Positions 1 through 64,000 of a stretch of DNA of 64,000 bases are shown here, one piece after another (the stretch's first letter is position 1; the number at the start of each line of letters is the position of its first letter). The notes under the pieces were generated by a model, which saw only the letters and a list, made by a program, of their open reading frames with translations, ran no database searches and was not told the origin of the DNA. Both the position numbers and the translations under genes were made by a program. This DNA is from Amphiscolops sp. MND2022 (taxonomy: Eukaryota), in contig OZ076409.1 of assembly GCA_964187785.1 (NCBI GenBank), positions 73,472,001 to 73,536,000 on the forward strand, written 5' to 3'.

Positions 1-196
1 TTATCTTCCATATTTGCTCCGATGACCAGGATTGGAAACTAAATTAACCCAAGGTACTTAGCCAAAACGAGCAATACCAACTTTTGATTGAAAACCTCAT
101 CACAGTTTTTCTTTGAAAATTACCTTCATTGACTTCTCAATTTATCAACTCAATCTCCTTAAGCGGCCCTATTTTGACACAAGCCTGCAGCGCTAG

Positions 197-2767
197 GTGC
201 CCGGATTTCTATTCATTAAAGTATGTTGCGCGTGTGGGTAGGGCCCCGTGGCGCGCTCTTGTGTCCCTGTTCTCATAACTGCAATTTCCGGCAGCATTCT
301 GAGCGATTTTCTAAACTATCCATACGATTCGGCTGAAATTTGGCACACGTACCCCCCTCGGCACGGTGAAGATGATTTCCTACTGACGTTTTTCCCGCAA
401 AATTTTTTTGTTGTCCAAAATAACGGTTTTTGGGGTAAAATTTTGAACTTTTTTTAAATTTCATCTTATATCTCGCCACGGGTTTACGCTAGCGCTTCAA
501 AACCCTGCTAAAGAAAGCTTGCAAACTGTCTCAGGAATGCGGTGTGAAATTTTCAGCACAATCGGACTTAAACTCGGGGAGATATAGCGTTTTTCCGGAG
601 CGGGGGGGTTTCATTTTTCTAACGGTCCAGCTTATCTTAGCCATTTTTTCGAAAATGTACTCGCCTAAAGACCTCCCCTGGCCGGTTTTATTCCCAGCAA
701 AACCATTTGGCCCTAAATACGGAGTTTCAGCGTTCCAGCATTCCCGGGCGAAAAGTTGTGGGACTTAGAAAATTTCAAAAATTTTCAAAAAAATTTTTTC
801 CGTTTTCCGCCCTCCCCCCCGAGGGGAAAAGACCCCCCAACCAGTAATTTGAGTGAATTCATGTGGAAAGGCCATGTTTAGAGGAGAAAAATCCCGTTTA
901 AATCGTCTTTTTATCTTTATTCAACGTTGACTTATGACGTTTTGAAGGTGATGTTTGGAGGTGTGAAGCCCGTGAAAAGTAAACGTTATGAGTATTTATC
1001 TGATCTGAAAGCCATTGAGATGAAACCTGTTTTGCTCAAAACGTAATTCATATCAGTTTGGTAGTCAATCAACACCCTTTGTTGTCATTTGACATCTTTT
1101 TTTGTTGATATAAGAAAAAATTTCGTGTATTTATTCATTTTTTTCTCATCAAATAACTTGAAACAGTTGAGTACATTCCATCCCCCCTTCACGGGGGAGA
1201 TGAGAATGTACTCGCAAAAAGCCCCAAACTACGGCCCTTACCTTCCCGAGCTACGCAGTATAAAGATTGCATATTGGTTCCGACATTTTGATAGAGTTAT
1301 ATCTTGGTAATCTGTCTGGATACGCAGAAAAACCAGCACGTGCTTTTTTTACCAAGTTGCTTACAACGACATTTATTTTATATCAACGCCCCCATCTTTA
1401 TCAACGCCCCCCGTCCGTGGGCATGCCGAGGCATGCCCTTCGACGACGCGCACCAAAATTTTCCCCGAGCGCGTTAGCCTAGGTGCCCGGATTTCTATTC
1501 ATTAAAGTATGTTGCGCGTGTGGGTAGGGCCCCTGGCGCGCTCTTGTGTCCCTGTTCTCATAACTGCAATTTCCGGCAGCATTCTGAGCGATTTTCTAAA
1601 CTATCCATACGATTCGGCTGAAATTTGGCACACGTACCCCCCTCGGCACGGTGAAGATGATTTCCTACTGACGTTTTTCCCGCAAAATTTTTTTTGTTGT
1701 CCAAAATAACGGTTTTTGGGGTAAAATTTTGAATTTTTTTTAAATTTTATCTTATATCTCGCCACGGGTTTACGCTAGCGCTTCAAAACCCTGCTAAAGA
1801 AAGCTTGCAAACTGTCTCAGGAATGCGGTGTGAAATTTTCAGCTCAATCGGACTCAAACTCGGGGAGATATAGCGTTTTTCCGGAGCGGGGGGGTTTCAT
1901 TTTTCTAACGGTCCAGCTTATCTTTGCCATTTTTTCGACAATGCACTCGCCTAAAGGCCTCCCCTGGCCGGTTTTATTCCCAGCAAAACCATTTGGCCCT
2001 AAATACGGAGTTTCAGCGTTCCAGCATTCCCGGGCGAAAAGTTGTGGGACTTAGAAAAGTTCAAAAATTTTCAAAAAATTTTTTTTCCGTTTTCCGCCCT
2101 CCCCCCCTAGGGGAAAAGACCCCCCAACCAGTAATTTGAGTGAATTCATGTGGAAAGGCCATGTTTAGAGGAGAAAAATGCCGTTTAGAACGTCTTTTTA
2201 TCTTGGCTCAACGTTGACTTATGACGTTTTGAAGGTGGTGTTTGGAGGTGTAAAGCACGCGAATAGTAAACGTTATGAGTATTTATCTGATCTGAAAGCC
2301 ATTGAGATGAATATGGTTTGCTCAAAACGTAATTCATGTCAATTTGGCAATCAATCAACACCCTTTGTTGTCGTTTGACATACTTTTTTGTTGTTATAAT
2401 AAAAAATTTTGTGTATTTATTCATTTTTTTCTCATCAAATAACTTGAAACAGTTGAGTACATTCCATCCCCCCTTCCGGGGGAGATGAGAATGTACTCGC
2501 AAAAAGCACCGAACTACGGCCCTAACCTTCCCGAGCTACGCAGTATAAGGATTACATATTGGTTCCGACATTTTCATAGAGTTAAATCTTGGTAATCTGT
2601 CTGGATATGCAGAAAAACCAGCACGTGCTTTTTTATACCAAGTTGCTTACAACGACAATTATTTTATATCAACGCCCCCATATTTATCAACGCCCCCCGT
2701 CCGTGGGCATGCCGAGGCATGCCCTTCGACGACGTATACCAAGATATTCCCGAGCGCGTTAGCCTAG
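197..2767 (+). mobile_element. Units U1 and U2, subfamily A (1286 and 1285 bp)
   Basis: Share CACGTACCCCCCTCGGCACGGTGAAGATG and a tail with GGGCATGCCGAGGCATGCCC. The same subfamily occurs at 44878-47442, 48727-50013 and 52562-56390. Confidence 0.85.
1419..1438 (+). other. Subterminal palindrome GGGCATGCC-GA-GGCATGCCC (example copy)
   Basis: Perfect 9-bp inverted repeat ~40-60 nt before CTAG in U1-4, 8, 18, 19, 25, 26, 28 and 30-36. Its position resembles the Helitron termination hairpin. Confidence 0.75.
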
Positions 2768-4036
2768 GTGCCGGGATTACTATTCGATAAGGAATTTTGC
2801 GCGGTTGGGTAGGGCCCCGTGAGCGCGCCAGGGGATAGTGTTAGAACAACAAGGATTTGGGCATCAGTTGGGAGCGATTTTCTAAACTATCCGTACGATT
2901 TTGCTGAAATTTGGCACGAAGCTTCCTTGGAACATTCTAAGAACAAATCCCTACTGGCGTTTTGCTGGGAAAAATCAAAAAGTTGGTCAAAAATGCGATT
3001 TTCCGACAAAATTTTGGGGTAAAATTTTTTTGAAACGTTATATCTCGCCACAGGGTCACGCTAGCGCCTCGCAACCTATGATCGTGTTTTGTTGGGCGTT
3101 GTCTGTAGAACACGTATGCCAAATTTGGTGGCGATCGGACTTAAACTCAGGGAGATATAGCGATTTTTTAGGTGCATTTTTTGACATTTTTTGCATTTGC
3201 CGATTTATCTCTGCCGTTTTTGCCCAAATTTTTTTTGAGACACTCTCCTAAAGACCTCCCCTGGCCGGTTTACCTCCCAGAAAAACCATTTGGCCCTAAA
3301 TACGAAGTTTCAGCGTTCTAGCATTCCCGGGCAAAAAGTTGTGGGACTTAGAATAGTTTTTATGGTAACGCAAAATGTGTAAAGTCAACTTCAGGCCTCC
3401 CAAAGTCAAAGAACTTCCACACAACTAGGATTGCAAGTGGGTGCATGTGGAAAGTACTCGGATAGACGAGAAAAATGAGCTATAGAACGACTCTGTAGCT
3501 TAACCTGACGTTGACTTATGACAATTTTAGTGTGAGCTTGCTATTTGGTGTAAAAATTCAAATGATGAAAATCGAAGCTAAGTCTCATCCAAAACTCATC
3601 GGAATACGTTCAATGCACCCCAAAGCGGATTAATTCGAGATGTTTAGTGCAGCAACACCATTCAAGACCATTTGACCCATTTTTATAAGTTTTGACAACG
3701 TATTATTCATACGAGAGCACGAAACAGTTGAGTACATTCCATCTCCCTTTCGGGGGAGATGAGAATGTACTCGCTAAAGTCCAGGTACTACAGCCCATAT
3801 TTGCTTTTATGCGACGCTCTTATGCTAGTGCGCATACTTTTTAATCGTTTAACTGAATTTTCTTCTGTCTGCACTTTGACTTTGACTTGACATATAGTGA
3901 ACGTTTTGTCTTACAACTTACAAATGAGTAACGTCAACGCCCCATCCTTGCATCAACGCCCACCGTCCGTGGGCATGCCGAGGCATGCCCTTCGACGACG
4001 TATGCCAAGATATATCCCAAGCGCGGTAGCCGCTAG
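2768..4036 (+). mobile_element. Unit U3, subfamily C (1269 bp)
   Basis: Body closely matches U30 (51296-52561) but the head differs; palindromic tail. Confidence 0.8.
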
Positions 4037-5426
4037 GTGGTCGGGTATTTTTTTTTACTCGTAGATGGCGTTTGCGAGGCTTTGGGGAGGGCCCCGTGCC
4101 GAGCCTGTACCGAAATTTACCACATACCAGAAGTGTCCGATTTAATCGAGATCTCAAAAACTAACCGTTAGAATTCTCTGAATTTTTGCATGTGGCCCCT
4201 AATCAATGAGTAATGAAAAAGTGTAGGAGTGACGGTTGCTGAAAAACTTGTCTTTGTTGCACTTTTTGCGCAATTTTTGTCGCATTGTTGCGTTTTTTAT
4301 GTCATTTTCGACTTTTCAAGCAAAAAACTCATAGATGCTTTGTTCCTAGCGTATCAAGTGTGGAGCACGAAAAGTTGCAGCATCTTCCATTACGTATGCT
4401 GAGAAAATTTGGTTGCCCTCGGATTACCCCCCACAGAGATAGAGAGGTGCATCCGGGTATTTTTGACCCCTAAATTTGGGAAATTGCTAATTTTCATAAT
4501 AAAGCCGTAGATTTAGCGCGTGCACACCCTGCTGAAGATTTGTTATGCATTTTGAGATAGATCCGATGACATGCGTTGAGTTCACCCCCATCACCCCCTT
4601 GACCGGAAATGAACGTTTTTGTGCACTTTCAGACCGGAAGTCTCCATTTTCACTGGTAAGGAGGCATTGTACGAGCAACTAGCAGGATATCAAAAGTGAA
4701 GTATAACCTGGGGTCAATTTAATGACCACATGTTGTCCAGTCATGGGTTTCGCTATGACCGGAAATGGGCTTAAAACCCCCTTTTGGTAGTATTTTTATC
4801 AATTTTCCTTGTGTTTGGTCCACATTCAAGTTGCGTAAGTCAGTTGAACCAGTGAGAGCATAAAATATATATTCACTGCGTAGTCGTAACTGACACTGCC
4901 AGATACCGGAAGTAACCCCCTGTGACCGGAAGAGGTCAATTTTGACCGGAAATGGTCCAAAAAGTAGCGTAAATGCAGTTTTCAATGCTTTTTAAGGTCA
5001 AGTTATTAGTATTTTTCAATTTGAATGCTTTTTTCCACGCAAAAAGCTAACATCGTTGCATGTTTTGCTGAAGATCGGAAAAGTGATCACCATTATCACC
5101 CCCGATAGCCTTTCAAGTTGACCTTTGGTCAATCTTGAAGGCTATCTGTTCTGAAAACGAAAAATAGTGGAATTTTGTTTCCTCCTTTCTCTTGATATTT
5201 TTCCTTCAAGTCAATTTGTCAAAAGAAAGACATTTGTTCAACTGAGTGATCTGAAACTCGTCCAGAGGTGTCACACACACGAATACCATTTGAAGTTGAA
5301 GTACACAAATCAGGGTAGTATTAGACATCACACACTCCTACCAACTCCCACCGTCTGTGGGCATGCCGAGGCATGCCCTTCGACGACGTATGCCAAATAG
5401 CGCTACAGGGCGCCCACATTTGCTAG
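4037..5426 (+). mobile_element. Unit U4, divergent subfamily D (1390 bp)
   Basis: Same junctions, head loop and tail palindrome as other units, but a different interior with repeated ACCGGAAR and a GATAGCC...GGCTATC hairpin. Related to U19 (35993-37383, 1391 bp). Confidence 0.8.
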
Positions 5427-7989
5427 GTGGTCCGGTACACTACCAACAAAACATTGTCGCGAGCAACGGGGAGGGTCCTGTAGCGAGCTTTATAGGAAAA
5501 AAACGGCGGAGCATATATACTAGGCAACATCGGCACTTTTACCCACGATCTCTGAAATGAACCATACGATCCGGCTCAAAATTTGCATACGGCTTCCTCT
5601 AGCGATTCTAAGAACTTTTCCCTACTGGCATTTTGCCCGGAAAATTCAAAAAGTGGGTCAAAATCTTAGTTTTTTGGTCGAAAAATGGCGTTTTTTTGGA
5701 AAAAATTTTTTTAAGAGCCCATATCTCGCTCCCAGGTGCTCGGAGCGGGTCGCATGTGGACGTTGATATTGCTGGGCACTTCTTAAGGAGTCCGTAGACA
5801 AATTTTCGTACAGATCGGATGAAAATTGACTGAGTAATAGCCGCAAATCCGACGAATTTTTCAGAAAATTTTGGTACACCTAGTCTATCTCTGCCGTTTT
5901 TTGCCCAGATTTTTTTCCAGGACCTCTCCTAAAGGCCTCCCCTGGCCGGTTTACCTCCCAGAAAAACCATTTGGCCCTTTTGCCGCAGTTTCAGCGTTCC
6001 AGGATTCCCCGGGTAAAAGATAAATGACTTAGAATTTTTTCGAAAATTTTTCAAAATTTTTTTTTCAACTTCAGGCCCCCCAAAGTCAAGAAATTTCCAC
6101 ACAACTAGTATTGCAAGTGAATGCATGTGGAAAGTGCTCGAATAGACGAGAAAAATGAGCTATTATAAAGTTCTGTAGCTTAACCTGACGTTGACTTATG
6201 ACAATTTTAGTGTGAGCTTGCTATGTGAGAAAAAAATTTCATAAATTGAAAATCGAAGCTAAGTCTCATCGGAATACGTTCAGTGGACCCCAGCGCTGTT
6301 TAAATGCCGCTGTTTGGTGCAGCAACGCCCTTTAAGGTCATTTGATCCATTTTTTACAGGTTTTGACACCGTCTTATCCATTCGAAAGTTCGAAAGAGTT
6401 GTGTACATTCCATCTCCCCCCTTCTATGGGGGAGATGGTAATGTACACGCAAAAAGCCAAGTACTACTGTTCTTTTTATACTTGGAGTGGCCTCGGCAAT
6501 GCAGTAGCGGGAGCTCCAGGTCGTTTGCCGTAGCCTTATTGTCTGTTTAGACTTTGCTACAACAGAAACTATGTTACTGAACATGAAAAAGATTGTTTCA
6601 ATCCAAATGTTTTTTCAAATAATAATACCAAATAACACATGTCCATATATCCACTATTGCCACTAAATACTGGCGCATCGTCGCACAACGAAGCCTGCAG
6701 CGCTAGGTGCCATAATCCATTGATTAGCCCAACACTTCGAGGGCGGGGTAGGGCCCCCAGCCCGAGTCAAAAGTCGAAGACAAACAACTTAAGGCCCAAA
6801 CGCCAGTCTGACCCCGATCTCGAGAACGAGCCCCGCGATTTGGCTGAAAATTTGCATACGGCTTCCTCTAGCGATTCTAAGAACTAATCCCTACTGGCAT
6901 TTTGCTGTGAAAACGCAGGATGTGGGTCAAAATCTTAGTTTTTTGGTCAAAAAAAGGCATTTTTTCGAAAAAAATTTTTTCAAGAGCCCATATCTCGCTC
7001 CCAGGTGCTCGGAGCGGGTCGCACGTGGACGTTGATATTGCTGGGCACTTCGTAGGGAGTCCGTAGACAAATTTTCGTACAGATCGGATAAAAATTGACT
7101 GAGTAATAGAAAACTTTGAAAGTGATTTTGACGACATTTTTCGAAAACCTAGTCTATCTCTGCCGTTTTTTGCCCAGATTTTTTTCCAGGACCTCTCCTA
7201 AAGACCTCCCCTGGCCGGTTTACCTCCCAGAAAAACCATTTGGCCCTTTTGCCGCAGTTTCAGCGTTCCAGGATTCCCCGGGTAAAAGTAAAATGACTTA
7301 GAGTTTTTTCGAAAAATTTTCAAAAAATTTTTTTTTCAACTTCAAGCCTCCCAAAGTCAGGAAACGTCCACACAACTAGTATTGCAAGTGAATGCATGTG
7401 GAAAGTGCTCGAATAGACGAGAAAAATGAGCTATTATAAACCTCTGTAGCTTAACCTGACGTTGACTTATGACAATTTTAGTGTGAGCTTGCTGTGTGAA
7501 AAAATTTCAAAAATTGAAAATCGAAGCTAAGTCTCATTCAAAACTCATCGGAATACGTTCAATCCATCCCAAAGCGGTTTATTTCCAGCTATATAGTGCA
7601 GAAACACCAGTCAAGACCTTTTGACCCATTTATATTAGTTTTGACACCGTCTTATCCGTTTGAAAGTTCGAAACAGTTAAGTACATTCCATCTCCCCTCC
7701 GTGGGAGATGGTAATGTACTCGCAAAAAGCCAAGTACTATCGCCCCATTCTACCCGTAATGGTGCTAGAAATGCAGTAGCGGGAGCGCCAGGCTGTTTAC
7801 AGTAGCCTTTATGGGTGTTGTGACTATGTATTACAAATCTAACTATGTTACTGAACGTGAAAAAGTTGTTTCAATCCCAAAATTTTTTTTCAACTTTAAT
7901 ATGTCACCAATAAACATATATCCATCTTTCCTACTACAACCACCCTACCACCCGGCCCCTCGTATCTTTGTTCAACCGTACACGTCTAG
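5427..7989 (+). mobile_element. Units U5 and U6, subfamily B (1280 and 1283 bp)
   Basis: Shared body GAGCCCATATCTCGCTCCCAGGTGCTCGGAGCGGGTCGCA. U5 is nearly identical to U10 (22950-24229). Confidence 0.85.
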
Positions 7990-8776
7990 GTGCCATAATC
8001 CATCGATTTGCTTATCACTTCGAGGGCAGGGTAGGGCCCCTTGCCCGAGCCAAAATGTCGGATACTTACGACACTCAACGTAAGGCGGATGCTAAAGCGA
8101 GACCCCGATCTTGGAAACGGCCCATTCGATTTGGCTCAAATTTTGCATGTGGCTTCCTCTAGCAATTCTAAGAACTAATCCCTACTGGCGTTTTGCCCGG
8201 AAAATTTTTTTTGTTGACTTATAGACAATTTTAGGTGCCGAAAATGGCGTTTTTTTCGAAAATTTTTTTTCAAGAGCCCATATCTCGCTCCCAGGTGCTC
8301 GGAGTGGGTCGCATGTGGACGTTGATATTGCTGGGCACTTCGTAAGGAGTCCGTAGACAAATTTTTGTACAGATCGGATAAAAATTGACTGAGTAATAGC
8401 CGCAAATCCGACGAATTTTTCAGAAAATTTTGGTACACCTAGTCTATCTCTGCCGTTTTTTGCCCAGATTTTTTTCCAGGACCTCTCCTAAAGGCCTCCC
8501 CTGGCCGGTTTACATCCCAGAAAAACCATTTGGCCCTTTTGCCGCAGTTTCAGCGTTCCAGGATTCCCCGGGTAAAAGTAAAATGACTTAGAATTTTTTC
8601 GAAAAATTTTCAAAAAAATTTTTTTTCAACTTCAAGCCTCCCAAAGTCAGGAAACGTCCACACAACTAGTATTGCAAGTGAATGCTTGTGGAAAGTGCTC
8701 GAATAGACGAGAAAAATGAGCTATTATAAACCTCTGTAGCTTAACTTGACGTTGACTTATGACATTTTAAGTTTAG

Positions 8777-8826
8777 GTAGGTTTTGAATTCATTTTATTT
8801 CCAACTAATTTTTTTTCTTTTTCCAG
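8777..8826 (+). other. Candidate 50-nt spliceosomal intron in the RepHel 5' leader
   Basis: AG|GTAGGT donor, CTAAT branch-like site (8805-8809), long pyrimidine tract and CAG acceptor. Confidence 0.45.
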
Positions 8827-8845
8827 GTGTCGGAGTCGACTTTTC

Positions 8846-8906
8846 CTGCATACAGGTAGTATTTGGTAACAGGTTTCTGCATACAGGTAGTATTTGGTAA
8901 CAGGTT
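8846..8906 (+). repeat. 31-bp tandem duplication upstream of RepHel
   Basis: CTGCATACAGGTAGTATTTGGTAACAGGTT at 8846 and 8877. Confidence 0.9.
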
Positions 8907-9220
8907 ACGTCTGGTTAGTTTGTGGGTTGAGTAGTAAATGGTGATCATCGATCGACGGAAAGCGTGGTCGGTGATTAGGTGTTCTCCACAAAACTAGTGG
9001 TAAAACAAGTAATCCTCGGTAAATATGCGGGCAAAGGTGAAAATGAAGTGCAACCGTGTTTCCAGTTATACGCAATCTTTGTTATGTGTCAAAAATGATG
9101 ACTTTTTCTGATGATGTCTAACAGGATCAGCGTTTTTCCAGATTTGATTTGATTCGCTTTGATCTGCTTTGCCAACATTAACTTGTTTTGCTTGGCTATC
9201 AAAGAGGCTAAAAGTCCACA

Positions 9221-12200
9221 ATGCCTCGTGGTAGAGGGAGAGGAAGAAGTGCCATTGTGAGGAGGAGGTGTGATATTCATAACATTTTCATTGGAGTAGA
9301 TGGCGTCTGTGCAAGATGTCAGGAGAGTCAGAGAGTTCAACATGATGCCGAACAAGATTTAACAGCTGTCAATGTCCCCAATCCCCCAGATGTCCCCAAT
9401 GATGAAGAGAGAGCAGAAGTTGAGATGACAAATGTGGAGATGTGCGAGAAGTGTTGCAGGACGACAACAGATGAATACAAACTTGACTTTCACTCTATGA
9501 ACCGAGACTCACTGCATACGACTAAATTTGGTAAACACGTTGCTGAGATGGGTGGAGAGGTCATCAGGATGTGTTACCAATGCGTCAACTACACTAACAA
9601 CGTTAAACGGCACTTGGACTGGCCTAATGCTTGGCCCAGTGTTATGTATACTCTACTTTTCGAGACACATAGGTTTAACTCTGATGCAAAAAAACTCTAT
9701 AAACTACTTCCACATGAAATTAAGGAATCATTTAAAGAAAACATGAATACTGTTCACCCATTAATTGCGACTTCCGTAACTGACTCTGTATTTAGGGATA
9801 TAACTCGCGAAAAGGAAGACTTTTGGAATTTAGTTAACACTAGAACTGCCAAAACACTCGTAAAAGCTTTAACTACTCACTGCTTTCCTAACATTAGGTG
9901 CCCTGCAGGTTGCTTTGAATTTGTCGAAAAATCTAACGGAATTTCTTTTGCACATTTTTTGAATTACCTTTTTCCTTTATTCACTAGTTTTAATGCAAAC
10001 AGTAAAAAATTTCTTAAAGGAGCACGAGATGATTTCACTAAACGTTTAACTCTCTTAGAAAAGTTTACTATTTCACCATGTGTAATCTGCAACGAAAAAG
10101 GTTTACAATTAGTAGTCTGTTCTGACCACAAAAACGGGGTGCCACTTAACTATGTTCATGTTCAAACGAACCCAGTGGCAGGTAACATCAGCCCGAAATC
10201 CGTCGACAGGTTAGCTCTCATGGTTTCGAGTGTCAGAACAGTAAGACCTTTGAAGATTGGCGCTAAAAGTGCTACTTTCACTATGTGTCGGGTTGACAGT
10301 GGACGCATAAGTGGTGTCAGTTCTACTGTTCTACACAGGTTCAGGAATTTTGAATGTCCTTTAAATTACTTACATCAAAACATGGAAAAACTTTTGATTA
10401 ATTGTCGTGATGATGTTAAGGAAATTATTAGGGTTTGTTGTCATAACCAAGAGATAAGCCAAAATTTAGCTGAAGCGTTACTTGAATTTCAAATCCCAGT
10501 TTCCTTAGCCACAATTGAAGAACACTGTAAAAATGCCACTGTTTTCAACATGAGCTCTCTGATGCGAATGAAGGACTTCGTTGAAACATGTCCCGATGAC
10601 ATTCTAAGCCGTGATGGTTTCAAAAAACCGTTGACTTATGGACATAAAATGGACGGCTACGGTTTTGAGCCGTGTAACTTTCCTAAAATGTTTTCTCAGG
10701 ACCGGAGTTTGTTCACCTTTTGTTATTCCATCTTGTATAATGATTTATTATGGTCTAAGCTCTGTAGTTGTTCAGGTGAGACAGACCTACTGGTTGAACT
10801 TTGTAAACTCTTGAATTGTTTGAGGGGAAACAGAAGCCTTCAATATCATAACACCATTAATTCACTAATTACTAATTTTCACAGGGTCATAAATGAACTT
10901 TTTCCATCTAATGTAGAACCTTTAACCTCTTTATGTGATATACTAGAAGGTTGTCAAGTTGTTAATTGTCAAAGAGGATCCGTTGAAAACGCTGTAATTG
11001 ATTGCTCGCGAAATGATCTGGTTCTAGTCGTCGCAACAGAAGCTCCAGCTAGGGATCGTCAAATTCCTTTCTATTTAACATCAATCAATGGTAAAAATTT
11101 TCAATTGACATTCATCTCAGCTGAAGGTAAGGTAAGTTTAAGGCACGGTGATCCTTTCTTTAACTTTTGGACAATTTTGAATGACGGAAGCCGAGCGGTG
11201 AAGGATCCAACTTTGGAATACCAGTATAATAGAACTTGGAAATGTTTAATTTACGTACTTAAAACAGACTTGAATGAGGAAACTAAACTAAGATACTTAA
11301 AATACATGGGAGGTCAGGGAATTTTTTTCTGTCAGGAACATCAGCTGCCTTTATCTACTGATTATTTTAAAAGCCAACGAAAATGTAGTATGCCAAAAAA
11401 CAACCGTGACCACCAGATCTGTACCAGAAAATCTGCTTGGCGTTGTCCGGAAAAAAATTGTTTAGCGTCCGTTTGTAAGACTCATTTCCGTGAATTCTGT
11501 GACGCTAACGATAAGGTTTTGGTCGACAACACGCCTTCTGATGATGCAATCCAAGATAGCAGCGATGAAGAAGCTACTTTGCTAGAAGAACCTGAAGAGC
11601 AGCCGGAAAACAATTTGCCAGGGCCAAGCTTCGTGCTGGACGAGCAACAGCGACCACAAGAACCAGAAGCCAACATGGATGAGTTCGATTGCCCACAATT
11701 AATTGTGGATGCCGGGTTCCAAGAAACTGATGCTTTTGCCACGGACGCTGGCTGCGAGCCCGTTTACTTGTCTAATGACTCTAATTTCGTTCCCATGCAT
11801 GTACTTTTAAATGGTGAATGTCAACTAATGAAAAGATTAAAATATCCCTCCCACATAGGCAAAAAGTTTCAACGCTTTTTTCAAAACTTTGTTTCCACTC
11901 TGCCGGGTCGCTCGATTCCCCTGCTGCAACCTGAAGCTTGTCTTTTTCCAAGTATTTTTTACAAGCAATTAGAAGACGGTTCTTTCCCTGGCGCTTTGCC
12001 TTTTTTCTTGTACGACGATAAAAATGCCAACTCTAAATTAGAATTTGACGGTCTACATGAACACCTGCGCTTAAGACTTAAGGACGGCACGCTTTTAACG
12101 TCTTCCAACTTGGCCTACATAATGTATGCTTTCGACTGTGTATTAAATTTGTCACTCGTAAAATGTCACACAAATCAATTTTTTAAACGTGGGCTGCAGA

Positions 12201-15200
12201 CTATCACTATTGGTAAGTACAGACCTCAGCAGCTTACATCAACAGAGTCTGTTCTAAAAATGGATAGCGTCGACAGCGACGTTCATGTAAATCGATTAGG
12301 AACTGCATGTGCCACTGAAACGCCGGATCTTTTTGTAACTTTTACATGTAACCAGAAGGAACACCCGGGTGTTGCTGAGGTCGTTAATGCAATCTACGAA
12401 CTGTACGGCAGCGCCAGCACCGAAGAACTAAAGGAAGTGCTCCAGGCTTACATGGTCATCATTGTAAGATGCTGGACTAGGACCATCGAACTTTTAATTG
12501 ACTACTTGAGGTTTTCAGATGAGCATATTTTGGGTAAAATTAATAAAGTTTGGGGTAGGGCAGAATTTCAAAGTGCAGCAGCCAACCTGCAACATTATCA
12601 CATTCTTTTTTGGTTAGAAAATTCAACTGATGACATTATCGATAAAATTCAATGTGCGCACAAACACGTCCTGCATGAGTTTAAAAAATTGTTTCAAATG
12701 AATTTCGGAACTGTTGATAGTGAGGAGCACGCAGGTAAGTTATTTGACGATTGTGTTCGCATTCAAAGTCATGATTGTGAGAAAGGGCACTGTCTTAAAA
12801 AAGTAAGGTTGAACGGCGAGCGAAAGTGTCGTTTCCCGCCCTATCCTCAAAGTAACGTTCCCTGGTACAAAGAATTTCACCAGCCACATTCGGAAGAAGC
12901 CCTAGTAGCATTACAGGAAATTGATTTGGCTGAACCGAGGCCTGGTTTTGATAGGTGTTTGCAGGTTACAACAACTCTAATGGCAGGTAAATACATGTAT
13001 GCGGCCACCAGAGGAGAGCACATGTCACCGCTGAATGTTGCCCTCTGGAGTATTTGTAAATCCAGTTTGAACGTTTTAAAGGTTTGCAAGTCGGTCGCAT
13101 CCAGGTACTTGACATCGTACGCTGCTGGAAAAGAAGAGCATGCTGATGTGGCCATCAATCCAGAAAATGCTCACAATGTGTTAAATGTGCAGGTTCAAAA
13201 AATTGAAAACAAAAAGTTAGGCGGTGTTAGAAAGATCCTTGCTCGAGAAGCTAAGCAGGATAAAACGCAAGGTATCATAGATTCTACCACCATTGCAAGT
13301 ACAGAATGTGTGTCATGGATGTTACAACTACCAACTGTGATTACAACCATGGATTTTGTTTCAGTCCCCACAGTAGCTTTAGAAAATCGGGGAGGTGTAA
13401 TTTTAAAAAGGAAAAATAATACTTGTTCAAGATCAAATATACCAGGTGTGGCCAACGAAGGCCCATGTGAGATCAGGGAACATCATTTGAGGTTACCACG
13501 TCATCGACTTTTTACTAGGAGCCAGAAAATAGTTCTAGAAAGTGTGAACAAAACGCCATTTAGTACTGATAAAGTAACTGTTTTTTCTCTACGTCCTCCT
13601 GAATTGCTTTTTGTAAACAAACTAAGACCCTACTTCAGGTGGTTTAAACGCGAAAAATTGTCCGGTAAAAGGGAGACTGCCAGTGTACGATTTTTGAAAA
13701 ACGACGTTAGGGAATCAACTTGGGTGGATGGCGAAAATTATGCCATTCGTTTAAGACCTTCTGCAGTTCCCGAATTTTCAGCTTTCGTCCAGGAATCTTT
13801 AGCGGCAAATCCAACCGATAGTAGACTGCTCGATGCCTTCGTTATAATTTCGGAAGTTTTGACTATTTCCTCACATCCAGGACGGTCGCTTTTTGTATCC
13901 AGTGACCCAAATTTGTCAAATACACCAGCAGAGGTGGTTTTTTCAAAAGTGTATCCCCGCAATCCTGCAAACTTTTTAATTCATTTTTTACTATCTAATG
14001 CTGCTTTCGAAACTGAATTTGAACTTTTTGATGTGCCAACTTTGAAGGATGCATACGTGAAGGGCAGGGTTGTACCAGACAAACAAGTATACGATGAAAA
14101 TGATGTCAATGAACTTTTGAAAAAATATGTACTTGAGCAATTGCGATACCTACCAGGTGGTACGCGTTCTTTTGATAACAATCTACTTGCGGCAAAGTCA
14201 GCATTCAAGGGAATGTTAATAGATAATGACATTTATAATGAAGGGCTGCCCATTACAAAGATGGATACCTTGACTGAAGCATTGGAAGATAAGGCTAAAA
14301 AGATGCTTCGGCAGTCCCAGTTAAACATCATAAAATCTTTAACTCAGAAAAATTTGCCCAATTTTCCTAATTCTAGCGTTTTTGAAAATGTGTCCAAGGA
14401 AACACCATCTGACTGGTCTGGTGAACTTGTTCCAAACAATTTTCAGACTGAAGAGTCTCGTGAAGAACAGACCATAATTTTAGAACAACTGAAAGAACTA
14501 ATTTGTGAAAATCTGTTTTCTGACCATAAATTTAGGAAACACCAGTTGATTTTGGGTCCACCAGGTACAGGTAAGACGTATGTGTTGACGATGGCTTTGG
14601 GTTATGCGCTCACGAAAGGGTTGTTTTGTCTTGTAACTAGTTTAGCATCCCGAAGATCGATGCACTTTGGCGGTGAGCACATTCACAAATTGTTTTGCTT
14701 GCCTCCTTCTTCTTGTGGATCACCGATCAAAATGGCCGAGCAAGCTCTCGTGAAACTGGACCACCGGAATGACAAGAAGATGCTGTTAATGGCCCTGGAA
14801 GTACTGTTCGTGGAAGAAGTGAGCCTAATCAGTGCTGAACAGTGGTCTGCCATGGACCTCACCCTTCAAGAGTTGAAGCAGTCAACCTTGCCTTTCGGTG
14901 GGGTTTTAGTGATCGCGAGTGGTGATCAGATGCAACTGCCATCAATTGAAGGGAACGACATCTTTCTCAGTCCTGTTCTACTGACAAACTTCGCAATGTT
15001 CTTTTTGTCGCACTTTGTTCGAATGACAGATGCAGACGGTCAAACTGTACTTCGACACATGTGGAAACGTCCCATAAATGCCCCTGCTGTCGCTGAAATA
15101 CTCGCGATTCTGGACACTAAGTGCACATTCAAGGACAGCTGGGATGACTTGGACGACCCTTGTGTAATGCGTGTTTTTGGCAAGCGGAAAGCTGAACAGA

Positions 15201-16336
15201 GAGAATTCGATAGCCACATTCAGCGAGTACGCGCGTCGGGATCGTCCTACCGCATTTTCGAAGCCAAGGATGAGATCTGTCTTTCGAAGAGCTCAGTTTG
15301 GAATGAGACTGACTCTCGACAAGTAAGTAACCATCTGAGCGACAAGGTAAACGAGCCCAAACAGTTAATTGTTTACTCAAAGGCTTTGGTAAGGGTCACA
15401 GTGAATCTGGAAGCTGAGCAATTGTCTCAAGGTCAGGTTGGTGTAGTTCACGAGGTTCCCACTGGTGACTCGGTCACAATCTACGTCCCAGATAGCAGTG
15501 GTGGGGAAGTTGACATCACTCCTGGGATGTTGGAACGCGAGGAGTACCTGACTTGGCGGACTGTGACTCTCTCAAAGCACACCGGCTTCGTTCAGCCTTT
15601 CAAGAAGAACTCAGTGCGAAGGGTTCAGTTACCGCTCATGAACTTTGTTGCCATGACAACGCACAAACTCATGGGTGACACATTTGAAAAGTTGGCGACG
15701 TCCATTTCCGCAACCGACAGTAGCTACGCTTTGTGGATGACGTCGCAAGTTTTTGTAATTGTCAGTCGTGTCAAACAATTAAAAAACCTTACTTTTGTTG
15801 GTAACAAAAATGCTACTTTAAGTGCCATCGAATCTATTTTTGAAAAGAGAGACTTGAGAGAGGAACGTCTCTTCAATTTGCTAGACAAAATAAAAAACAA
15901 CTCAAGGTGCAATTCCAATGTTCAGCCAATCAACATTTCGAAGTTATCTTACGTACCTTTTAACAAAAACATCCCAAGCACTCCGAATGGCTTCGTATAT
16001 CTTTTGATTAGTCTGAACCCGACTTCGCCCGAAACTTTTTACGTAGGAGAAACTGAGCGCGCGCTGTTAACACGGTTGTCGGAACACAACTGCGGCAACG
16101 GTTCAGATTTCACGAGAATACCCCACCGTTTGCCCTGGGCAGTCGCTGCTTTTATTTGCAATTTTTCATCACGTTTTTCGCGCCGAGACTTCGAAAAAGA
16201 AATACATCAAGAAATGCGTGTTCGTCATAACAATTTGAAAAATTTAAAAGACATGCTATCTCTTTTCCAGGAAAAAGTTAACGAAAAAAACTGTAATCTT
16301 CATTTTTGTGTTTGCGGTGAAATGCAGTCGACATAA
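9221..16336 (+). CDS. Helitron-like transposase: Cys-rich N-terminus, HUH/Y2 Rep domain, PIF1-family SF1B helicase, C-terminal GIY-YIG endonuclease (2371 aa)
   Basis: Uninterrupted ORF. Rep: motif I PDLFVTFTCN (~aa1035), motif II RAEFQ...QHYHILFW (HUH, ~aa1125), motif III RYLTSY (YxxxY, ~aa1296-1300). Helicase: Walker A GPPGTGKT (~aa1779), Walker B VEEVS, PFGG...GDQMQLP, MTTHKLMGDT, VIVSRVK. GIY-YIG: GFVYLL...FYVGET...RLSEHN (~aa2257 onward). Confidence 0.93.
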   Translation: MPRGRGRGRSAIVRRRCDIHNIFIGVDGVCARCQESQRVQHDAEQDLTAVNVPNPPDVPNDEERAEVEMTNVEMCEKCCRTTTDEYKLDFHSMNRDSLHTTKFGKHVAEMGGEVIRMCYQCVNYTNNVKRHLDWPNAWPSVMYTLLFETHRFNSDAKKLYKLLPHEIKESFKENMNTVHPLIATSVTDSVFRDITREKEDFWNLVNTRTAKTLVKALTTHCFPNIRCPAGCFEFVEKSNGISFAHFLNYLFPLFTSFNANSKKFLKGARDDFTKRLTLLEKFTISPCVICNEKGLQLVVCSDHKNGVPLNYVHVQTNPVAGNISPKSVDRLALMVSSVRTVRPLKIGAKSATFTMCRVDSGRISGVSSTVLHRFRNFECPLNYLHQNMEKLLINCRDDVKEIIRVCCHNQEISQNLAEALLEFQIPVSLATIEEHCKNATVFNMSSLMRMKDFVETCPDDILSRDGFKKPLTYGHKMDGYGFEPCNFPKMFSQDRSLFTFCYSILYNDLLWSKLCSCSGETDLLVELCKLLNCLRGNRSLQYHNTINSLITNFHRVINELFPSNVEPLTSLCDILEGCQVVNCQRGSVENAVIDCSRNDLVLVVATEAPARDRQIPFYLTSINGKNFQLTFISAEGKVSLRHGDPFFNFWTILNDGSRAVKDPTLEYQYNRTWKCLIYVLKTDLNEETKLRYLKYMGGQGIFFCQEHQLPLSTDYFKSQRKCSMPKNNRDHQICTRKSAWRCPEKNCLASVCKTHFREFCDANDKVLVDNTPSDDAIQDSSDEEATLLEEPEEQPENNLPGPSFVLDEQQRPQEPEANMDEFDCPQLIVDAGFQETDAFATDAGCEPVYLSNDSNFVPMHVLLNGECQLMKRLKYPSHIGKKFQRFFQNFVSTLPGRSIPLLQPEACLFPSIFYKQLEDGSFPGALPFFLYDDKNANSKLEFDGLHEHLRLRLKDGTLLTSSNLAYIMYAFDCVLNLSLVKCHTNQFFKRGLQTITIGKYRPQQLTSTESVLKMDSVDSDVHVNRLGTACATETPDLFVTFTCNQKEHPGVAEVVNAIYELYGSASTEELKEVLQAYMVIIVRCWTRTIELLIDYLRFSDEHILGKINKVWGRAEFQSAAANLQHYHILFWLENSTDDIIDKIQCAHKHVLHEFKKLFQMNFGTVDSEEHAGKLFDDCVRIQSHDCEKGHCLKKVRLNGERKCRFPPYPQSNVPWYKEFHQPHSEEALVALQEIDLAEPRPGFDRCLQVTTTLMAGKYMYAATRGEHMSPLNVALWSICKSSLNVLKVCKSVASRYLTSYAAGKEEHADVAINPENAHNVLNVQVQKIENKKLGGVRKILAREAKQDKTQGIIDSTTIASTECVSWMLQLPTVITTMDFVSVPTVALENRGGVILKRKNNTCSRSNIPGVANEGPCEIREHHLRLPRHRLFTRSQKIVLESVNKTPFSTDKVTVFSLRPPELLFVNKLRPYFRWFKREKLSGKRETASVRFLKNDVRESTWVDGENYAIRLRPSAVPEFSAFVQESLAANPTDSRLLDAFVIISEVLTISSHPGRSLFVSSDPNLSNTPAEVVFSKVYPRNPANFLIHFLLSNAAFETEFELFDVPTLKDAYVKGRVVPDKQVYDENDVNELLKKYVLEQLRYLPGGTRSFDNNLLAAKSAFKGMLIDNDIYNEGLPITKMDTLTEALEDKAKKMLRQSQLNIIKSLTQKNLPNFPNSSVFENVSKETPSDWSGELVPNNFQTEESREEQTIILEQLKELICENLFSDHKFRKHQLILGPPGTGKTYVLTMALGYALTKGLFCLVTSLASRRSMHFGGEHIHKLFCLPPSSCGSPIKMAEQALVKLDHRNDKKMLLMALEVLFVEEVSLISAEQWSAMDLTLQELKQSTLPFGGVLVIASGDQMQLPSIEGNDIFLSPVLLTNFAMFFLSHFVRMTDADGQTVLRHMWKRPINAPAVAEILAILDTKCTFKDSWDDLDDPCVMRVFGKRKAEQREFDSHIQRVRASGSSYRIFEAKDEICLSKSSVWNETDSRQVSNHLSDKVNEPKQLIVYSKALVRVTVNLEAEQLSQGQVGVVHEVPTGDSVTIYVPDSSGGEVDITPGMLEREEYLTWRTVTLSKHTGFVQPFKKNSVRRVQLPLMNFVAMTTHKLMGDTFEKLATSISATDSSYALWMTSQVFVIVSRVKQLKNLTFVGNKNATLSAIESIFEKRDLREERLFNLLDKIKNNSRCNSNVQPINISKLSYVPFNKNIPSTPNGFVYLLISLNPTSPETFYVGETERALLTRLSEHNCGNGSDFTRIPHRLPWAVAAFICNFSSRFSRRDFEKEIHQEMRVRHNNLKNLKDMLSLFQEKVNEKNCNLHFCVCGEMQST

Positions 16337-16393
16337 AAATATAAAATTTAAAACGCTTTGTTTTTGGCACGAGTTTTCTTAAATGTGTTTGTT

Positions 16394-16521
16394 GGAATCG
16401 ACGATGAGCGTGGTTCCAGGTAGGTTTAAATTAGGTTGGTTTGCTGGAATCGACGATGAGCGTGGTTCCAGGTAGGTTTAAATTAGGTTGATTTGCTGGA
16501 ATCGACGATGAGCGTGGTTCC
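16394..16521 (+). repeat. 52-bp-period tandem repeat carrying hairpin motif A, downstream of RepHel
   Basis: GGAATCGACGATGAGCGTGGTTCC at 16394, 16446 and 16498; a further copy with ATAAG loop at 16850. Confidence 0.9.
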
Positions 16522-16606
16522 AGTTTTCTTACATTAGGTTACTTCTTAAAAGAAAATTGAAATCCTAAGAGTGAAACTTATTCGTTGAAAAAATTTTCAT
16601 TAAACA

Positions 16607-16829
16607 TTGTTGAGTATCGCACGAAGTTCGACTACAGAGGGTGGACACAGTGCGATATTCAACAAAATTGAATTTCATACAAAGCTCTACTAACAGAGGG
16701 TGGGCATCGTATGAAATTCAAATGTCTACTTTACCAGTAAAAGTAAATATAAAATTTGATAACACTGATAAAACTCTTTTGGGTATCGCACAAAGTTCGA
16801 CTGCAGAGGGTGGACACCGTGCGATATTC
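16607..16829 (+). repeat. Three copies of long hairpin motif B
   Basis: GTTGAGTATCGCAC...GTGCGATATTCAAC (16609-16663), TTGAATTTCATAC...GTATGAAATTCAA (16668-16721) and a third at 16781-16829. Further copies at 17755-17808 and 20137-20190. Confidence 0.85.
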
Positions 16830-18557
16830 AACAGTTGAATTTGAAAGGTGGAATCGACGATAAGCGTGGTTCCTGGTTTGATACTTTTTAAAAGTAACAG
16901 GGTAGGATTAAAGAAGAAAATGACAAAGAACGATGTGACAGACCCATGATGACGATCCAGAAGCAAGACTTACAGTGTATGAGCTTGTGTACACCTTCCA
17001 AGCTTATACACAACTTTTTAAAAAAAAACCAACATCGAAACATATAACCAGTGTAGCAGCACGTGTAGACCTTTTGAGTCTTCCACGCTGACACACTCTA
17101 CGTAAATAAAGATCGTCAAATCCCAAAAACTGAAATATAATACCAAAACCAGACTTTCCCAAAACCGACTTTTTCTACTTCGACTTTTTGACTAAAAGAC
17201 TTCAAGACTGAGACTAATTGACTTTTTTCTAAAACCTAACCGTTCTTTTTCCTTACATAGTGAGTATGAGTGGAGTTGAGCTTTGAGACGTTTTTGACTT
17301 TATTCAAAGTAGTTTTCAAATTAAAGCGTCCACAGGAAGAAGAAAATATTTGGGAATTGATTCTTATAACCCTCACTTGTTTATTGTGACAAATTTTTTT
17401 GAAAGGTTGTAGGTTTAGAGCAGGCTGTAGTGAATAGATTGAACAATTGTCACTGTTGGACATGATTTCTGCATATCACTGGGAGCCCTAACTGATTGTT
17501 CTCGTTTTGTAGATAAAAATGAACACTTCAAGTCTTGTAATAGTTGTCACCAGTAACCTCGTCTATAGCAAACAGCATCTCGTTGCCTGCAACTGCGAAT
17601 CAACAGAATGCATCTGGAAAGATCATCTCACCAACATACCCCAACGTCAAGCTGGAAAAAGTTGCTCGGACATGAAGTAAGTTTCAATAAGTTTTAAAGT
17701 GTCTTAACAGAAAATTAATAAAAGGTTTTTGGACTTTTTTCTAACGTAGGCACTGTTGAATATCGTACAAAGCTCTACTAATCGAGGGTGGGCATCGTAT
17801 GAAATTCATTACTCTAAAATTAAGTACAATTAGATTTTGTGATCAATTACTTCGGCTTTGTCAGTTTAAGCGCTTTAGCGTCTTAAACTGACCCCTTTCT
17901 TTTCTCTTCTTCTTTGCCTCTTTCTTTTTCGTAGGCTTCTGACGACGTGGAAGAGAACGAGAGGAAACCGGGCGTGCACGCAGATCCTTCCTTTTTGCCG
18001 CAATTTGGAGCCGAAACAGCAATGTCACAAATTGAAGACGAACAATATTCCACATAACTTCACAAAAGTTTAATCAAAATTGATGAAATTCCTTTGGAAA
18101 CTGGAAAAAGAAACAACGGAACCCCAAAACCACGAAAAACACGGATCTGATGAACAAATGCAAAAAAGAAAAACGTTATTGAAACCAATAATGCTTGCAA
18201 AAAAATTTCTGTAATTTTCATTCAATGGATTCTTTGAAATGAATTACTTGTTCATTCTTTTCCTTTGTTTAGCTGATTGGACCCTAGTGTAAATACTCTT
18301 TGAGTACAAGCAGTTTGAATCTGTACACTTCGGTTGAAGATAGATACGTTTTAATCCTACTTTCCTTCTATATCTAATCTATATATAAGGTATATATCAA
18401 ATCTAGAAGCAATTTAGCTATATCTCGCCTTTATCCGTTTTCTTTATTCCAAAATATTCTTCATATGTACCTCATGAGACCATTATAGGGTGCTTCAGAT
18501 TTTCAAAGCTTTTGCTGAATTTGAAATAACGGTTTAGCTTACTTTCCAGATTCAAAC

Positions 18558-19673
18558 ATGCCCGGTTTTTTGAAAGCCACCCTGAGCGTTTCGCAGGCCG
18601 TTGAGCTATCGTCTAAATTCACCTTCATATCCATTGACGACCTCCTTACCCCGAATCATGATACCCCGAGGCTTTCCAAAGTCAATGCCAAGCTCTTATA
18701 CATAGCTCAGCCTCAAAAAAAGCTCTCGTATTCGAAAGTTACAAAGGGGTTCCACCAGGCCCGAAAATTAGAACTTGAAAAGTACCACAGATTTGTGGTA
18801 CTGGGCGTACCTGGTACGGCCACAGTTTTTTGTATGTTCACCCAGAATAGTGAGGAGAGCAGGAGGCTTTTGCGCTATCAAAAAAGCATCAGACCTGGAA
18901 CTGATGTTTTGGTACTGAAACCATATTTAGAAGGACAGCTGGGAGGAGGAGCTACTCCTCTGGTTACCACACGGGAACCATTGGTTCCAACCGCTGAAAT
19001 ATCGACTCTAACATCCCTGCCGCCCTTTGATGTCGAGGGCACCTCCTTAGAGTATAGATTTTTTTCATTCAATACTAGAAACCTGGCTGTTGACTCAGCT
19101 GTTATAGCTGAAAATGTATGCGACGGAGCCATTTGTGACGGACGAAGCTACCACGAGCCATGTGGATGCATCGAAGCGTCGTCTAAAAAGACGTGGGCGC
19201 TTTTGATAGATTTTACCTGCCCAGAGTTACACGGCCTAGACGACACCGTGTCTGTGTATTCCGTGAGTTTAGCAGCTGTCTTCCTCACTAGTAATATGAG
19301 GAACATCCAACCAGACAGCGAGAAACTGGATAGGTTCCAGCTCGACGAAAAAGTGCAGGTCCTTGTACAAGCAATAAATGATCACCAAGGATTTAGAGTC
19401 GAGGGCTGGTTCAAGCCAGCTGCCGACGAAGAAGGGACGGCTGTGGGAAATAAAAAGTACCACATTTCTTCATTGAGACCTGAAACCTCCTTGACCATGG
19501 ATCAACAGGCTCTTCAGTACGCTGGCGAACCTACTGCACCAACAACATCAGGATCAAATGCACCACCAACTCCTGAAACTACGCCTGGCGTTACTCCACC
19601 TGCTGCTCCCGCAACGCCTGGCGTTACTCCACCTGCTGCTCCCGCAACGCCTGGCCAAACGACATCGGGCTGA
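18558..19673 (+). CDS. Element-encoded 371-aa protein of unknown function with CxGxxCD-x6-CGC motif (possible Zn-ribbon/OB-fold ssDNA-binding accessory protein)
   Basis: Long clean ORF inside the autonomous element, co-oriented with RepHel, with a splice-acceptor-like TTTCCAG 9 nt before the ATG. Carries the motif CDGAICDGRSYHEPCGC and a Pro/Thr/Ala-rich tail. The fold assignment is inference only. Confidence 0.75.
   Translation: MPGFLKATLSVSQAVELSSKFTFISIDDLLTPNHDTPRLSKVNAKLLYIAQPQKKLSYSKVTKGFHQARKLELEKYHRFVVLGVPGTATVFCMFTQNSEESRRLLRYQKSIRPGTDVLVLKPYLEGQLGGGATPLVTTREPLVPTAEISTLTSLPPFDVEGTSLEYRFFSFNTRNLAVDSAVIAENVCDGAICDGRSYHEPCGCIEASSKKTWALLIDFTCPELHGLDDTVSVYSVSLAAVFLTSNMRNIQPDSEKLDRFQLDEKVQVLVQAINDHQGFRVEGWFKPAADEEGTAVGNKKYHISSLRPETSLTMDQQALQYAGEPTAPTTSGSNAPPTPETTPGVTPPAAPATPGVTPPAAPATPGQTTSG
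19581..19655 (+). repeat. 33-bp coding tandem repeat (TPGVTPPAAPA) in the ORF2 tail
   Basis: ACGCCTGGCGTTACTCCACCTGCTGCTCCCGCA twice plus a partial copy. Confidence 0.9.
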
Positions 19674-19983
19674 TTAGGCTTCATAGAACTGTTAACGGTC
19701 TTAGTTGACTTTACAAACTATTGTCCAGCGCTGTCAGGATTATCTAATGATTGCCCTGATTGAAACTTAAATTAGGATTACTTGTTCTCTTTTTTGATTA
19801 TTTCTGTCCTTTACTGTTGAATTTACAAGCAGAATTTACCTTTCTTGAATAGGCATCTCTAATGGTAAAATGAGAGAACTGTAATTCATTTTTGTTCAAT
19901 GACCATATATTTTTCTTCAGGTATTTAAGTATTTCCTTCTGTTTGAGGATACGTATATTTTGATTACATCAGACTAATTTGGT

Positions 19984-20111
19984 GGAATCGACGATAAGCG
20001 TGGTTCCAGGTTTGGGTAAAACAGTCTGATTAGGTGGAATCGACGATAAGCGTGGTTCCAGGTTTGGGTAAAACAGTCTGATTAGGTGGAATCGACGATA
20101 AGCGTGGTTCC
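19984..20111 (+). repeat. 52-bp-period tandem repeat carrying hairpin motif A, downstream of ORF2
   Basis: GGAATCGACGATAAGCGTGGTTCC at 19984, 20036 and 20088. Confidence 0.9.
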
Positions 20112-20372
20112 ACTTTTCTTTACATTAGGTTAGTTTGTTGAGTATCGCACAAAGTTCTACTACAGAGGGTGGACACCGTGCGATATTCGGTTTTTTGAAA
20201 TTGAGAAAAATTATGTAACGACAACCCTTCCGCATTCTCTAACATCATTAACCACTAATTAACCTCCAACCAACACCGACTGAAGACGACGCTCATCCAA
20301 TCACGTAAGTAACTTTTTTCTTTTTAACACTTTCCCGCCTACTAGACTCTTCGTTTTGCCGTCCACGTCTAG

Positions 20373-21677
20373 GTGGCCACGACCATGGTTTCTTGCGTAT
20401 CTTGTCGAATCCTTTGTCGTTGCCGGCCGGGGAGGGACCCGTTTGCCGGCGTGTGTAGTGTGGGGCCCCCATACCCAAAAAGTGGTATTTTTTTCAGAGA
20501 TCTCAAAATCGGCCCATCAGAATTGCCTGAAATTTGGCATGAGGCTCCCAATTGGGGAAAAAATAAGAAGTGTAGGAGGCGACTTGTTCGGGTAAATATT
20601 GTATGTTGACTTTTGGCCAAAATAGTGTTCCCCCCCAACATGGGCAAAATCACATGAGTTGTAAAAATATGATCACAACTTTTGAACCTTTGGATTTAGG
20701 GGTACGGTCGTGGACCACATTAAGCAAGAGCTTTGGTGAGCGGGTAGGATAGATGGGTTTTGATCCCAGTACCTTCAACCACTTTTGAGAAATTAACGTT
20801 TCAAACAAACATCCGGGAGGTATCTGTTGCCCCTGAAGGCAGGTTTTTCGCCATTTTCAATGTGAAGGAGTGGGTTTAGCGTAACGTGTGTGGGGTGCTT
20901 TTTTGTTGCCCGTGTGCGGAGCGTTGTATAGAGGTGCTGGTTGTTGAAATTGGAAAAGCTGCTAAAAAAGTTATACCTATACCCCCCCTACTGTCTCTGC
21001 CATTCAATTTTTTTTTCAACTTCAGGCCTCCCAAAGGTGAGAAACTTCCACACAACTAGTATTGCAAGTGAATGCATGTGGAAAGTACTCGGATAGACGA
21101 GAAAAATGAGCTATAGAACGACTCTGTAGCTTAACCTGACGTTGACTTATGACATTTTGAGTGTGAGCTTGCTACGAGAGAAAAAAATTCAAAATTGAAA
21201 ATCGAAGCTAAGTCTCATCCAAAACTCATCGAAATACGTTCAATCCATACCAAAGCGGTCAAACTCCAGCTATATAGTGCAGCAACACTATTCAAGACCA
21301 TTTGACACAATTTTACTAGTTTTGACATTGTATTATTCATCCGAGAGCACAAAACAGTTGGGTACATTCCATCTCCCTTTCGGGGGAGATGAGAATGTAC
21401 CCGCTAAATGACACGCACCATGGCCTAATTTTTACCTTTATGCGACCTTTTCTAGGCTTTCGCGCAAGCCCACTAATATTTAGACTGGTTTCTTTCTCTT
21501 TCACTCCAAACATTCCGTCCGTACTAACCACCTTACACACCACCAGCAGCTCAACGACACATCTGTAACGTCAACGCCACATACTCGCATCAACGCCCAC
21601 CGTCCGTGGGCATGCCGAGGCATGCCCTTCGACGACGTATGCCCGTTGTCACAACAGGGCGCCCCTACATTCTCTAG
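20373..21677 (+). mobile_element. Unit U8, chimeric (divergent 5' half, B/C-type 3' half; 1305 bp)
   Basis: Divergent over 20373-~21010, then rejoins the TTCAACTTCAGGCCTCCCAAAG consensus; palindromic tail. Confidence 0.75.
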
Positions 21678-24600
21678 GTGCAGATCCCCTTTGGGATGCC
21701 TTAGTTTCGAGGGCGGGGTAGGGCCCCCAGCCCGAGTCTAGTATAAACAACGTAAGGCGATTTTAACAGTGAGGTATCGATTTTCTAAACGAGCCATACG
21801 ATTTGGCTGAAATTTTGCATACGGCTTCCTATAACAATCCTAAGAACTAATCCCTACTGGCGTTTTGCCCGGAAAAATCAAAAAGTGGGTCAAAATCTTA
21901 GTTTTTTGGTCAAAAAATGGCGTTTTTTTGGAAAAAAAAATTTTAAGAGCCAATATCTCGCTCCACAGGCCCCGGATCAAAAAGTGTACAATTGTTCGCG
22001 TGCTAGGCACTTCATGAACTGTCCGTAGACAAATTTTCGTCCAGATCGGATAAAAATTGACTGAGTAATAGAAAACTTTGAAAGTGATTTTGACGACTTT
22101 TTTCGAAAACCTAGTCTATCTCTGCCGTTTTTTGCCCAGATTTTTTTCCAGGACCTCTCCTAAAGGCCTCCCCTGGCCGGTTTACCTCCCAGAAAAACCA
22201 TTTGGCCCTTTTGCCGCAGTTTCAGCGTTCCAGGATTCCCCGGGTAAAAGATAAATGACTTAGAATTTTTTCGAAAATTTTTCAAATTTTTTTTTTCAAC
22301 TTCAGGCCTCCCAAAGTCAGGAAACTTCCACACAACTAGTATTGCAAGTGGATGCATGTGGAAAGTGCTCGAATAGACGAGAAAAATGAGCTATTATAAA
22401 CCTCTGTAGCTTAACCTGACGTTGACTTATGACAATTTTAGTGTGAGCTTGCTATGTGAGAAAAAATTCGAAAATTGAAAATCGAAGCTAAGTCTCATCC
22501 AAAACTCATCGGAATGGGTTCAATCCATCCCAAAGCGGTTTAATTCCAGCTATATAGTGCGCCAACACCATTCAGGGTCGTTTGACCCATTTTTACAACT
22601 TTTGACACCGTCTTATCCATCCGAAAGTTCGAAACAGTTAAGTACATTCCATCTCCCCTCCGTGGGAGATGGTAATGTACTCGCAAAAAGCCAAGGTCCT
22701 ACCGCCCTGTTCTATCCGGCGTTGCGCCAGAAATGCAGTAGCATGAGCTGCAGGTCGTTTACAGTAGCCTTTACGGGTGTTGTGACTATGCATTACAAGT
22801 CTAACTATGTTACTGAACGTGAAAAATTTGTTTCACTCCAAAATTTTTTTCAACTATTTTATGTCATCAATAAAGATATATCCATCCATTTACTACTACC
22901 TACCCCATCACCCGCCCCCTCCACTATCTGTTCAACCGTGCACGTCTAGGTGGTCCGGTACACTACCAACAAAACATTGTCGCGAGCAACGGGGAGGGTC
23001 CTGTAGCGAGCTTTATAGGAAAAAAACGGCGGAGCATATATACTAGGCAACATCGGCACTTTTACCCACGATCTCTGAAATGAACCATACGATCCGGCTC
23101 AAAATTTGCATACGGCTTCCTCTAGCAATTCTAAGAACTTTTCCCTACTGGCATTTTGCCCGGAAAATTCAAAAAGTGGGTCAAAATCTTAGTTTTTTGG
23201 TCGAAAAATGGCGTTTTTTTGGAAAAAATTTTTTTAAGAGCCCATATCTCGCTCCCAGGTGCTCGGAGCGGGTCGCATGTGGACGTTGATATTGCTGGGC
23301 ACTTCTTAAGGAGTCCGTAGACAAATTTTCGTACAGATCGGATGAAAATTGACTGAGTAATAGCCGCAAATCCGACGAATTTTTCAGAAAATTTTGGTAC
23401 ACCTAGTCTATCTCTGCCGTTTTTTGCCCAGATTTTTTTCCAGGACCTCTCCTAAAGGCCTCCCCTGGCCGGTTTACCTCCCAGAAAAACCATTTGGCCC
23501 TTTTGCCGCAGTTTCAGCGTTCCAGGATTCCCCGGGTAAAAGATAAATGACTTAGAATTTTTTCGAAAATTTTTCAAAATTTTTTTTTTCAACTTCAGGC
23601 CCCCCAAAGTCAAGAAACTTCCACACAACTAGTATTGCAAGTGAATGCATGTGGAAAGTGCTCGAATAGACGAGAAAAATGAGCTATTATAAAGTTCTGT
23701 AGCTTAACCTGACGTTGACTTATGACAATTTTAGTGTGAGCTTGCTATGTGAGAAAAAATTTCATAAATTGAAAATCGAAGCTAAGTCTCATCGGAATAC
23801 GTTCAGTGGACCCCAGCGCTGTTTAAATGCCGCTGTTTAGTGCAGCAACGCCCTTTAAGGTCATTTGATTCATTTTTTACAGGTTTTGACACCGTCTTAT
23901 CCATTCGAAAGTTCGAAAGAGTTGTGTACATTCCATCTCCCACCTTCTATGGGGGAGATGGTAATGTACACGCAAAAAGCCAAGTACTACTGTTCTTTTT
24001 ATACTTGGAGTGGCCTCGGCAATGCAGTAGCGGGAGCTCCAGGTCGTTTGCCGTAGCCTTATTGTCTGTTTAGGCTTTGCTACAACAGAAACTATGTTAC
24101 TGAACATGAAAAAGATTGTTTCAATCCAAATGTTTTTTCAAATAATAATACCAAATAACACATGTCCATATATCCACTATTGCCACTAAATACTGGCGCA
24201 TCGTCGCACAACGAAGCCTGCAGCGCTAGGTGCCAATCCCCCCGGGATGCCACAACTTCGAGGGCGGGGTAGGGCCCCCTGCCCGAGTCCAAAACCAACG
24301 GCGCTAAACTTCGCGCCAGAAACTTAAGGCGTTTTCCATTTCTAGAGGCGATCTCGAAAACGGCCCTATAGAATTGGCTCAAAATTTGCATACGGCTTCC
24401 TCTAGCGATTCTAAGAACTTTTCCCTACTACCGTTTTGCCCAAAAAAATTTTTTTGTTGACTTATAGACAATTTTAGGTGCCGAAAATGGCGTTTTTTCG
24501 AAAAATTTTTTTTCAAGAGCCCATATCTCGCTCCCAGGTGCTCGGAGCGGGTCGCATGTGGACGTCGATATTGCTAGGCACTTCGTAAGGAGTCCGTAGA

Positions 24601-27600
24601 CAAATTTTCGTCCAGATCGGATGAAAATTGACTTAGTAATAAAAAACTTTGATTTGCATTTTTTCGAAAATTTATGAAATCCCAGTGTATCTCTGCCGTT
24701 TTTTGCCCAGATTTTTTTCTAGGACCTCTCCTAAAGGCCTCCCCTGGCCGGTTTACCTCCCAGAAAAACCATTTGGCCCTTTTGCCGCAGTTTCAGCGTT
24801 CCAGGATTCCCCGGGTAAAAGTAAAATGACTTAGAATTTTTTCGAAAAATTTTCAAAAAATTTTTTTTCAACTTCAGGCCTCCTAAAGTCAGGAAACGTC
24901 CACACAACTAGTATTGCAAGTGAATGCATGTGGAAAGTGCTCGAATAGACGAGAAAAATGAGCTATTATAAAGTTCTGTAGCTTAACCTGACGTTGACTT
25001 ATGACAATTTTAGTGTGAGCTTGCTATGTGAGAAAAATTTTCAAAAATTGAAAATCGAAGCTAAGTCTCATCCAAAACTCATCGGAATACGTTCAATCCA
25101 TCCCAAAGCGGTTTATTTCCAGCTATATAGTGCAGCAACACCATTCAAGACCTTTTGACCCATTTATATTAGTTTTGACACCGTCTTATCCGTTTGAAAG
25201 TTCGAAACAGTTAAGTACATTCCATCTCCCCTCCGTGGGAGATGGTAATGTACTCGCAAAAAGCCAAGTACTACCGCCCTATTCTACCCGTAGTGGTGCT
25301 AGAAATGTAGTAGCGGGAGCGCCAGGCTGTTTACAGTAGCCTTTACGGGTGTTGTGACTATGTATTACAAATCTAACTATGTTACTGAACGTGAAAAAAA
25401 CTGTTTCACTCCAAATTTTTTTTCAACTATTTTATGTCATCAATAAAGATATATCCATGCATTTACTACTACCTACCCCATCACCCGCCCCCTCCACTAT
25501 CTGTTCAACCGTACACGTCTAGGTGCCCTAACCCATCGGTTTGCCTTCATTTTGAGGGCGGGGTAGGGCCCCCGACCGGCTCCTCAGGCTTTAGACTGAC
25601 AACGTAAGGCGCTTTTTAGGTGTAGAGACGATCTCGAAAATGGCCCATACGATTTTGCTCAAATTTTGCATACGGCTTCCTCTAGCGATTCTAAGAACTT
25701 TTCCCTACTACCATTTTGCCCGGAAAAATCAAAAAGTGGGTCAAAATCTTAGTTTTTTGGTCGAAAAATGGCGTTTTTTCAGAAAATTTTTTTTCAAGAG
25801 CCCATATCTCGCTCCCAGGTGCTCGGAGCGGGTCGCATGTGGACGTTGATATTGCTAGGCACTTCGTTAGGAGTCCGTAGACAAATTTTGGTTCAGATCG
25901 GATGAAAATTGACAGAGTAATAGCCGCAAATCCGACGAATTTTTCAGAAAATTTTGGTACACCTAGTCTATCTCTGCCGTTTTTTGCCCAGATTTTTTTC
26001 CAGGACCTCTCCTAAAGGCCTCCCCTGGCCGGTTTACCTCCCAGAAAAACCATTTGGCCCTTTTGCCGCAGTTTCAGCGTTCCAGGATTCCCCGGGTAAA
26101 AGTAAAATGACTTAGAATTTTTTCGAAAAAACTTCAAAATTTTTTTTTCAACTTCAGGCCTCCCAAAGTCAGGAAACGTCCACACAACTAGTATTGCAAG
26201 TGAATGCATGTGGAAAGTGCTCGAATAGACGAGAAAAATGAGCTATTATAAACCTCTGTAGCTCAACCTGACGTTGACTTATGACAATTTTAGTGTGAGC
26301 TTGCTATATGGTAAAAAAATTCAAAAGATGAAAATTGAAGCTAAGTCTCATCCAAAACTCATCGGAATGCGTTCAATCCATCCCAAAGCGCTTTGTTCCC
26401 AGTTGTAGAGTGCAGCAACACCATTCGAGGTCATTTAACCCATATTTATAAGTTTTGACACCGTCTTATCCATCCGAAAGTTCGAAACAGTTAAGTACAT
26501 TCCATCTCCCCTCCGTGGGAGATGGTAATGTACTCGCAAAAAGCCAAGTATCACCGCCCTATTCTACCCGTAGTTGTGCTAGAAATGCAGCAGCGGGAGC
26601 GCCAGGCTGTTTACAGTAGCCTTTACGGGTGTTGTGACTATGTATTACAAATCTAACTATGTTACTGAACGTGAAAAAATTGTTTCACTCCAAAATTTTT
26701 TTCAACTATTTTATGTCATCAATAAAGATATATCCATCTTTCCTACTACAACCACCCTACCACCCGGCCCCTCGTATCTTTGTTCAACCGTACACGTCTA
26801 GGTGGTCGGGAATCTTTCCTACCTCATGCTTTGAGGGCGGGGTAGGGCCCCTCGCCCGATCCTAATCCTTAGGATTTTAAACATAAGGCGAAAAGACCAA
26901 ATGAAAGCGATCTCGAAAACTAACCTTACGATTTGGCTGAAATTTTGCATGCGGCTCCCTATGACAGATATAAGAACAAATCCCTACTGGCATTTTGCTG
27001 GGAAAATTCAGTTTTTGGGTCAAAATCACTATTTTAGGTCCAAAAAATGGCGTTTTTTCGGAAAATTTTTTTTCAAGAGCCAATATCTCGCTCCCAGGTG
27101 CTCGGAGCGGGTCGCATGTGGACGTTGATATTGCTGGGCACTTCGTAAGGAGTCCGTAGACAAATTTTGGTTCAGATCGGATGAAAATTGATAGAGTAAT
27201 AGCCGCCGATTTGGCGCATTTTTTCGCAAATTTTTGAAAACCTAGTCTATCTCTGCCGTTTTTTGCCCAGATTTTTTTCCAGGACCTCTCCTAAAGGCCT
27301 CCCCTGGCCGGTTTACCTCCCAGAAAAACCATTTGGCCCTTTTGCCGCAGTTTCAGCAATCCAGGATTCCCCGGGTAAAAGATAAATGACTTAGAATTTT
27401 TTCAAAAATTTTTCAAAATTTTTTTTTTCAAGTTCAGGCCTCCCAAAGTCAAGAAACGTCCACACAACTAGTATTGCAAGTGAATGCATGTGGAAAGTGC
27501 TCGAATAGACGAGAAAAATGAGCTATTATAAACCTCTGTAGCTCAACCTGGCGTTGACTTATGACAATTTTAGTGTGAGCTTGCTATGTGAGAAAAAATA

Positions 27601-30600
27601 TCGAAAAATCAAAATCGAAGCTAAGCCTCATCCAAATCTCATCGGAATACGTTCAATCTATCCCAAAGTGGTTTATTTCCAATTGTCTAGTGCAGCACCA
27701 CCATTCAAAGTCCTTTTTGACTAATTTATATAAGTTTTGACATCGTCTTATCCATTCGAAAGTTGAAGCAGTTAAGTACATTCCATCTCCCCTCCGTGGG
27801 AGATGGTAATGTACGCGCAAAAAGCCAAGTACTATTGCCCTTTTTCTACATGGAGTGCACCTAGAAATGCATTAGCGTGAGCTCCACGCTGCTTGCAGTA
27901 GCCCTTACAGGTGTTGTACCTTTGTTACAAAACTAACTATGTTACTAATCATAAAAAAAATGTTACAATCGAAAAATTATTTTCAATAATTATATTTACA
28001 CGTTTTGTTGTCAATTACAATAACTACAGCTACCGCCCTGGCCTGATTGTTCAACCGTGCACGTCTAGGTGCCCAAACCTATCGGTTTACCTTCACTTTG
28101 AGGGCGGGGTAGGGCCCCCGACCGGCTCCTCAGGCTTTAGACTGACAACGTAAGGCGCTTTTCAGTTGTAGAGACGATCTCGAAAATGGCCCATACGATT
28201 TTGCTCAAATTTTGCATACGGCTTCCTCTAGCGATTCTAAGAACTTTTCCCTACTACCATTTTGCCCGGAAAAATCAAAAAGTGGGTCAAAATCTTAGTT
28301 TTTTGGTCGAAAAATGGCGTTTTTTCAGAAAATTTTTTTTCAAGAGCCCATATCTCGCTCCCAGGTGCTCGGAGCGGGTCGCATGTGGACGTTGATATTG
28401 CTAGGCACTTCGTAAGGAGTCCGTAGACAAATTTTCGTCCAGATCGGATAAAAATTGATAGAGTAATAGCCGCCGATTTGGCGAATTTTTTCGACATTTT
28501 TCGAAATCACAGTCTATCTCTGCCGTTTTTTGCCCAGATTTTTTTCCAGGACCTCTCCTAAAGGCCTCCCCTGGCCGGTTTACCTCCCAGAAAAACCATT
28601 TGGCCCTTTTGCCGCAGTTTCAGCGTTCCAGGATTCCCCGGGTAAAAGTAAAATGACTTAGAATTTTTTCAAAAAATTTTCAAAAATTTTTTTTTCAACT
28701 TCAGGCCTCCCAAAGTCAAGGAACTTCCACACAACTAGTATTGCAAGTGAATGCATGTGGAAAGTGCTTGAATAGACGAGAAAAATGAGCTATTATAAAA
28801 CTCTGTAGCTTAACTTGACGTTGACTTATGACAATTTTAGTGTGAGCTTGCTATATGGTAAAAAAATTCAAAAGATGAAAATTGAAGCTAAGTCTCATCC
28901 AAAACTCATCGGAATGCGTTCAATCCATCCCAAAGCGCTTTGTTCCCAGTTGTAGAGTGCAGCAACACCATTCGAGGTCATTTAACCCATATTTATAAGT
29001 TTTGACACCGTCTTATCCATCCGAAAGTTCGAAACAGTTAAGTACATTCCATCTCCCCTCCGTGGGAGATGGTAATGTACTCGCAAAAAGCCAAGTATCA
29101 CCGCCCTATTCTACCCGTAGTTGTGCTAGAAATGCAGCAGCGGGAGCGCCAGGCTGTTTACAGTAGCCTTTACGGGTGTTGTGACTATGTATTACAAATC
29201 TAACTATGTTACTGAACGTGAAAAAATTGTTTCACTCCAAAATTTTTTTCAACTATTTTATGTCATCAATAAAGATATATCCATCTTTCCTACTACAACC
29301 ACCCTACCACCCGGCCCCTCGTATCTTTGTTCAACCGTACACGTCTAGGTGCCCAAATCCATCGATTTACCTTCATTTTGAGGGCGGGGTAGGGCCCCCG
29401 ACCGGCTCTTCAGGCTTTAGACTGGCAACTTTAAGCCATTTCGCAAAATGGAAGCGATTTTCTAAACGGCCCATACGATTTGGCTCAAATTTTGCATACG
29501 GCTTCCTCTAGCGATTCTAAGAACTTTTCCCTACTACCATTTTGCCCGGAAAATTTTTTTTGTTGACTTATAGACAATTTTAGGTGCCAAAAATGGCGTT
29601 TTTTCGAAAAATTTTTTTTCAAGAGCCCATATCTCGCTCCCAGGTGCTCGGAGCGGGTCGCATGTGGACGTCGATATTGCTAGGCACTTCGTAAGGAGTC
29701 CGTAGACAAATTTTCGTACAGATCGGATGAAAATTGACTTAGTAATAAAAAACTTTGATTTGCATTTTTTCGAAAATTTCTGAAAACCCAGTCTATCTCT
29801 GCCGTTTTTTGCCCAGATTTTTTTCCAGGACCTCTCCTAAAGGCCTCCCCTGGCCGGTTTACCTCCCAGAAAAACCATTTGGCCCTTTTGCCGCAGTTTC
29901 AGCGTTCCAGGATTCCCCGGGTAAAAGTAAAATGTCTTAGAATTTTTTCGAAAAATTTTCAAAAAAAATTTTTTTCAACTTCAGGCCTCCCAAAGTCAAG
30001 AAACGTCCACACAACTAGTATTGCAAGTGGATGCATGTGGAAAGTGCTCGAACAGACGAGAAAAATGAGCTATTATAAACCTCTGTAGCTCAACCTGACG
30101 TTGACTTATGACAATTTTAGTGTGAGCTTGCTATGTAAGAAAAATTTTCAAAAATTGAAAATCGAAGCTAAGTCTCATCCAAAACTCATCTGAATACGTA
30201 CAATCCATCCCAAAGCGGTTTATTTCCAGCTTTCCAGTGCAGCAACACCATTCGAGGTCATTTAACCCATATTTATAAGTTTTGACACCGTCTTATCCAT
30301 CCGAAAGTTCGAAACAGTTAAGTACATTCCATCTCCCCTCCGTGGGAGATGGTAATGTACTCGCAAAAAGTCAAGTATCACCGTCCTATTCTACCCGTAG
30401 TTGTGCTAGAAATGCAGTAGCGGGAGCGCCAGGCTGTTTACAGTAGCCTTTACGGGTGTTGTGACTATGTATTACAAATCTAACTATGTTACTGAACGTG
30501 AAAAAATTGTTTCACTCCAAAATTTTTTTCAACTATTCTATGTCATCAATAAAGATATATCCATCCATTTACTACTACCTACCCCATCACCCGCCCCCTC

Positions 30601-33200
30601 CACTATCTGTTCAACCGTACACGTCTAGGTGCCCAAATCCATCGATTTACCTTCACTTTGAGGGCGGGGTAGGGCCCCCGACCGGCTCCTCAGGCTTTAG
30701 ACTGACAACGTAAGGCGCTTTTTAGGTGTAGAGACGATCTCGGAAATGGCCCATACGATTTTGCTCAAATTTTGCATACGGCTTCCTCTAGCGATTCTAA
30801 GAACTAATCCCTACTGGCGTTTTGCCCGGAAAAATCGAAAAGTTGGTCAAAATCACTATTTTAGGTGCCGAAAATGGCGTTTTTTTGAAAAAAAAATTTT
30901 TAAGAGCCAATATCTCGTTCCACAGGCCCCGGATCAAAAAGTGTACAATTGTTTGCACGTTAGGCACTTCATGAACTGTCCGTAGACAAATTTTCGTCCA
31001 GATCGGATAAAAATTGACTGAGTAATAGCCGGAATTCTGACGCATTTTGTCGACATTTTTCGAAAACCTAGTCTATCTCTGCCGTTTTTTGCCCAGATTT
31101 TTTTCCAGGACCTCTCCTAAAGGCCTCCCCTGGCCGGTTTACATCCCAGAAAAACCATTTGGCCCTTTTGCCGCAGTTTCAGCGTTCCAGGATTCCCCGG
31201 GTAAAAGTAAAATGACTTAGAATTTTTTCGAAAAATTTTCAAAAAAATTTTTTTTCAACTTCAAGCCTCCCAAAGTCAGGAAACGTCCACACAACTAGTA
31301 TTGCAAGTAAATGCATGTGGAAAGTGCTCGAATAGACGAGAAAAATGAGCTATTATAAAGTTCTCTAACTTAACCTGACGTTGACTTATGACAATTTTAG
31401 TGTGAGCTTGCTATGTGAGAAAAAAATTCGAAAATTGAAAATTGAAGCTAAGTCTCATCCAAAACTCATCGGAATACGTTCAATCCATCCCAAAGCGGTT
31501 CAATTCCAGTTGTATAGTGCAGCAACACCATTAAAGGTCATTTGGCCCATTTTTATAACTTTTGACGCCGTCTTATCCATCCGAAAGTTCGAAACAGTTA
31601 AGTACATTCCATCTCCCCTCCGTGGGAGATGGTAATGTACTCGCAAAAAGCCAAGTATAACCGCCCTATTCTACCCGTAGTGGTGCTAGAAGAGCAGTAG
31701 CGTGAGCTCCAAGTTTGCAGTAGTCTCTATGTGTTATAATTATATTTTTCATAGCTAAAAATCTTACTAAACGTGATAAAAAAAATTACATCACTCAAAA
31801 TTTTTTCAAATATTATTATATGTCCCCAATTGACGCACGTCAACTATTTCACTACAACCACCCTACCACCCGGCCCCTCGTATCTTTGTTCAACCGTACA
31901 CGTCTAGGTGCCAATCCCCCCCGGGATGCCACAACTTCGAGGGCGGGGTAGGGCCCCCTGCCCGAGTCCAAAACCAACGGCGCTAAACTTCGCGCCAGAA
32001 ACTTAAGGCGTTTTCCATTTCTAGAGGCGATCTCGAAAACGGCCCATTCGATTTGGCTCAAATTTTGCATGCGGCTTCCTCTAGCGATTCTAAGAACTTT
32101 TCCCTACTACCATTTTGCCCGGAAAATTTTTTTTGTTGACTTATAGACAATTTTAGGTGCCGAAAATGGCGTTTTTTCGAAAATTTTTTTTTCAAGAGCC
32201 CATATCTCGCTCCCAGGTGCTCGGAGCGGGTCGCATGTGGACGTCGATATTGCTAGGCACTTCGTAAGGAGTCCGTAGACAAATTTTCGTACAGATCGGA
32301 TGAAAATTGACTTAGTAATAAAAAACTTTGATTTGCATTTTTTTGAAAATTTATGAAATCCCAGTGTATCTCTGCCGTTTTTTGCCCAGATTTTTTTCCA
32401 GGACCTCTCCTAAAGGCCTCCCCTGGCCGGTTTACCTCCCAGAAAAACCATTTGGCCCTTTTGCCGCAGTTTCAGCGTTCCAGGATTCCCCGGGTAAAAG
32501 TAAAATGTCTTAGAATTTTTTCGAAAAATTTTCAAAAATTTTTTTTTCAACTTCAGGCCTCCCAAAGTCAAGAAACGTCCACACAACTAGTATTGCAAGT
32601 GGATGCATGTGGAAAGTGCTCGAATAGACGAGAAAAATGAGCTATTATAAACCTCTGTAGCTTAACCTGACGTTGACTTATGACAATTTTAGTGTGAGCT
32701 TGCTATGTGAGAAAAAAATTCGAAAATTGAAAATTGAAGCTAAGTCGCATCCAAAACTCATCGGAATGGGTTCAATCCATCCCAAAGCGGTTTAATTCCA
32801 GCTATATAGTGCACCAACACCATTGAAGAACATTTGATCCATATATAAAAGTTTTGACACCGTCTTATCCATTTGAAAGTTCGAAACAGTTAAGTACATT
32901 CCATCTCCCCTCCGTGGGAGATGGTAATGTACTCGCAAAAAGCCAAGTACTACCGCCCTATTCTACCCGGATTGGTGCTAGCAATGCAGTAGCGTGAGCT
33001 CCAGGTTGTTTGCGGTAGCCTTTACGGGTGTTGTGACTATGTATTACAAATCTAACTATGTTACTGAACGTGAAAAAATTGTTTCACTCCAAAATTTTTT
33101 CCAACCATTTTATGTCATCAATAAAGATATATCCATCCATTTACTACTACCTACCCCATCACCCGCCCCCTCCACTATCTGTTCAACCGTACACGTCTAG
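21678..33200 (+). mobile_element. Run of nine subfamily-B units, U9-U17 (1267-1293 bp each)
   Basis: Near-identical central bodies with variable heads. Tails end in CAACCGTRCACGTCTAG, except U10, which ends in AAGCCTGCAGCGCTAG. Confidence 0.85.
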
Positions 33201-35992
33201 GTGGCGGGGGGCTGTCCCCAATAGAATATAGTGAGGTAGGGTAGGGTTCCCTACCGAACATTCAGTACTGAAAGACTCTTGTAGTATGAAAATTTTTCGA
33301 TGTTTTGAGACCGATTTCGGATTCCACCCGTCAGAAGTTTATGATTTTTTGGCCCCCACCCAGATTTTGGGCACTGATCGCCCCCCACCAGGTTCCATAC
33401 CCGTGGTTTCGTTGTGACGGGTACACGAGCGACCGTTAGGGGTCAATCAGGGGGTAAAATTTATAAAAGTGTGAATAACTTTTCCCCCCGTCGTTTTAGC
33501 AGGTCCGGTCACTAGTAAAGGTTTGTTGGGCATCATGCAGTGGGTACGGGGGGCCAAACAAAAATTTTCTATCTTGCACCGTTACGGACTTGGCCCCCCG
33601 CCCAAACCGCTATTTTACCGGAAATTGCACTTTTTGACCGGGAAGGAGTCGTCTGAGCGCGGAGTCATTTGGTAATGTTTTGTAGAGCATCTGGAGACGT
33701 GGTGGGGGACATGTAGTTTGCCGACCCCAGTTTACCCCTCGGACGGGAAATGACCGTTATGTGAGTTTCAAAAATGCCCCCCTCCAATTTTCCCCGCAAT
33801 TTCCGGTGTGAAGGAGTCGGAATAGCGTGTCGAGTGCTATATATCAAAAGTAGCTTTAAACAAGGACCTATCAGAAACATGTGGTTTGGGACCCTTTGAA
33901 CGGACCCGTTAGCCGGAAATAGGGTGACCGCCTCCTTTTTTTGGTGGTAAAACCGTAAAACGGGCATTAAAGTGTAATTATCTCGTGAACGCGTGGAGCA
34001 ATCGTGTCCATCACTCCTACAAGGTTTCATACCCATGACATGGTGCCTTCAGGGGGGCAAACAGATCAGCGCTATCTATCACCGTTACGGACTTTGCCCC
34101 CCAGCCTAACCGCTATATTACCGGAAATTGCCCTTTTTGACCGGGAAGGAGTCGTCTGAGAGTGGAGTCGTTAAGTAATGTTTTGTAGAGCATCTAGAGA
34201 CGTGTTGGGGGACATGTAGTTTGCCGACCCCGGTTTACCCCTCGGACGGGAAATTACCGTTATGTGAGTTTTAAAATTGACCCCCTTCAACTTTCCCCGT
34301 TATTTCCGATGTGAAGGAGTGAGGGTAGCGCGTCGGGTGTCATATATCAAAAGTAGGTTAAGACAAGGACCAACCGGGAACATGTTGTTTGGGACCCTCT
34401 GGCCCAACCCGTTAGCCGTTATAAGGGTGATCGCCTCCTTTTTTTACTGCTAAAACCGGAAAACGGGCATTGAGGGGTAAATATCTCGTGAACGCGTGGA
34501 GCAATCGTGTCCATCACTACTACAAGGTTTCATACCCATGATACGGTGCCTTCAGGGGGGAAAACAGATTACCGCTATATATCACCGTTACGGACTTGGC
34601 CCCCCAGCCTAACCGCTATGTGACCGGAAATGTCATTTTTTGAGCCAAAAGGGTTGGTCCCAGCGTGGGAACGTCAGGTAACTTTATGTAGAACTCAATG
34701 AGACGAGTTGGGGGATATAGTTTTAGTCACCCCCCGTTGACCCGTTGGACCGGAAACGACCGTTATGTAGTGAAAAATGTTATTTTTATACTTTTTGAAG
34801 GCCATTTAGGGCAGGAAGTATCGGTAATATGTCTTTGGACAGTATACAATGAAAGTTTTGGTGTGAAACGAGCAATCTGAAATAACCGTTATTATGATTC
34901 GGAAGTCACACTAACAGCGAAAATGACCGTTATGTAGTGAAAATTTTTTTCACAATTTTTTTTTATTTTCGATAGGTCCTTCAAGCCAGGAAGTAGCTGT
35001 ATTAGGTCTTTGGTCACTTTATGATGATTGTGGTGTTGTGAGATGACCGTACGAACTTGACCGTTATAATGCCCCTGAAGTTGCGGCGGCACGAGAAATT
35101 TCAGAAAGTTTGTCTTTTCTGTGTTTTGTTGGAATAAACATGTAATTTCATCAAACCAAAGTGCATTCAGGGTGTTAGAAAGCTTCAAGAAAAGAATTTG
35201 ACAGGAAACATGAGGTGAGAAATAGGAAAATGCCACGGAAATCCAACCCGTTGGGAAGTTAAGATAATAAATTGGTTTGGAAGTGCCAATCGACGTGTAA
35301 TTGCGGATCATAGCTACGATATTGTCTCTTTTGTTTCTTTTTGAAGACTTTGAACATTTTCACTTTATCAGCTTGAAGTTTCGACTCCATTAACTCAATA
35401 ACCGTTACAATATGATAGCCCTCAAGTTGACCTTGTGTCAACTTGAAAGGGCTATCCTTTCACAACTGCGCAGCGACAGTGTGATTGAGTGTTTTTGTTA
35501 TTATCCGTAGCCAATTTGAACTTCAACAAAAGTTTAACCATAGTTAAAAAATTTCATATGATTCTTTTAAAAGGATAAGTAAGAAACAAATGTTTGACAA
35601 AAAACTTTCAACCTTTAATTTGTGGACTGAATATCAGGAAAACCATGTCTCCTAACGTTGTTGGATGAAATTCAACATGATTCTTTTAATAGGATAACAA
35701 AGTTTGACAACATATTTTTTTATATTCTTTCGTTGGTGCTCTACATTTTAGGAAAACGAATTTTCCAACAAATATTGTTGGCTGATGCCTGTTCATAGTG
35801 GCTTGAAAATTTCACCAACTGTAATGCTTTTTATCAAAGGTGAAACCGCTCCTTACCGTCGCATAATGTAATTCAAGCCGACGCCCACATGCCAACATCA
35901 ACGCCCACCGTCCGTAGGCATGCCGAGGCATGCCTTTCGACGACGTATGCCAAATCACGCCCCTGCGAGGTCACTAAAGCGGTAGCGGCTAG
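33201..35992 (+). mobile_element. Unit U18, long divergent unit (2792 bp) with an internal 503-bp tandem duplication
   Basis: ACCGTTACGGACTT recurs at 33578, 34081 and 34584. Related to U34 (56391-58406), which carries one copy of the module. Confidence 0.8.
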
Positions 35993-37383
35993 GTGGTTGG
36001 GGCGGTCCCCAGAACGCACAAGGAGGCGCGGGGAGGGTCCTGCGCCGACGTAGAATAATTTCATATAATACTAGTATCCTACATGGGTGTTTTAGAGGCG
36101 ATTTTGGAATCTAACCGTAGGATTTGGATAATTTTTTGCATGCGGCCATAACTCGAAATTCTAAGAACTTTTTCCTACTGTCATTTTCCCCGCAAATTGT
36201 TTTTTGTTGACTTATGGCCGAAAAACCGGAAATAACGTCCTTTTTAGACGTTATATCCGAAGTGTCGTCATAACTTTTTTCCAGGGCATGCTAGCGTTCT
36301 CGTTCACTTTTACACTTAGTTGCAGCATCTCAAAATACAACTGGTGGAAAATTTTGGTTGCATTCGGATCACCCCCCACCGAGATAGAAGGGTTCCCCCC
36401 TCCAGTTTTACCCCCCAAATTTGCAAAATAGCCAATTTTGAGCATGAAGCCGAGGATTTAGCGTACCCGCACCCTCCTGATGTTTTGTTGTACGTATTGG
36501 GGTCAATCTGACGACATGTGTGGTTTTCACCCCCAACCCCCCCTTGGACCGGAAATGACACTTTTTTGTGTTTTTTGGCAGAATTTAGCCTTTTTCATTA
36601 TTAGGCAGTCGTTTTAGGGACTCCTAGCAGGATATCGAAATTGAAATACAACCTGATCACAACCCAGTGACAACATGTTGGCCACTTGGAGGTATCATCA
36701 TGACCGGAAGTGGGGTCAACCCCCCTTTTTGTGACCGCTTTTTGACCTTGTGCACCAAAATGCCAACATCTTGAGGCCTAATGAGGCATTCAAATCTGTA
36801 CAAAGATAAAATGTTAGACAACCGAAGTCCCGGAAGATCTTTAGCATATACCGGAAGTTACCCCCCATGACCGGAAGTTACCCAATGTGACCGGAAATGG
36901 TCCAAAAATTAATGTAAAGTTGAATTTTTCACTATTTCAAGACCACTTAATTGAAACTTTTCAATCTCAAAACTAGCGTACTGGCTTGTTTTGCTGAATT
37001 TATGGAAATTGATGAGCTCTATCGCCCTCGATAGCCTTCGAAGTTGACCTTGCGTCAACTTTGGAGGCTATCGATAAAGAAAAATGAACAACAAAGTACA
37101 TTGTTTCTCTCGTTTTTTTTTCCCGTTGTTTTTCCTCAAACTTTCTTGTGACATATACATGGCCGTTAGTTGAAATCAATGTTAAGCCCATGTTATAGCT
37201 GGAGCAGCGAAGCGTTACACAGACTAGTGTGGTTTTGAAATCACACTATTTAAATTAACAACTGACTGTCTTAGTCAACTCCACACATTCATACCAACGC
37301 CCACCGTCTGTGGGCATGCCGAGGCATGCCCTTCGACGACGTATGACGAATCCATTCCAACGACACCCGCAGTCCTCAGCTAG
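35993..37383 (+). mobile_element. Unit U19, subfamily D (1391 bp)
   Basis: Colinear with U4; palindromic tail; CTAG|GTG at both ends. Confidence 0.8.
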
Positions 37384-39761
37384 GTGGTCGGGGCGCTCTC
37401 CCAACCTCTTCCGCCGCCTCGGGGAGGGTCCTGATTGGCGGCACCCCTTATGGAAAACTTACTGTTAGAAACGCACCAGTGTAATGCTGATTTCGAAAAC
37501 CACCCGTACGATTTTGCTCAAATTTTGCATGTAGCTCCCAAATTCCAATACAAGAACTAATTCCTACTGCCATTTTTCCGGGAAAACTCAAAAAGTTGGT
37601 CAAAAATGACATTTTCTGAGTGAAAAATGGCCATTTTTTGACTTTTTTATTTTTGATCGGCTATAACTTTTTCCAGGGTGCTCGGATCGAAAAAAGTTTG
37701 TATAGGTAAAGTTGTTTGGCACTTCGAGTAGAACTCGTAGACAAATTTTGGTTGAGATCGGATGAAAATTGACTGAGAAATAACCGAAAAACCATCGATT
37801 TTTTGAAAAAAATTTTGACACACTAGTATGACTCTGCCGTTTTTCGGCCAAAGTTCTTTCTAGAACCTCGTCTAAAGTCCTCCCCTGGCTGAATTACCTC
37901 CCAGCAAAACCATTTGGCCCATTTGCCGAAGTTTCAGCGTTCCAGCATTCCCCGGGTAAAAGATAAATGACTTAGAATTTTTACAAAAAAATTTCAAAAA
38001 AAAATTTTTTTTCTTCAAGCTTCCCAAAGTCAAGGAACTTCCACACAACTAGTATTGCAAGTGAATGCATGTGGAAAGTGCTTGAATAGACGAGAAAAAT
38101 GAGCTATAGAACGACTCTGTAGCTTAACCTGACGTTGACTTATGACAATTTGAGTGCGTGCTTGCTATGTGGTGAAATTGAGGAACAACCTAAAATGAAA
38201 GCTAAGTCTGATCTAAAACTTACCGAATTGCTTTTATTCAGCCCCAAAGCTGTTCAATTGCCGCTGTGTAGTGCAGCAACACTATCCAAGGCTTTTTAGG
38301 ACGTTTTTAAGATGTCATTATGTTCTTTTTGGACAGTTTTTTTTGTACAAATAGGACTTTATTTTTCGGGACCTAACACTTTTTGCCAAAAAAGTCAAAC
38401 TTCGTCCACACAACTTAGATTGCAAGTGAATGCATGCGGAGAGTGCATGAAGTGATGAGGAAAATGAGCTATAGAACGCCCGTTTCCGACAACTTGACAT
38501 GGACTTATAAGAGTTTGAAAAATCACAAAAAAAATGAACAACAATTCACTAACAGTGAGTTTGTAGTAAATGGCCCATATTTCCATACACAAGATTCTCA
38601 GCACAATTCTATACCTTTTCGTTTTTGTTGTCCGTGATTGTGCAACAAATAAGTATTGTTAAAAGTTTCTGTAAAACATCGCCGGAAAGAGAAAAATGCG
38701 GAGTTTATGAGTAATTTTGTTTGAAAAATGACAAAATAGTCTATCTCTGCCGTTTCAGCACAATTTTTTTAAAAAAAGACGCCCAGTAGGTAACCCATGG
38801 GCTAATTTCGTCTCAACAAAACGGTTGGGGTCATTTGCCGCAGTTTTAGCTTTATAGCATTCTCCGGGTAAAAGTTGTTGAACTTAGAAAATTTTTGAAA
38901 TTTTTTCAAATTTTTTTTTAACTTCAGGCGGCCCAAAGTCAAGAAACTTCCACACAACTAGGATTGCAAGTAGATGCATGTGGAAAGCCCAGTAATTGGG
39001 GAGAAAAATGCCGTTTAGAACGTCTCTTTATCGTAACTTGATGTTGACTTATGATTCTTTAAATGGGAGCTTGATTTGAGGTTAAGAAGTCAAAGTGTGT
39101 AAATGGAACGTAAGTCTGGTCAAAAACTCATTGGAATACATGCAATGAACCTCAACTTATCCTCAATTACAGTTGTCTAGTGCAAAGGTCTTTCAAAGTT
39201 GTTTCACTTCTTTTGATAAGTGTTGATGGTATAAACCATCAGTTATAGAGAAACACGTAAGTACATTCTCATCTCTCCCCATCGGGGGAGATGAGAATGT
39301 ACTCACCAAAGGTCAAAACTACTAAATGCCTTTTTTCTGTACCATTTTATGTCACTGTCGAAACAAACATAAACAAATTAGTTTCCGACTCCTCCTTGGG
39401 GTTTTGGTTTGACTTCTGTAAAAAAAAGGGTACGAGGACTTGGAGATCTTTTAAGTGTTCCAAAAGAGACCTCCTATTTCACACCGTGGAAAACTTGAAG
39501 ACATTTGTCATGAAATCACCTACTAGGCTTCTCTCTGAGTACGCAAGTTCAATAAGTAACACATTTTATCTTCCATATTTGCTCCGATGACCAGGATTGG
39601 AAACTAAATTAACCCAAGGTACTTAGCCAAAACGAGCAATACCAACTTTTGATTGAAAACCTCATCACAGTTTTTCTTTGAAAATTACCTTCATTGACTT
39701 CTCAATTTATCAACTCAATCTCCTTAAGCGGCCCTATTTTGACACAAGCCTGCAGCGCTAG
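37384..39761 (+). mobile_element. Unit U20, long B-related unit with internally reiterated modules (2378 bp)
   Basis: The CCACACAACT...TGCAAGT...TGCATG module occurs three times (~38040, ~38405, ~38950). Its last 196 bp are identical to window positions 1-196. Confidence 0.8.
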
Positions 39762-42700
39762 GTGGTCGGGGCATCTCCCAACCTCTTCCGGCCGCCCGGG
39801 GAGGGTCCTGATGGCGGCCCCCTTCTACGGAATACTTACTGTCTTGAAATTTCTGGGAGAAATGCGATTTTCCAAACTACCCGATAGATTTTGCTCAAAA
39901 TTTGCATACGGCTTCCCAATGAAGGTACAAGAACAAATCCCTACTGGCATTTTGCCGGGAAACGTCAAAAATTTGGTCAAAATCACTATTTTCTGACTAA
40001 AAAATGGTCATTTTTCAACTTTTTCAACTTTTAGCGGCTATTACTCCACATAGGGTGCCTGGAGCGATACGGTACCGGACGGCAATATTGTTCAGCACTT
40101 CGAGTAGAACCTATAGACGTATTTTCGTGCTATTCGGATGAAAATTGATTGAGTAATAACCGAAATTTTGACGATTTTTTTCGAAATTTTTTCACACCCT
40201 AGTCTATCTCTGCCGTTTTTTGCCCAGATTTTTTTCCAGGACCTCTCCTAAAGGCCTCCCCTGGCCGGTTTACGTCCCAGAAAAACCATTTGGCCCTTTT
40301 GCCGCAGTTTCAGCGTTCCAGGATTTCTTGAGTAAAAGATAAATGACTTAGAATTTTTTCGAAAATTTTTCAAAATTATTTTTTTCAACTTCAGGCCCCC
40401 CAAAGTCAAAGAACTTCCACACAACTAGTATTGCAAGTGAATGCATGTGGAAAGTGCTCGAATAGACGAGAAAAATGAGCTATTATGAAGCTCTGTAGCT
40501 TAACCTGACGTTGACTTATGACAATTTTAGTGTGAGCTTGCTATGTCGTAAAAATGAAAAAAAAACTCAAAATCGAAGCTAAGTCTCATCCAAAACTCAT
40601 CGGAATACGTTCAATCAACTCCAGAGCTGTTCAATCAGCGCTGTTTAGTGCAGCAACGCTTTTTAGGGCCTTAGGATCCATTTTGGTAAGTTTTGAAACC
40701 GTCTTATCCTTCTAATAGCACAAAACAGTTTCGTACATTCCATCTCCCTCTCGGGGGAGATGAGAATGTACTCACAAAAAACCAAGTATTACACCTCCAT
40801 TCTACCAGTAGTGGCGTTACAAATGCAGCAGCGTGAGCTTTACAGTAGTCTCTACGTGTGTTGACTCTGAGCTAGTAATGAATTTATATCACCAAACGTG
40901 AATGAAATGTTTTACTCCAAAATTATTTTACATTTAATATGTCATCAATGCACGCATTTCAATCTATCTACAACTACTACTACCTACCCCCGTGCTAGTC
41001 ACGCACAAGCCTGCAGCGCTAGGTGCCCAAATCCATCGATTTACCTTCACTTTGAGGGCGGGGTAGGGCCCCCGACCGGCTCCTCAGGCTTTAGACTGGC
41101 AACTTTAAGCCATTGTGCAAAATGAAAGCGATTTTCTAAACGGCCCATACGATTTGGCTGAAATTTTGCATACGGCTTCCTCTAGCAATTCTAAGAACTA
41201 ATCCCTACTGGCGTTTTGCCCGGAAAAATCAAAAAGTTGGTCAAAATCACTATTTTAGGTGCCGAAAATGGCGTTTTTTCGAAAAATTTTTTTTCAAGAG
41301 CCCATATCTCGCTTCCAGGTGCTCGTAGCGGGTCGCATGTGGACGTTGATATTGCTAGGCACTTCGTAAGGAGTCCGTATACAAATTTTCGTTCCGATCG
41401 GATAAAAATTGACTGAGTAATAGCCGCAAATCGGACGAATTTTTCCGGAAATTTTGGTGCAACTAGTCTATCTCTGCCGTTTTTTGCCCAGATTTTTTTC
41501 CAGGACCTCTCCTAAAGACCTCCCCTGGCCGGTTTAGCCCCCAAAAAAACCATTTGGCCCTTTTGCCGCAGTTTCAGCGTTCCAGGATTCCCCGGGTAAA
41601 AGTAAAATGTCTTAGAATTTTTCGAAAAATTTTCAAAAATTTTTTTTTCAACTTCAGGCCTCCCAAAGTCATAGAACTTCCACACAACTAGTATTGCAAG
41701 TGAATGCATGTGGAACGTGCTTGAATAGACGAGAAAAATGAGCTATTATAAACCTCTGTAGCTTAACCTGACGTTGACTTAAGACAATTTTAGTGTGAGC
41801 TTCCTATGTGAGAAAAAATTTCAAAAATTGAAAATCGAAGCTAAGCCTCATCCAAAACTCATCGGAATACGTTCAATCCATCCCAAAGCGGTTTGTTCCC
41901 AGTTGTAGAGTGCAGCAACACCATTCAAGGTCATTTGGCCCACTTTAATAGGTTTTGACTTTGTCTTATCCATCCGAAAATTCGAAACAGTTAAGTACAT
42001 TCCATCTCCCCTCCGTGGGAGATGGTAATGTACTCGCAAAAAGCCAAGTACTACCGCCCTATTCTACCCGTAGTGGTGCTAGAAATGCAGTAGCGTGAGC
42101 TCCAGGTTGTTTGCAGTAGCCTTTACGTATGTTGTGATTATGTATTACAATTCTAACTCTGTTACTAAACATTAAAAAATTGTTTCAATCCCAAATTTTT
42201 TTCAACCTTAGTATGTCACCAATAAAGATATATCCATCTTTCCTACTACAACCACCCTACCACCCGGCCCCTCGTATCTTTGTTCAACCGTACACGTCTA
42301 GGTGCCAAAACCCAATGGTTTGCCAAACACTTCGAGGGCGGGGTAGGGCCCCCAGCCCGAGTCAAAAGTCGAAGACTATCAACGTAAGGCCAATACTAAA
42401 ACCTCCTATCGATCTTGGAAACGGCCCATACGATTTGGCTCAAAATTTGCATACGGCTTCCTCTAGCGATTCTAAGAACTTTTCCCTACTATCGTTTTGC
42501 CCGGAAAATTTTTTTTGTTGACTTATAGACAATTTTAGGTGCCGAAAATGGCGTTTTTTCGAAAATTTTTTTTTCAAGAGCCCATATCTCGCTCCCAGGT
42601 GCTCGGAGCGGGTCGCATGTGGACGTCGATATTGCTAGGCACTTCGTAAGGAGTCCGTAGACAAATTTTTGTACAGATCGGATAAAAATTGACTGAGTAA

Positions 42701-44877
42701 TAGAAAACTTTGAAAGTGATTTTGACGACATTTTTCGAAAACCTAGTCTATCTCTGCCGTTTTTTGCCCAGATTTTTTTCCAGGACCTCTCCTAAAGGCC
42801 TCCCCTGGCCGGTTTACCTCCCAGAAAAACCATTTGGCCCTTTTGCCGCAGTTTCAGCGTTCCAGGATTCCCCGGGTAAAAGTAAAATGTCTTAGAATTT
42901 TTTCGAAAAATTTTCAAAAAAATTTTTTTTCAACTTCAGGCCTCCCAAAGTCAAGAAACGTCCACACAACTAGTATTGCAAGTGGATGCATGTGGAAAGT
43001 GCTCGAATAGACGAGAAAAATGAGCTATTATAAACCTCTGTAGCTTAACCTGACGTTGACTTATGACAATTTTAGTGTGAGCTTGCTATGTGAGAAAAAA
43101 TTTCAAAAATTGAAAATCGAAGCTAAGTCTCATCCAAAACTCATCGGAATACGTTCAATCCATACCAAAGCGGTTCGTTCCCAGTTGTAGAGTGCAGCAA
43201 CACCATTCAAGGTCATTTGACCCACTTTAATAGGTTTTGACTTTGTCTTATCCATCCGAAAATTCGAAACAGTTAAGTACATTCCATCTCCCCTCCGTGG
43301 GAGATGGTAATGTACTCGCAAAAAGCCAAGTATAACCGCCCTATTCTACCCGTAGTGGTGCTAGAAGAGCAGTAGCGTGAGCTCCAGGTTTGCAGTAGTC
43401 TCTATGTGTTATAATTATATTTTTCATAGCTAAAAATCTTACTAAACGTGATAAAAAAAATTACATCACTCAAAATTTTTTCAAATATTATTATATGTCC
43501 CCAATTGACGCACGTCAACTATTTCACTACAACCACCCTACCACCCGGCCCCTCGTATCTTTGTTCAACCGTTCACGTCTAGGTGCCAATCCCCCCCGGG
43601 ATGCCACAACTTCGAGGGCGGGGTAGGGCCCCCTGCCCGAGTCCAAAACCAACGGCGCTAAACTTCGCGCCAGAAACTTAAGGCGTTTTCCATTTCTAGA
43701 GGCGATCTCGAAAACGGCCCTATAGAATTGGCTCAAAATTTGCATACGGCTTCCTCTAGCGATTCTAAGAACTTTTCCCTACTACCGTTTTGCCCAAAAA
43801 AATTTTTTTGTTGACTTATAGACAATTTTAGGTGCCGAAAATGGCGTTTTTTCGAAAAATTTTTTTTCAAGAGCCCATATCTCGCTCCCAGGTGCTCGGA
43901 GCGGGTCGCATGTGGACGTCGATATTGCTAGGCACTTCGTAAGGAGTCCGTAGACAAATTTTCGTACAAATCGGATGAAAATTGACTTAGTAATAAAAAA
44001 CTTTCAAAGTGATTTTGACGACATTTTTCGAAAACCTAGTCTATCTCTGCCGTTTTTTGCCCAGATTTTTTCCCAGGACCTCTCCTAAAGACCTCCCCTG
44101 GCCGGTTTACCTCCCAGAAAAACCATTTGGCCCTTTTGCCGCAGTTTCAGCGTTCCAGGATTCCCCGGGTAAAAGTAAAATGACTTAGAGTTTTTTCGAA
44201 AAATTTTCAAAAAATTTTTTTTTCAACTTCAAGCCTCCCAAAGTCAGGAAACGTCCACACAACTAGTATTGCAAGTGAATGCATGTGGAAAGTGCTCGAA
44301 TAGACGAGAAAAATGAGCTATTATAAACCTCTGTAGCTCAACCTGACGTTGACTTATGACAATTTTAGTGTGAGCTTGCTATATGGTAAAAAATTTCAAA
44401 AATTGAAAATCGAAGCTAAGTCTCATCCAAAACTCATCGGAATACGTTCAATCCATCCCAAAGCGGTGTAATTCCAGCTATGTAGTGCAGCAACACCATT
44501 AAAGGTCATTTGGCCCATTTTTATAACTTTTGACGCCGTCTTATCCATCCGAAAGTTCGAAACAGTTAAGTACATTCCATCTCCCCTCCGTGGGAGATGG
44601 TAATGTACTCGCAAAAAGCCAAGTACTACCACCCTATTCTACCCGTAGTGGTGCTAGAAATGCAGTAGCGTGAGCTCCAGGTTGTTTGCAGTAGCCTTTA
44701 CGTATGTTGTGATTATGTATTACAATTCTAACTCTGTTACTAAACATTAAAAAATTGTTTCAATCCCAATTTTTTTTTCAACCTTAGTATGTCACCAATA
44801 AAGATATATCCATCTTTCCTACTACAACCACCCTACCACCCGGCCCCTCGTATCTTTGTTCAACCGTACACGTCTAG
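39762..44877 (+). mobile_element. Units U21-U24, subfamily B or B-related
   Basis: Junctions end at 41022, 42301, 43582 and 44877; B-type bodies. Confidence 0.85.
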
Positions 44878-47800
44878 GTGCCGGGATTTTCTATTCGACA
44901 AGTTTGCGCGCCTTGGGGAGGGTCCCTTTGCGCGCTTTAAGATCCAGGTGTTTCCAACTCCTAAACGGGCATGTGATTTCGACGATCTCCTAAACTAGCC
45001 ATACGATTTGGCTGAAATTTGGCACACGTACCCCCCTCGGCACGGTGAAGATGATTCCCTACTGACGTTTTTCCCGCTAAACATTTTTTGTTGACCAAAA
45101 TAACGGTTTTTGGGGTAAAATTTTCAACTTTTTTTAAATTTCATCTCATATCTCGCCACGGGTACACGCTAGCGCTTCCGAACCTTGCTGACGAAAGTTT
45201 GCAAACTGTCTCAGAAATGCTGTGTGAAATTTTCAGCTCAATCGGACTTAAACTCGAGGAGATATAGCGTTTTTCCGGAGCGGGGGGGTTTCATTTTTCT
45301 AACGGTCCAGCTTATCTTTGCCATTTTTTCGAAAATGCACTCGCCTAAAGGCCTCCCCTGGCCGGTTTTATTCCCAACAAAACCATTTGGCCCTAAATAC
45401 GGAGTTTCAGCGTTCCAGCATTCCCGGGCGAAAAGTTGTGGGACTTAGAAAAGTTCAAAAATTTTCAAAAAAAAATTTTTCCGTTATTTGGGCCCCCAAA
45501 GTGGGGGAAAAGACCCCCCAACCAGTAAAGCAAGTGAATGCATGTGGAAAGCCCTTGTTTAGACGAGAAAAATGCCGTTTAGAACGTCTTTTTATCTTAA
45601 CTTGACATTGACTTTTGTCGTTTTGAAGGTGACCGTTAGATACGGAAAATTGATGTTTTGAGTATTTATCCCATCTGAAAGCCATTGAGATACAACATGT
45701 TTTGCTCAAAACGTGTTTCATTGCAGTTTCGCTGTCCATTATCACCCTTTGGTGTCTTTTCACGTGATTTTCGTTCCTATAATAACAATTTTTTTGTGAA
45801 TTTATTCATTTTTTTCTCATCAAATAACTTGAAACAGTTGAGTACATTCCATCTCCCTTCCCGGGGGAGATGAGAATGTACTCGCTAAAGGTCAGGAACT
45901 ACGGTCTATATCTTCCACAACACAAAAGGGATTGCAAATGGTTTCAGTTTGTTGCAGAAAACTTCTTTTTGCCCTCTGTGACTCGACAAAATGAACGTTT
46001 CTTACTTACTTTGAAACTCAGCATACCACAACTCATCTCTAACGTCAGCGCCCCCCTACTTGCATCAACGCCCACCGTCCGTGGGCATGCCGAGGCATGC
46101 CCTTCGACGACGTATACCAAGATATACCTGGAGCGCGGTAGCAGCTAGGTGCCCGGATTTCTATTCATTAAAGTATGTTGCGCGTGTGGGTAGGGCCCCG
46201 TGGCGCGCTCTTGTGTCCCTGTTCTAAAATCTATAATTTCCGGCAGCATTCTGAGCGATTTTCTAAACTATCCATACGATTCGGCTGAAATTTGGCACAC
46301 GTACCCCCCTCGGCACGGTGAAGATGATTTCCTACTGACGTTTTTCCCGCAAAATTTTTTTTGTTGTCCAAAATAACGGTTTTTGGGGTAAAATTTTGAA
46401 TTTTTTTTAAATTTCATCTTATATCTCGCCACGGGTTTACGCTAGCGCTTCAAAACCCTGCTAAAGAAAGCTTGCAAACTGTCTCAGGAATGCGGTGTGA
46501 AATTTTCAGCTCAATCGGACTCAAACTCGGGGAGATATAGCGTTTTTCCGGAGCGGGGGGGTTTCATTTTTCTAACGGTCCAGCTTATCTTTGCCATTTT
46601 TTCGAAAATGCACTCGCCTAAAGGCCTCCCCTGGCCGGTTTTATTCCCAGCAAAACCATTTGGCCCTAAATACGGAGTTTCAGCGTTCCAGCAATCCCGG
46701 GCGAAAAGTTGTGGGACTTAGAAAATTTCAAAATTTTTCAAAAATTTTTTTTTCCGTTTTCCGCCCTCCCCCCCTAGGGGAAAAGACCCCCCAACCAGTA
46801 ATTTGAGTGAATTCATGTGGAAAGGCCATGTTTAGAGGAGAAAAATGCCGTTTAGATCGTCTTTTTATCTTGGCTCAACGTTGACTTATGACGTTTTGAA
46901 GGTGGTGTTTGGAGGTGTAAAGCACGCGAATAGTAAACGTTATGAGTATTTATCTGATCTGAAAGCCATTGAGATGAATATGGTTTGCTCAAAACGTAAT
47001 TCATGGCAGTTTGTTTGCATGCAATCAACACCCTTTGTTGTCGTTTGACATACTTTTTTGTTGTTATAATAAAAAATTTTGTGTATTTATTCATTTTTTT
47101 CTCATCAAATAACTTGAAACAATTGAGTACATTCCATCCCCCCCTTCCGGGGGAGATGAGAATGTACTCGCAAAAAGCACCGAACTACGGCCCTAACCTT
47201 CCCGAGCTACGCAGTATAAGGATTACATATTGGTTCCGACATTTTCATAGAGTTAAATCTTGGTAATCTGTCTGGATATGCAGAAAAACCAGCACGTGCT
47301 TTTTTATACCAAGTTGCTTACAACGACAATTATTTTATATCAACGCCCCCATATTTATCAACGCCCCCCGTCCGTGGGCATGCCGAGGCATGCCCTTCGA
47401 CGACGTATACCAAGATATACTCCCGAGCGCGGTAGCCGCTAGGTGCCATAATCCATTGATTAGCTCAACACTTCGAGGGCGGGGTAGGGCCCCCAGCCCG
47501 AGTCAAAAGTCGAAGACTAACAACTTAAGGCCCATGGTACCTCGAGGTATCGATTTTCTAAACGAGCCATACGATTTGGCTGAAATTTTGCATACGGCTT
47601 CCTATAACAATCCTAAGAACTAATCCCTACTGGCGTTTTGCCCGGAAAAATCAAAAAGTGGGTCAAAATCTTAGTTTTTTGGTCGAAAAATGGCGTTTTT
47701 TCGAAAAATTTTTTTTCAAGAGCCCATATCTCGCCCCCAGGTGCTCGGAGCGGGTCGCACGTGGACGTTGATATTGCTAGGCACTTCGTAAGGAGTCCGT

Positions 47801-50800
47801 AGACAAATTTTCGTACAGATCGGATAAAAATTGACTGAGTAATAGCCGCAAATCCGACGAATTTTTCAGAAAATTTTGGTACATCTAGTCTATCTCTGCC
47901 GTTTTTTGCCCAGATTTTTTTCCAGGACCTCTCCTAAAGGCCTCCCCTGGCCGGTTTACGTCCCAGAAAAACCATTTGGCCCTTTTGCCGCAGTTTCAGC
48001 GTTCCAGGATTCCCCGGGTAAAAGTAAAATGACTTAGAATTTTTTCGAAAAATTTTCAAAATTTTTTTTTTCAACTTCAGGCCTTCCAAAGTCAAGAAAC
48101 GTCCACACAACTAGTATTGCAAGTGAATGCATGTGGAAAGTGCTCGAATAGACGAGAAAAATGAGCTATTATAAACCTCTGTAGCTTAACCTGACGTTGA
48201 CTTATGACCATTTTAGTGTGAGCTTGCTATGTGAGAAAAAATTTCAAAAATTGAAAATCGAAGCTAAGTCTCATCCAAAACTCATCGGAATACGTTCAAT
48301 CCATCCCAAAGCGGTTTGTTCCCAATTGTAGAGTGCAGCAACACCATTCAAGATCATTTGACCCATTTATATTAGTTTTGACACCGTCTTATCCGTTTGA
48401 AAGTTCGAAACAGTTAAGTACATTCCATCTCCCCTCCGTGGGAGATGGTAATGTACTCGCAAAAAGCCAAGTACTACCGCCCTATTCGACCCGTAGTGGT
48501 GCTAGAAATGTAGTAGCGGGAGCGCCAGGCTGTTTACAGTAGCCTTTACGGGTGTTGTGACTATGTATTACAAATCTAACTATGTTACTGAACGTGAAAA
48601 AATTGTTTCAATCCCAAATTTTTTTTTCAACTTTAGTATGTCACCAATAAACATATATCCATCTTTCCTACTACAACCACCCTACCACCCGGCCCCTCGT
48701 ATCTTTGTTCAACCGTACACGTCTAGGTGCCGGGATTTCTATTCGATAAAGTATGTGGCGCGTGTGGGTAGGGTCCCTGGCGCGCTCTTGGGTATGGTGT
48801 TCACCAGCTAGGAAACAGGGGTCGATTTTTCGGGATCTCCTAAACTAGCCACACGATTTGGCTGAAATTTGGCACACGTACTCCCCTCGGCACGGTGAAG
48901 ATGATTTCCTACTGACGTTTTTCCCGCAAATTTTTTTTTGTTGTCCAAAATAACGGTTTTTGGGGTAAAATTTTGAATTTTTTTTAAATTTTATCTTATA
49001 TCTCGCCACGGGTTTACGCTAGCGCTTCGAAACCCTGCTAAAGAAAGCTTGCAAACTGTCTCAGGAATGCGGTGTGACATTTCCAGCTCAATCGGACTTA
49101 AACTCAGGGAGATATAGCGTTTTTCCGGAGCGGGGGGGTTTCATTTTTCTAACGGTCCAGCTTATCTTAGCCATTTTTTCGAAAATGTACTCGCCTAAAG
49201 ACCTCCCCTGGCCGGTTTTATTCCCAGCAAAACCATTTGGCCCTAAATACGGAGTTTCAGCGTTCCAGCATTCCCGGGCGAAAAGTTGTGGGACTTAGAA
49301 AATTTCAAAAATTTTCAAAATTTTTTTTTTTCGGTTTTCCGCCCTCCCCCCGAGGGGAAAAGACCCCCCAACCAGTAAATTGAGTGAATTCATGTGGAAA
49401 GGCCATGTTTAGAGGAGAAAAATCCCGTTTAAATCGTCTTTTTATCTTTATTCAACGTTGACTTATGACGTTTTGAAGGTGATGTTTGGAGGTGTGAAGC
49501 ACGTGAAAAGTAAACGTTATGAGTATTGATCTGATCTGAAAGCCATTGAGATGCAACCTGTTTTGCTCAAAACGTAATTCAGATCAGTTTGGTAGTCAAT
49601 CAACACCCTTTGTTGTCATTTGACATCTTTTTTTGTTGATATAAGAAAAAATTTCGTGTATTTATTCATTTTTTTCTCATCAAATAACTTGAAACAGTTG
49701 AGTACATTCCATCCCCCCTTCACGGGGGAGATGAGAATGTACTCGCAAAAAGCCCCGAACTACGGCCCTTACCTTCCTGAGCTACGCAGTATAAAGATTG
49801 CATATTGGTTCCGACATTTTGATAGAGTTATATCTTGGTAATCTGTCTGGGTATGCAGAAAAACCAGCACGTGCTTTTTTATACCAAGTTGATTACAACG
49901 ACAATTATTTTATATCAACGCCCCCATATTTATCAACGCCCCCCGTCCGTGGGCATGCCGAGGCATGCCCTTCGACGACGTATACCAAGATATGTTCGAG
50001 CGCGTTAGCCTAGGTGCCAAGCTTTGACCAGCAACCCAACTCTTTGAGGGCGGGGTAGGGCCCCCAGCCCGAACATAAGGCTTTAGACTTTCAACGTAAG
50101 GCCATTATAAAAGTCTGACCCCGATTTTCTAAACGAGCCTATCGATTTGGCTCAAATTTTGCATACGGCTTCCTCTAGCGATTCTAAGAACTTTTCCCTA
50201 CTACCATTTTGCCCGGAAAATTTTTTTTGTTGACTTATTGACATTTTTAGGTACCGAAAATGGCGTTTTTTCGAAAAAATTTTTTTCAAGAGCCCATATC
50301 TCGCTCCCAGGTGCTCGGAGCGGGTCGCATGTGGACGTTAATATTGCTGGGCACTTCGTAAGGAGTCCGTAGACAAATTTTCGTACAGATCGGATGAAAA
50401 TTGACTGAGTAATAGCCGCAAATCCGACGATTTTTTCAGAAAATTTTCGTACATCTAGTCTATCTCTGCCGTTTTTTGCCCAGATTTTTTTCCAGGACCT
50501 CTCCTAAAGGCCTCCCCTGGCCGGTTTACATCCCAGAAAAACCATTTGGCCCTTTTGCCGCAGTTTCAGCGTTCCAGGATTCCCCGGGTAAAAGTAAAAT
50601 GACTTAGAATTTTTTCGAAAAATTTTCAAAAATTTTTTTTTTCAACTTCAAGCCTCCCAAAGTCAGGAAACGTCCACACAACTAGTATTGCAAGTGAATG
50701 CATGTGGAAAGTGCTCGAATAGACGAGAAAAATGAGCTATTATAAACCTCTGTAGCTCAACCTGACGTTGACTTATGACAATTTTAGTGTGAGCTTGCTA

Positions 50801-53800
50801 TATGGTAAAAAATTTCAAAAATTGAAAATCGAAGCTAAGTCTCATCCAAAACTCATCGGAATACGTTCAATCCATCCCAAAGCGGTGTAATTCCAGCTAT
50901 GTAGTGCAGCAACGCCATTCAAGGTCTTTTGACCCATTTATATAAGTTTTGATACCGTCTTATCCATCCGAAAGTTCGAAACAGTTAAGTACATTCCATC
51001 TCCCCTCCGTGGGAGATGGTAATGTACCAGCAAAAAGCCAAGTATCACCGTCCTATTCTACCCGTAGTTGTGCTAGAAATGCAGTAGCGGGAGCGCCAGG
51101 CTGTTTACAGTAGCCTTTACGGGTGTTGTGACTATGTATTACAAATCTAACTATGTTACTGAACGTGAAAAAATTGTTTCACTCCAAAATTTTTTTCAAC
51201 TATTCTATGTCATCAATAAAGATATATCCATCCATTTACTACTACCTACCCCATCACCCGCCCCCTCCACTATCTGTTCAACCGTACACGTCTAGGTGCC
51301 GGTGTTTTTCACGACAGAGAAAGTTGCGCGCTTTGGGTAGGGTCCCGGCGCGCTTCAGGGGCTCATTTTTACAACCTGATAGGACACATGCTGAAATGAC
51401 CGATCTCCTAAACTACCCTACCAATTTTGCTGAAATTTGGCACGAAGCTTCCTTGGAACATTCTAAGAACAAATCCCTACTGGCGTTTTGCTGGGAAAAA
51501 TCAAAAAGTTGGTCAAAAATGCGATTTTCCGACAAAATTTTGGGGTAAAATTTTTTTGAAACGTTATATCTCGCCACAGGGTCACGCTAGCGCCTCGCAA
51601 CCTATGATCATGTTTTGTAGGGCGTTGTCTGTAGAACACGTATGCCAAATTTGGTGGCAATCGGACTTAAACTCAGGGAGATATAGCGATTTTTTAGGTG
51701 CTTTTTTTGACATTTTTTGCATTTGCTGATTTATCTCTGCCATTTTTGCCCAAAATTTTTTTGAGACCCTCTCCTAAAGACCTCCCCTGGCCGGTTTACC
51801 TCCCAAAAAAACCATTTGGCCCTAAATACGAAGTTTCAGCGTTCTAGCATTCCCGGGCAAAAAGTTGTGGGACTTAGAAAAATTTTTTCGAAAACGCAAA
51901 ATGTGTAAAGTCAACTTCAGGCCTCTCAAAGTCAAAGAACATCCACACAACTAGTATTGCAAGTGAATGCATGTGGAAAGTACTCAAATAGACGAGGAAA
52001 ATGAGCTATAGAACGACTTTCTATCTTAACTTGACGTTGACTTATGACAATTTTAGTGTGAGCTTGCTATATGGTGAAAAATTCAAAAGATGAAGATCGA
52101 AACTAAGTCTCATCCAAAACTCATCGGAATACGTTCAATGCATCCCAAAGCGGATTAATTCCAGGTGTCTAGTGCAGCAACACCATTCAAGACCATTTGA
52201 CCCATTTTTATAAGTTTTGACAACGTATTATTCATCCGAGAGCACGAAACAGTTGAGTACATTCCATCTCCCTTTTGGGGGAGATGAGAATGTACTCGCT
52301 AAAGTCCAGGTACTACAGCCCATATTTGTTTTTATGCGACGCTCTCATGCTAGTGCGCATACTTTTTATTCGTTTAACTGAATTTTCTTCTGTCTGCACT
52401 TTGACTTTGACTTGACGTATACTGAACGTTTTGTCCTTACAACATGCACATTACTAACGTCAACGCCCCATCCTTGCATCAACGCCCACCGTCCGTGGGC
52501 ATGCCGAGGCATGCCCTTCGACGACGTATACCAAGATATACATAAGCGCGGTAGCCGCTAGGTGCCGGGATTTTCTATTCGACAAGTTTGCGCGCCTTGG
52601 GGAGGGTCCCTTTGCGCGCTTTAAGATCCAGGTGTTTCCAACTCCTAAACGGGCATGTGATTTCGACGATCTCCTAAACTAGCCATACGATTTGGCTGAA
52701 ATTTGGCACACGTACCCCCCTCGGCACGGTGAAGATGATTCCCTACTGACGTTTTTCCCGCTAAACATTTTTTGTTGACCAAAATAACGGTTTTTGGGGT
52801 AAAATTTTCAACTTTTTTTAAATTTCATCTTATATCTCGCCACGGGTACACGCTAGCGCTTCCCAACCTTGCTGACGAAACCTTGCAAACTGTCTCAGGA
52901 ATGCTGTGTGAAATTTACAGCTCAATCGGACTTAAACTCGAGGAGATATAGCGTTTTTCCGGAGCGGGGGGGTTTCATTTTTCTAACGGTCCAGCTTATC
53001 TTTGCCATTTTTTCGAAAATGCACTCGCCTAAAGGCCTCCCCTGGCCGGTTTTATTCCCAGCAAAACCAATTGGCCCTAAATACGGAGTTTCAGCGTTCC
53101 AGCATTCCCGGGCGAAAAGTTGTGGGACTTAGAAAAGTTCAAAAATTTTCAAAAAAAAATTTTTCCGTTATTTGGGCCCCCAAAGTGGGGGAAAAGACCC
53201 CCCAACCAGTAAAGCAAGTGAATGCATGTGCAAAGCCCTTGTTTAGAGGAGAAAAATGCCGTTTAGAACGTCTTTTTATCTTAACTTGACATTGACTTTT
53301 GTCGTTTTAAAGTGACCGTTAGATACAGAAAATTGATATTTTGAGTATTTATCCCATCTGAAAGCCATTGAGATACAACATGTTTTGCTCAAAACGTGTT
53401 TCATTGCAGTTCCGCTGTCCATTGACACCCTTTGATGTCTTTTGACGTACTTTTCTTTTCTATAATAACAATTTTTTTGTGTATTTATTCTTTTTTTTCT
53501 CATCAAATAACTTGAAACAGTTGAGTACATTCCATCTCCCTTCCCGGGGGAGATGAGAATGTACTCGCTAAAGGTCAGGAACTACGGTCTATATCTTCCA
53601 CAACACAAAAGGGATTGCAAATGGTTTCAGTTTGTCGCAGAAAACTTCTTTTTGCCCTCTGTGACTCGACAAAATGAACGTTTCTTACTTACTTTGAAAC
53701 TCAGCATACCACAACTCATCTCTAACGTCAGCGCCCCCCTACTTGCATCAACGCCCACCGTCCGTGGGCATGCCGAGGCATGCCCTTCGACGACGTATAC

Positions 53801-56390
53801 CAAGATATACCTGGAGCGCGGTAGCCGCTAGGTGCCGGTGTATTTTTACACAATGGGGGATGTTGCGCGTGTGGGGAGGGTCCCTGACGCGCTTCCGTGG
53901 TTTCGGGTCTTCTAACCTATGATAGCGTGACACCTGACTTCGATCTCGTAAACTAGCCGTACGATTTGGCTGAAATTTGGCACACGTACCCCCCTCGGCA
54001 CGGTGAAGATGATTTCCTACTGACGTTTTTCCCGCTAAACATTTTTTGTTGACCAAAATAACGGTTTTTGGGGTAAAATTTTGAATTTTTTTTAAATTTC
54101 ATCTCATATCTCGCCACGGGTACACGCTAGCGCTTCCAAACCTTGCTGACGAAAGCTTGCAAACTGTCTCAGGAATGCGGTGTGAAATTTTCGGCTCAAT
54201 CAGACCTAAATTCGGGGAGATATAGCGTTTTTCCGGAGCGGGGGGGTTTCATTTTTCTAACGGTCCAGCTTATCTTTGCCATTTTTTCGAAAATGTACTC
54301 GCCTAAAGGCCTCCCCTGGCCGGTTTTATTCCCAGCAAAACCATTTGGCCCTAAATACGGAGTTTCAGCGTTCCAGCATTTCCGGGCGAAAAGTTGTGGG
54401 ACTTAGAAAAGTTCAAAAATTTTCAAAAAAATTTTTTTCCGTTATTTGGGTCCTCAAAGTGGTGGAAAAGACCCCCCAACCAGTAAAGCAAGTGAATGCA
54501 TGTGGAAAGCCCTTGTTTAGACGAGAAAAATGCCGTTTAGAACGTCTTTTTATCTTAACTTGACATTGACTTTTGTCGTTTTGAAGGTGACCGTTAGATA
54601 CGGAAAATTGATTTTTTGAGTATTTATCCCATCTGAAAGCCATTGAGATACAAAATTTTTTGTTCAAAACGTGTTTCATTGCAGTTTCGCTGTCCATTAA
54701 CACCCTTTGGTGTCTTTTGACGTAATTTTCTTTTCTATAATAACAATTTCTTTGTGTATTTATTCATTTTTTTCTCATCAAATAACTTGAAACAGTTGAG
54801 TACATTCCATCTCCCTTCCCGGGGGAGATGAGAATGTACTCGCTAAAGGTCAGGAACTACGGTCTATATCTTCCACAACACAAAAGAGATTGCAAATTGT
54901 TTCAGTTTGTCGCAGAAAACTTCTTTTTGCACTCTGTGACTCGACAAAGAGAACGTTTCTTACTTACTTTGAATCTCACCATACCACAACTCATCTCTAA
55001 CGTCAACGCCCCCCACACACATCAACGCCCCCCGTCCGTGGGCATGCCGAGGCATGCCCTTCGACGACGTATAGCAAAATATATTCGAACGCGGTAGCCG
55101 CTAGGTGCCGGGATTTCTATTCGATAAGGTATTTTGCGCGTGTGGGTAGGGTCCCTGGCGCGCTCTTGGGTATGGTGTTCACCAGCTAGGAAATAGGGGT
55201 CGATTTTTCGGGATCTCCTAAACTAGCCACACGATTTGGCTGAAATTTGGCACACGTACCCCCCTCGGCACGGTGAAGATGATTTCCTACTGACGTTTTT
55301 CCCGCAAAATTTTTTTTGTTGTCCAAAATAACGGTTTTTGGGGTAAAAATTTGAATTTTTTTAAAATTTTATCTTATATCTCGCCACCGGTTTACGCTAG
55401 CGCTTCAAAACCCTGCTAAAGAAAGCTTGCAAACTGTCTCAGGAATGCGGTGTGAAATTTTCAGCTCAATCGGACTTAAACTCGGGGAGATATAGCGTTT
55501 TTCCGGAGCGGGGGGTTTCATTTTTCTAACGGTCCAGCTTATCTTTGCCATTTTTTCGAAAATGCACTCGCCTAAAGGCCTCCCCTGGCCGGTTTTATTC
55601 CCAGCAAAACCATTTGGCCCTAAATACGGAGTTTCAGCGTTCCAGCATTCCCGGGCGAAAAGTTGTGAGACTTAGAAAAGTTCAAAAATTTTCAAAAATT
55701 TTTTTTTTCCGTTTTCCCCCCTCCCCCCCTAGGGGAAAAGACCCCCCAACCAGTAATTTGAGTGAATTCATGTGGAAAGGCCATGTTTAGAGGAGAAAAA
55801 TGCCGTTTAGAACGTCTTTTTGTCTTGGCTCAACGTTGACTTATGACGTTTTGAAGGTGATGTTTGGAGGTGTAAAGCACGTGAATAGTAAACGTTATGA
55901 GTATTTATCTGATCTGAAAGCCATTGAGATGAATATGGTTTGCTCAAAACGTAATTCATGGCAGTTTGGCAATCAATCAACACCCTTTGTTGTCGTTTGA
56001 CATACTTTTTTGTTGTTATAATAAAAAATTTTGTGTATTTATTCATTTTTTTCTCATCAAATAACTTGAAACAGTTGAGTACATTCCATCCCCCCCTTCC
56101 GGGGGAGATGAGAATGTACTCGCAAAAAGCACCGAACTACGGCCCTTACCTTCCCGAGCTACGCAGTATAAGGATTACATATTGGTTCCGACATTTTCAT
56201 AGAGTTAAATCTTGGTAATCTGTCTGGATATGCAGAAAAACCAGCACGTGCTTTTTTATACCAAGTTGCTTACAACGACAATTATTTTATATCAACGCCC
56301 CCATATTTATCAACGCCCCCCGTCCGTGGGCATGCCGAGGCATGCCCTTCGACGACGTATACCAAGATATGTTCGAGCGCGTTAGCCTAG
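44878..56390 (+). mobile_element. Units U25-U33, interleaved subfamilies in the order A,A,B,A,B,C,A,A,A
   Basis: Junctions end at 46148, 47442, 48726, 50013, 51295, 52561, 53831, 55104 and 56390. U25 and U31 are nearly identical. Confidence 0.85.
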
Positions 56391-58406
56391 GTGGTCGGGG
56401 TTTTCTCCCCACCTTTATTTGCGAGCGCGGGAGACGGGTCCTGTCGCGAGCCTTAGATACCAAAAATAGCCTATCCGCGACCGGGTCAAAAAAATGCGAT
56501 CTCGAAAACTAGCCGTACGATTCGGCTGAAATTTGGCACATGGCTTCCTATAACAGTTCTAAGAAACATTTACTACTGACGTTTTGCTGGCAAAAATCGA
56601 AAAGTGGGTCAAAATAACGGTTTTTGGGGTAAAAAGTAGCGTTTTTTTGAAAATTTTGCATTTCACAGCCAATTACTCGGAAATGGTCGATCCAGCGCAG
56701 TAACGCCTTGCTGATTTATTGTTGGGCACGTCAAGAAGCGTACGTACACAAATTTTGGTCCATATCGGACTGAAACTTGGGGAGATATTAACGGTAGTTT
56801 GGGGGTTTCAAACCGCTATTTTACCGGAAATTGCACTTTTTGACCGGGAAGGAGTTGTCTGAGTGCGGGGTCGTCTGGTAATGTTTTGTAGAGCATCTGG
56901 GGACGTAGTGGGGGACATGTAATTTAATGACCCCGGTTAACCCCTCGGACGGGAAATGACCGTTATGTGGGTTTTAAATGTGGCCCCCGCCAATTTTCCC
57001 CGTTATTTCCGGTGTGAAGGAGTGGTAGTAGCGCGCCGGGTGCCTTATATCAAAAGTACGTTTAGACAAGGACCTATTGGAAACATGTGGTTTGGGACCC
57101 TTTGAACGGACCCGTTAGCCGCTAATGGGGTGACTGCCTCCTTTTTTTGGGGGTAAAACCGTAAAACGGGCATTGAAGTGAAATTAACTCGTGAACGCGT
57201 GGAGCTATCGTGTCCTTCACTACTACAAGGTTTCATACCCATGATATGGTGCCTTCAGGGGGGCGAACAGATTTCCGCTATCTATCACCGTTACGGACTT
57301 GGCCCCCCAGCCTAACCGCTATGTGACCGGAAATGTCACTTTTTGAGCCCAAAGTGTCGGTCCCAGCGTGGCAACGTTAGGTAACCTATTGTAGTACACA
57401 TTGAGACGAGTTGGGGGATTTAGTTTCAGTCACACCCTGTTGGCCCGTTAGGTCGGAAATGACCGTTATGTAGTGAAAAATGGGATTTTTATAGTTTTTG
57501 AAGGCCATTTCGGGCAGGAAGGAGGGGTAATATGACTTTGGACACCATATGATGGAAGACGTGAAGTGTGACGAGCATTCCGGATTAACCGTTATGATGA
57601 CCCGGAAGTCCCCCTGGCCCCGGAAATGACCAAAAAAATGTAACATTTTGTGTTTTTTGATTAAAAATGTTTGTTATTTAACCGAATAAAGTACATGTTA
57701 GGTGTTTCAATTTCTTCCAGAGGTGAATATAGTCCAATTACATGGTGGGGGGTAACGGTATATTGCCCCGGAAGTCCAACCCGTTGGGTCTGAGTATGTT
57801 TTTCGGGTTTTAAAATGTGTCAAAACGTACTTTTGTGTAATAAATCTCTATTGTAGGCTAATAAGGACCATTTTTGAAGAGTTTAAATTTTTTCATAGTA
57901 GTTTGTGGAACACCAAAAACTTAAATAACATAACCGTTATAATTTGATAGCCTTTCAAGTTGGCCTTGTGTCAACTTGGAAAGGCTATCCTTCAAGACTC
58001 ATGCAACAAAGAAGTTTTTGGGTACATTTGTAATGCTTTAGTGTCAATTAGAGTATCAACAAGAGTATACCAAGCACTAAAACTATGTCTAGTTTTCGTT
58101 ATTAGGATATTAGTTTCCTGAATATTTGTCGGAAATGCTTTTTTAAATCTCTTTTAATGTGGTCTAAATACTCTGAAAACACTTTATCGAACCAATTTTC
58201 TTGGATGAACCTTAGTAACAATACTAAAAATCGTAGACAACCTTGCTTCGTTTAAATATTTGAAGCTGAAACCGCACCTTACCGTTGCTCAAACTTCAAC
58301 CCGACGCCCCATAGCATACATCAACGCACATCGTCTGTGGGCATGCCGAGGCATGCCCTTCGACGACGTATGCCAAATACCTTTAACCCGACGCCCGCAG
58401 TCCTGG
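56391..58406 (+). mobile_element. Unit U34, divergent (2016 bp), ending in CTGG
   Basis: Interior homologous to U18; palindromic tail; junction CTGG|GTG at 58403-58409. Confidence 0.75.
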
Positions 58407-61400
58407 GTGGAGGTTATTTTATAATAATTAAAGTGTTTTTTTCCGGAGTTTGTGGCTTTGGAAAAAACAAAAGGCGAGAAATTGGGCACTCCGGGCTGAA
58501 CCGTATACACTCAAAATTCGCCCGATATTTATACGATCTCGAAACCCAGCCGTACGATTTGGCTGAAAATTTGCATGCGGCTAGAAAATCAGATTCTAAG
58601 AACTATTTCCTGTTGACATTTTTTTGAAATTTTTGTGTACGTTTCCCCCCCGCCCCCTAAAGGGGTCAATTTTCCCCAATTTTGCACTTATGAGTCAAAT
58701 TCTCAAAACTGGTGGATCTGAGCGTATTCCCGGCGGGGACAACTTTTAACAAGCGCTCTTTAGTAGACCTATTTGACTTTTTACTTTGGTGGTACGTTCA
58801 CCCCCCAAGGAGGAAATGGCGTTTTTGTGACTTCCGGTCGAGACTTTTTTCACCCAAAAAATAGAAATCAGCCAGTTTTGAGCAGGAAGGAGTGGATTTA
58901 AAGTGTCTGTAGCCTGCTAGAAATTTGTTGGGCTTGTAGCGTTAGATCTCATACCAAGTCTGGTTTTCACCCCCAAACCCCCCTCGAGACCAAAATTCAT
59001 CCAAACGTTTTACCTCTATTTGTAGTTTTTTTCACAAAATGTCGTCATTTCCATCGGTAAAGATTTGAATTAGGGGCTCCTAATAAGGTACCAAGGTTCA
59101 AGTACAGTTGGAATGCAACTGAGTGACCCTTTTTGGGCCTCTCGTGTGTTCGGCAATGACCGGAAGTGGTATAAACCCCCCTTTTTTGACGTTTGTTGAC
59201 CTTGAGACTTGCGCTTAGATGACGTTTATGTCGCGCAAATCCTACAAACCAGTATTAGGATGACATGCTAGCCAACTAGAGACCAATAAGGGAAACTATA
59301 ATATACCGGAAGTAACCCCCCCTTGACCGGAAGTTGTCATTTTTGACCGGAAATGGTCCAAAACCTAGCCTGAAAGCAGTTTTTCACTGCTTTCTGAAGT
59401 CAACTTAATACTTTTTAAATATTCGCGAGCTTGTATTCAGATTCGTTTTTGTTACCCGTGCAATTTGCAACAAATATTCATCCGTAAACTTTTCTCTATG
59501 ATGTCGTCGGATAGAGAAATATCGTGTTTTTGAGACTCTTTTTAAAAAATATTAGACTATATCTGTCATTTTTACCCAAAGTTTTCAACAGTACAACCAC
59601 AGTGGTTAATCTCTGCCCAAATATTTGCCTTTCAAAACTATTTGGCCCATTGGCCTCAGTTTGAGCGTTCCAACTTTGCGTGGTCATAAGCTAAGGGACT
59701 TAAAAAATTCCAAACTTTTTCAAAAAAAAAATTCTCACATTCATGTCCCCCAAAGTGACGAAATTTCCACACAACTAGGATTGCAAGTGGATGCATGTGG
59801 CAAGCCCTATAAACGAAGAGAAAAGAGCCGCTTAGAACGTCCCTTTATCGTAACTTGACGTTAACGTATGGTGCTTTGAATGAGAGGTTGATAAGAGGTC
59901 GAGAAGTCAAAGTGTGTAAATGGAACTTATGTCTCGTCGAAAACTCATCGGAACACATGTAATGAAACCCAAATTGTCCACAATTGCAGTTGCCTACTGC
60001 AACAACGTCTTTCTGGTACATTTTACCCTTTCTCAAAAGTGTCAAAATTACTTTTAAATTCATTAGCAAGAAACATTTGAGTACATTTTCATCTCTCCCC
60101 AGTGGGTGAGATGAGAATGTTCTTGCTAAAAGCCAGGTACTACGGCCCATTTTTCTTTTGTTGCGACGCATTCTGTGCTTTAGCACATAGATACTTCTTT
60201 TCGGTCTCACGTTTTGTATACATTCTGATTTGTTGTTTTAAGTTTCTCGTCATAACTTTACATAAATTTACAACCATAAAGCGTTATCGTCAACGCCACA
60301 AGCATTTAGACGCCCACCATTCCGTAGGTATGTCGAGGCATATCGTTCGATTACGTATGTCAAAACGCAAACAAGACAAAAAGTGCTGAAATTCTGGAAC
60401 AGTGACAAACAATTTTGACTATTTGACATATGGTATGTTTTTATATGGAATTTACACATCACTGACATTTCACAACATTCCAGCTGACACCCACATACCA
60501 ACATCAACGCCCACCGTCCGTGGGCATGCCGAGGCATGCCCTTCGACGACGTATGCCATTTTTTTGTATCTACACCCGATTGCGCTAGCTGCTAGGTGGA
60601 GGTTATTTTATAATAATTAAAGTGTTTTTTTCCGGAGTTTGTGGCTTTGGAAAAAACAAAAGGCGAGAAATTGGGCACTCCGGGCTGAACCGTATACACT
60701 CAAAATTCGCCCATTATTTATACGATCTCGAAACTCAGCCGTACGATTTGGCTGAAAATTTGCATGCGGCTAAAAAATCAGATTCTAAGAACTATTTCCT
60801 GCTGACATTTTTTTGAAATTTTTGTGTACGTTTCCCCCCCGCCCCCTAAAGGGGTCAATTTTCCCCAATTTTGCACTTATGAGTCAAATTCTCAAAATTG
60901 GTGGATCTGAGCGTATTCCCGGCGGGGACAACTTTTAACAGGCGCTCTTCAGTAGACCTATTGGATTTTGTACTTTGGTGGTACGTTCACCCCCCGAGGA
61001 GGAAATGGCGTTTTTGTGACTTCCGGTCGAGGCTTTTTTCACCCAAAAAATTGAATTAAGCCAGTTTTGAGCAGGAAGGAGTGGATTTAAAGTGCCTGTA
61101 CCCTGCTAAAAATTTGTTGGGCTTGTAGCGATATATCTCATACCAAGTCTGGTTGTCACCCCCAAACCCCCCTTGGGACCAAAATTCACTGAAACTTTTT
61201 TACCTCTGTTTGTAGTTTTTTTGCAAAATTTCGTCATTTCCATGGGTAGGGAGTTGAATTAGGGGCTCCCAATAGGGTACCAATGTTCAAGTACACTTGC
61301 AGTGCAACTGAGTGACCCTTTTTGGGCCTATCCTGTGTTCGACAGGGACCGGAAGTGGTGTAAACCCCCCTTTTTTGACGTTTGTTGACCTTGAGACTCG

Positions 61401-62784
61401 CGCTTAGATGACGTTTATGTCGCGAAAATCCTACAAACTAGTATTAGAATGACATGCTAGCCAACTAGAGAGCACTAAGGGAAAATATACTATACCGGAA
61501 GTAACCCCCCGTGACCGGAAGTTGTCATCTTTGACCGGAAATGTTCCAAAACATAGCGTTAAAGCAGTTTTCACTGCTTTTTAAAGTCAACTTATTACTT
61601 TTTCAATCTCCGCGAGCTTATATTCAGGTTTGTTTTTGTTACCCGTGCACTTTGCAACAAATATACATCTGTAAAACTTTCTCTATAATATCTTCGGATA
61701 GAGAAAAACGTGTTTCTGGGACTTTTTTCAAAAATTTTAGATATGTCTGTCATTTTTTGCCAAAGTTTTTCAACAGTACAACCATAGTGGTTAGTCTCTG
61801 CCCAAATATATGCCTAACAAAACTTTTTGGCCCATTGACCTCAGTTTGAGCGTTCCAGCTTTGCGTGGTCATAAGCTAAGGGACTTTAAAAATTTTCAAA
61901 CTTTTTCAAAAAAACAATTTCTCACATTCATGTCTCCCAAAGTAAAGAAACTTCCACACAACTAGGATTGAAAGTGGATGCATGTGGCAAGCCCTATAAT
62001 TGAAGAGAAAAATGCCGCTTAGAACGACTCTTTATCGTATCTTGACGTTAACGTATGGGGCTTTGAATGAGAGCTTGATAAGAGGTCGAGAAGTCAAAGT
62101 GTGTAAATGGAACGTATGTCTCGTCGAAAACTCATCGGAATACATTATATGAACCCCAATTGTCCTCAATTACAGTTGCCTAGTGCAACAACGTCTTTCA
62201 GGGACATTTTACCCATTTTCTTAAGAGTCAAAATTATTTTTAAATTCAGTTAGCAAAAAACACTTGAGTACATTCTCATCTGTCCCCAGCGGATGAGATG
62301 AGAATGTTCCTGCTAAAAGCCAGGTACTACGGCCCACTTTTGTTTTAATGCGACGCATTCCCTGCTTTAGCACATATATATTTTTATTTCTCCTGATTTT
62401 TTGTACACACTGTAAATTGTTATTATAAAATTCTTGTCATTACGTTACATAAATTTACAACCATAAAACGTTATCGTCAACGCCAAATACATTTATACGC
62501 CCACCATTCCCAAGGTATGTCGAGGCATACCTTTCGATTACGTATGTCAAAACGCAAACGCGATAAAAAGTGTTGAATTACAGAAACGCTGACAAACAAT
62601 TTTAACTAATTGACACATGGTAGGTTTTTATATGGAACTTACACATCACTGACATTTCACAACCTTGCAGCTGACGAACACATACGAACATCAACGCCCA
62701 CCGTCCGTGGGCATGCCGAGGCATGCCCTTCGACGACGTATGCCAATTTTTTTTCTATCTACACCCAATTGCGGTAGCAGCTAG
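58407..62784 (+). mobile_element. Units U35 and U36, adjacent diverged pair (2189 bp each)
   Basis: Same head GTGGAGGTTATTTTATAATAATTAAAG. Each has a D-like module, a degenerate B-like module and two copies of the tail palindrome. Confidence 0.8.
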
Positions 62785-64000
62785 GTGGCCGGAAATTTTT
62801 TTTTTCAGCAAAATCTTTGCCATTGGGGGAGGGGCCCCGGATGGCCAGTAGTACGGGATAGCTTCCTACCAAATCCAGGCGGAAAAAACGTGATTTTGGA
62901 AACTAGCCGTCAGAATTTGCTCAAATTTTGCATACGGCTTCCTATAACAATCCTAAGAACTAATCCCTACTGGCATTTTGCCCAAAAAACGCAAAAAGTT
63001 GGTCAAAATCTTAGTTTTTTGGTCAAAAAATGGCGTTTTTTCGAAAAAATTTTTTTTCAGAGACAATTACTCGTAACTGGTTCACCCAGCGCAAAAACGC
63101 CTAGCTGATTTATTGTTGGGCACTTCATGAGGAGTGCGTATACAAATTTTCGTCCAAATCGGATGAAAGTTGATTGAGAAATAACAGAAAATTTGAGGCA
63201 TTTTTTTGGAAATTTGTGAAATCCCAGTCTATCTCTGCCGTTTTTTGCCCAGATTTTTTTCCAGACACTCTCCTAAAGACCTCCCCTGGCCGGTTTACCT
63301 CCCAGCAAAACCATTTGGCCCTAAATACGGAGTTTCAGCGTTCTAGCATTCCCGGGCGAAAAGTTGTGGGACTTAGAAAAAATTTTTGGAAACGCAAAAT
63401 GTGTAAAGTCAACTTCAGGCCTCCCAAAGTCAAGAAACTTCCACACAACTAGTATTGCAAGTGAATGCATGTAGAAAGTACGTGAATAGACAAGGAAAAT
63501 GGGCTATAGAACGACTCTGTAGCTTAACTTGACGTTGACTTATGACATTTTGAGTGTGAGCGTCCTATAGGATTTTAATGTCAAAAATGAGATTTTGTAA
63601 GTCATGAGTCATCAAAAACTCATCGGAATACGTTCAATCATCCCCATAGCTGTTCAATCACCGATGTTTAGTAGAGCAACGCCATTATATGTCTTTGGAC
63701 CCATTTTAAAAATTTTCCTTACCGTCTTATTCGTCCGATATCACGAAACAGTTGAGTACATTCCATCTTCCCCCTTGTGGGGGAGATGAGAATGTACTCG
63801 CCAAAGACCTGATACAATGACCCATATTGGTTTTTATTTGACTTTTCTCACAATATTGCACACGGATAGCTGTGTTTGGTAAAAGTTTTCCTTTGCACCA
63901 TGTCTCCAGAAGCAAAACCACTTCTTTAGCTTACTACTTCTACTCAAACATCACTAACGTCAACGCCACATACTCGCATCAACGCCCACCGTCCGTGGGC
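62785..64000 (+). mobile_element. Unit U37 (B/C-like), truncated by the window edge inside its tail palindrome
   Basis: Starts after CTAG at 62781-62784 and ends in CAACGCCCACCGTCCGTGGGC. Confidence 0.8.

Follow-up and report, generated by a model that had tools for sequence, protein, structure and literature searches.

Eukaryotic Helitrons have been described as inserting near-randomly, at A^T or T^T, and concatemers of one element have been given as the origin of their tandem arrays. The closest precedent for the locus reported here is the telomere-targeting Helitrons of Paramecium, a third clade whose members end in CCAA and sit in C4A2 telomere repeats (bioRxiv 10.1101/2025.11.06.686955, PMC13085455). 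A captured GIY-YIG domain is known from a moss HLE2, but that element has terminal inverted repeats (TIRs) and TT sites (PMC11417382), and HELIANO lists "unclassified HLEs" with RepHel proteins outside HLE1 and HLE2 from 19 genomes and at least four clusters. In bacteria, the IS91 target CTTG/GTTC resembles the element's own terIS cleavage word CTCG.

The window, the whole 64-kb stretch of DNA analysed (C1:73,472,001-73,536,000), lies within an array-dense domain at C1:70,454,838-76,487,313 (~6 Mb), of which ~0.45 Mb was read, the megabase span being judged from sampled ends. Its features, by position in the window, are the following.

1..64000, + strand: head-to-tail array of GTG...CTAG units with 37 junctions
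197..7989, + strand: six non-autonomous units of 1269-1390 bp
1419..1438, + strand: subterminal palindrome, 44 nt upstream of a CTAG end
7680..7722, + strand: strong internal hairpin of non-autonomous units (z -5.4 on a 91-nt fold)
7990..20372, + strand: autonomous element, 12,383 bp, GTG...CTAG, without terminal inverted repeats
8024..8046, + strand: left-end hairpin around GGG(T/G)AGGG(T/C)CC, at about +38 to +55
9221..16336, + strand: ORF1, 2371 aa, with a Cys-rich clade-specific N-terminus, HUH/Y2 Rep, PIF1 helicase and C-terminal GIY-YIG
12311..13129, + strand: Rep core, with motif 1 (12326), HUH motif (12590) and two-tyrosine motif (13103)
14546..14947, + strand: stretch of the PIF1 helicase matching Pfam best, with Walker A at 14555
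15989..16219, + strand: GIY-YIG domain, catalytic-type Tyr, Arg and Glu all in place
18558..19673, + strand: ORF2, 371 aa, predicted OB-fold, RPA-like single-strand-binding protein with conserved cysteines
20373..62784, + strand: 29 non-autonomous units of several families, 1261-2792 bp

The first-pass annotation had reported 37 CTRG|GTG junctions in a single orientation, with neither spacer nor target duplication, and a 12.4-kb coding element bounded exactly by two of them; both were confirmed. The forward strand carries 37 CTRGGTG words (36 CTAG, one CTGG at 58403) and the reverse strand 8, compared with 8.2 ± 2.7 (maximum 16) on both strands combined in shuffled windows. Cuts after 196, 1482, 2767, 4036, 5426, 6706, 7989, 20372, 21677 ... 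60595 and 62784 leave 36 complete units, of 1261-2792 bp apart from the 12,383-bp element. At each junction the terminator of an element simply runs into the origin of its downstream neighbour. Rfam at gathering scores gave no hits across the window, and the only repeats picked up by Tandem Repeats Finder were minisatellites, which lie in the autonomous element and in two further units.

Among the 147 units compared, all start with GTG as cut, a start also seen after host flanks, and 143 end in CTAG, three in CTGG and one in TTAG. Unit length is 1250-1299 bp in 85 of them, and over their first ~780 bp units of the 1.28-kb class share homology with autonomous elements, at the 5' end of the latter. 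The interiors had been described as ranging from near-identical to unalignable. This does not hold for the main class, in which 143 non-redundant units of 1.24-1.33 kb can be aligned over their full length at a mean identity of 41-85% per 50-column bin; the 1.39-, 2.0-2.4- and 2.8-kb classes are more remote. No cargo ORFs were found in units shorter than 5 kb, the longest ATG ORF being 139 aa. The loop of the left-end hairpin is conserved and its arms differ among families with compensatory changes; it is a candidate origin signal. A palindrome lies 40-65 nt upstream of the 3' end in 115 of the 147 units, whereas the window's autonomous element shows no evident subterminal palindrome and no clear 3' hairpin (z about 0); the internal hairpin motif is present in 94 of the 147. 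We also observed that unit interiors are conserved, with 10-bp A/T phasing, and that units are mosaics: among pairs with cores at least 97% identical, 60% have left ends less than 85% identical.

Where elements abut other DNA, their flanks show a simple rule: the GTG...CTAG element goes in immediately after CT(A/G/T)G, the bases that follow being NT in nearly all cases, without duplication or deletion. All nine left boundaries lacking a preceding element end read CTGG, CTTG or CTAG; of 13 left flanks other than CTAG, three depart from CTNG. To the right, position +1 is variable and +2 is T in 13 of 13 non-G flanks, with seven further flanks of GT-nonG; one contrary flank, TAC, occurs in five local copies. 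Empty sites are consistent with the rule. The reading in three intact units is CTTG|GTAATCTGTCTGG|GTA; at C8:25.69 Mb both sites of this sequence are occupied, each exactly by one whole unit. For the left flank of the C1 domain, three paralogues (three parsed of five fetched) read CTAG|GTA, and for the C7 left flank the search for an empty site found no paralogue extending to the boundary. Filled and empty sites show no target-site duplication. The flanks of host-flanked copies, whose examination had been proposed earlier, thus place insertions after CTDG and not at A|T. The target CTDG^NT is generic, being used in host DNA and inside units as well; nested insertions were read only at C8, and one more, at the same site, is listed for C1:74.37 Mb. 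The target equals the terminator word of the element itself, which is the bacterial IS91 rule. Two other readings of the boundaries were rejected: CTAGGTG is neither a duplication of 7 bp nor the core site of a recombinase, since sequences at host boundaries depart from it at -2 on the left side and at +1 and +3 on the right side, and the 6-Mb domain is not one insertion in one site, because its right flank does not continue the left-flank repeat and the two are not halves of one site.

To follow how units reach their places, we compared their neighbours, a check proposed with the first annotation. Near-identical units rarely share neighbours (among 47 pairs at least 99% identical, two share the left and one the right neighbour), which indicates that units arrive one at a time. 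Self-matches of at least 97% begin within 15 bp of a junction in 74 of 139 cases and end that close to one in 70 of 139, where chance would give ~2%. A two-unit block, 35993-39761, has a 99.3% identical copy lying across the window start from just upstream, bounded exactly by junctions, and among 292 units we found no large segmental duplications between arrays. Subfamily order, described earlier as shuffled, is not random and clusters locally: 43 of 146 neighbours are of the same family (at least 80% identity), where 10.7 would be expected. Similarity within families falls off over 10-20 units along the array, and 10 of 20 pairs at least 99% identical lie within 10 units of each other, against 10.8% expected. 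Judged from these comparisons, units arrive singly, often near their donor, and occasionally as two-unit blocks.

These patterns bear on whether the array is a satellite derived from Helitrons, which rolling-circle concatemers or unequal crossover would have produced and host recombination or gene conversion would have reworked afterwards. Reports of tandem Helitron arrays exist for plants, bats and cnidarians, and the mosaic units and a few recurring two-unit blocks would fit such an origin. However, adjacent near-identical units (at least 97%) number just 2 of 146, against 1.1 expected, twins have differing neighbours, across chromosomes too, the 7-bp junction at which breakpoints peak is too short to support homologous recombination, and identical ends occur at unique host sites. 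As a main mechanism the satellite model is largely refuted, and we consider it very improbable, although it may still explain chimeric interiors. The earlier suggestion that read-through of a single donor does not produce such a mixed array agrees with the unit boundaries and the neighbours of twins, and unequal crossover is likewise inadequate. An assembly artefact is conceivable in so repetitive a region, but units diverge by 0-60% and sit beside unique neighbours, their ORFs are intact, boundaries with host DNA are clean on several chromosomes, 324 kb contain no Ns, and independent ENA contigs as long as 1.5 Mb carry close homologues; we regard this explanation as extremely unlikely.

The first-pass annotation had further proposed that units are inserted individually at existing junctions. 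The exact CTAG|GTG ends and the preference for junctions support this part of the proposal, but the junction is not the exclusive target. For the one 3'-end class counted, over GTG, non-G and GT-nonG flanks, GTG follows 430 of 450 ends, all 100 listed being element starts, and 13 + 7 ends continue into sequence other than a GTG start. In a contiguous 264 kb, insertions occur at junctions only, apart from one mutated junction, while generic CTDG^DT words occur at ~4.5 per kb in flanking DNA. We consider it likely that a self-targeting Helitron-like clade builds shared, one-directional arrays by homing to junctions. The same elements could instead follow the CTDG^NT rule without homing, through local hopping, chromatin preference and selective loss of dispersed copies. 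Local hopping is real, family similarity decays over 10-20 units, and generic sites are occupied in host DNA and within units. Yet local hopping guided by the word alone should leave unit interiors riddled with insertions, and despite the internal CTDG^DT words nearly all insertions in the 264-kb array are at junctions; we regard this explanation as unlikely, if still worth weighing. Selection against dispersed copies or chromatin preference could inflate the junction excess. When the upstream tail and the downstream head were compared as attractants, no asymmetry was seen (all p>=0.35).

ORF1 matches Helitron_like_N, PIF1 and GIY-YIG in Pfam, and no IS91 transposase family was found in that scan. 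Its dN/dS is 0.15 against a copy at C1:73.635 Mb, and across the alignment of Rep tyrosines Y1296 is invariant and Y1300 at least 90% conserved. The N-terminal 860 aa, folded without an alignment, gave a pLDDT of 35; an Atlas search with the N-terminus returned as its sole lead a USP-like match, at 0.84. The HUH-helicase-GIY-YIG enzyme described earlier is present in the window element, but two junction-forming families lack GIY-YIG and in a third it is degenerate. Since the two families without the domain end at the same junctions, we rejected GIY-YIG as a required targeting nuclease; it might help in trans the families that lack it. ORF2, the second ORF of the element, was overlooked in the first annotation and is predicted from fold modelling to be an RPA-like OB-fold single-strand-binding protein, the underlying alignment including the ORF rows of L105 and L103. 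Its homologues were aligned from eight other elements of the same genome and a distant GC-rich relative (L103); the downstream ORF of L105 was rejected as a homologue (probability 0.1%). Nor does the array have a single enzyme of its own, as had been supposed: many autonomous families are present, with at least nine subfamilies having such junctions at Rep identities of 32-95%. Autonomous elements span 12-23 kb and non-autonomous derivatives 1-5 kb, many ORFs are intact, and 59 of 292 units have a twin at least 99% identical, indicating recent activity.

Protein sequences place the window element in a long-stemmed clade apart from HLE1 and HLE2. In unrooted trees, 38 clade sequences split from five HLE1 and four HLE2 references, labelled by Pfam domains or score and motifs and not from curated Repbase entries, with FastTree support of 1.0 (for Rep, helicase and both combined) and UFBoot 100. 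The HLE2 references are four proteins of this genome with DUF6570 and OTU, UCH or AP endonuclease; the starting set was 62 proteins, less 10 removed for redundancy or truncation and five lost at motif extraction. Clade relatives exist in hagfish (UniRef100_UPI00358E8AEA cluster), and of 14 loci in a JGI metagenome scan eight belong to this clade, five match ordinary Helitrons weakly and one is unassigned, on 2-14 kb contigs too short for ends or arrays. None of 93 candidates from an IMG/VR scan was confirmed, and the arrays are described from this one genome. The clade may be among the HELIANO "unclassified HLEs". Full-text literature searches, excluding Repbase and most subscription journals, listed no account of the clade, the GTG...CTAG/CTDG rule or mixed-family self-targeted Helitron arrays.

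The elements share with HLE1 (e.g. Helraiser) a Y2-HUH Rep fused to a PIF1 helicase, a 3' CTAG fitting CTRR, the lack of duplication, a palindrome before the 3' end in most units, if not evidently in the window's autonomous element, an accessory RPA-like gene and non-autonomous derivatives. They differ in starting with GTG and not TC, inserting after CTDG and not at A^T, and having a C-terminal GIY-YIG, a 5' hairpin and mixed-family arrays. With a Rep-to-C-terminus query, the phmmer match to Helraiser was confined to the helicase. Ordinary dispersed HLE1 copies are also found in this genome. HLE2 (Helentron/Helitron2) resembles them in its large RepHel with extra domains and a hairpin near the 5' end, whereas asymmetric terminal inverted repeats (longest 8 nt, equal to the control), a T^T target and AP endonuclease/DUF6570 are absent here. 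Like the Paramecium Helitrons, they fall outside HLE1/HLE2, have an end word matching the target, an absolute orientation bias, clustering and many intact ORFs under purifying selection; unlike those, which are flanked by host telomere repeats and for which the paper's main text mentions neither GIY nor RPA, they end in CTAG and abut each other or unique DNA. By analogy, they would work like IS91, which shares the Y2-HUH enzyme, a target tetranucleotide resembling the terminator word, the absence of duplication, subterminal palindromes and occasional terminator read-through, but is bacterial, small and without a helicase, mixed megabase arrays not being described in the IS91 sources consulted. 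Replitrons (PMC10288648), which are likewise HUH transposons of eukaryotes, insert orientation-specifically 3' of a short target, but are Y1, lack a helicase and have direct terminal repeats.

For the homing reading we propose the following scheme. Judging from the HUH chemistry of Helraiser and IS91, Rep would nick CTDG^GTG at the origin, and the helicase and RPA-like protein would peel the top strand off. A second nick after the terminal CTAG would free a strand, or a circle with a CTAG|GTG joint, and the same active site would join the 5' GTG end to the target 3'-OH after CTDG. As target and terminator word are the same, each element end would itself serve as a target, and an insertion would always restore the site it used. 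In the least tested part of the scheme, the enzyme would be drawn to existing junctions far more than to millions of generic sites, the junction acting as a complete origin (CTAG|GTG plus hairpin). All families would share the signal and build common one-directional arrays as a harmless landing ground.

Integrons combine a tyrosine recombinase, an attI/attC pair and gene cassettes. The locus resembles them in its one-directional array, heterogeneous, precisely bounded units and renewable insertion site, and differs in lacking a tyrosine recombinase (both element ORFs are accounted for), attI/attC and gene cassettes, its units being transposon copies with their own ends. The integron analogy drawn earlier is not supported, given no dedicated integrase with passive cassettes, at least nine autonomous subfamilies and a generic target. 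A broader version would make the arrays an integron-like or host-co-opted platform, with precise excision and reshuffling or a centromere, pairing-site or small-RNA role. Exact single-unit boundaries, a circle joint that would recreate CTAG|GTG, the steady ~1.28-kb length, conserved interiors, internal hairpin, A/T phasing and many intact ORFs speak for it. However, there are no cargo ORFs, no excision footprint was seen and no separate integrase is present, the further arrays on other chromosomes are unevenly distributed and not one per chromosome, and the nick-and-peel mechanism of Helraiser leaves the donor in place. We regard it as improbable, and give only slightly more credence to the related proposal of a widespread clade whose enzyme, homing to the head-tail joint of any relative, also removes units precisely; the arrays would then form an integron-like platform on which units are shuffled and sites renewed, and which the host may have co-opted (in a centromere-like role or as a small-RNA source).

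Homing to junctions remains our preferred reading. What is new is a separate clade with the bacterial IS91 rule, whose own ends would be the landing site common to many families, and a route to megabase, satellite-like DNA through transposition alone. Annotation tools seeking TC...CTRR at A^T, or TIRs, would miss such arrays. A helicase-equipped HUH transposase that moves 1-23 kb in a scarless, site-regenerating manner would be of interest to genome engineers, and if precise removal and homing are both true, the system would be a natural scarless, iterative site-specific DNA writer. Target choice and joining by Helitrons are poorly known; the defined 7-bp joint of this system makes the question directly testable, and the natural variants with and without GIY-YIG and the many intact, recently active enzymes are useful for such tests.

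On the forward strand of the window there are 37 CTRG|GTG junctions, at each of which the tail of one unit abuts the head of the next, and on the reverse strand 8 matches to the motif. As shuffled sequence gave 8.2 ± 2.7 for both strands together, the junction array described in the first-pass annotation is borne out. The junctions split the window into 35 units of 1.26–2.8 kb and one of 12,383 bp, the autonomous element (7990–20372). A contiguous 264 kb surrounding the window holds 147 junctions, with three autonomous elements among the units and no host DNA found between junctions. Marker searches of the 1.07-Gb genome placed markers on chromosome C1 from 70.5 to 76.5 Mb, nearly all on the forward strand, and additional clusters on C2, C3, C7, C8, and C10. 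The C1 domain, of which only about 0.45 Mb was inspected as sequence, begins as host CTAG|GTG at 70,454,838 and ends as CTAG|GTC host at 76,487,313; it is imperfectly uniform: one hit is inverted, and two flanks inside the domain are not element sequence. Unit length is narrow despite divergent sequence: 85 of 147 units in the 264 kb measure 1250–1299 bp, and other classes lie near 1.39, 1.98, 2.19, 2.38, and 4.76 kb. The array is real, large, and recently active. The left border of the C1 domain (C1:70.4547 Mb) falls within a repeat that contains a YADD motif resembling that of reverse transcriptases. Units with the CACGTCTAG-type end cluster at C1:73.46–73.88 Mb and 76.16–76.48 Mb, near autonomous elements with the same end type, and none was among the matches listed for C1 70.5–73.4 Mb.

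Because a cut inside CTAGGTG is ambiguous within arrays, we read the element boundaries against host DNA. Among the flanks of copies outside junctions, which the first-pass annotation had suggested inspecting, all nine left boundaries without a preceding element end read CTGG (3), CTTG (4), or CTAG (2), followed by GTG. For one left end, a genome-wide pattern with non-A at position −2 gave 13 matches, 10 of them CTNG (several being element ends) and 3 deviating. After CTAG, 13 non-G right flanks comprised 10 AT and 3 TT, and a further 7 were of the type GT(A/C/T); single-case right flanks were GTT, ATA, GTG, ATG, GTA, GTC, and ATT, plus one TAC locus. This atypical flank follows five element ends at C1:4,383,982–4,404,713, where a stretch of host DNA has probably been duplicated locally. 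The element is established as GTG...CTAG, and its target as CT(A/G/T)G^NT, by two comparisons with empty sites; target and element terminator are one and the same word. In the first, CTTG|GTAATCTGTCTGG|GTA is present in three of four intact units checked, and at C8:25,691,450 and 25,692,785 whole units exactly fill the two such sites with no loss and no doubling. In the second, three paralogues of the repeat to the left of the C1 domain read on as CTAG|GTATC.

For one 3′-end class, 430 ends were followed by GTG versus 20 by other sequence (G plus non-T excluded), and the GTG was an element start in 100 of the 100 matches listed. Generic target sites numbered 174 in 38.9 kb of flank, extrapolating to ~4.8 million genome-wide, and we estimate roughly 10^4 junctions in the genome. 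The apparent preference for junctions over generic sites is of the order of 10^4; since dispersed copies are removed by selection, this figure is a maximum. The earlier proposal that units insert at existing junctions is supported; its integron reading is not borne out. In our reading, it is fairly likely that the enzyme actively homes to existing junctions, and no asymmetry showing which end attracts insertion was found.

Of 139 self-matches in the 264 kb with at least 97% identity over at least 400 bp, 74 started and 70 ended no more than 15 bp from a junction (~2% expected by chance); their breakpoints peaked at −4 and +3 relative to the junction. Breakpoints form another peak between +100 and +150 of units. 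In a set of 292 units drawn from nine regions, 47 pairs were at least 99% identical, some of them on different chromosomes. Comparing adjacency with unit identity, a check the first-pass annotation had outlined, we found that these twins shared the left neighbor in two cases and the right in one. Near-identical units were adjacent in 2 of 146 cases versus 1.1 expected, and this lack of enrichment rules out that the array arose mainly from concatemers or unequal crossover. One two-unit block recurs in the 264 kb with exact junction ends, which fits the prediction of terminator read-through. Same-family neighbors were enriched (43 of 146 versus 10.7 expected; 0 of 5,000 shuffles as high), unit similarity fell off over 10–20 units, and 10 of 20 pairs at least 99% identical lay within 10 units versus 10.8% expected, a pattern of local hopping.

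The 2371-aa ORF1 of the window's element carries Helitron_like_N (E 2e-10), PIF1 (3e-11), and GIY-YIG (2e-6) domains and evolves under purifying selection (dN/dS of 0.15 for the one pair compared). Its N terminus (9443–11560) is clade specific with conserved Cys/His motifs; it had no Pfam match, and Atlas gave only a weak USP-like lead (0.84). ORF2 (371 aa, 18558–19673) has a confidently predicted fold with OB domains (pLDDT 81), the top matches of the model being archaeal RPA 8aaj in Foldseek (E 8e-5, low TM 0.24) and the MCM10 OB in VIA (Z 9.0, rmsd 3.7, 113 aligned), followed by Teb1 and RPA; its product is a putative single-strand binding protein. The segment with ORF2 is bracketed by related 52-bp minisatellites (16387–16523 and 19970–20112) and a 66-bp repeat. 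The 5′ untranslated region may contain a 50-nt intron (8777–8826; GT...AG, by eye), just downstream of where homology to nonautonomous units ends. The Rep query matched its own genome 135 times at ~32–95% identity (32–100% with the query's own copy), with open frames of >2,000 aa in dozens. GIY-YIG is intact in the window's element; two families lack it, and another has a degenerate version. Seven divergent families were sampled together with their flanks; six have the CTAG|GT end, which was not found at the C9:3.38 Mb copy, adjoining an assembly gap. A 23-kb family member (C3:3.158 and 3.174 Mb) has 354-bp internal repeats and a duplicated 2.4-kb segment on either side of its two main genes, each segment holding a ~220-aa ORF (L093:610–1278 and L094:7025–7681).

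All families have a left hairpin, located at about +38 to +55, in which the loop is conserved and the arms vary; most of 24 folded stems pair, and double changes were seen at two of the four consensus pairs. A palindrome precedes the 3′ end in 115 of 147 units and is lacking in the window's autonomous element. No terminal inverted repeats were found in the elements, and no ORF above 139 aa in nonautonomous units. Units of the 1.28-kb class are homologous and form a single superfamily, matching the 5′ ends of autonomous elements over their first ~780 bp. The class is mosaic: in 60% of 108 pairs with cores at least 97% identical, bases 5–110 were <85% identical. The first 110 bp are hypervariable or swapped around the conserved hairpin loop with interiors alike (197–306 versus 2768–2877), and variable ends with stable interiors are the reverse of most transposons. 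A strong internal hairpin (7680–7722) occurs in 94 of 147 units, in a part without a BLAST match to the region's three autonomous elements. Nonautonomous units, e.g., 197–7989, show AA/TT phasing of ~10.3 bp (autocorrelation peaks at 10, 20, 31, and 40); the peak-trough value was 0.064 in units, 0 ± 0.004 in run shuffles, −0.006 in ORF1, and 0.005–0.084 in host flanks, and, given the latter range, the phasing is not confined to the array.

Among 1.84 billion representatives searched, 960 matched at E ≤ 0.001, the closest resembling the host genome's own families and more distant ones including hagfish proteins (UniRef names) and metagenome contigs of high GC content, one of which has a downstream homologue of ORF2 (probability 97.7%). 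Of 18 relatives scanned, 12 had GIY-YIG and 17 had PIF1; OTU or Ulp1 domains occur in some relatives. In unrooted trees of 47 sequences (257 Rep and 321 helicase columns; references labeled by Pfam domains), 38 clade members split on a long stem from five canonical Helitron (HLE1) and four Helentron/Helitron2 (HLE2) references, with support of 1.0 per domain and UFBoot 100. Ordinary dispersed HLE1 and HLE2 elements are present in the same genome. Measured against the definitions in the available text of PMC11417382, the elements differ from HLE1 in the TC start, A^T target, and clade, and from HLE2 in the TIRs, T^T target, and clade; the same text refers to unclassified HLEs from 19 genomes, and the present clade may be among these.

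The nearest precedent is a Paramecium clade whose elements have CCAA ends and target the C4A2 repeats of telomeres (bioRxiv 10.1101/2025.11.06.686955; PMC13085455). Single-family tandem arrays, multimers, or recombination-made mosaics have been described (PMC10288648, PMC6431247, PMC5148889, PMC8788227, PMC11934779, PMC13565253, PMC9587614, bioRxiv 10.64898/2026.09.17.752431) but differ from ours in that none of these eight papers, in the text available, reports this target rule; nor was a description of it found in the literature searched, Repbase being outside the scope.

The sequence provides the termini, the target rule, the absence of duplication, single-unit mobility, local hopping, and junctions common to families. 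Following established HUH chemistry, as outlined in the available text of PMC5876387, Rep would nick the origin and form a 5′-phosphotyrosine, the helicase would peel the strand, and a second nick at CTAG would give a circle with joined ends. In IS91, a tetranucleotide adjoining oriIS is described as essential and is similar to the terIS word (PMC13181058, text available). By analogy, one site specificity may serve origin, terminator, and target here, so that every junction would be both launch site and landing site. The elements would work like IS91 with a Helitron engine. They are a rolling-circle transposon variant with a self-renewing target and probably constitute an undescribed clade.

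Follow-up and report, generated by a model that had tools for sequence, protein, structure and literature searches.

A hairpin whose loop is conserved in sequence, situated at a fixed position inside the heads of Helitron-like units, is a real and selected cis-signal. Folded in the single-stranded + strand at the 5′ end of a unit, it is predicted to be the site bound by the transposase RepHel, and it probably serves to position RepHel at the nick site CTAG^GTG and to start copying. The initial annotation had proposed either a Rep origin signal or a protein-binding RNA loop; the heads shared with RepHel elements, the covariation and the strand bias speak best for a + strand signal recognised by Rep, and the RNA loop is the less likely of the two. 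The Helitron-like lineage which carries the hairpin is apparently undescribed. Hairpins at the ends of HUH transposons are ordinary; out of the ordinary are a sequence-conserved loop across enzymes at 25-40% identity, the new ends and target, and mixed arrays built at the elements' own junctions.

The mixed array and its autonomous element

The window, by which we mean the whole 64,000-nt stretch that was analysed, is part of a 1.07-Gb eukaryotic assembly (C1:73,472,001-73,536,000) and is filled by units of about 1.3 kb around a single 12.4-kb element. The features on which the description rests are the following.

197..64000, + strand: mixed head-to-tail array; 37 heads, with 24 head types among the 36 typed
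7990..20372, + strand: autonomous element, GTG...CTAG, 12,383 bp; head shared with the 1.3-kb units
9221..16336, + strand: RepHel open reading frame, 2371 aa; two-tyrosine HUH Rep, PIF1-like helicase, GIY-YIG at the C-terminus
18558..19673, + strand: second open reading frame of the autonomous element; codes for 371 aa, without a Pfam match
20369..20375, + strand: junction CTAG/GTG, the upstream element's last four bases and the flagged unit's first three
20373..21677, + strand: non-autonomous unit bearing the flagged hairpin, 1305 bp

All 36 CTAGGTG junctions which start units in the window are on the + strand, and the 37th junction reads CTGGGTG (58403-58409). For the flagged unit we infer that the nick and insertion site lies between 20372 and 20373. 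Neighbouring units mostly belong to different families, same-type neighbours being found in 3 of 35 cases as compared to 1.1 expected by shuffling, and the best match of a window unit is mostly located elsewhere, far off in the array. Genome-wide, thousands of Helitron-like copies are arranged head to tail in such mixed arrays, as the junction-plus-loop pattern returned 4,002 matches and the reversed control pattern 0; matches with D-N-AG before GTG numbered 8. Junctions or loops were present in 17 of 20 ten-kb samples (C1 73.3-76.4 Mb; C2 102-104 Mb). The arrays span megabases (C1 at approximately 73.3-76.5 Mb, also C1 at 3.5, 24, 29.5 and 38 Mb, and C2 at 102-104 Mb), and in the C1 samples their units are on one strand.

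The RepHel protein matches the Pfam families Helitron_like_N (2e-10) and PIF1 (3e-11), its HUH and YxxxY motifs are conserved, and the HUH Rep is fused to a PIF1-like helicase, as is characteristic of the Helitron-like superfamily. The 1.3-kb units are the non-autonomous partners of 12-kb Helitron-like elements encoding RepHel and GIY-YIG, with which they have their heads in common. The latter domain (window 15990-16220; residues 2257-2333 of P0001) ends the protein and putatively could cut the second strand or branched intermediates; it appears degenerate in the relatives P0019, P0023 and P0024. The 371-aa product has a Pro/Ala/Thr-rich tail derived from a 33-bp repeat (19581-19655), and two related 52-bp tandem repeats (16387-16523 and 19970-20112) flank the region of this second reading frame. 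An internal inverted repeat, GTACATT...CATCTCCC / GGGAGATG...AATGTAC, is located at approximately 21362-21400 of the window, some 280 nt before the end of the tail, and occupies the equivalent place in most units with a variable loop.

The head hairpin and the strand in which it folds

The hairpins of the window which are referred to below are listed here.

8017..8055, + strand: the autonomous element's loop hairpin; TAGGGC loop from 8032, A-T at pair 4
20422..20450, + strand: loop hairpin of the flagged unit, named P2; GCCGGC/GCCGGC as lower stem, CGGG/CCCG as upper stem, GAGGGA as loop (20432-20437)
21684..21697, + strand: example of a smaller first hairpin (P1), set back a few bases from the head's start; sequence family-variable
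58403..58467, + strand: variant junction CTGG/GTG of U35 and loop-less head hairpin (hairpin at 58436-58467)

The structure GCCGGC-CGGG-gaggga-CCCG-ttt-GCCGGC, annotated earlier at 20423..20450, is present and begins one base earlier, at 20422, and the other hairpin examples quoted with it were all found in the sequence. Its reported occurrence after almost every junction holds, as 35 of the 37 window heads carry the hairpin, but the spacing is tighter than the approximately 25-75 nt given: in 53 of 56 types the start of the loop is 40-46 nt away from the element's first base, the flagged unit being the outlier with its loop at 60 nt. Overall, the hairpin is situated 26-60 bases inside the 5′ end. 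When the junction was the sole criterion for picking heads (61 clusters from 203 rows, part of which come from overlapping loci; 2 clusters were dropped as non-heads), the core was recovered in 56 of 59 head types, was lacking in 2 and had been lost by deletion in 1. The consensus of the hairpin top is GGG-NN-GGG-N-CC, of which GGG-NN-GGG-N-C is invariant in the 51 types with a 6-nt loop, (T/G)A being usual at NN. Thus, in the (T/G)AGGG loop as first described only the GGG is invariant and (T/G)A is merely common, with TT, TC, AA and GAGAC as variants. Nor does the stem change completely between subfamilies as had been stated, since the top three pairs (G-C or G.T in the head types) hardly vary and free variation is confined to the lower stem. 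A covariance model across heads, which had been suggested as a check, was built from the 56 types and recovered 35 of 37 window heads on the + strand, heads resembling the training set matching by construction; elsewhere in the window it found only one weak minus-strand echo of the same hairpin.

The heads of U35 and U36 do lack the loop, as annotated, but the CCGGAGT...ACTCCGG stem attributed to them is not conserved, ACTCCGG being unbroken in 5 of the 9 rows (among the remaining four, two represent one place). A hairpin formed by a T-run-CCGGAG and a CTTTGG-A-run (58436-58467), at the usual position, is kept in all 9 rows of this loop-less family. The smaller P1 hairpin, which precedes the main one, pairs above the shuffle mean in 52 of 59 types and is individually significant in 9 of 59 (p up to 0.05).

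Support for the hairpin is derived from covariation and fixed position rather than from folding energy. Own arms of the lower stem scored 16.6 as compared to 12.9 for swapped arms (z 9.7; 51 arm pairs), and with one pick per stem class the z-score was 8.4-9.8 for 26 classes and 4.6-6.3 for 11 classes. Pair 4 covaries (CG 22, GC 14, TG 6 and AT 3 of 56 types) and is paired in 93.3% of cells as compared to 85.6% in shuffles (0/500), a control which ignores relatedness. Pairing no better than in shuffled controls had been named in advance as the outcome that would speak against the hairpin; against dinucleotide shuffles the folding energy is better, though modestly so, with a mean z of -1.1 and 13 of 59 types below -2.

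The suggestion that compensatory changes and G-T pairs favour folding of the + strand was confirmed, as the stems covary and G.T pairs number 33 as compared to 6 A.C pairs under symmetric scoring. YGAR is found in both arms in 19 of 56 types, the minus-strand equivalent in 0, and tandem G.A pairs are stable in DNA. Both G.T and tandem G.A pairs favour folding of the + strand, which folds better than the minus strand in 43 of 56 types and worse in 3.

With RNA folding parameters the + strand is favoured in 50 of 56 types and, this being also the coding strand, the hairpin could instead act in RNA or bind a host protein, being either an RNA loop at the 5′ end or a single-stranded site recognised by an hnRNP A1-like TAGGG binder, or else a GC-box-like promoter element of the transposase gene. 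The loop resembles TAGGG, the motif of hnRNP A1 and of telomeres, as well as the Sp/MAZ boxes, and a conserved host factor would account for conservation of the loop across an enzyme identity of 25%. We nevertheless regard this reading as improbable: non-coding units keep the covarying stem without a transcript to regulate, the distance is fixed to the nick site and not to the reading frame (0.7 to approximately 7 kb away), and a double-stranded promoter box needs no stem. An RNA loop is made less likely by ends without hallmarks of reverse transcription and by the absence of matches to Rfam (0 at E up to 1, 20300-38000) and of tRNA genes (0 in a scan of the window).

Ends, target and the start of copying

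The ends and the target were read from solo and nested insertions (L084, L090, two in L022, L097 and L099). For the solo units L084 and L090 the host DNA ends in CTAG before GTG and begins with GT after the CTAG of the unit, while two units nested in another unit occupy the sites TTG^GT and CTGG^GT. Of 35 distinct flanks following a tail, 16 begin with GT and 14 with AT (30/35); the contexts preceding a head (n=183) comprise CTAG 160, CTGG 12, CTTG 3, CTCG 1 and other 7, that is, CTNG in 176 of 183, most of the CTAG and CTGG contexts being the tails of previous units. These insertions and counts establish an element GTG...CTAG which enters a target CTNG^RT, each insertion rebuilding the target site on both sides. 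Target-site duplication is absent in the solo and nested insertions, as in the Helitron-like superfamily, a result read from the host unit or flank rather than from empty-site alleles. At L022:6371-8993 two complete units are situated inside the body of a third, with their CTNG^GT sites 13 bases apart.

Most elements are located at one another's junctions. In one tail family, 159 copies have GTG next and 31 have other letters. By our estimate, a six-base target alone would be expected hundreds of thousands of times in this genome, so the arrays would imply a preference for junctions which extends beyond six bases. A hairpin common to all tails was not found among 43 tail clusters; what is present in part of the tails is a palindrome.

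21608..21627, + strand: tail palindrome GGGCATGC-CGAG-GCATGCCC, in 140 of 203 tail rows and absent in the rest

The palindrome lies 56-77 nt before CTAG and is nearly unchanged across families which otherwise differ.

HUH enzymes cut single-stranded DNA, often bind hairpins and stay on the 5′ end; their bind site is separate from the nick site, and for some of them a copy of their own origin serves as the site of integration (PMC10288648, PMC5714925, PMC4778049). A + strand hairpin which keeps its distance on the 3′ side of CTAG^GTG would suit a bind site at the starting end. The enzyme would recognise the loop and the uppermost pairs through their sequence, and the lower stem through its shape, which would allow families to drift in the stem. 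As a tail joined to any head would rebuild the full origin, a resident junction may, with less certainty, be treated as a landing site, and new copies would likely be inserted in front of old ones. A single-unit circle would contain a tail-CTAG-GTG-head joint identical to the array junction, in which case insertion would be an exchange between two origins, as with TrwC and related relaxases, for which origin-to-origin strand exchange at oriT is described (PMC5714925). Owing to tails without a common hairpin, copying may, again less surely, end at the head of the downstream neighbour; landing at junctions together with ending at the next head could then give rise to mixed arrays and preserve a single loop across all the families. 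Counting against the bind-site reading are the several copies of the loop-less U35/U36 family, full-length insertions also at sites without the hairpin, the modest folding z-scores, and three foreign contigs with the hairpin (below) in which the junction could not be placed.

Alternatively, the hairpin may be a stop signal, with copying from tail to head and the reading frame pointing toward the origin, so taking the role which falls to the hairpin at the 3′ end in canonical Helitrons or to the ter end in IS91. This is suggested by 24 dispersed broken RepHel copies, of which 12 keep the tail only, 2 the head only, 3 both and 4 neither, with 3 undecided (sign test by hand for 12 to 2, p ~0.013); the copies were chosen by Rep match, the search for heads covering 8-11 kb and that for tails covering 10 kb or using a pattern. 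The starting end of Helraiser is indispensable and always kept (PMC4778049), and the retention of the tail by broken copies here therefore points to the tail as origin and the head perhaps as terminator. Reversed layouts are also described for HLE2-reverse (PMC11417382) and for Paramecium clade B (PMC13085455) in the sections cited. Conversely, the displaced strand would in that case be the minus strand, in which the hairpin folds worse, and the headless copies may be solitary merely because they are unable to attract an array. Moreover, CTNG^RT on the + strand matches CTTG, which is the nick motif of IS91 and phiX174-type Reps. It matches as well the CTAG^T end of Helitrons in the cited part of PMC4778049. 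On balance we find a stop signal rather unlikely and retain the hairpin as the predicted bind site at the starting end. Two headless RepHel copies on different chromosomes (L107:2396 and L114:2338) have the same internal start and the same short upstream stretch.

More tentatively, as a possibility to which we would give less than even weight, the elements may constitute a widespread and undescribed third Helitron-like lineage with one hairpin code, in which each head is its own origin, the landing pad of its relatives and the stop of its upstream neighbour, so forming a cooperative, cassette-like megabase array through site-specific HUH integration in a eukaryote. Helitron biology is largely that of one rebuilt element, which inserts at AT without strong site choice. 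With natural end variants in the dozens, numerous transposase frames that are long and intact, and a target that is defined, origin recognition and target choice by RepHel become directly testable. If junction targeting holds, this would be a eukaryotic integrase acting on single strands in a site-specific manner, with a landing site of approximately 65 bases which is portable, and mobile elements would have a way of building up megabase arrays that spares genes.

Related enzymes and known systems

A genome search with the Rep region gave 116 matches ranging from 96% down to 32% identity, many of them in frames of more than 2,200 aa. Among 10 divergent RepHel copies (32-41% identical) a junction was present within 8 kb upstream in 6 and none was in range in 4; in all 6 of the former the nearest head carries the loop hairpin. 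As RepHel families which are 32-41% identical each have their own hairpin-bearing head, the loop is common to a clade of enzymes. The shared machinery proposed at first is accordingly not one enzyme, as many RepHel families (32-96% identical) are involved.

The same hairpin, with new well-paired lower stems, was found upstream of 25-33%-identical RepHel genes on the metagenome contigs L142, L145 and L152. These are 3 hairpins as compared to 0.14 expected in 17,243 upstream bases of 20 RepHel-related loci, and no other hairpin match occurred in 260,260 bases of these loci on both strands. Their covariance-model scores are 30.3, 25.7 and 17.1 bits, respectively, the last not being significant; L142 also resembles the unit body (E 1e-13), and a junction could not be placed in any of the three. 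The hairpin was absent upstream in L140 (2.6 kb), L148 (5.9 kb) and L149 (1.2 kb), the 17 loci remaining beside L142, L145 and L152 mostly having little upstream DNA. The Rep profile retrieved 411 clusters at E up to 1e-30, and of 10 that were looked up one is named hypothetical and one is an uncharacterized hagfish protein. RepHel relatives were not found in viral contigs, and a PDB search with the Rep profile gave no real match. Four pattern matches in viral contigs had no stem on reading and were taken as chance.

The motif could also be a neutral relic of common descent, spread by array homogenisation or by single-unit rolling-circle concatemers, seeing that the units are all related and that G+C-rich sequence folds readily. 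We consider this very improbable in view of stem compensation across 11-26 classes, the recurrence of the hairpin in foreign contigs, and an array in which neighbours are of different families and best matches are far away.

In a tree of 17 rows the ten rows of the clade form a separate branch (100/100) outside HLE1 and HLE2; the tree is unrooted, with long branches and few references, comprising Helraiser-like HLE1 rows (2) and DUF6570 HLE2-type rows of the same genome and leaving out the Paramecium and Repbase sets. Motif 2 of the Rep reads EFQxxxxNxxHxH, with seven residues between Q and the first H as compared to five in the HLE1 and HLE2 rows and in the Paramecium rows of PMC13085455.

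The elements share with HLE1, including Helraiser, a two-tyrosine HUH Rep fused to a PIF1-like helicase, a 3′ CTAG (in some CTGG; the CTRR of that group is represented here by CTAG and less often by CTGG), the absence of a target duplication, and non-autonomous partners with shared ends. They differ from HLE1 in a 5′ GTG (56/56 types, which were selected on GTG) in place of TC, in the target CTNG^RT in place of A^T, and in a common hairpin at the 5′ end with none common to the 3′ ends, where HLE1 has a hairpin approximately 11 nt before the 3′ end and in 140 of 203 rows the present elements have instead the palindrome, 56-77 nt upstream. Further differences are the fused GIY-YIG and the mixed arrays at the elements' own junctions, and the Rep profile of the clade did not match Helraiser. 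The covariance model gave 0 matches in 20 HLE1/HLE2 loci, which are mostly coding DNA and thus have little bearing on ends.

RepHel is likewise shared with HLE2 (Helentron, Helitron2, HLE2-reverse and proto-Helentron), some members of which have a 5′ stem-loop and OTU domains, and one moss family a GIY-YIG, in the part of the source cited (PMC11417382). In contrast to HLE2, DUF6570 was found in 0 of 8 clade proteins scanned (8/8 in HLE2-type controls), the target is CTNG^RT and not T^T, and the tree branch is separate; short terminal inverted repeats, an HLE2 trait, were not seen by eye in heads and tails. Paramecium Helitrons, as described in the cited portion (PMC13085455), are similar in lying outside HLE1/HLE2, in being target-specific, in a 3′ tetranucleotide resembling the target and in one orientation. 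They differ in ending with CCAA after a 3′ stem-loop and in inserting into telomeric repeats (PMC13085455), as compared to CTAG and CTNG^RT here, and in a motif 2 of EFQxRGSxHxH, from a few supplement rows translated by eye (PMC13085455), as compared to EFQxxxxNxxHxH.

IS91 resembles the elements in two-tyrosine rolling-circle transposition beside a tetranucleotide target (PMC10288648), and TrwC at oriT and AAV Rep at AAVS1 do so in that the enzyme integrates where it finds a copy of its own origin (PMC5714925). This likeness is one of way of working and not of membership, as these systems are bacterial or viral, IS91 is without a fused PIF1 helicase, and multi-family arrays of thousands are absent from them. 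The literature consulted, which lay outside Repbase and the subscription journals, gave no description of the lineage, its ends or junction targeting; HELIANO has unnamed extra clusters which could include the lineage (PMC11417382). The same genome also holds HLE1-type transposases and DUF6570-bearing HLE2-type transposases (L190-L209), and the RepHel relatives P0018, P0023 and P0025 carry an OTU-like N-terminal domain, as in some HLE2.
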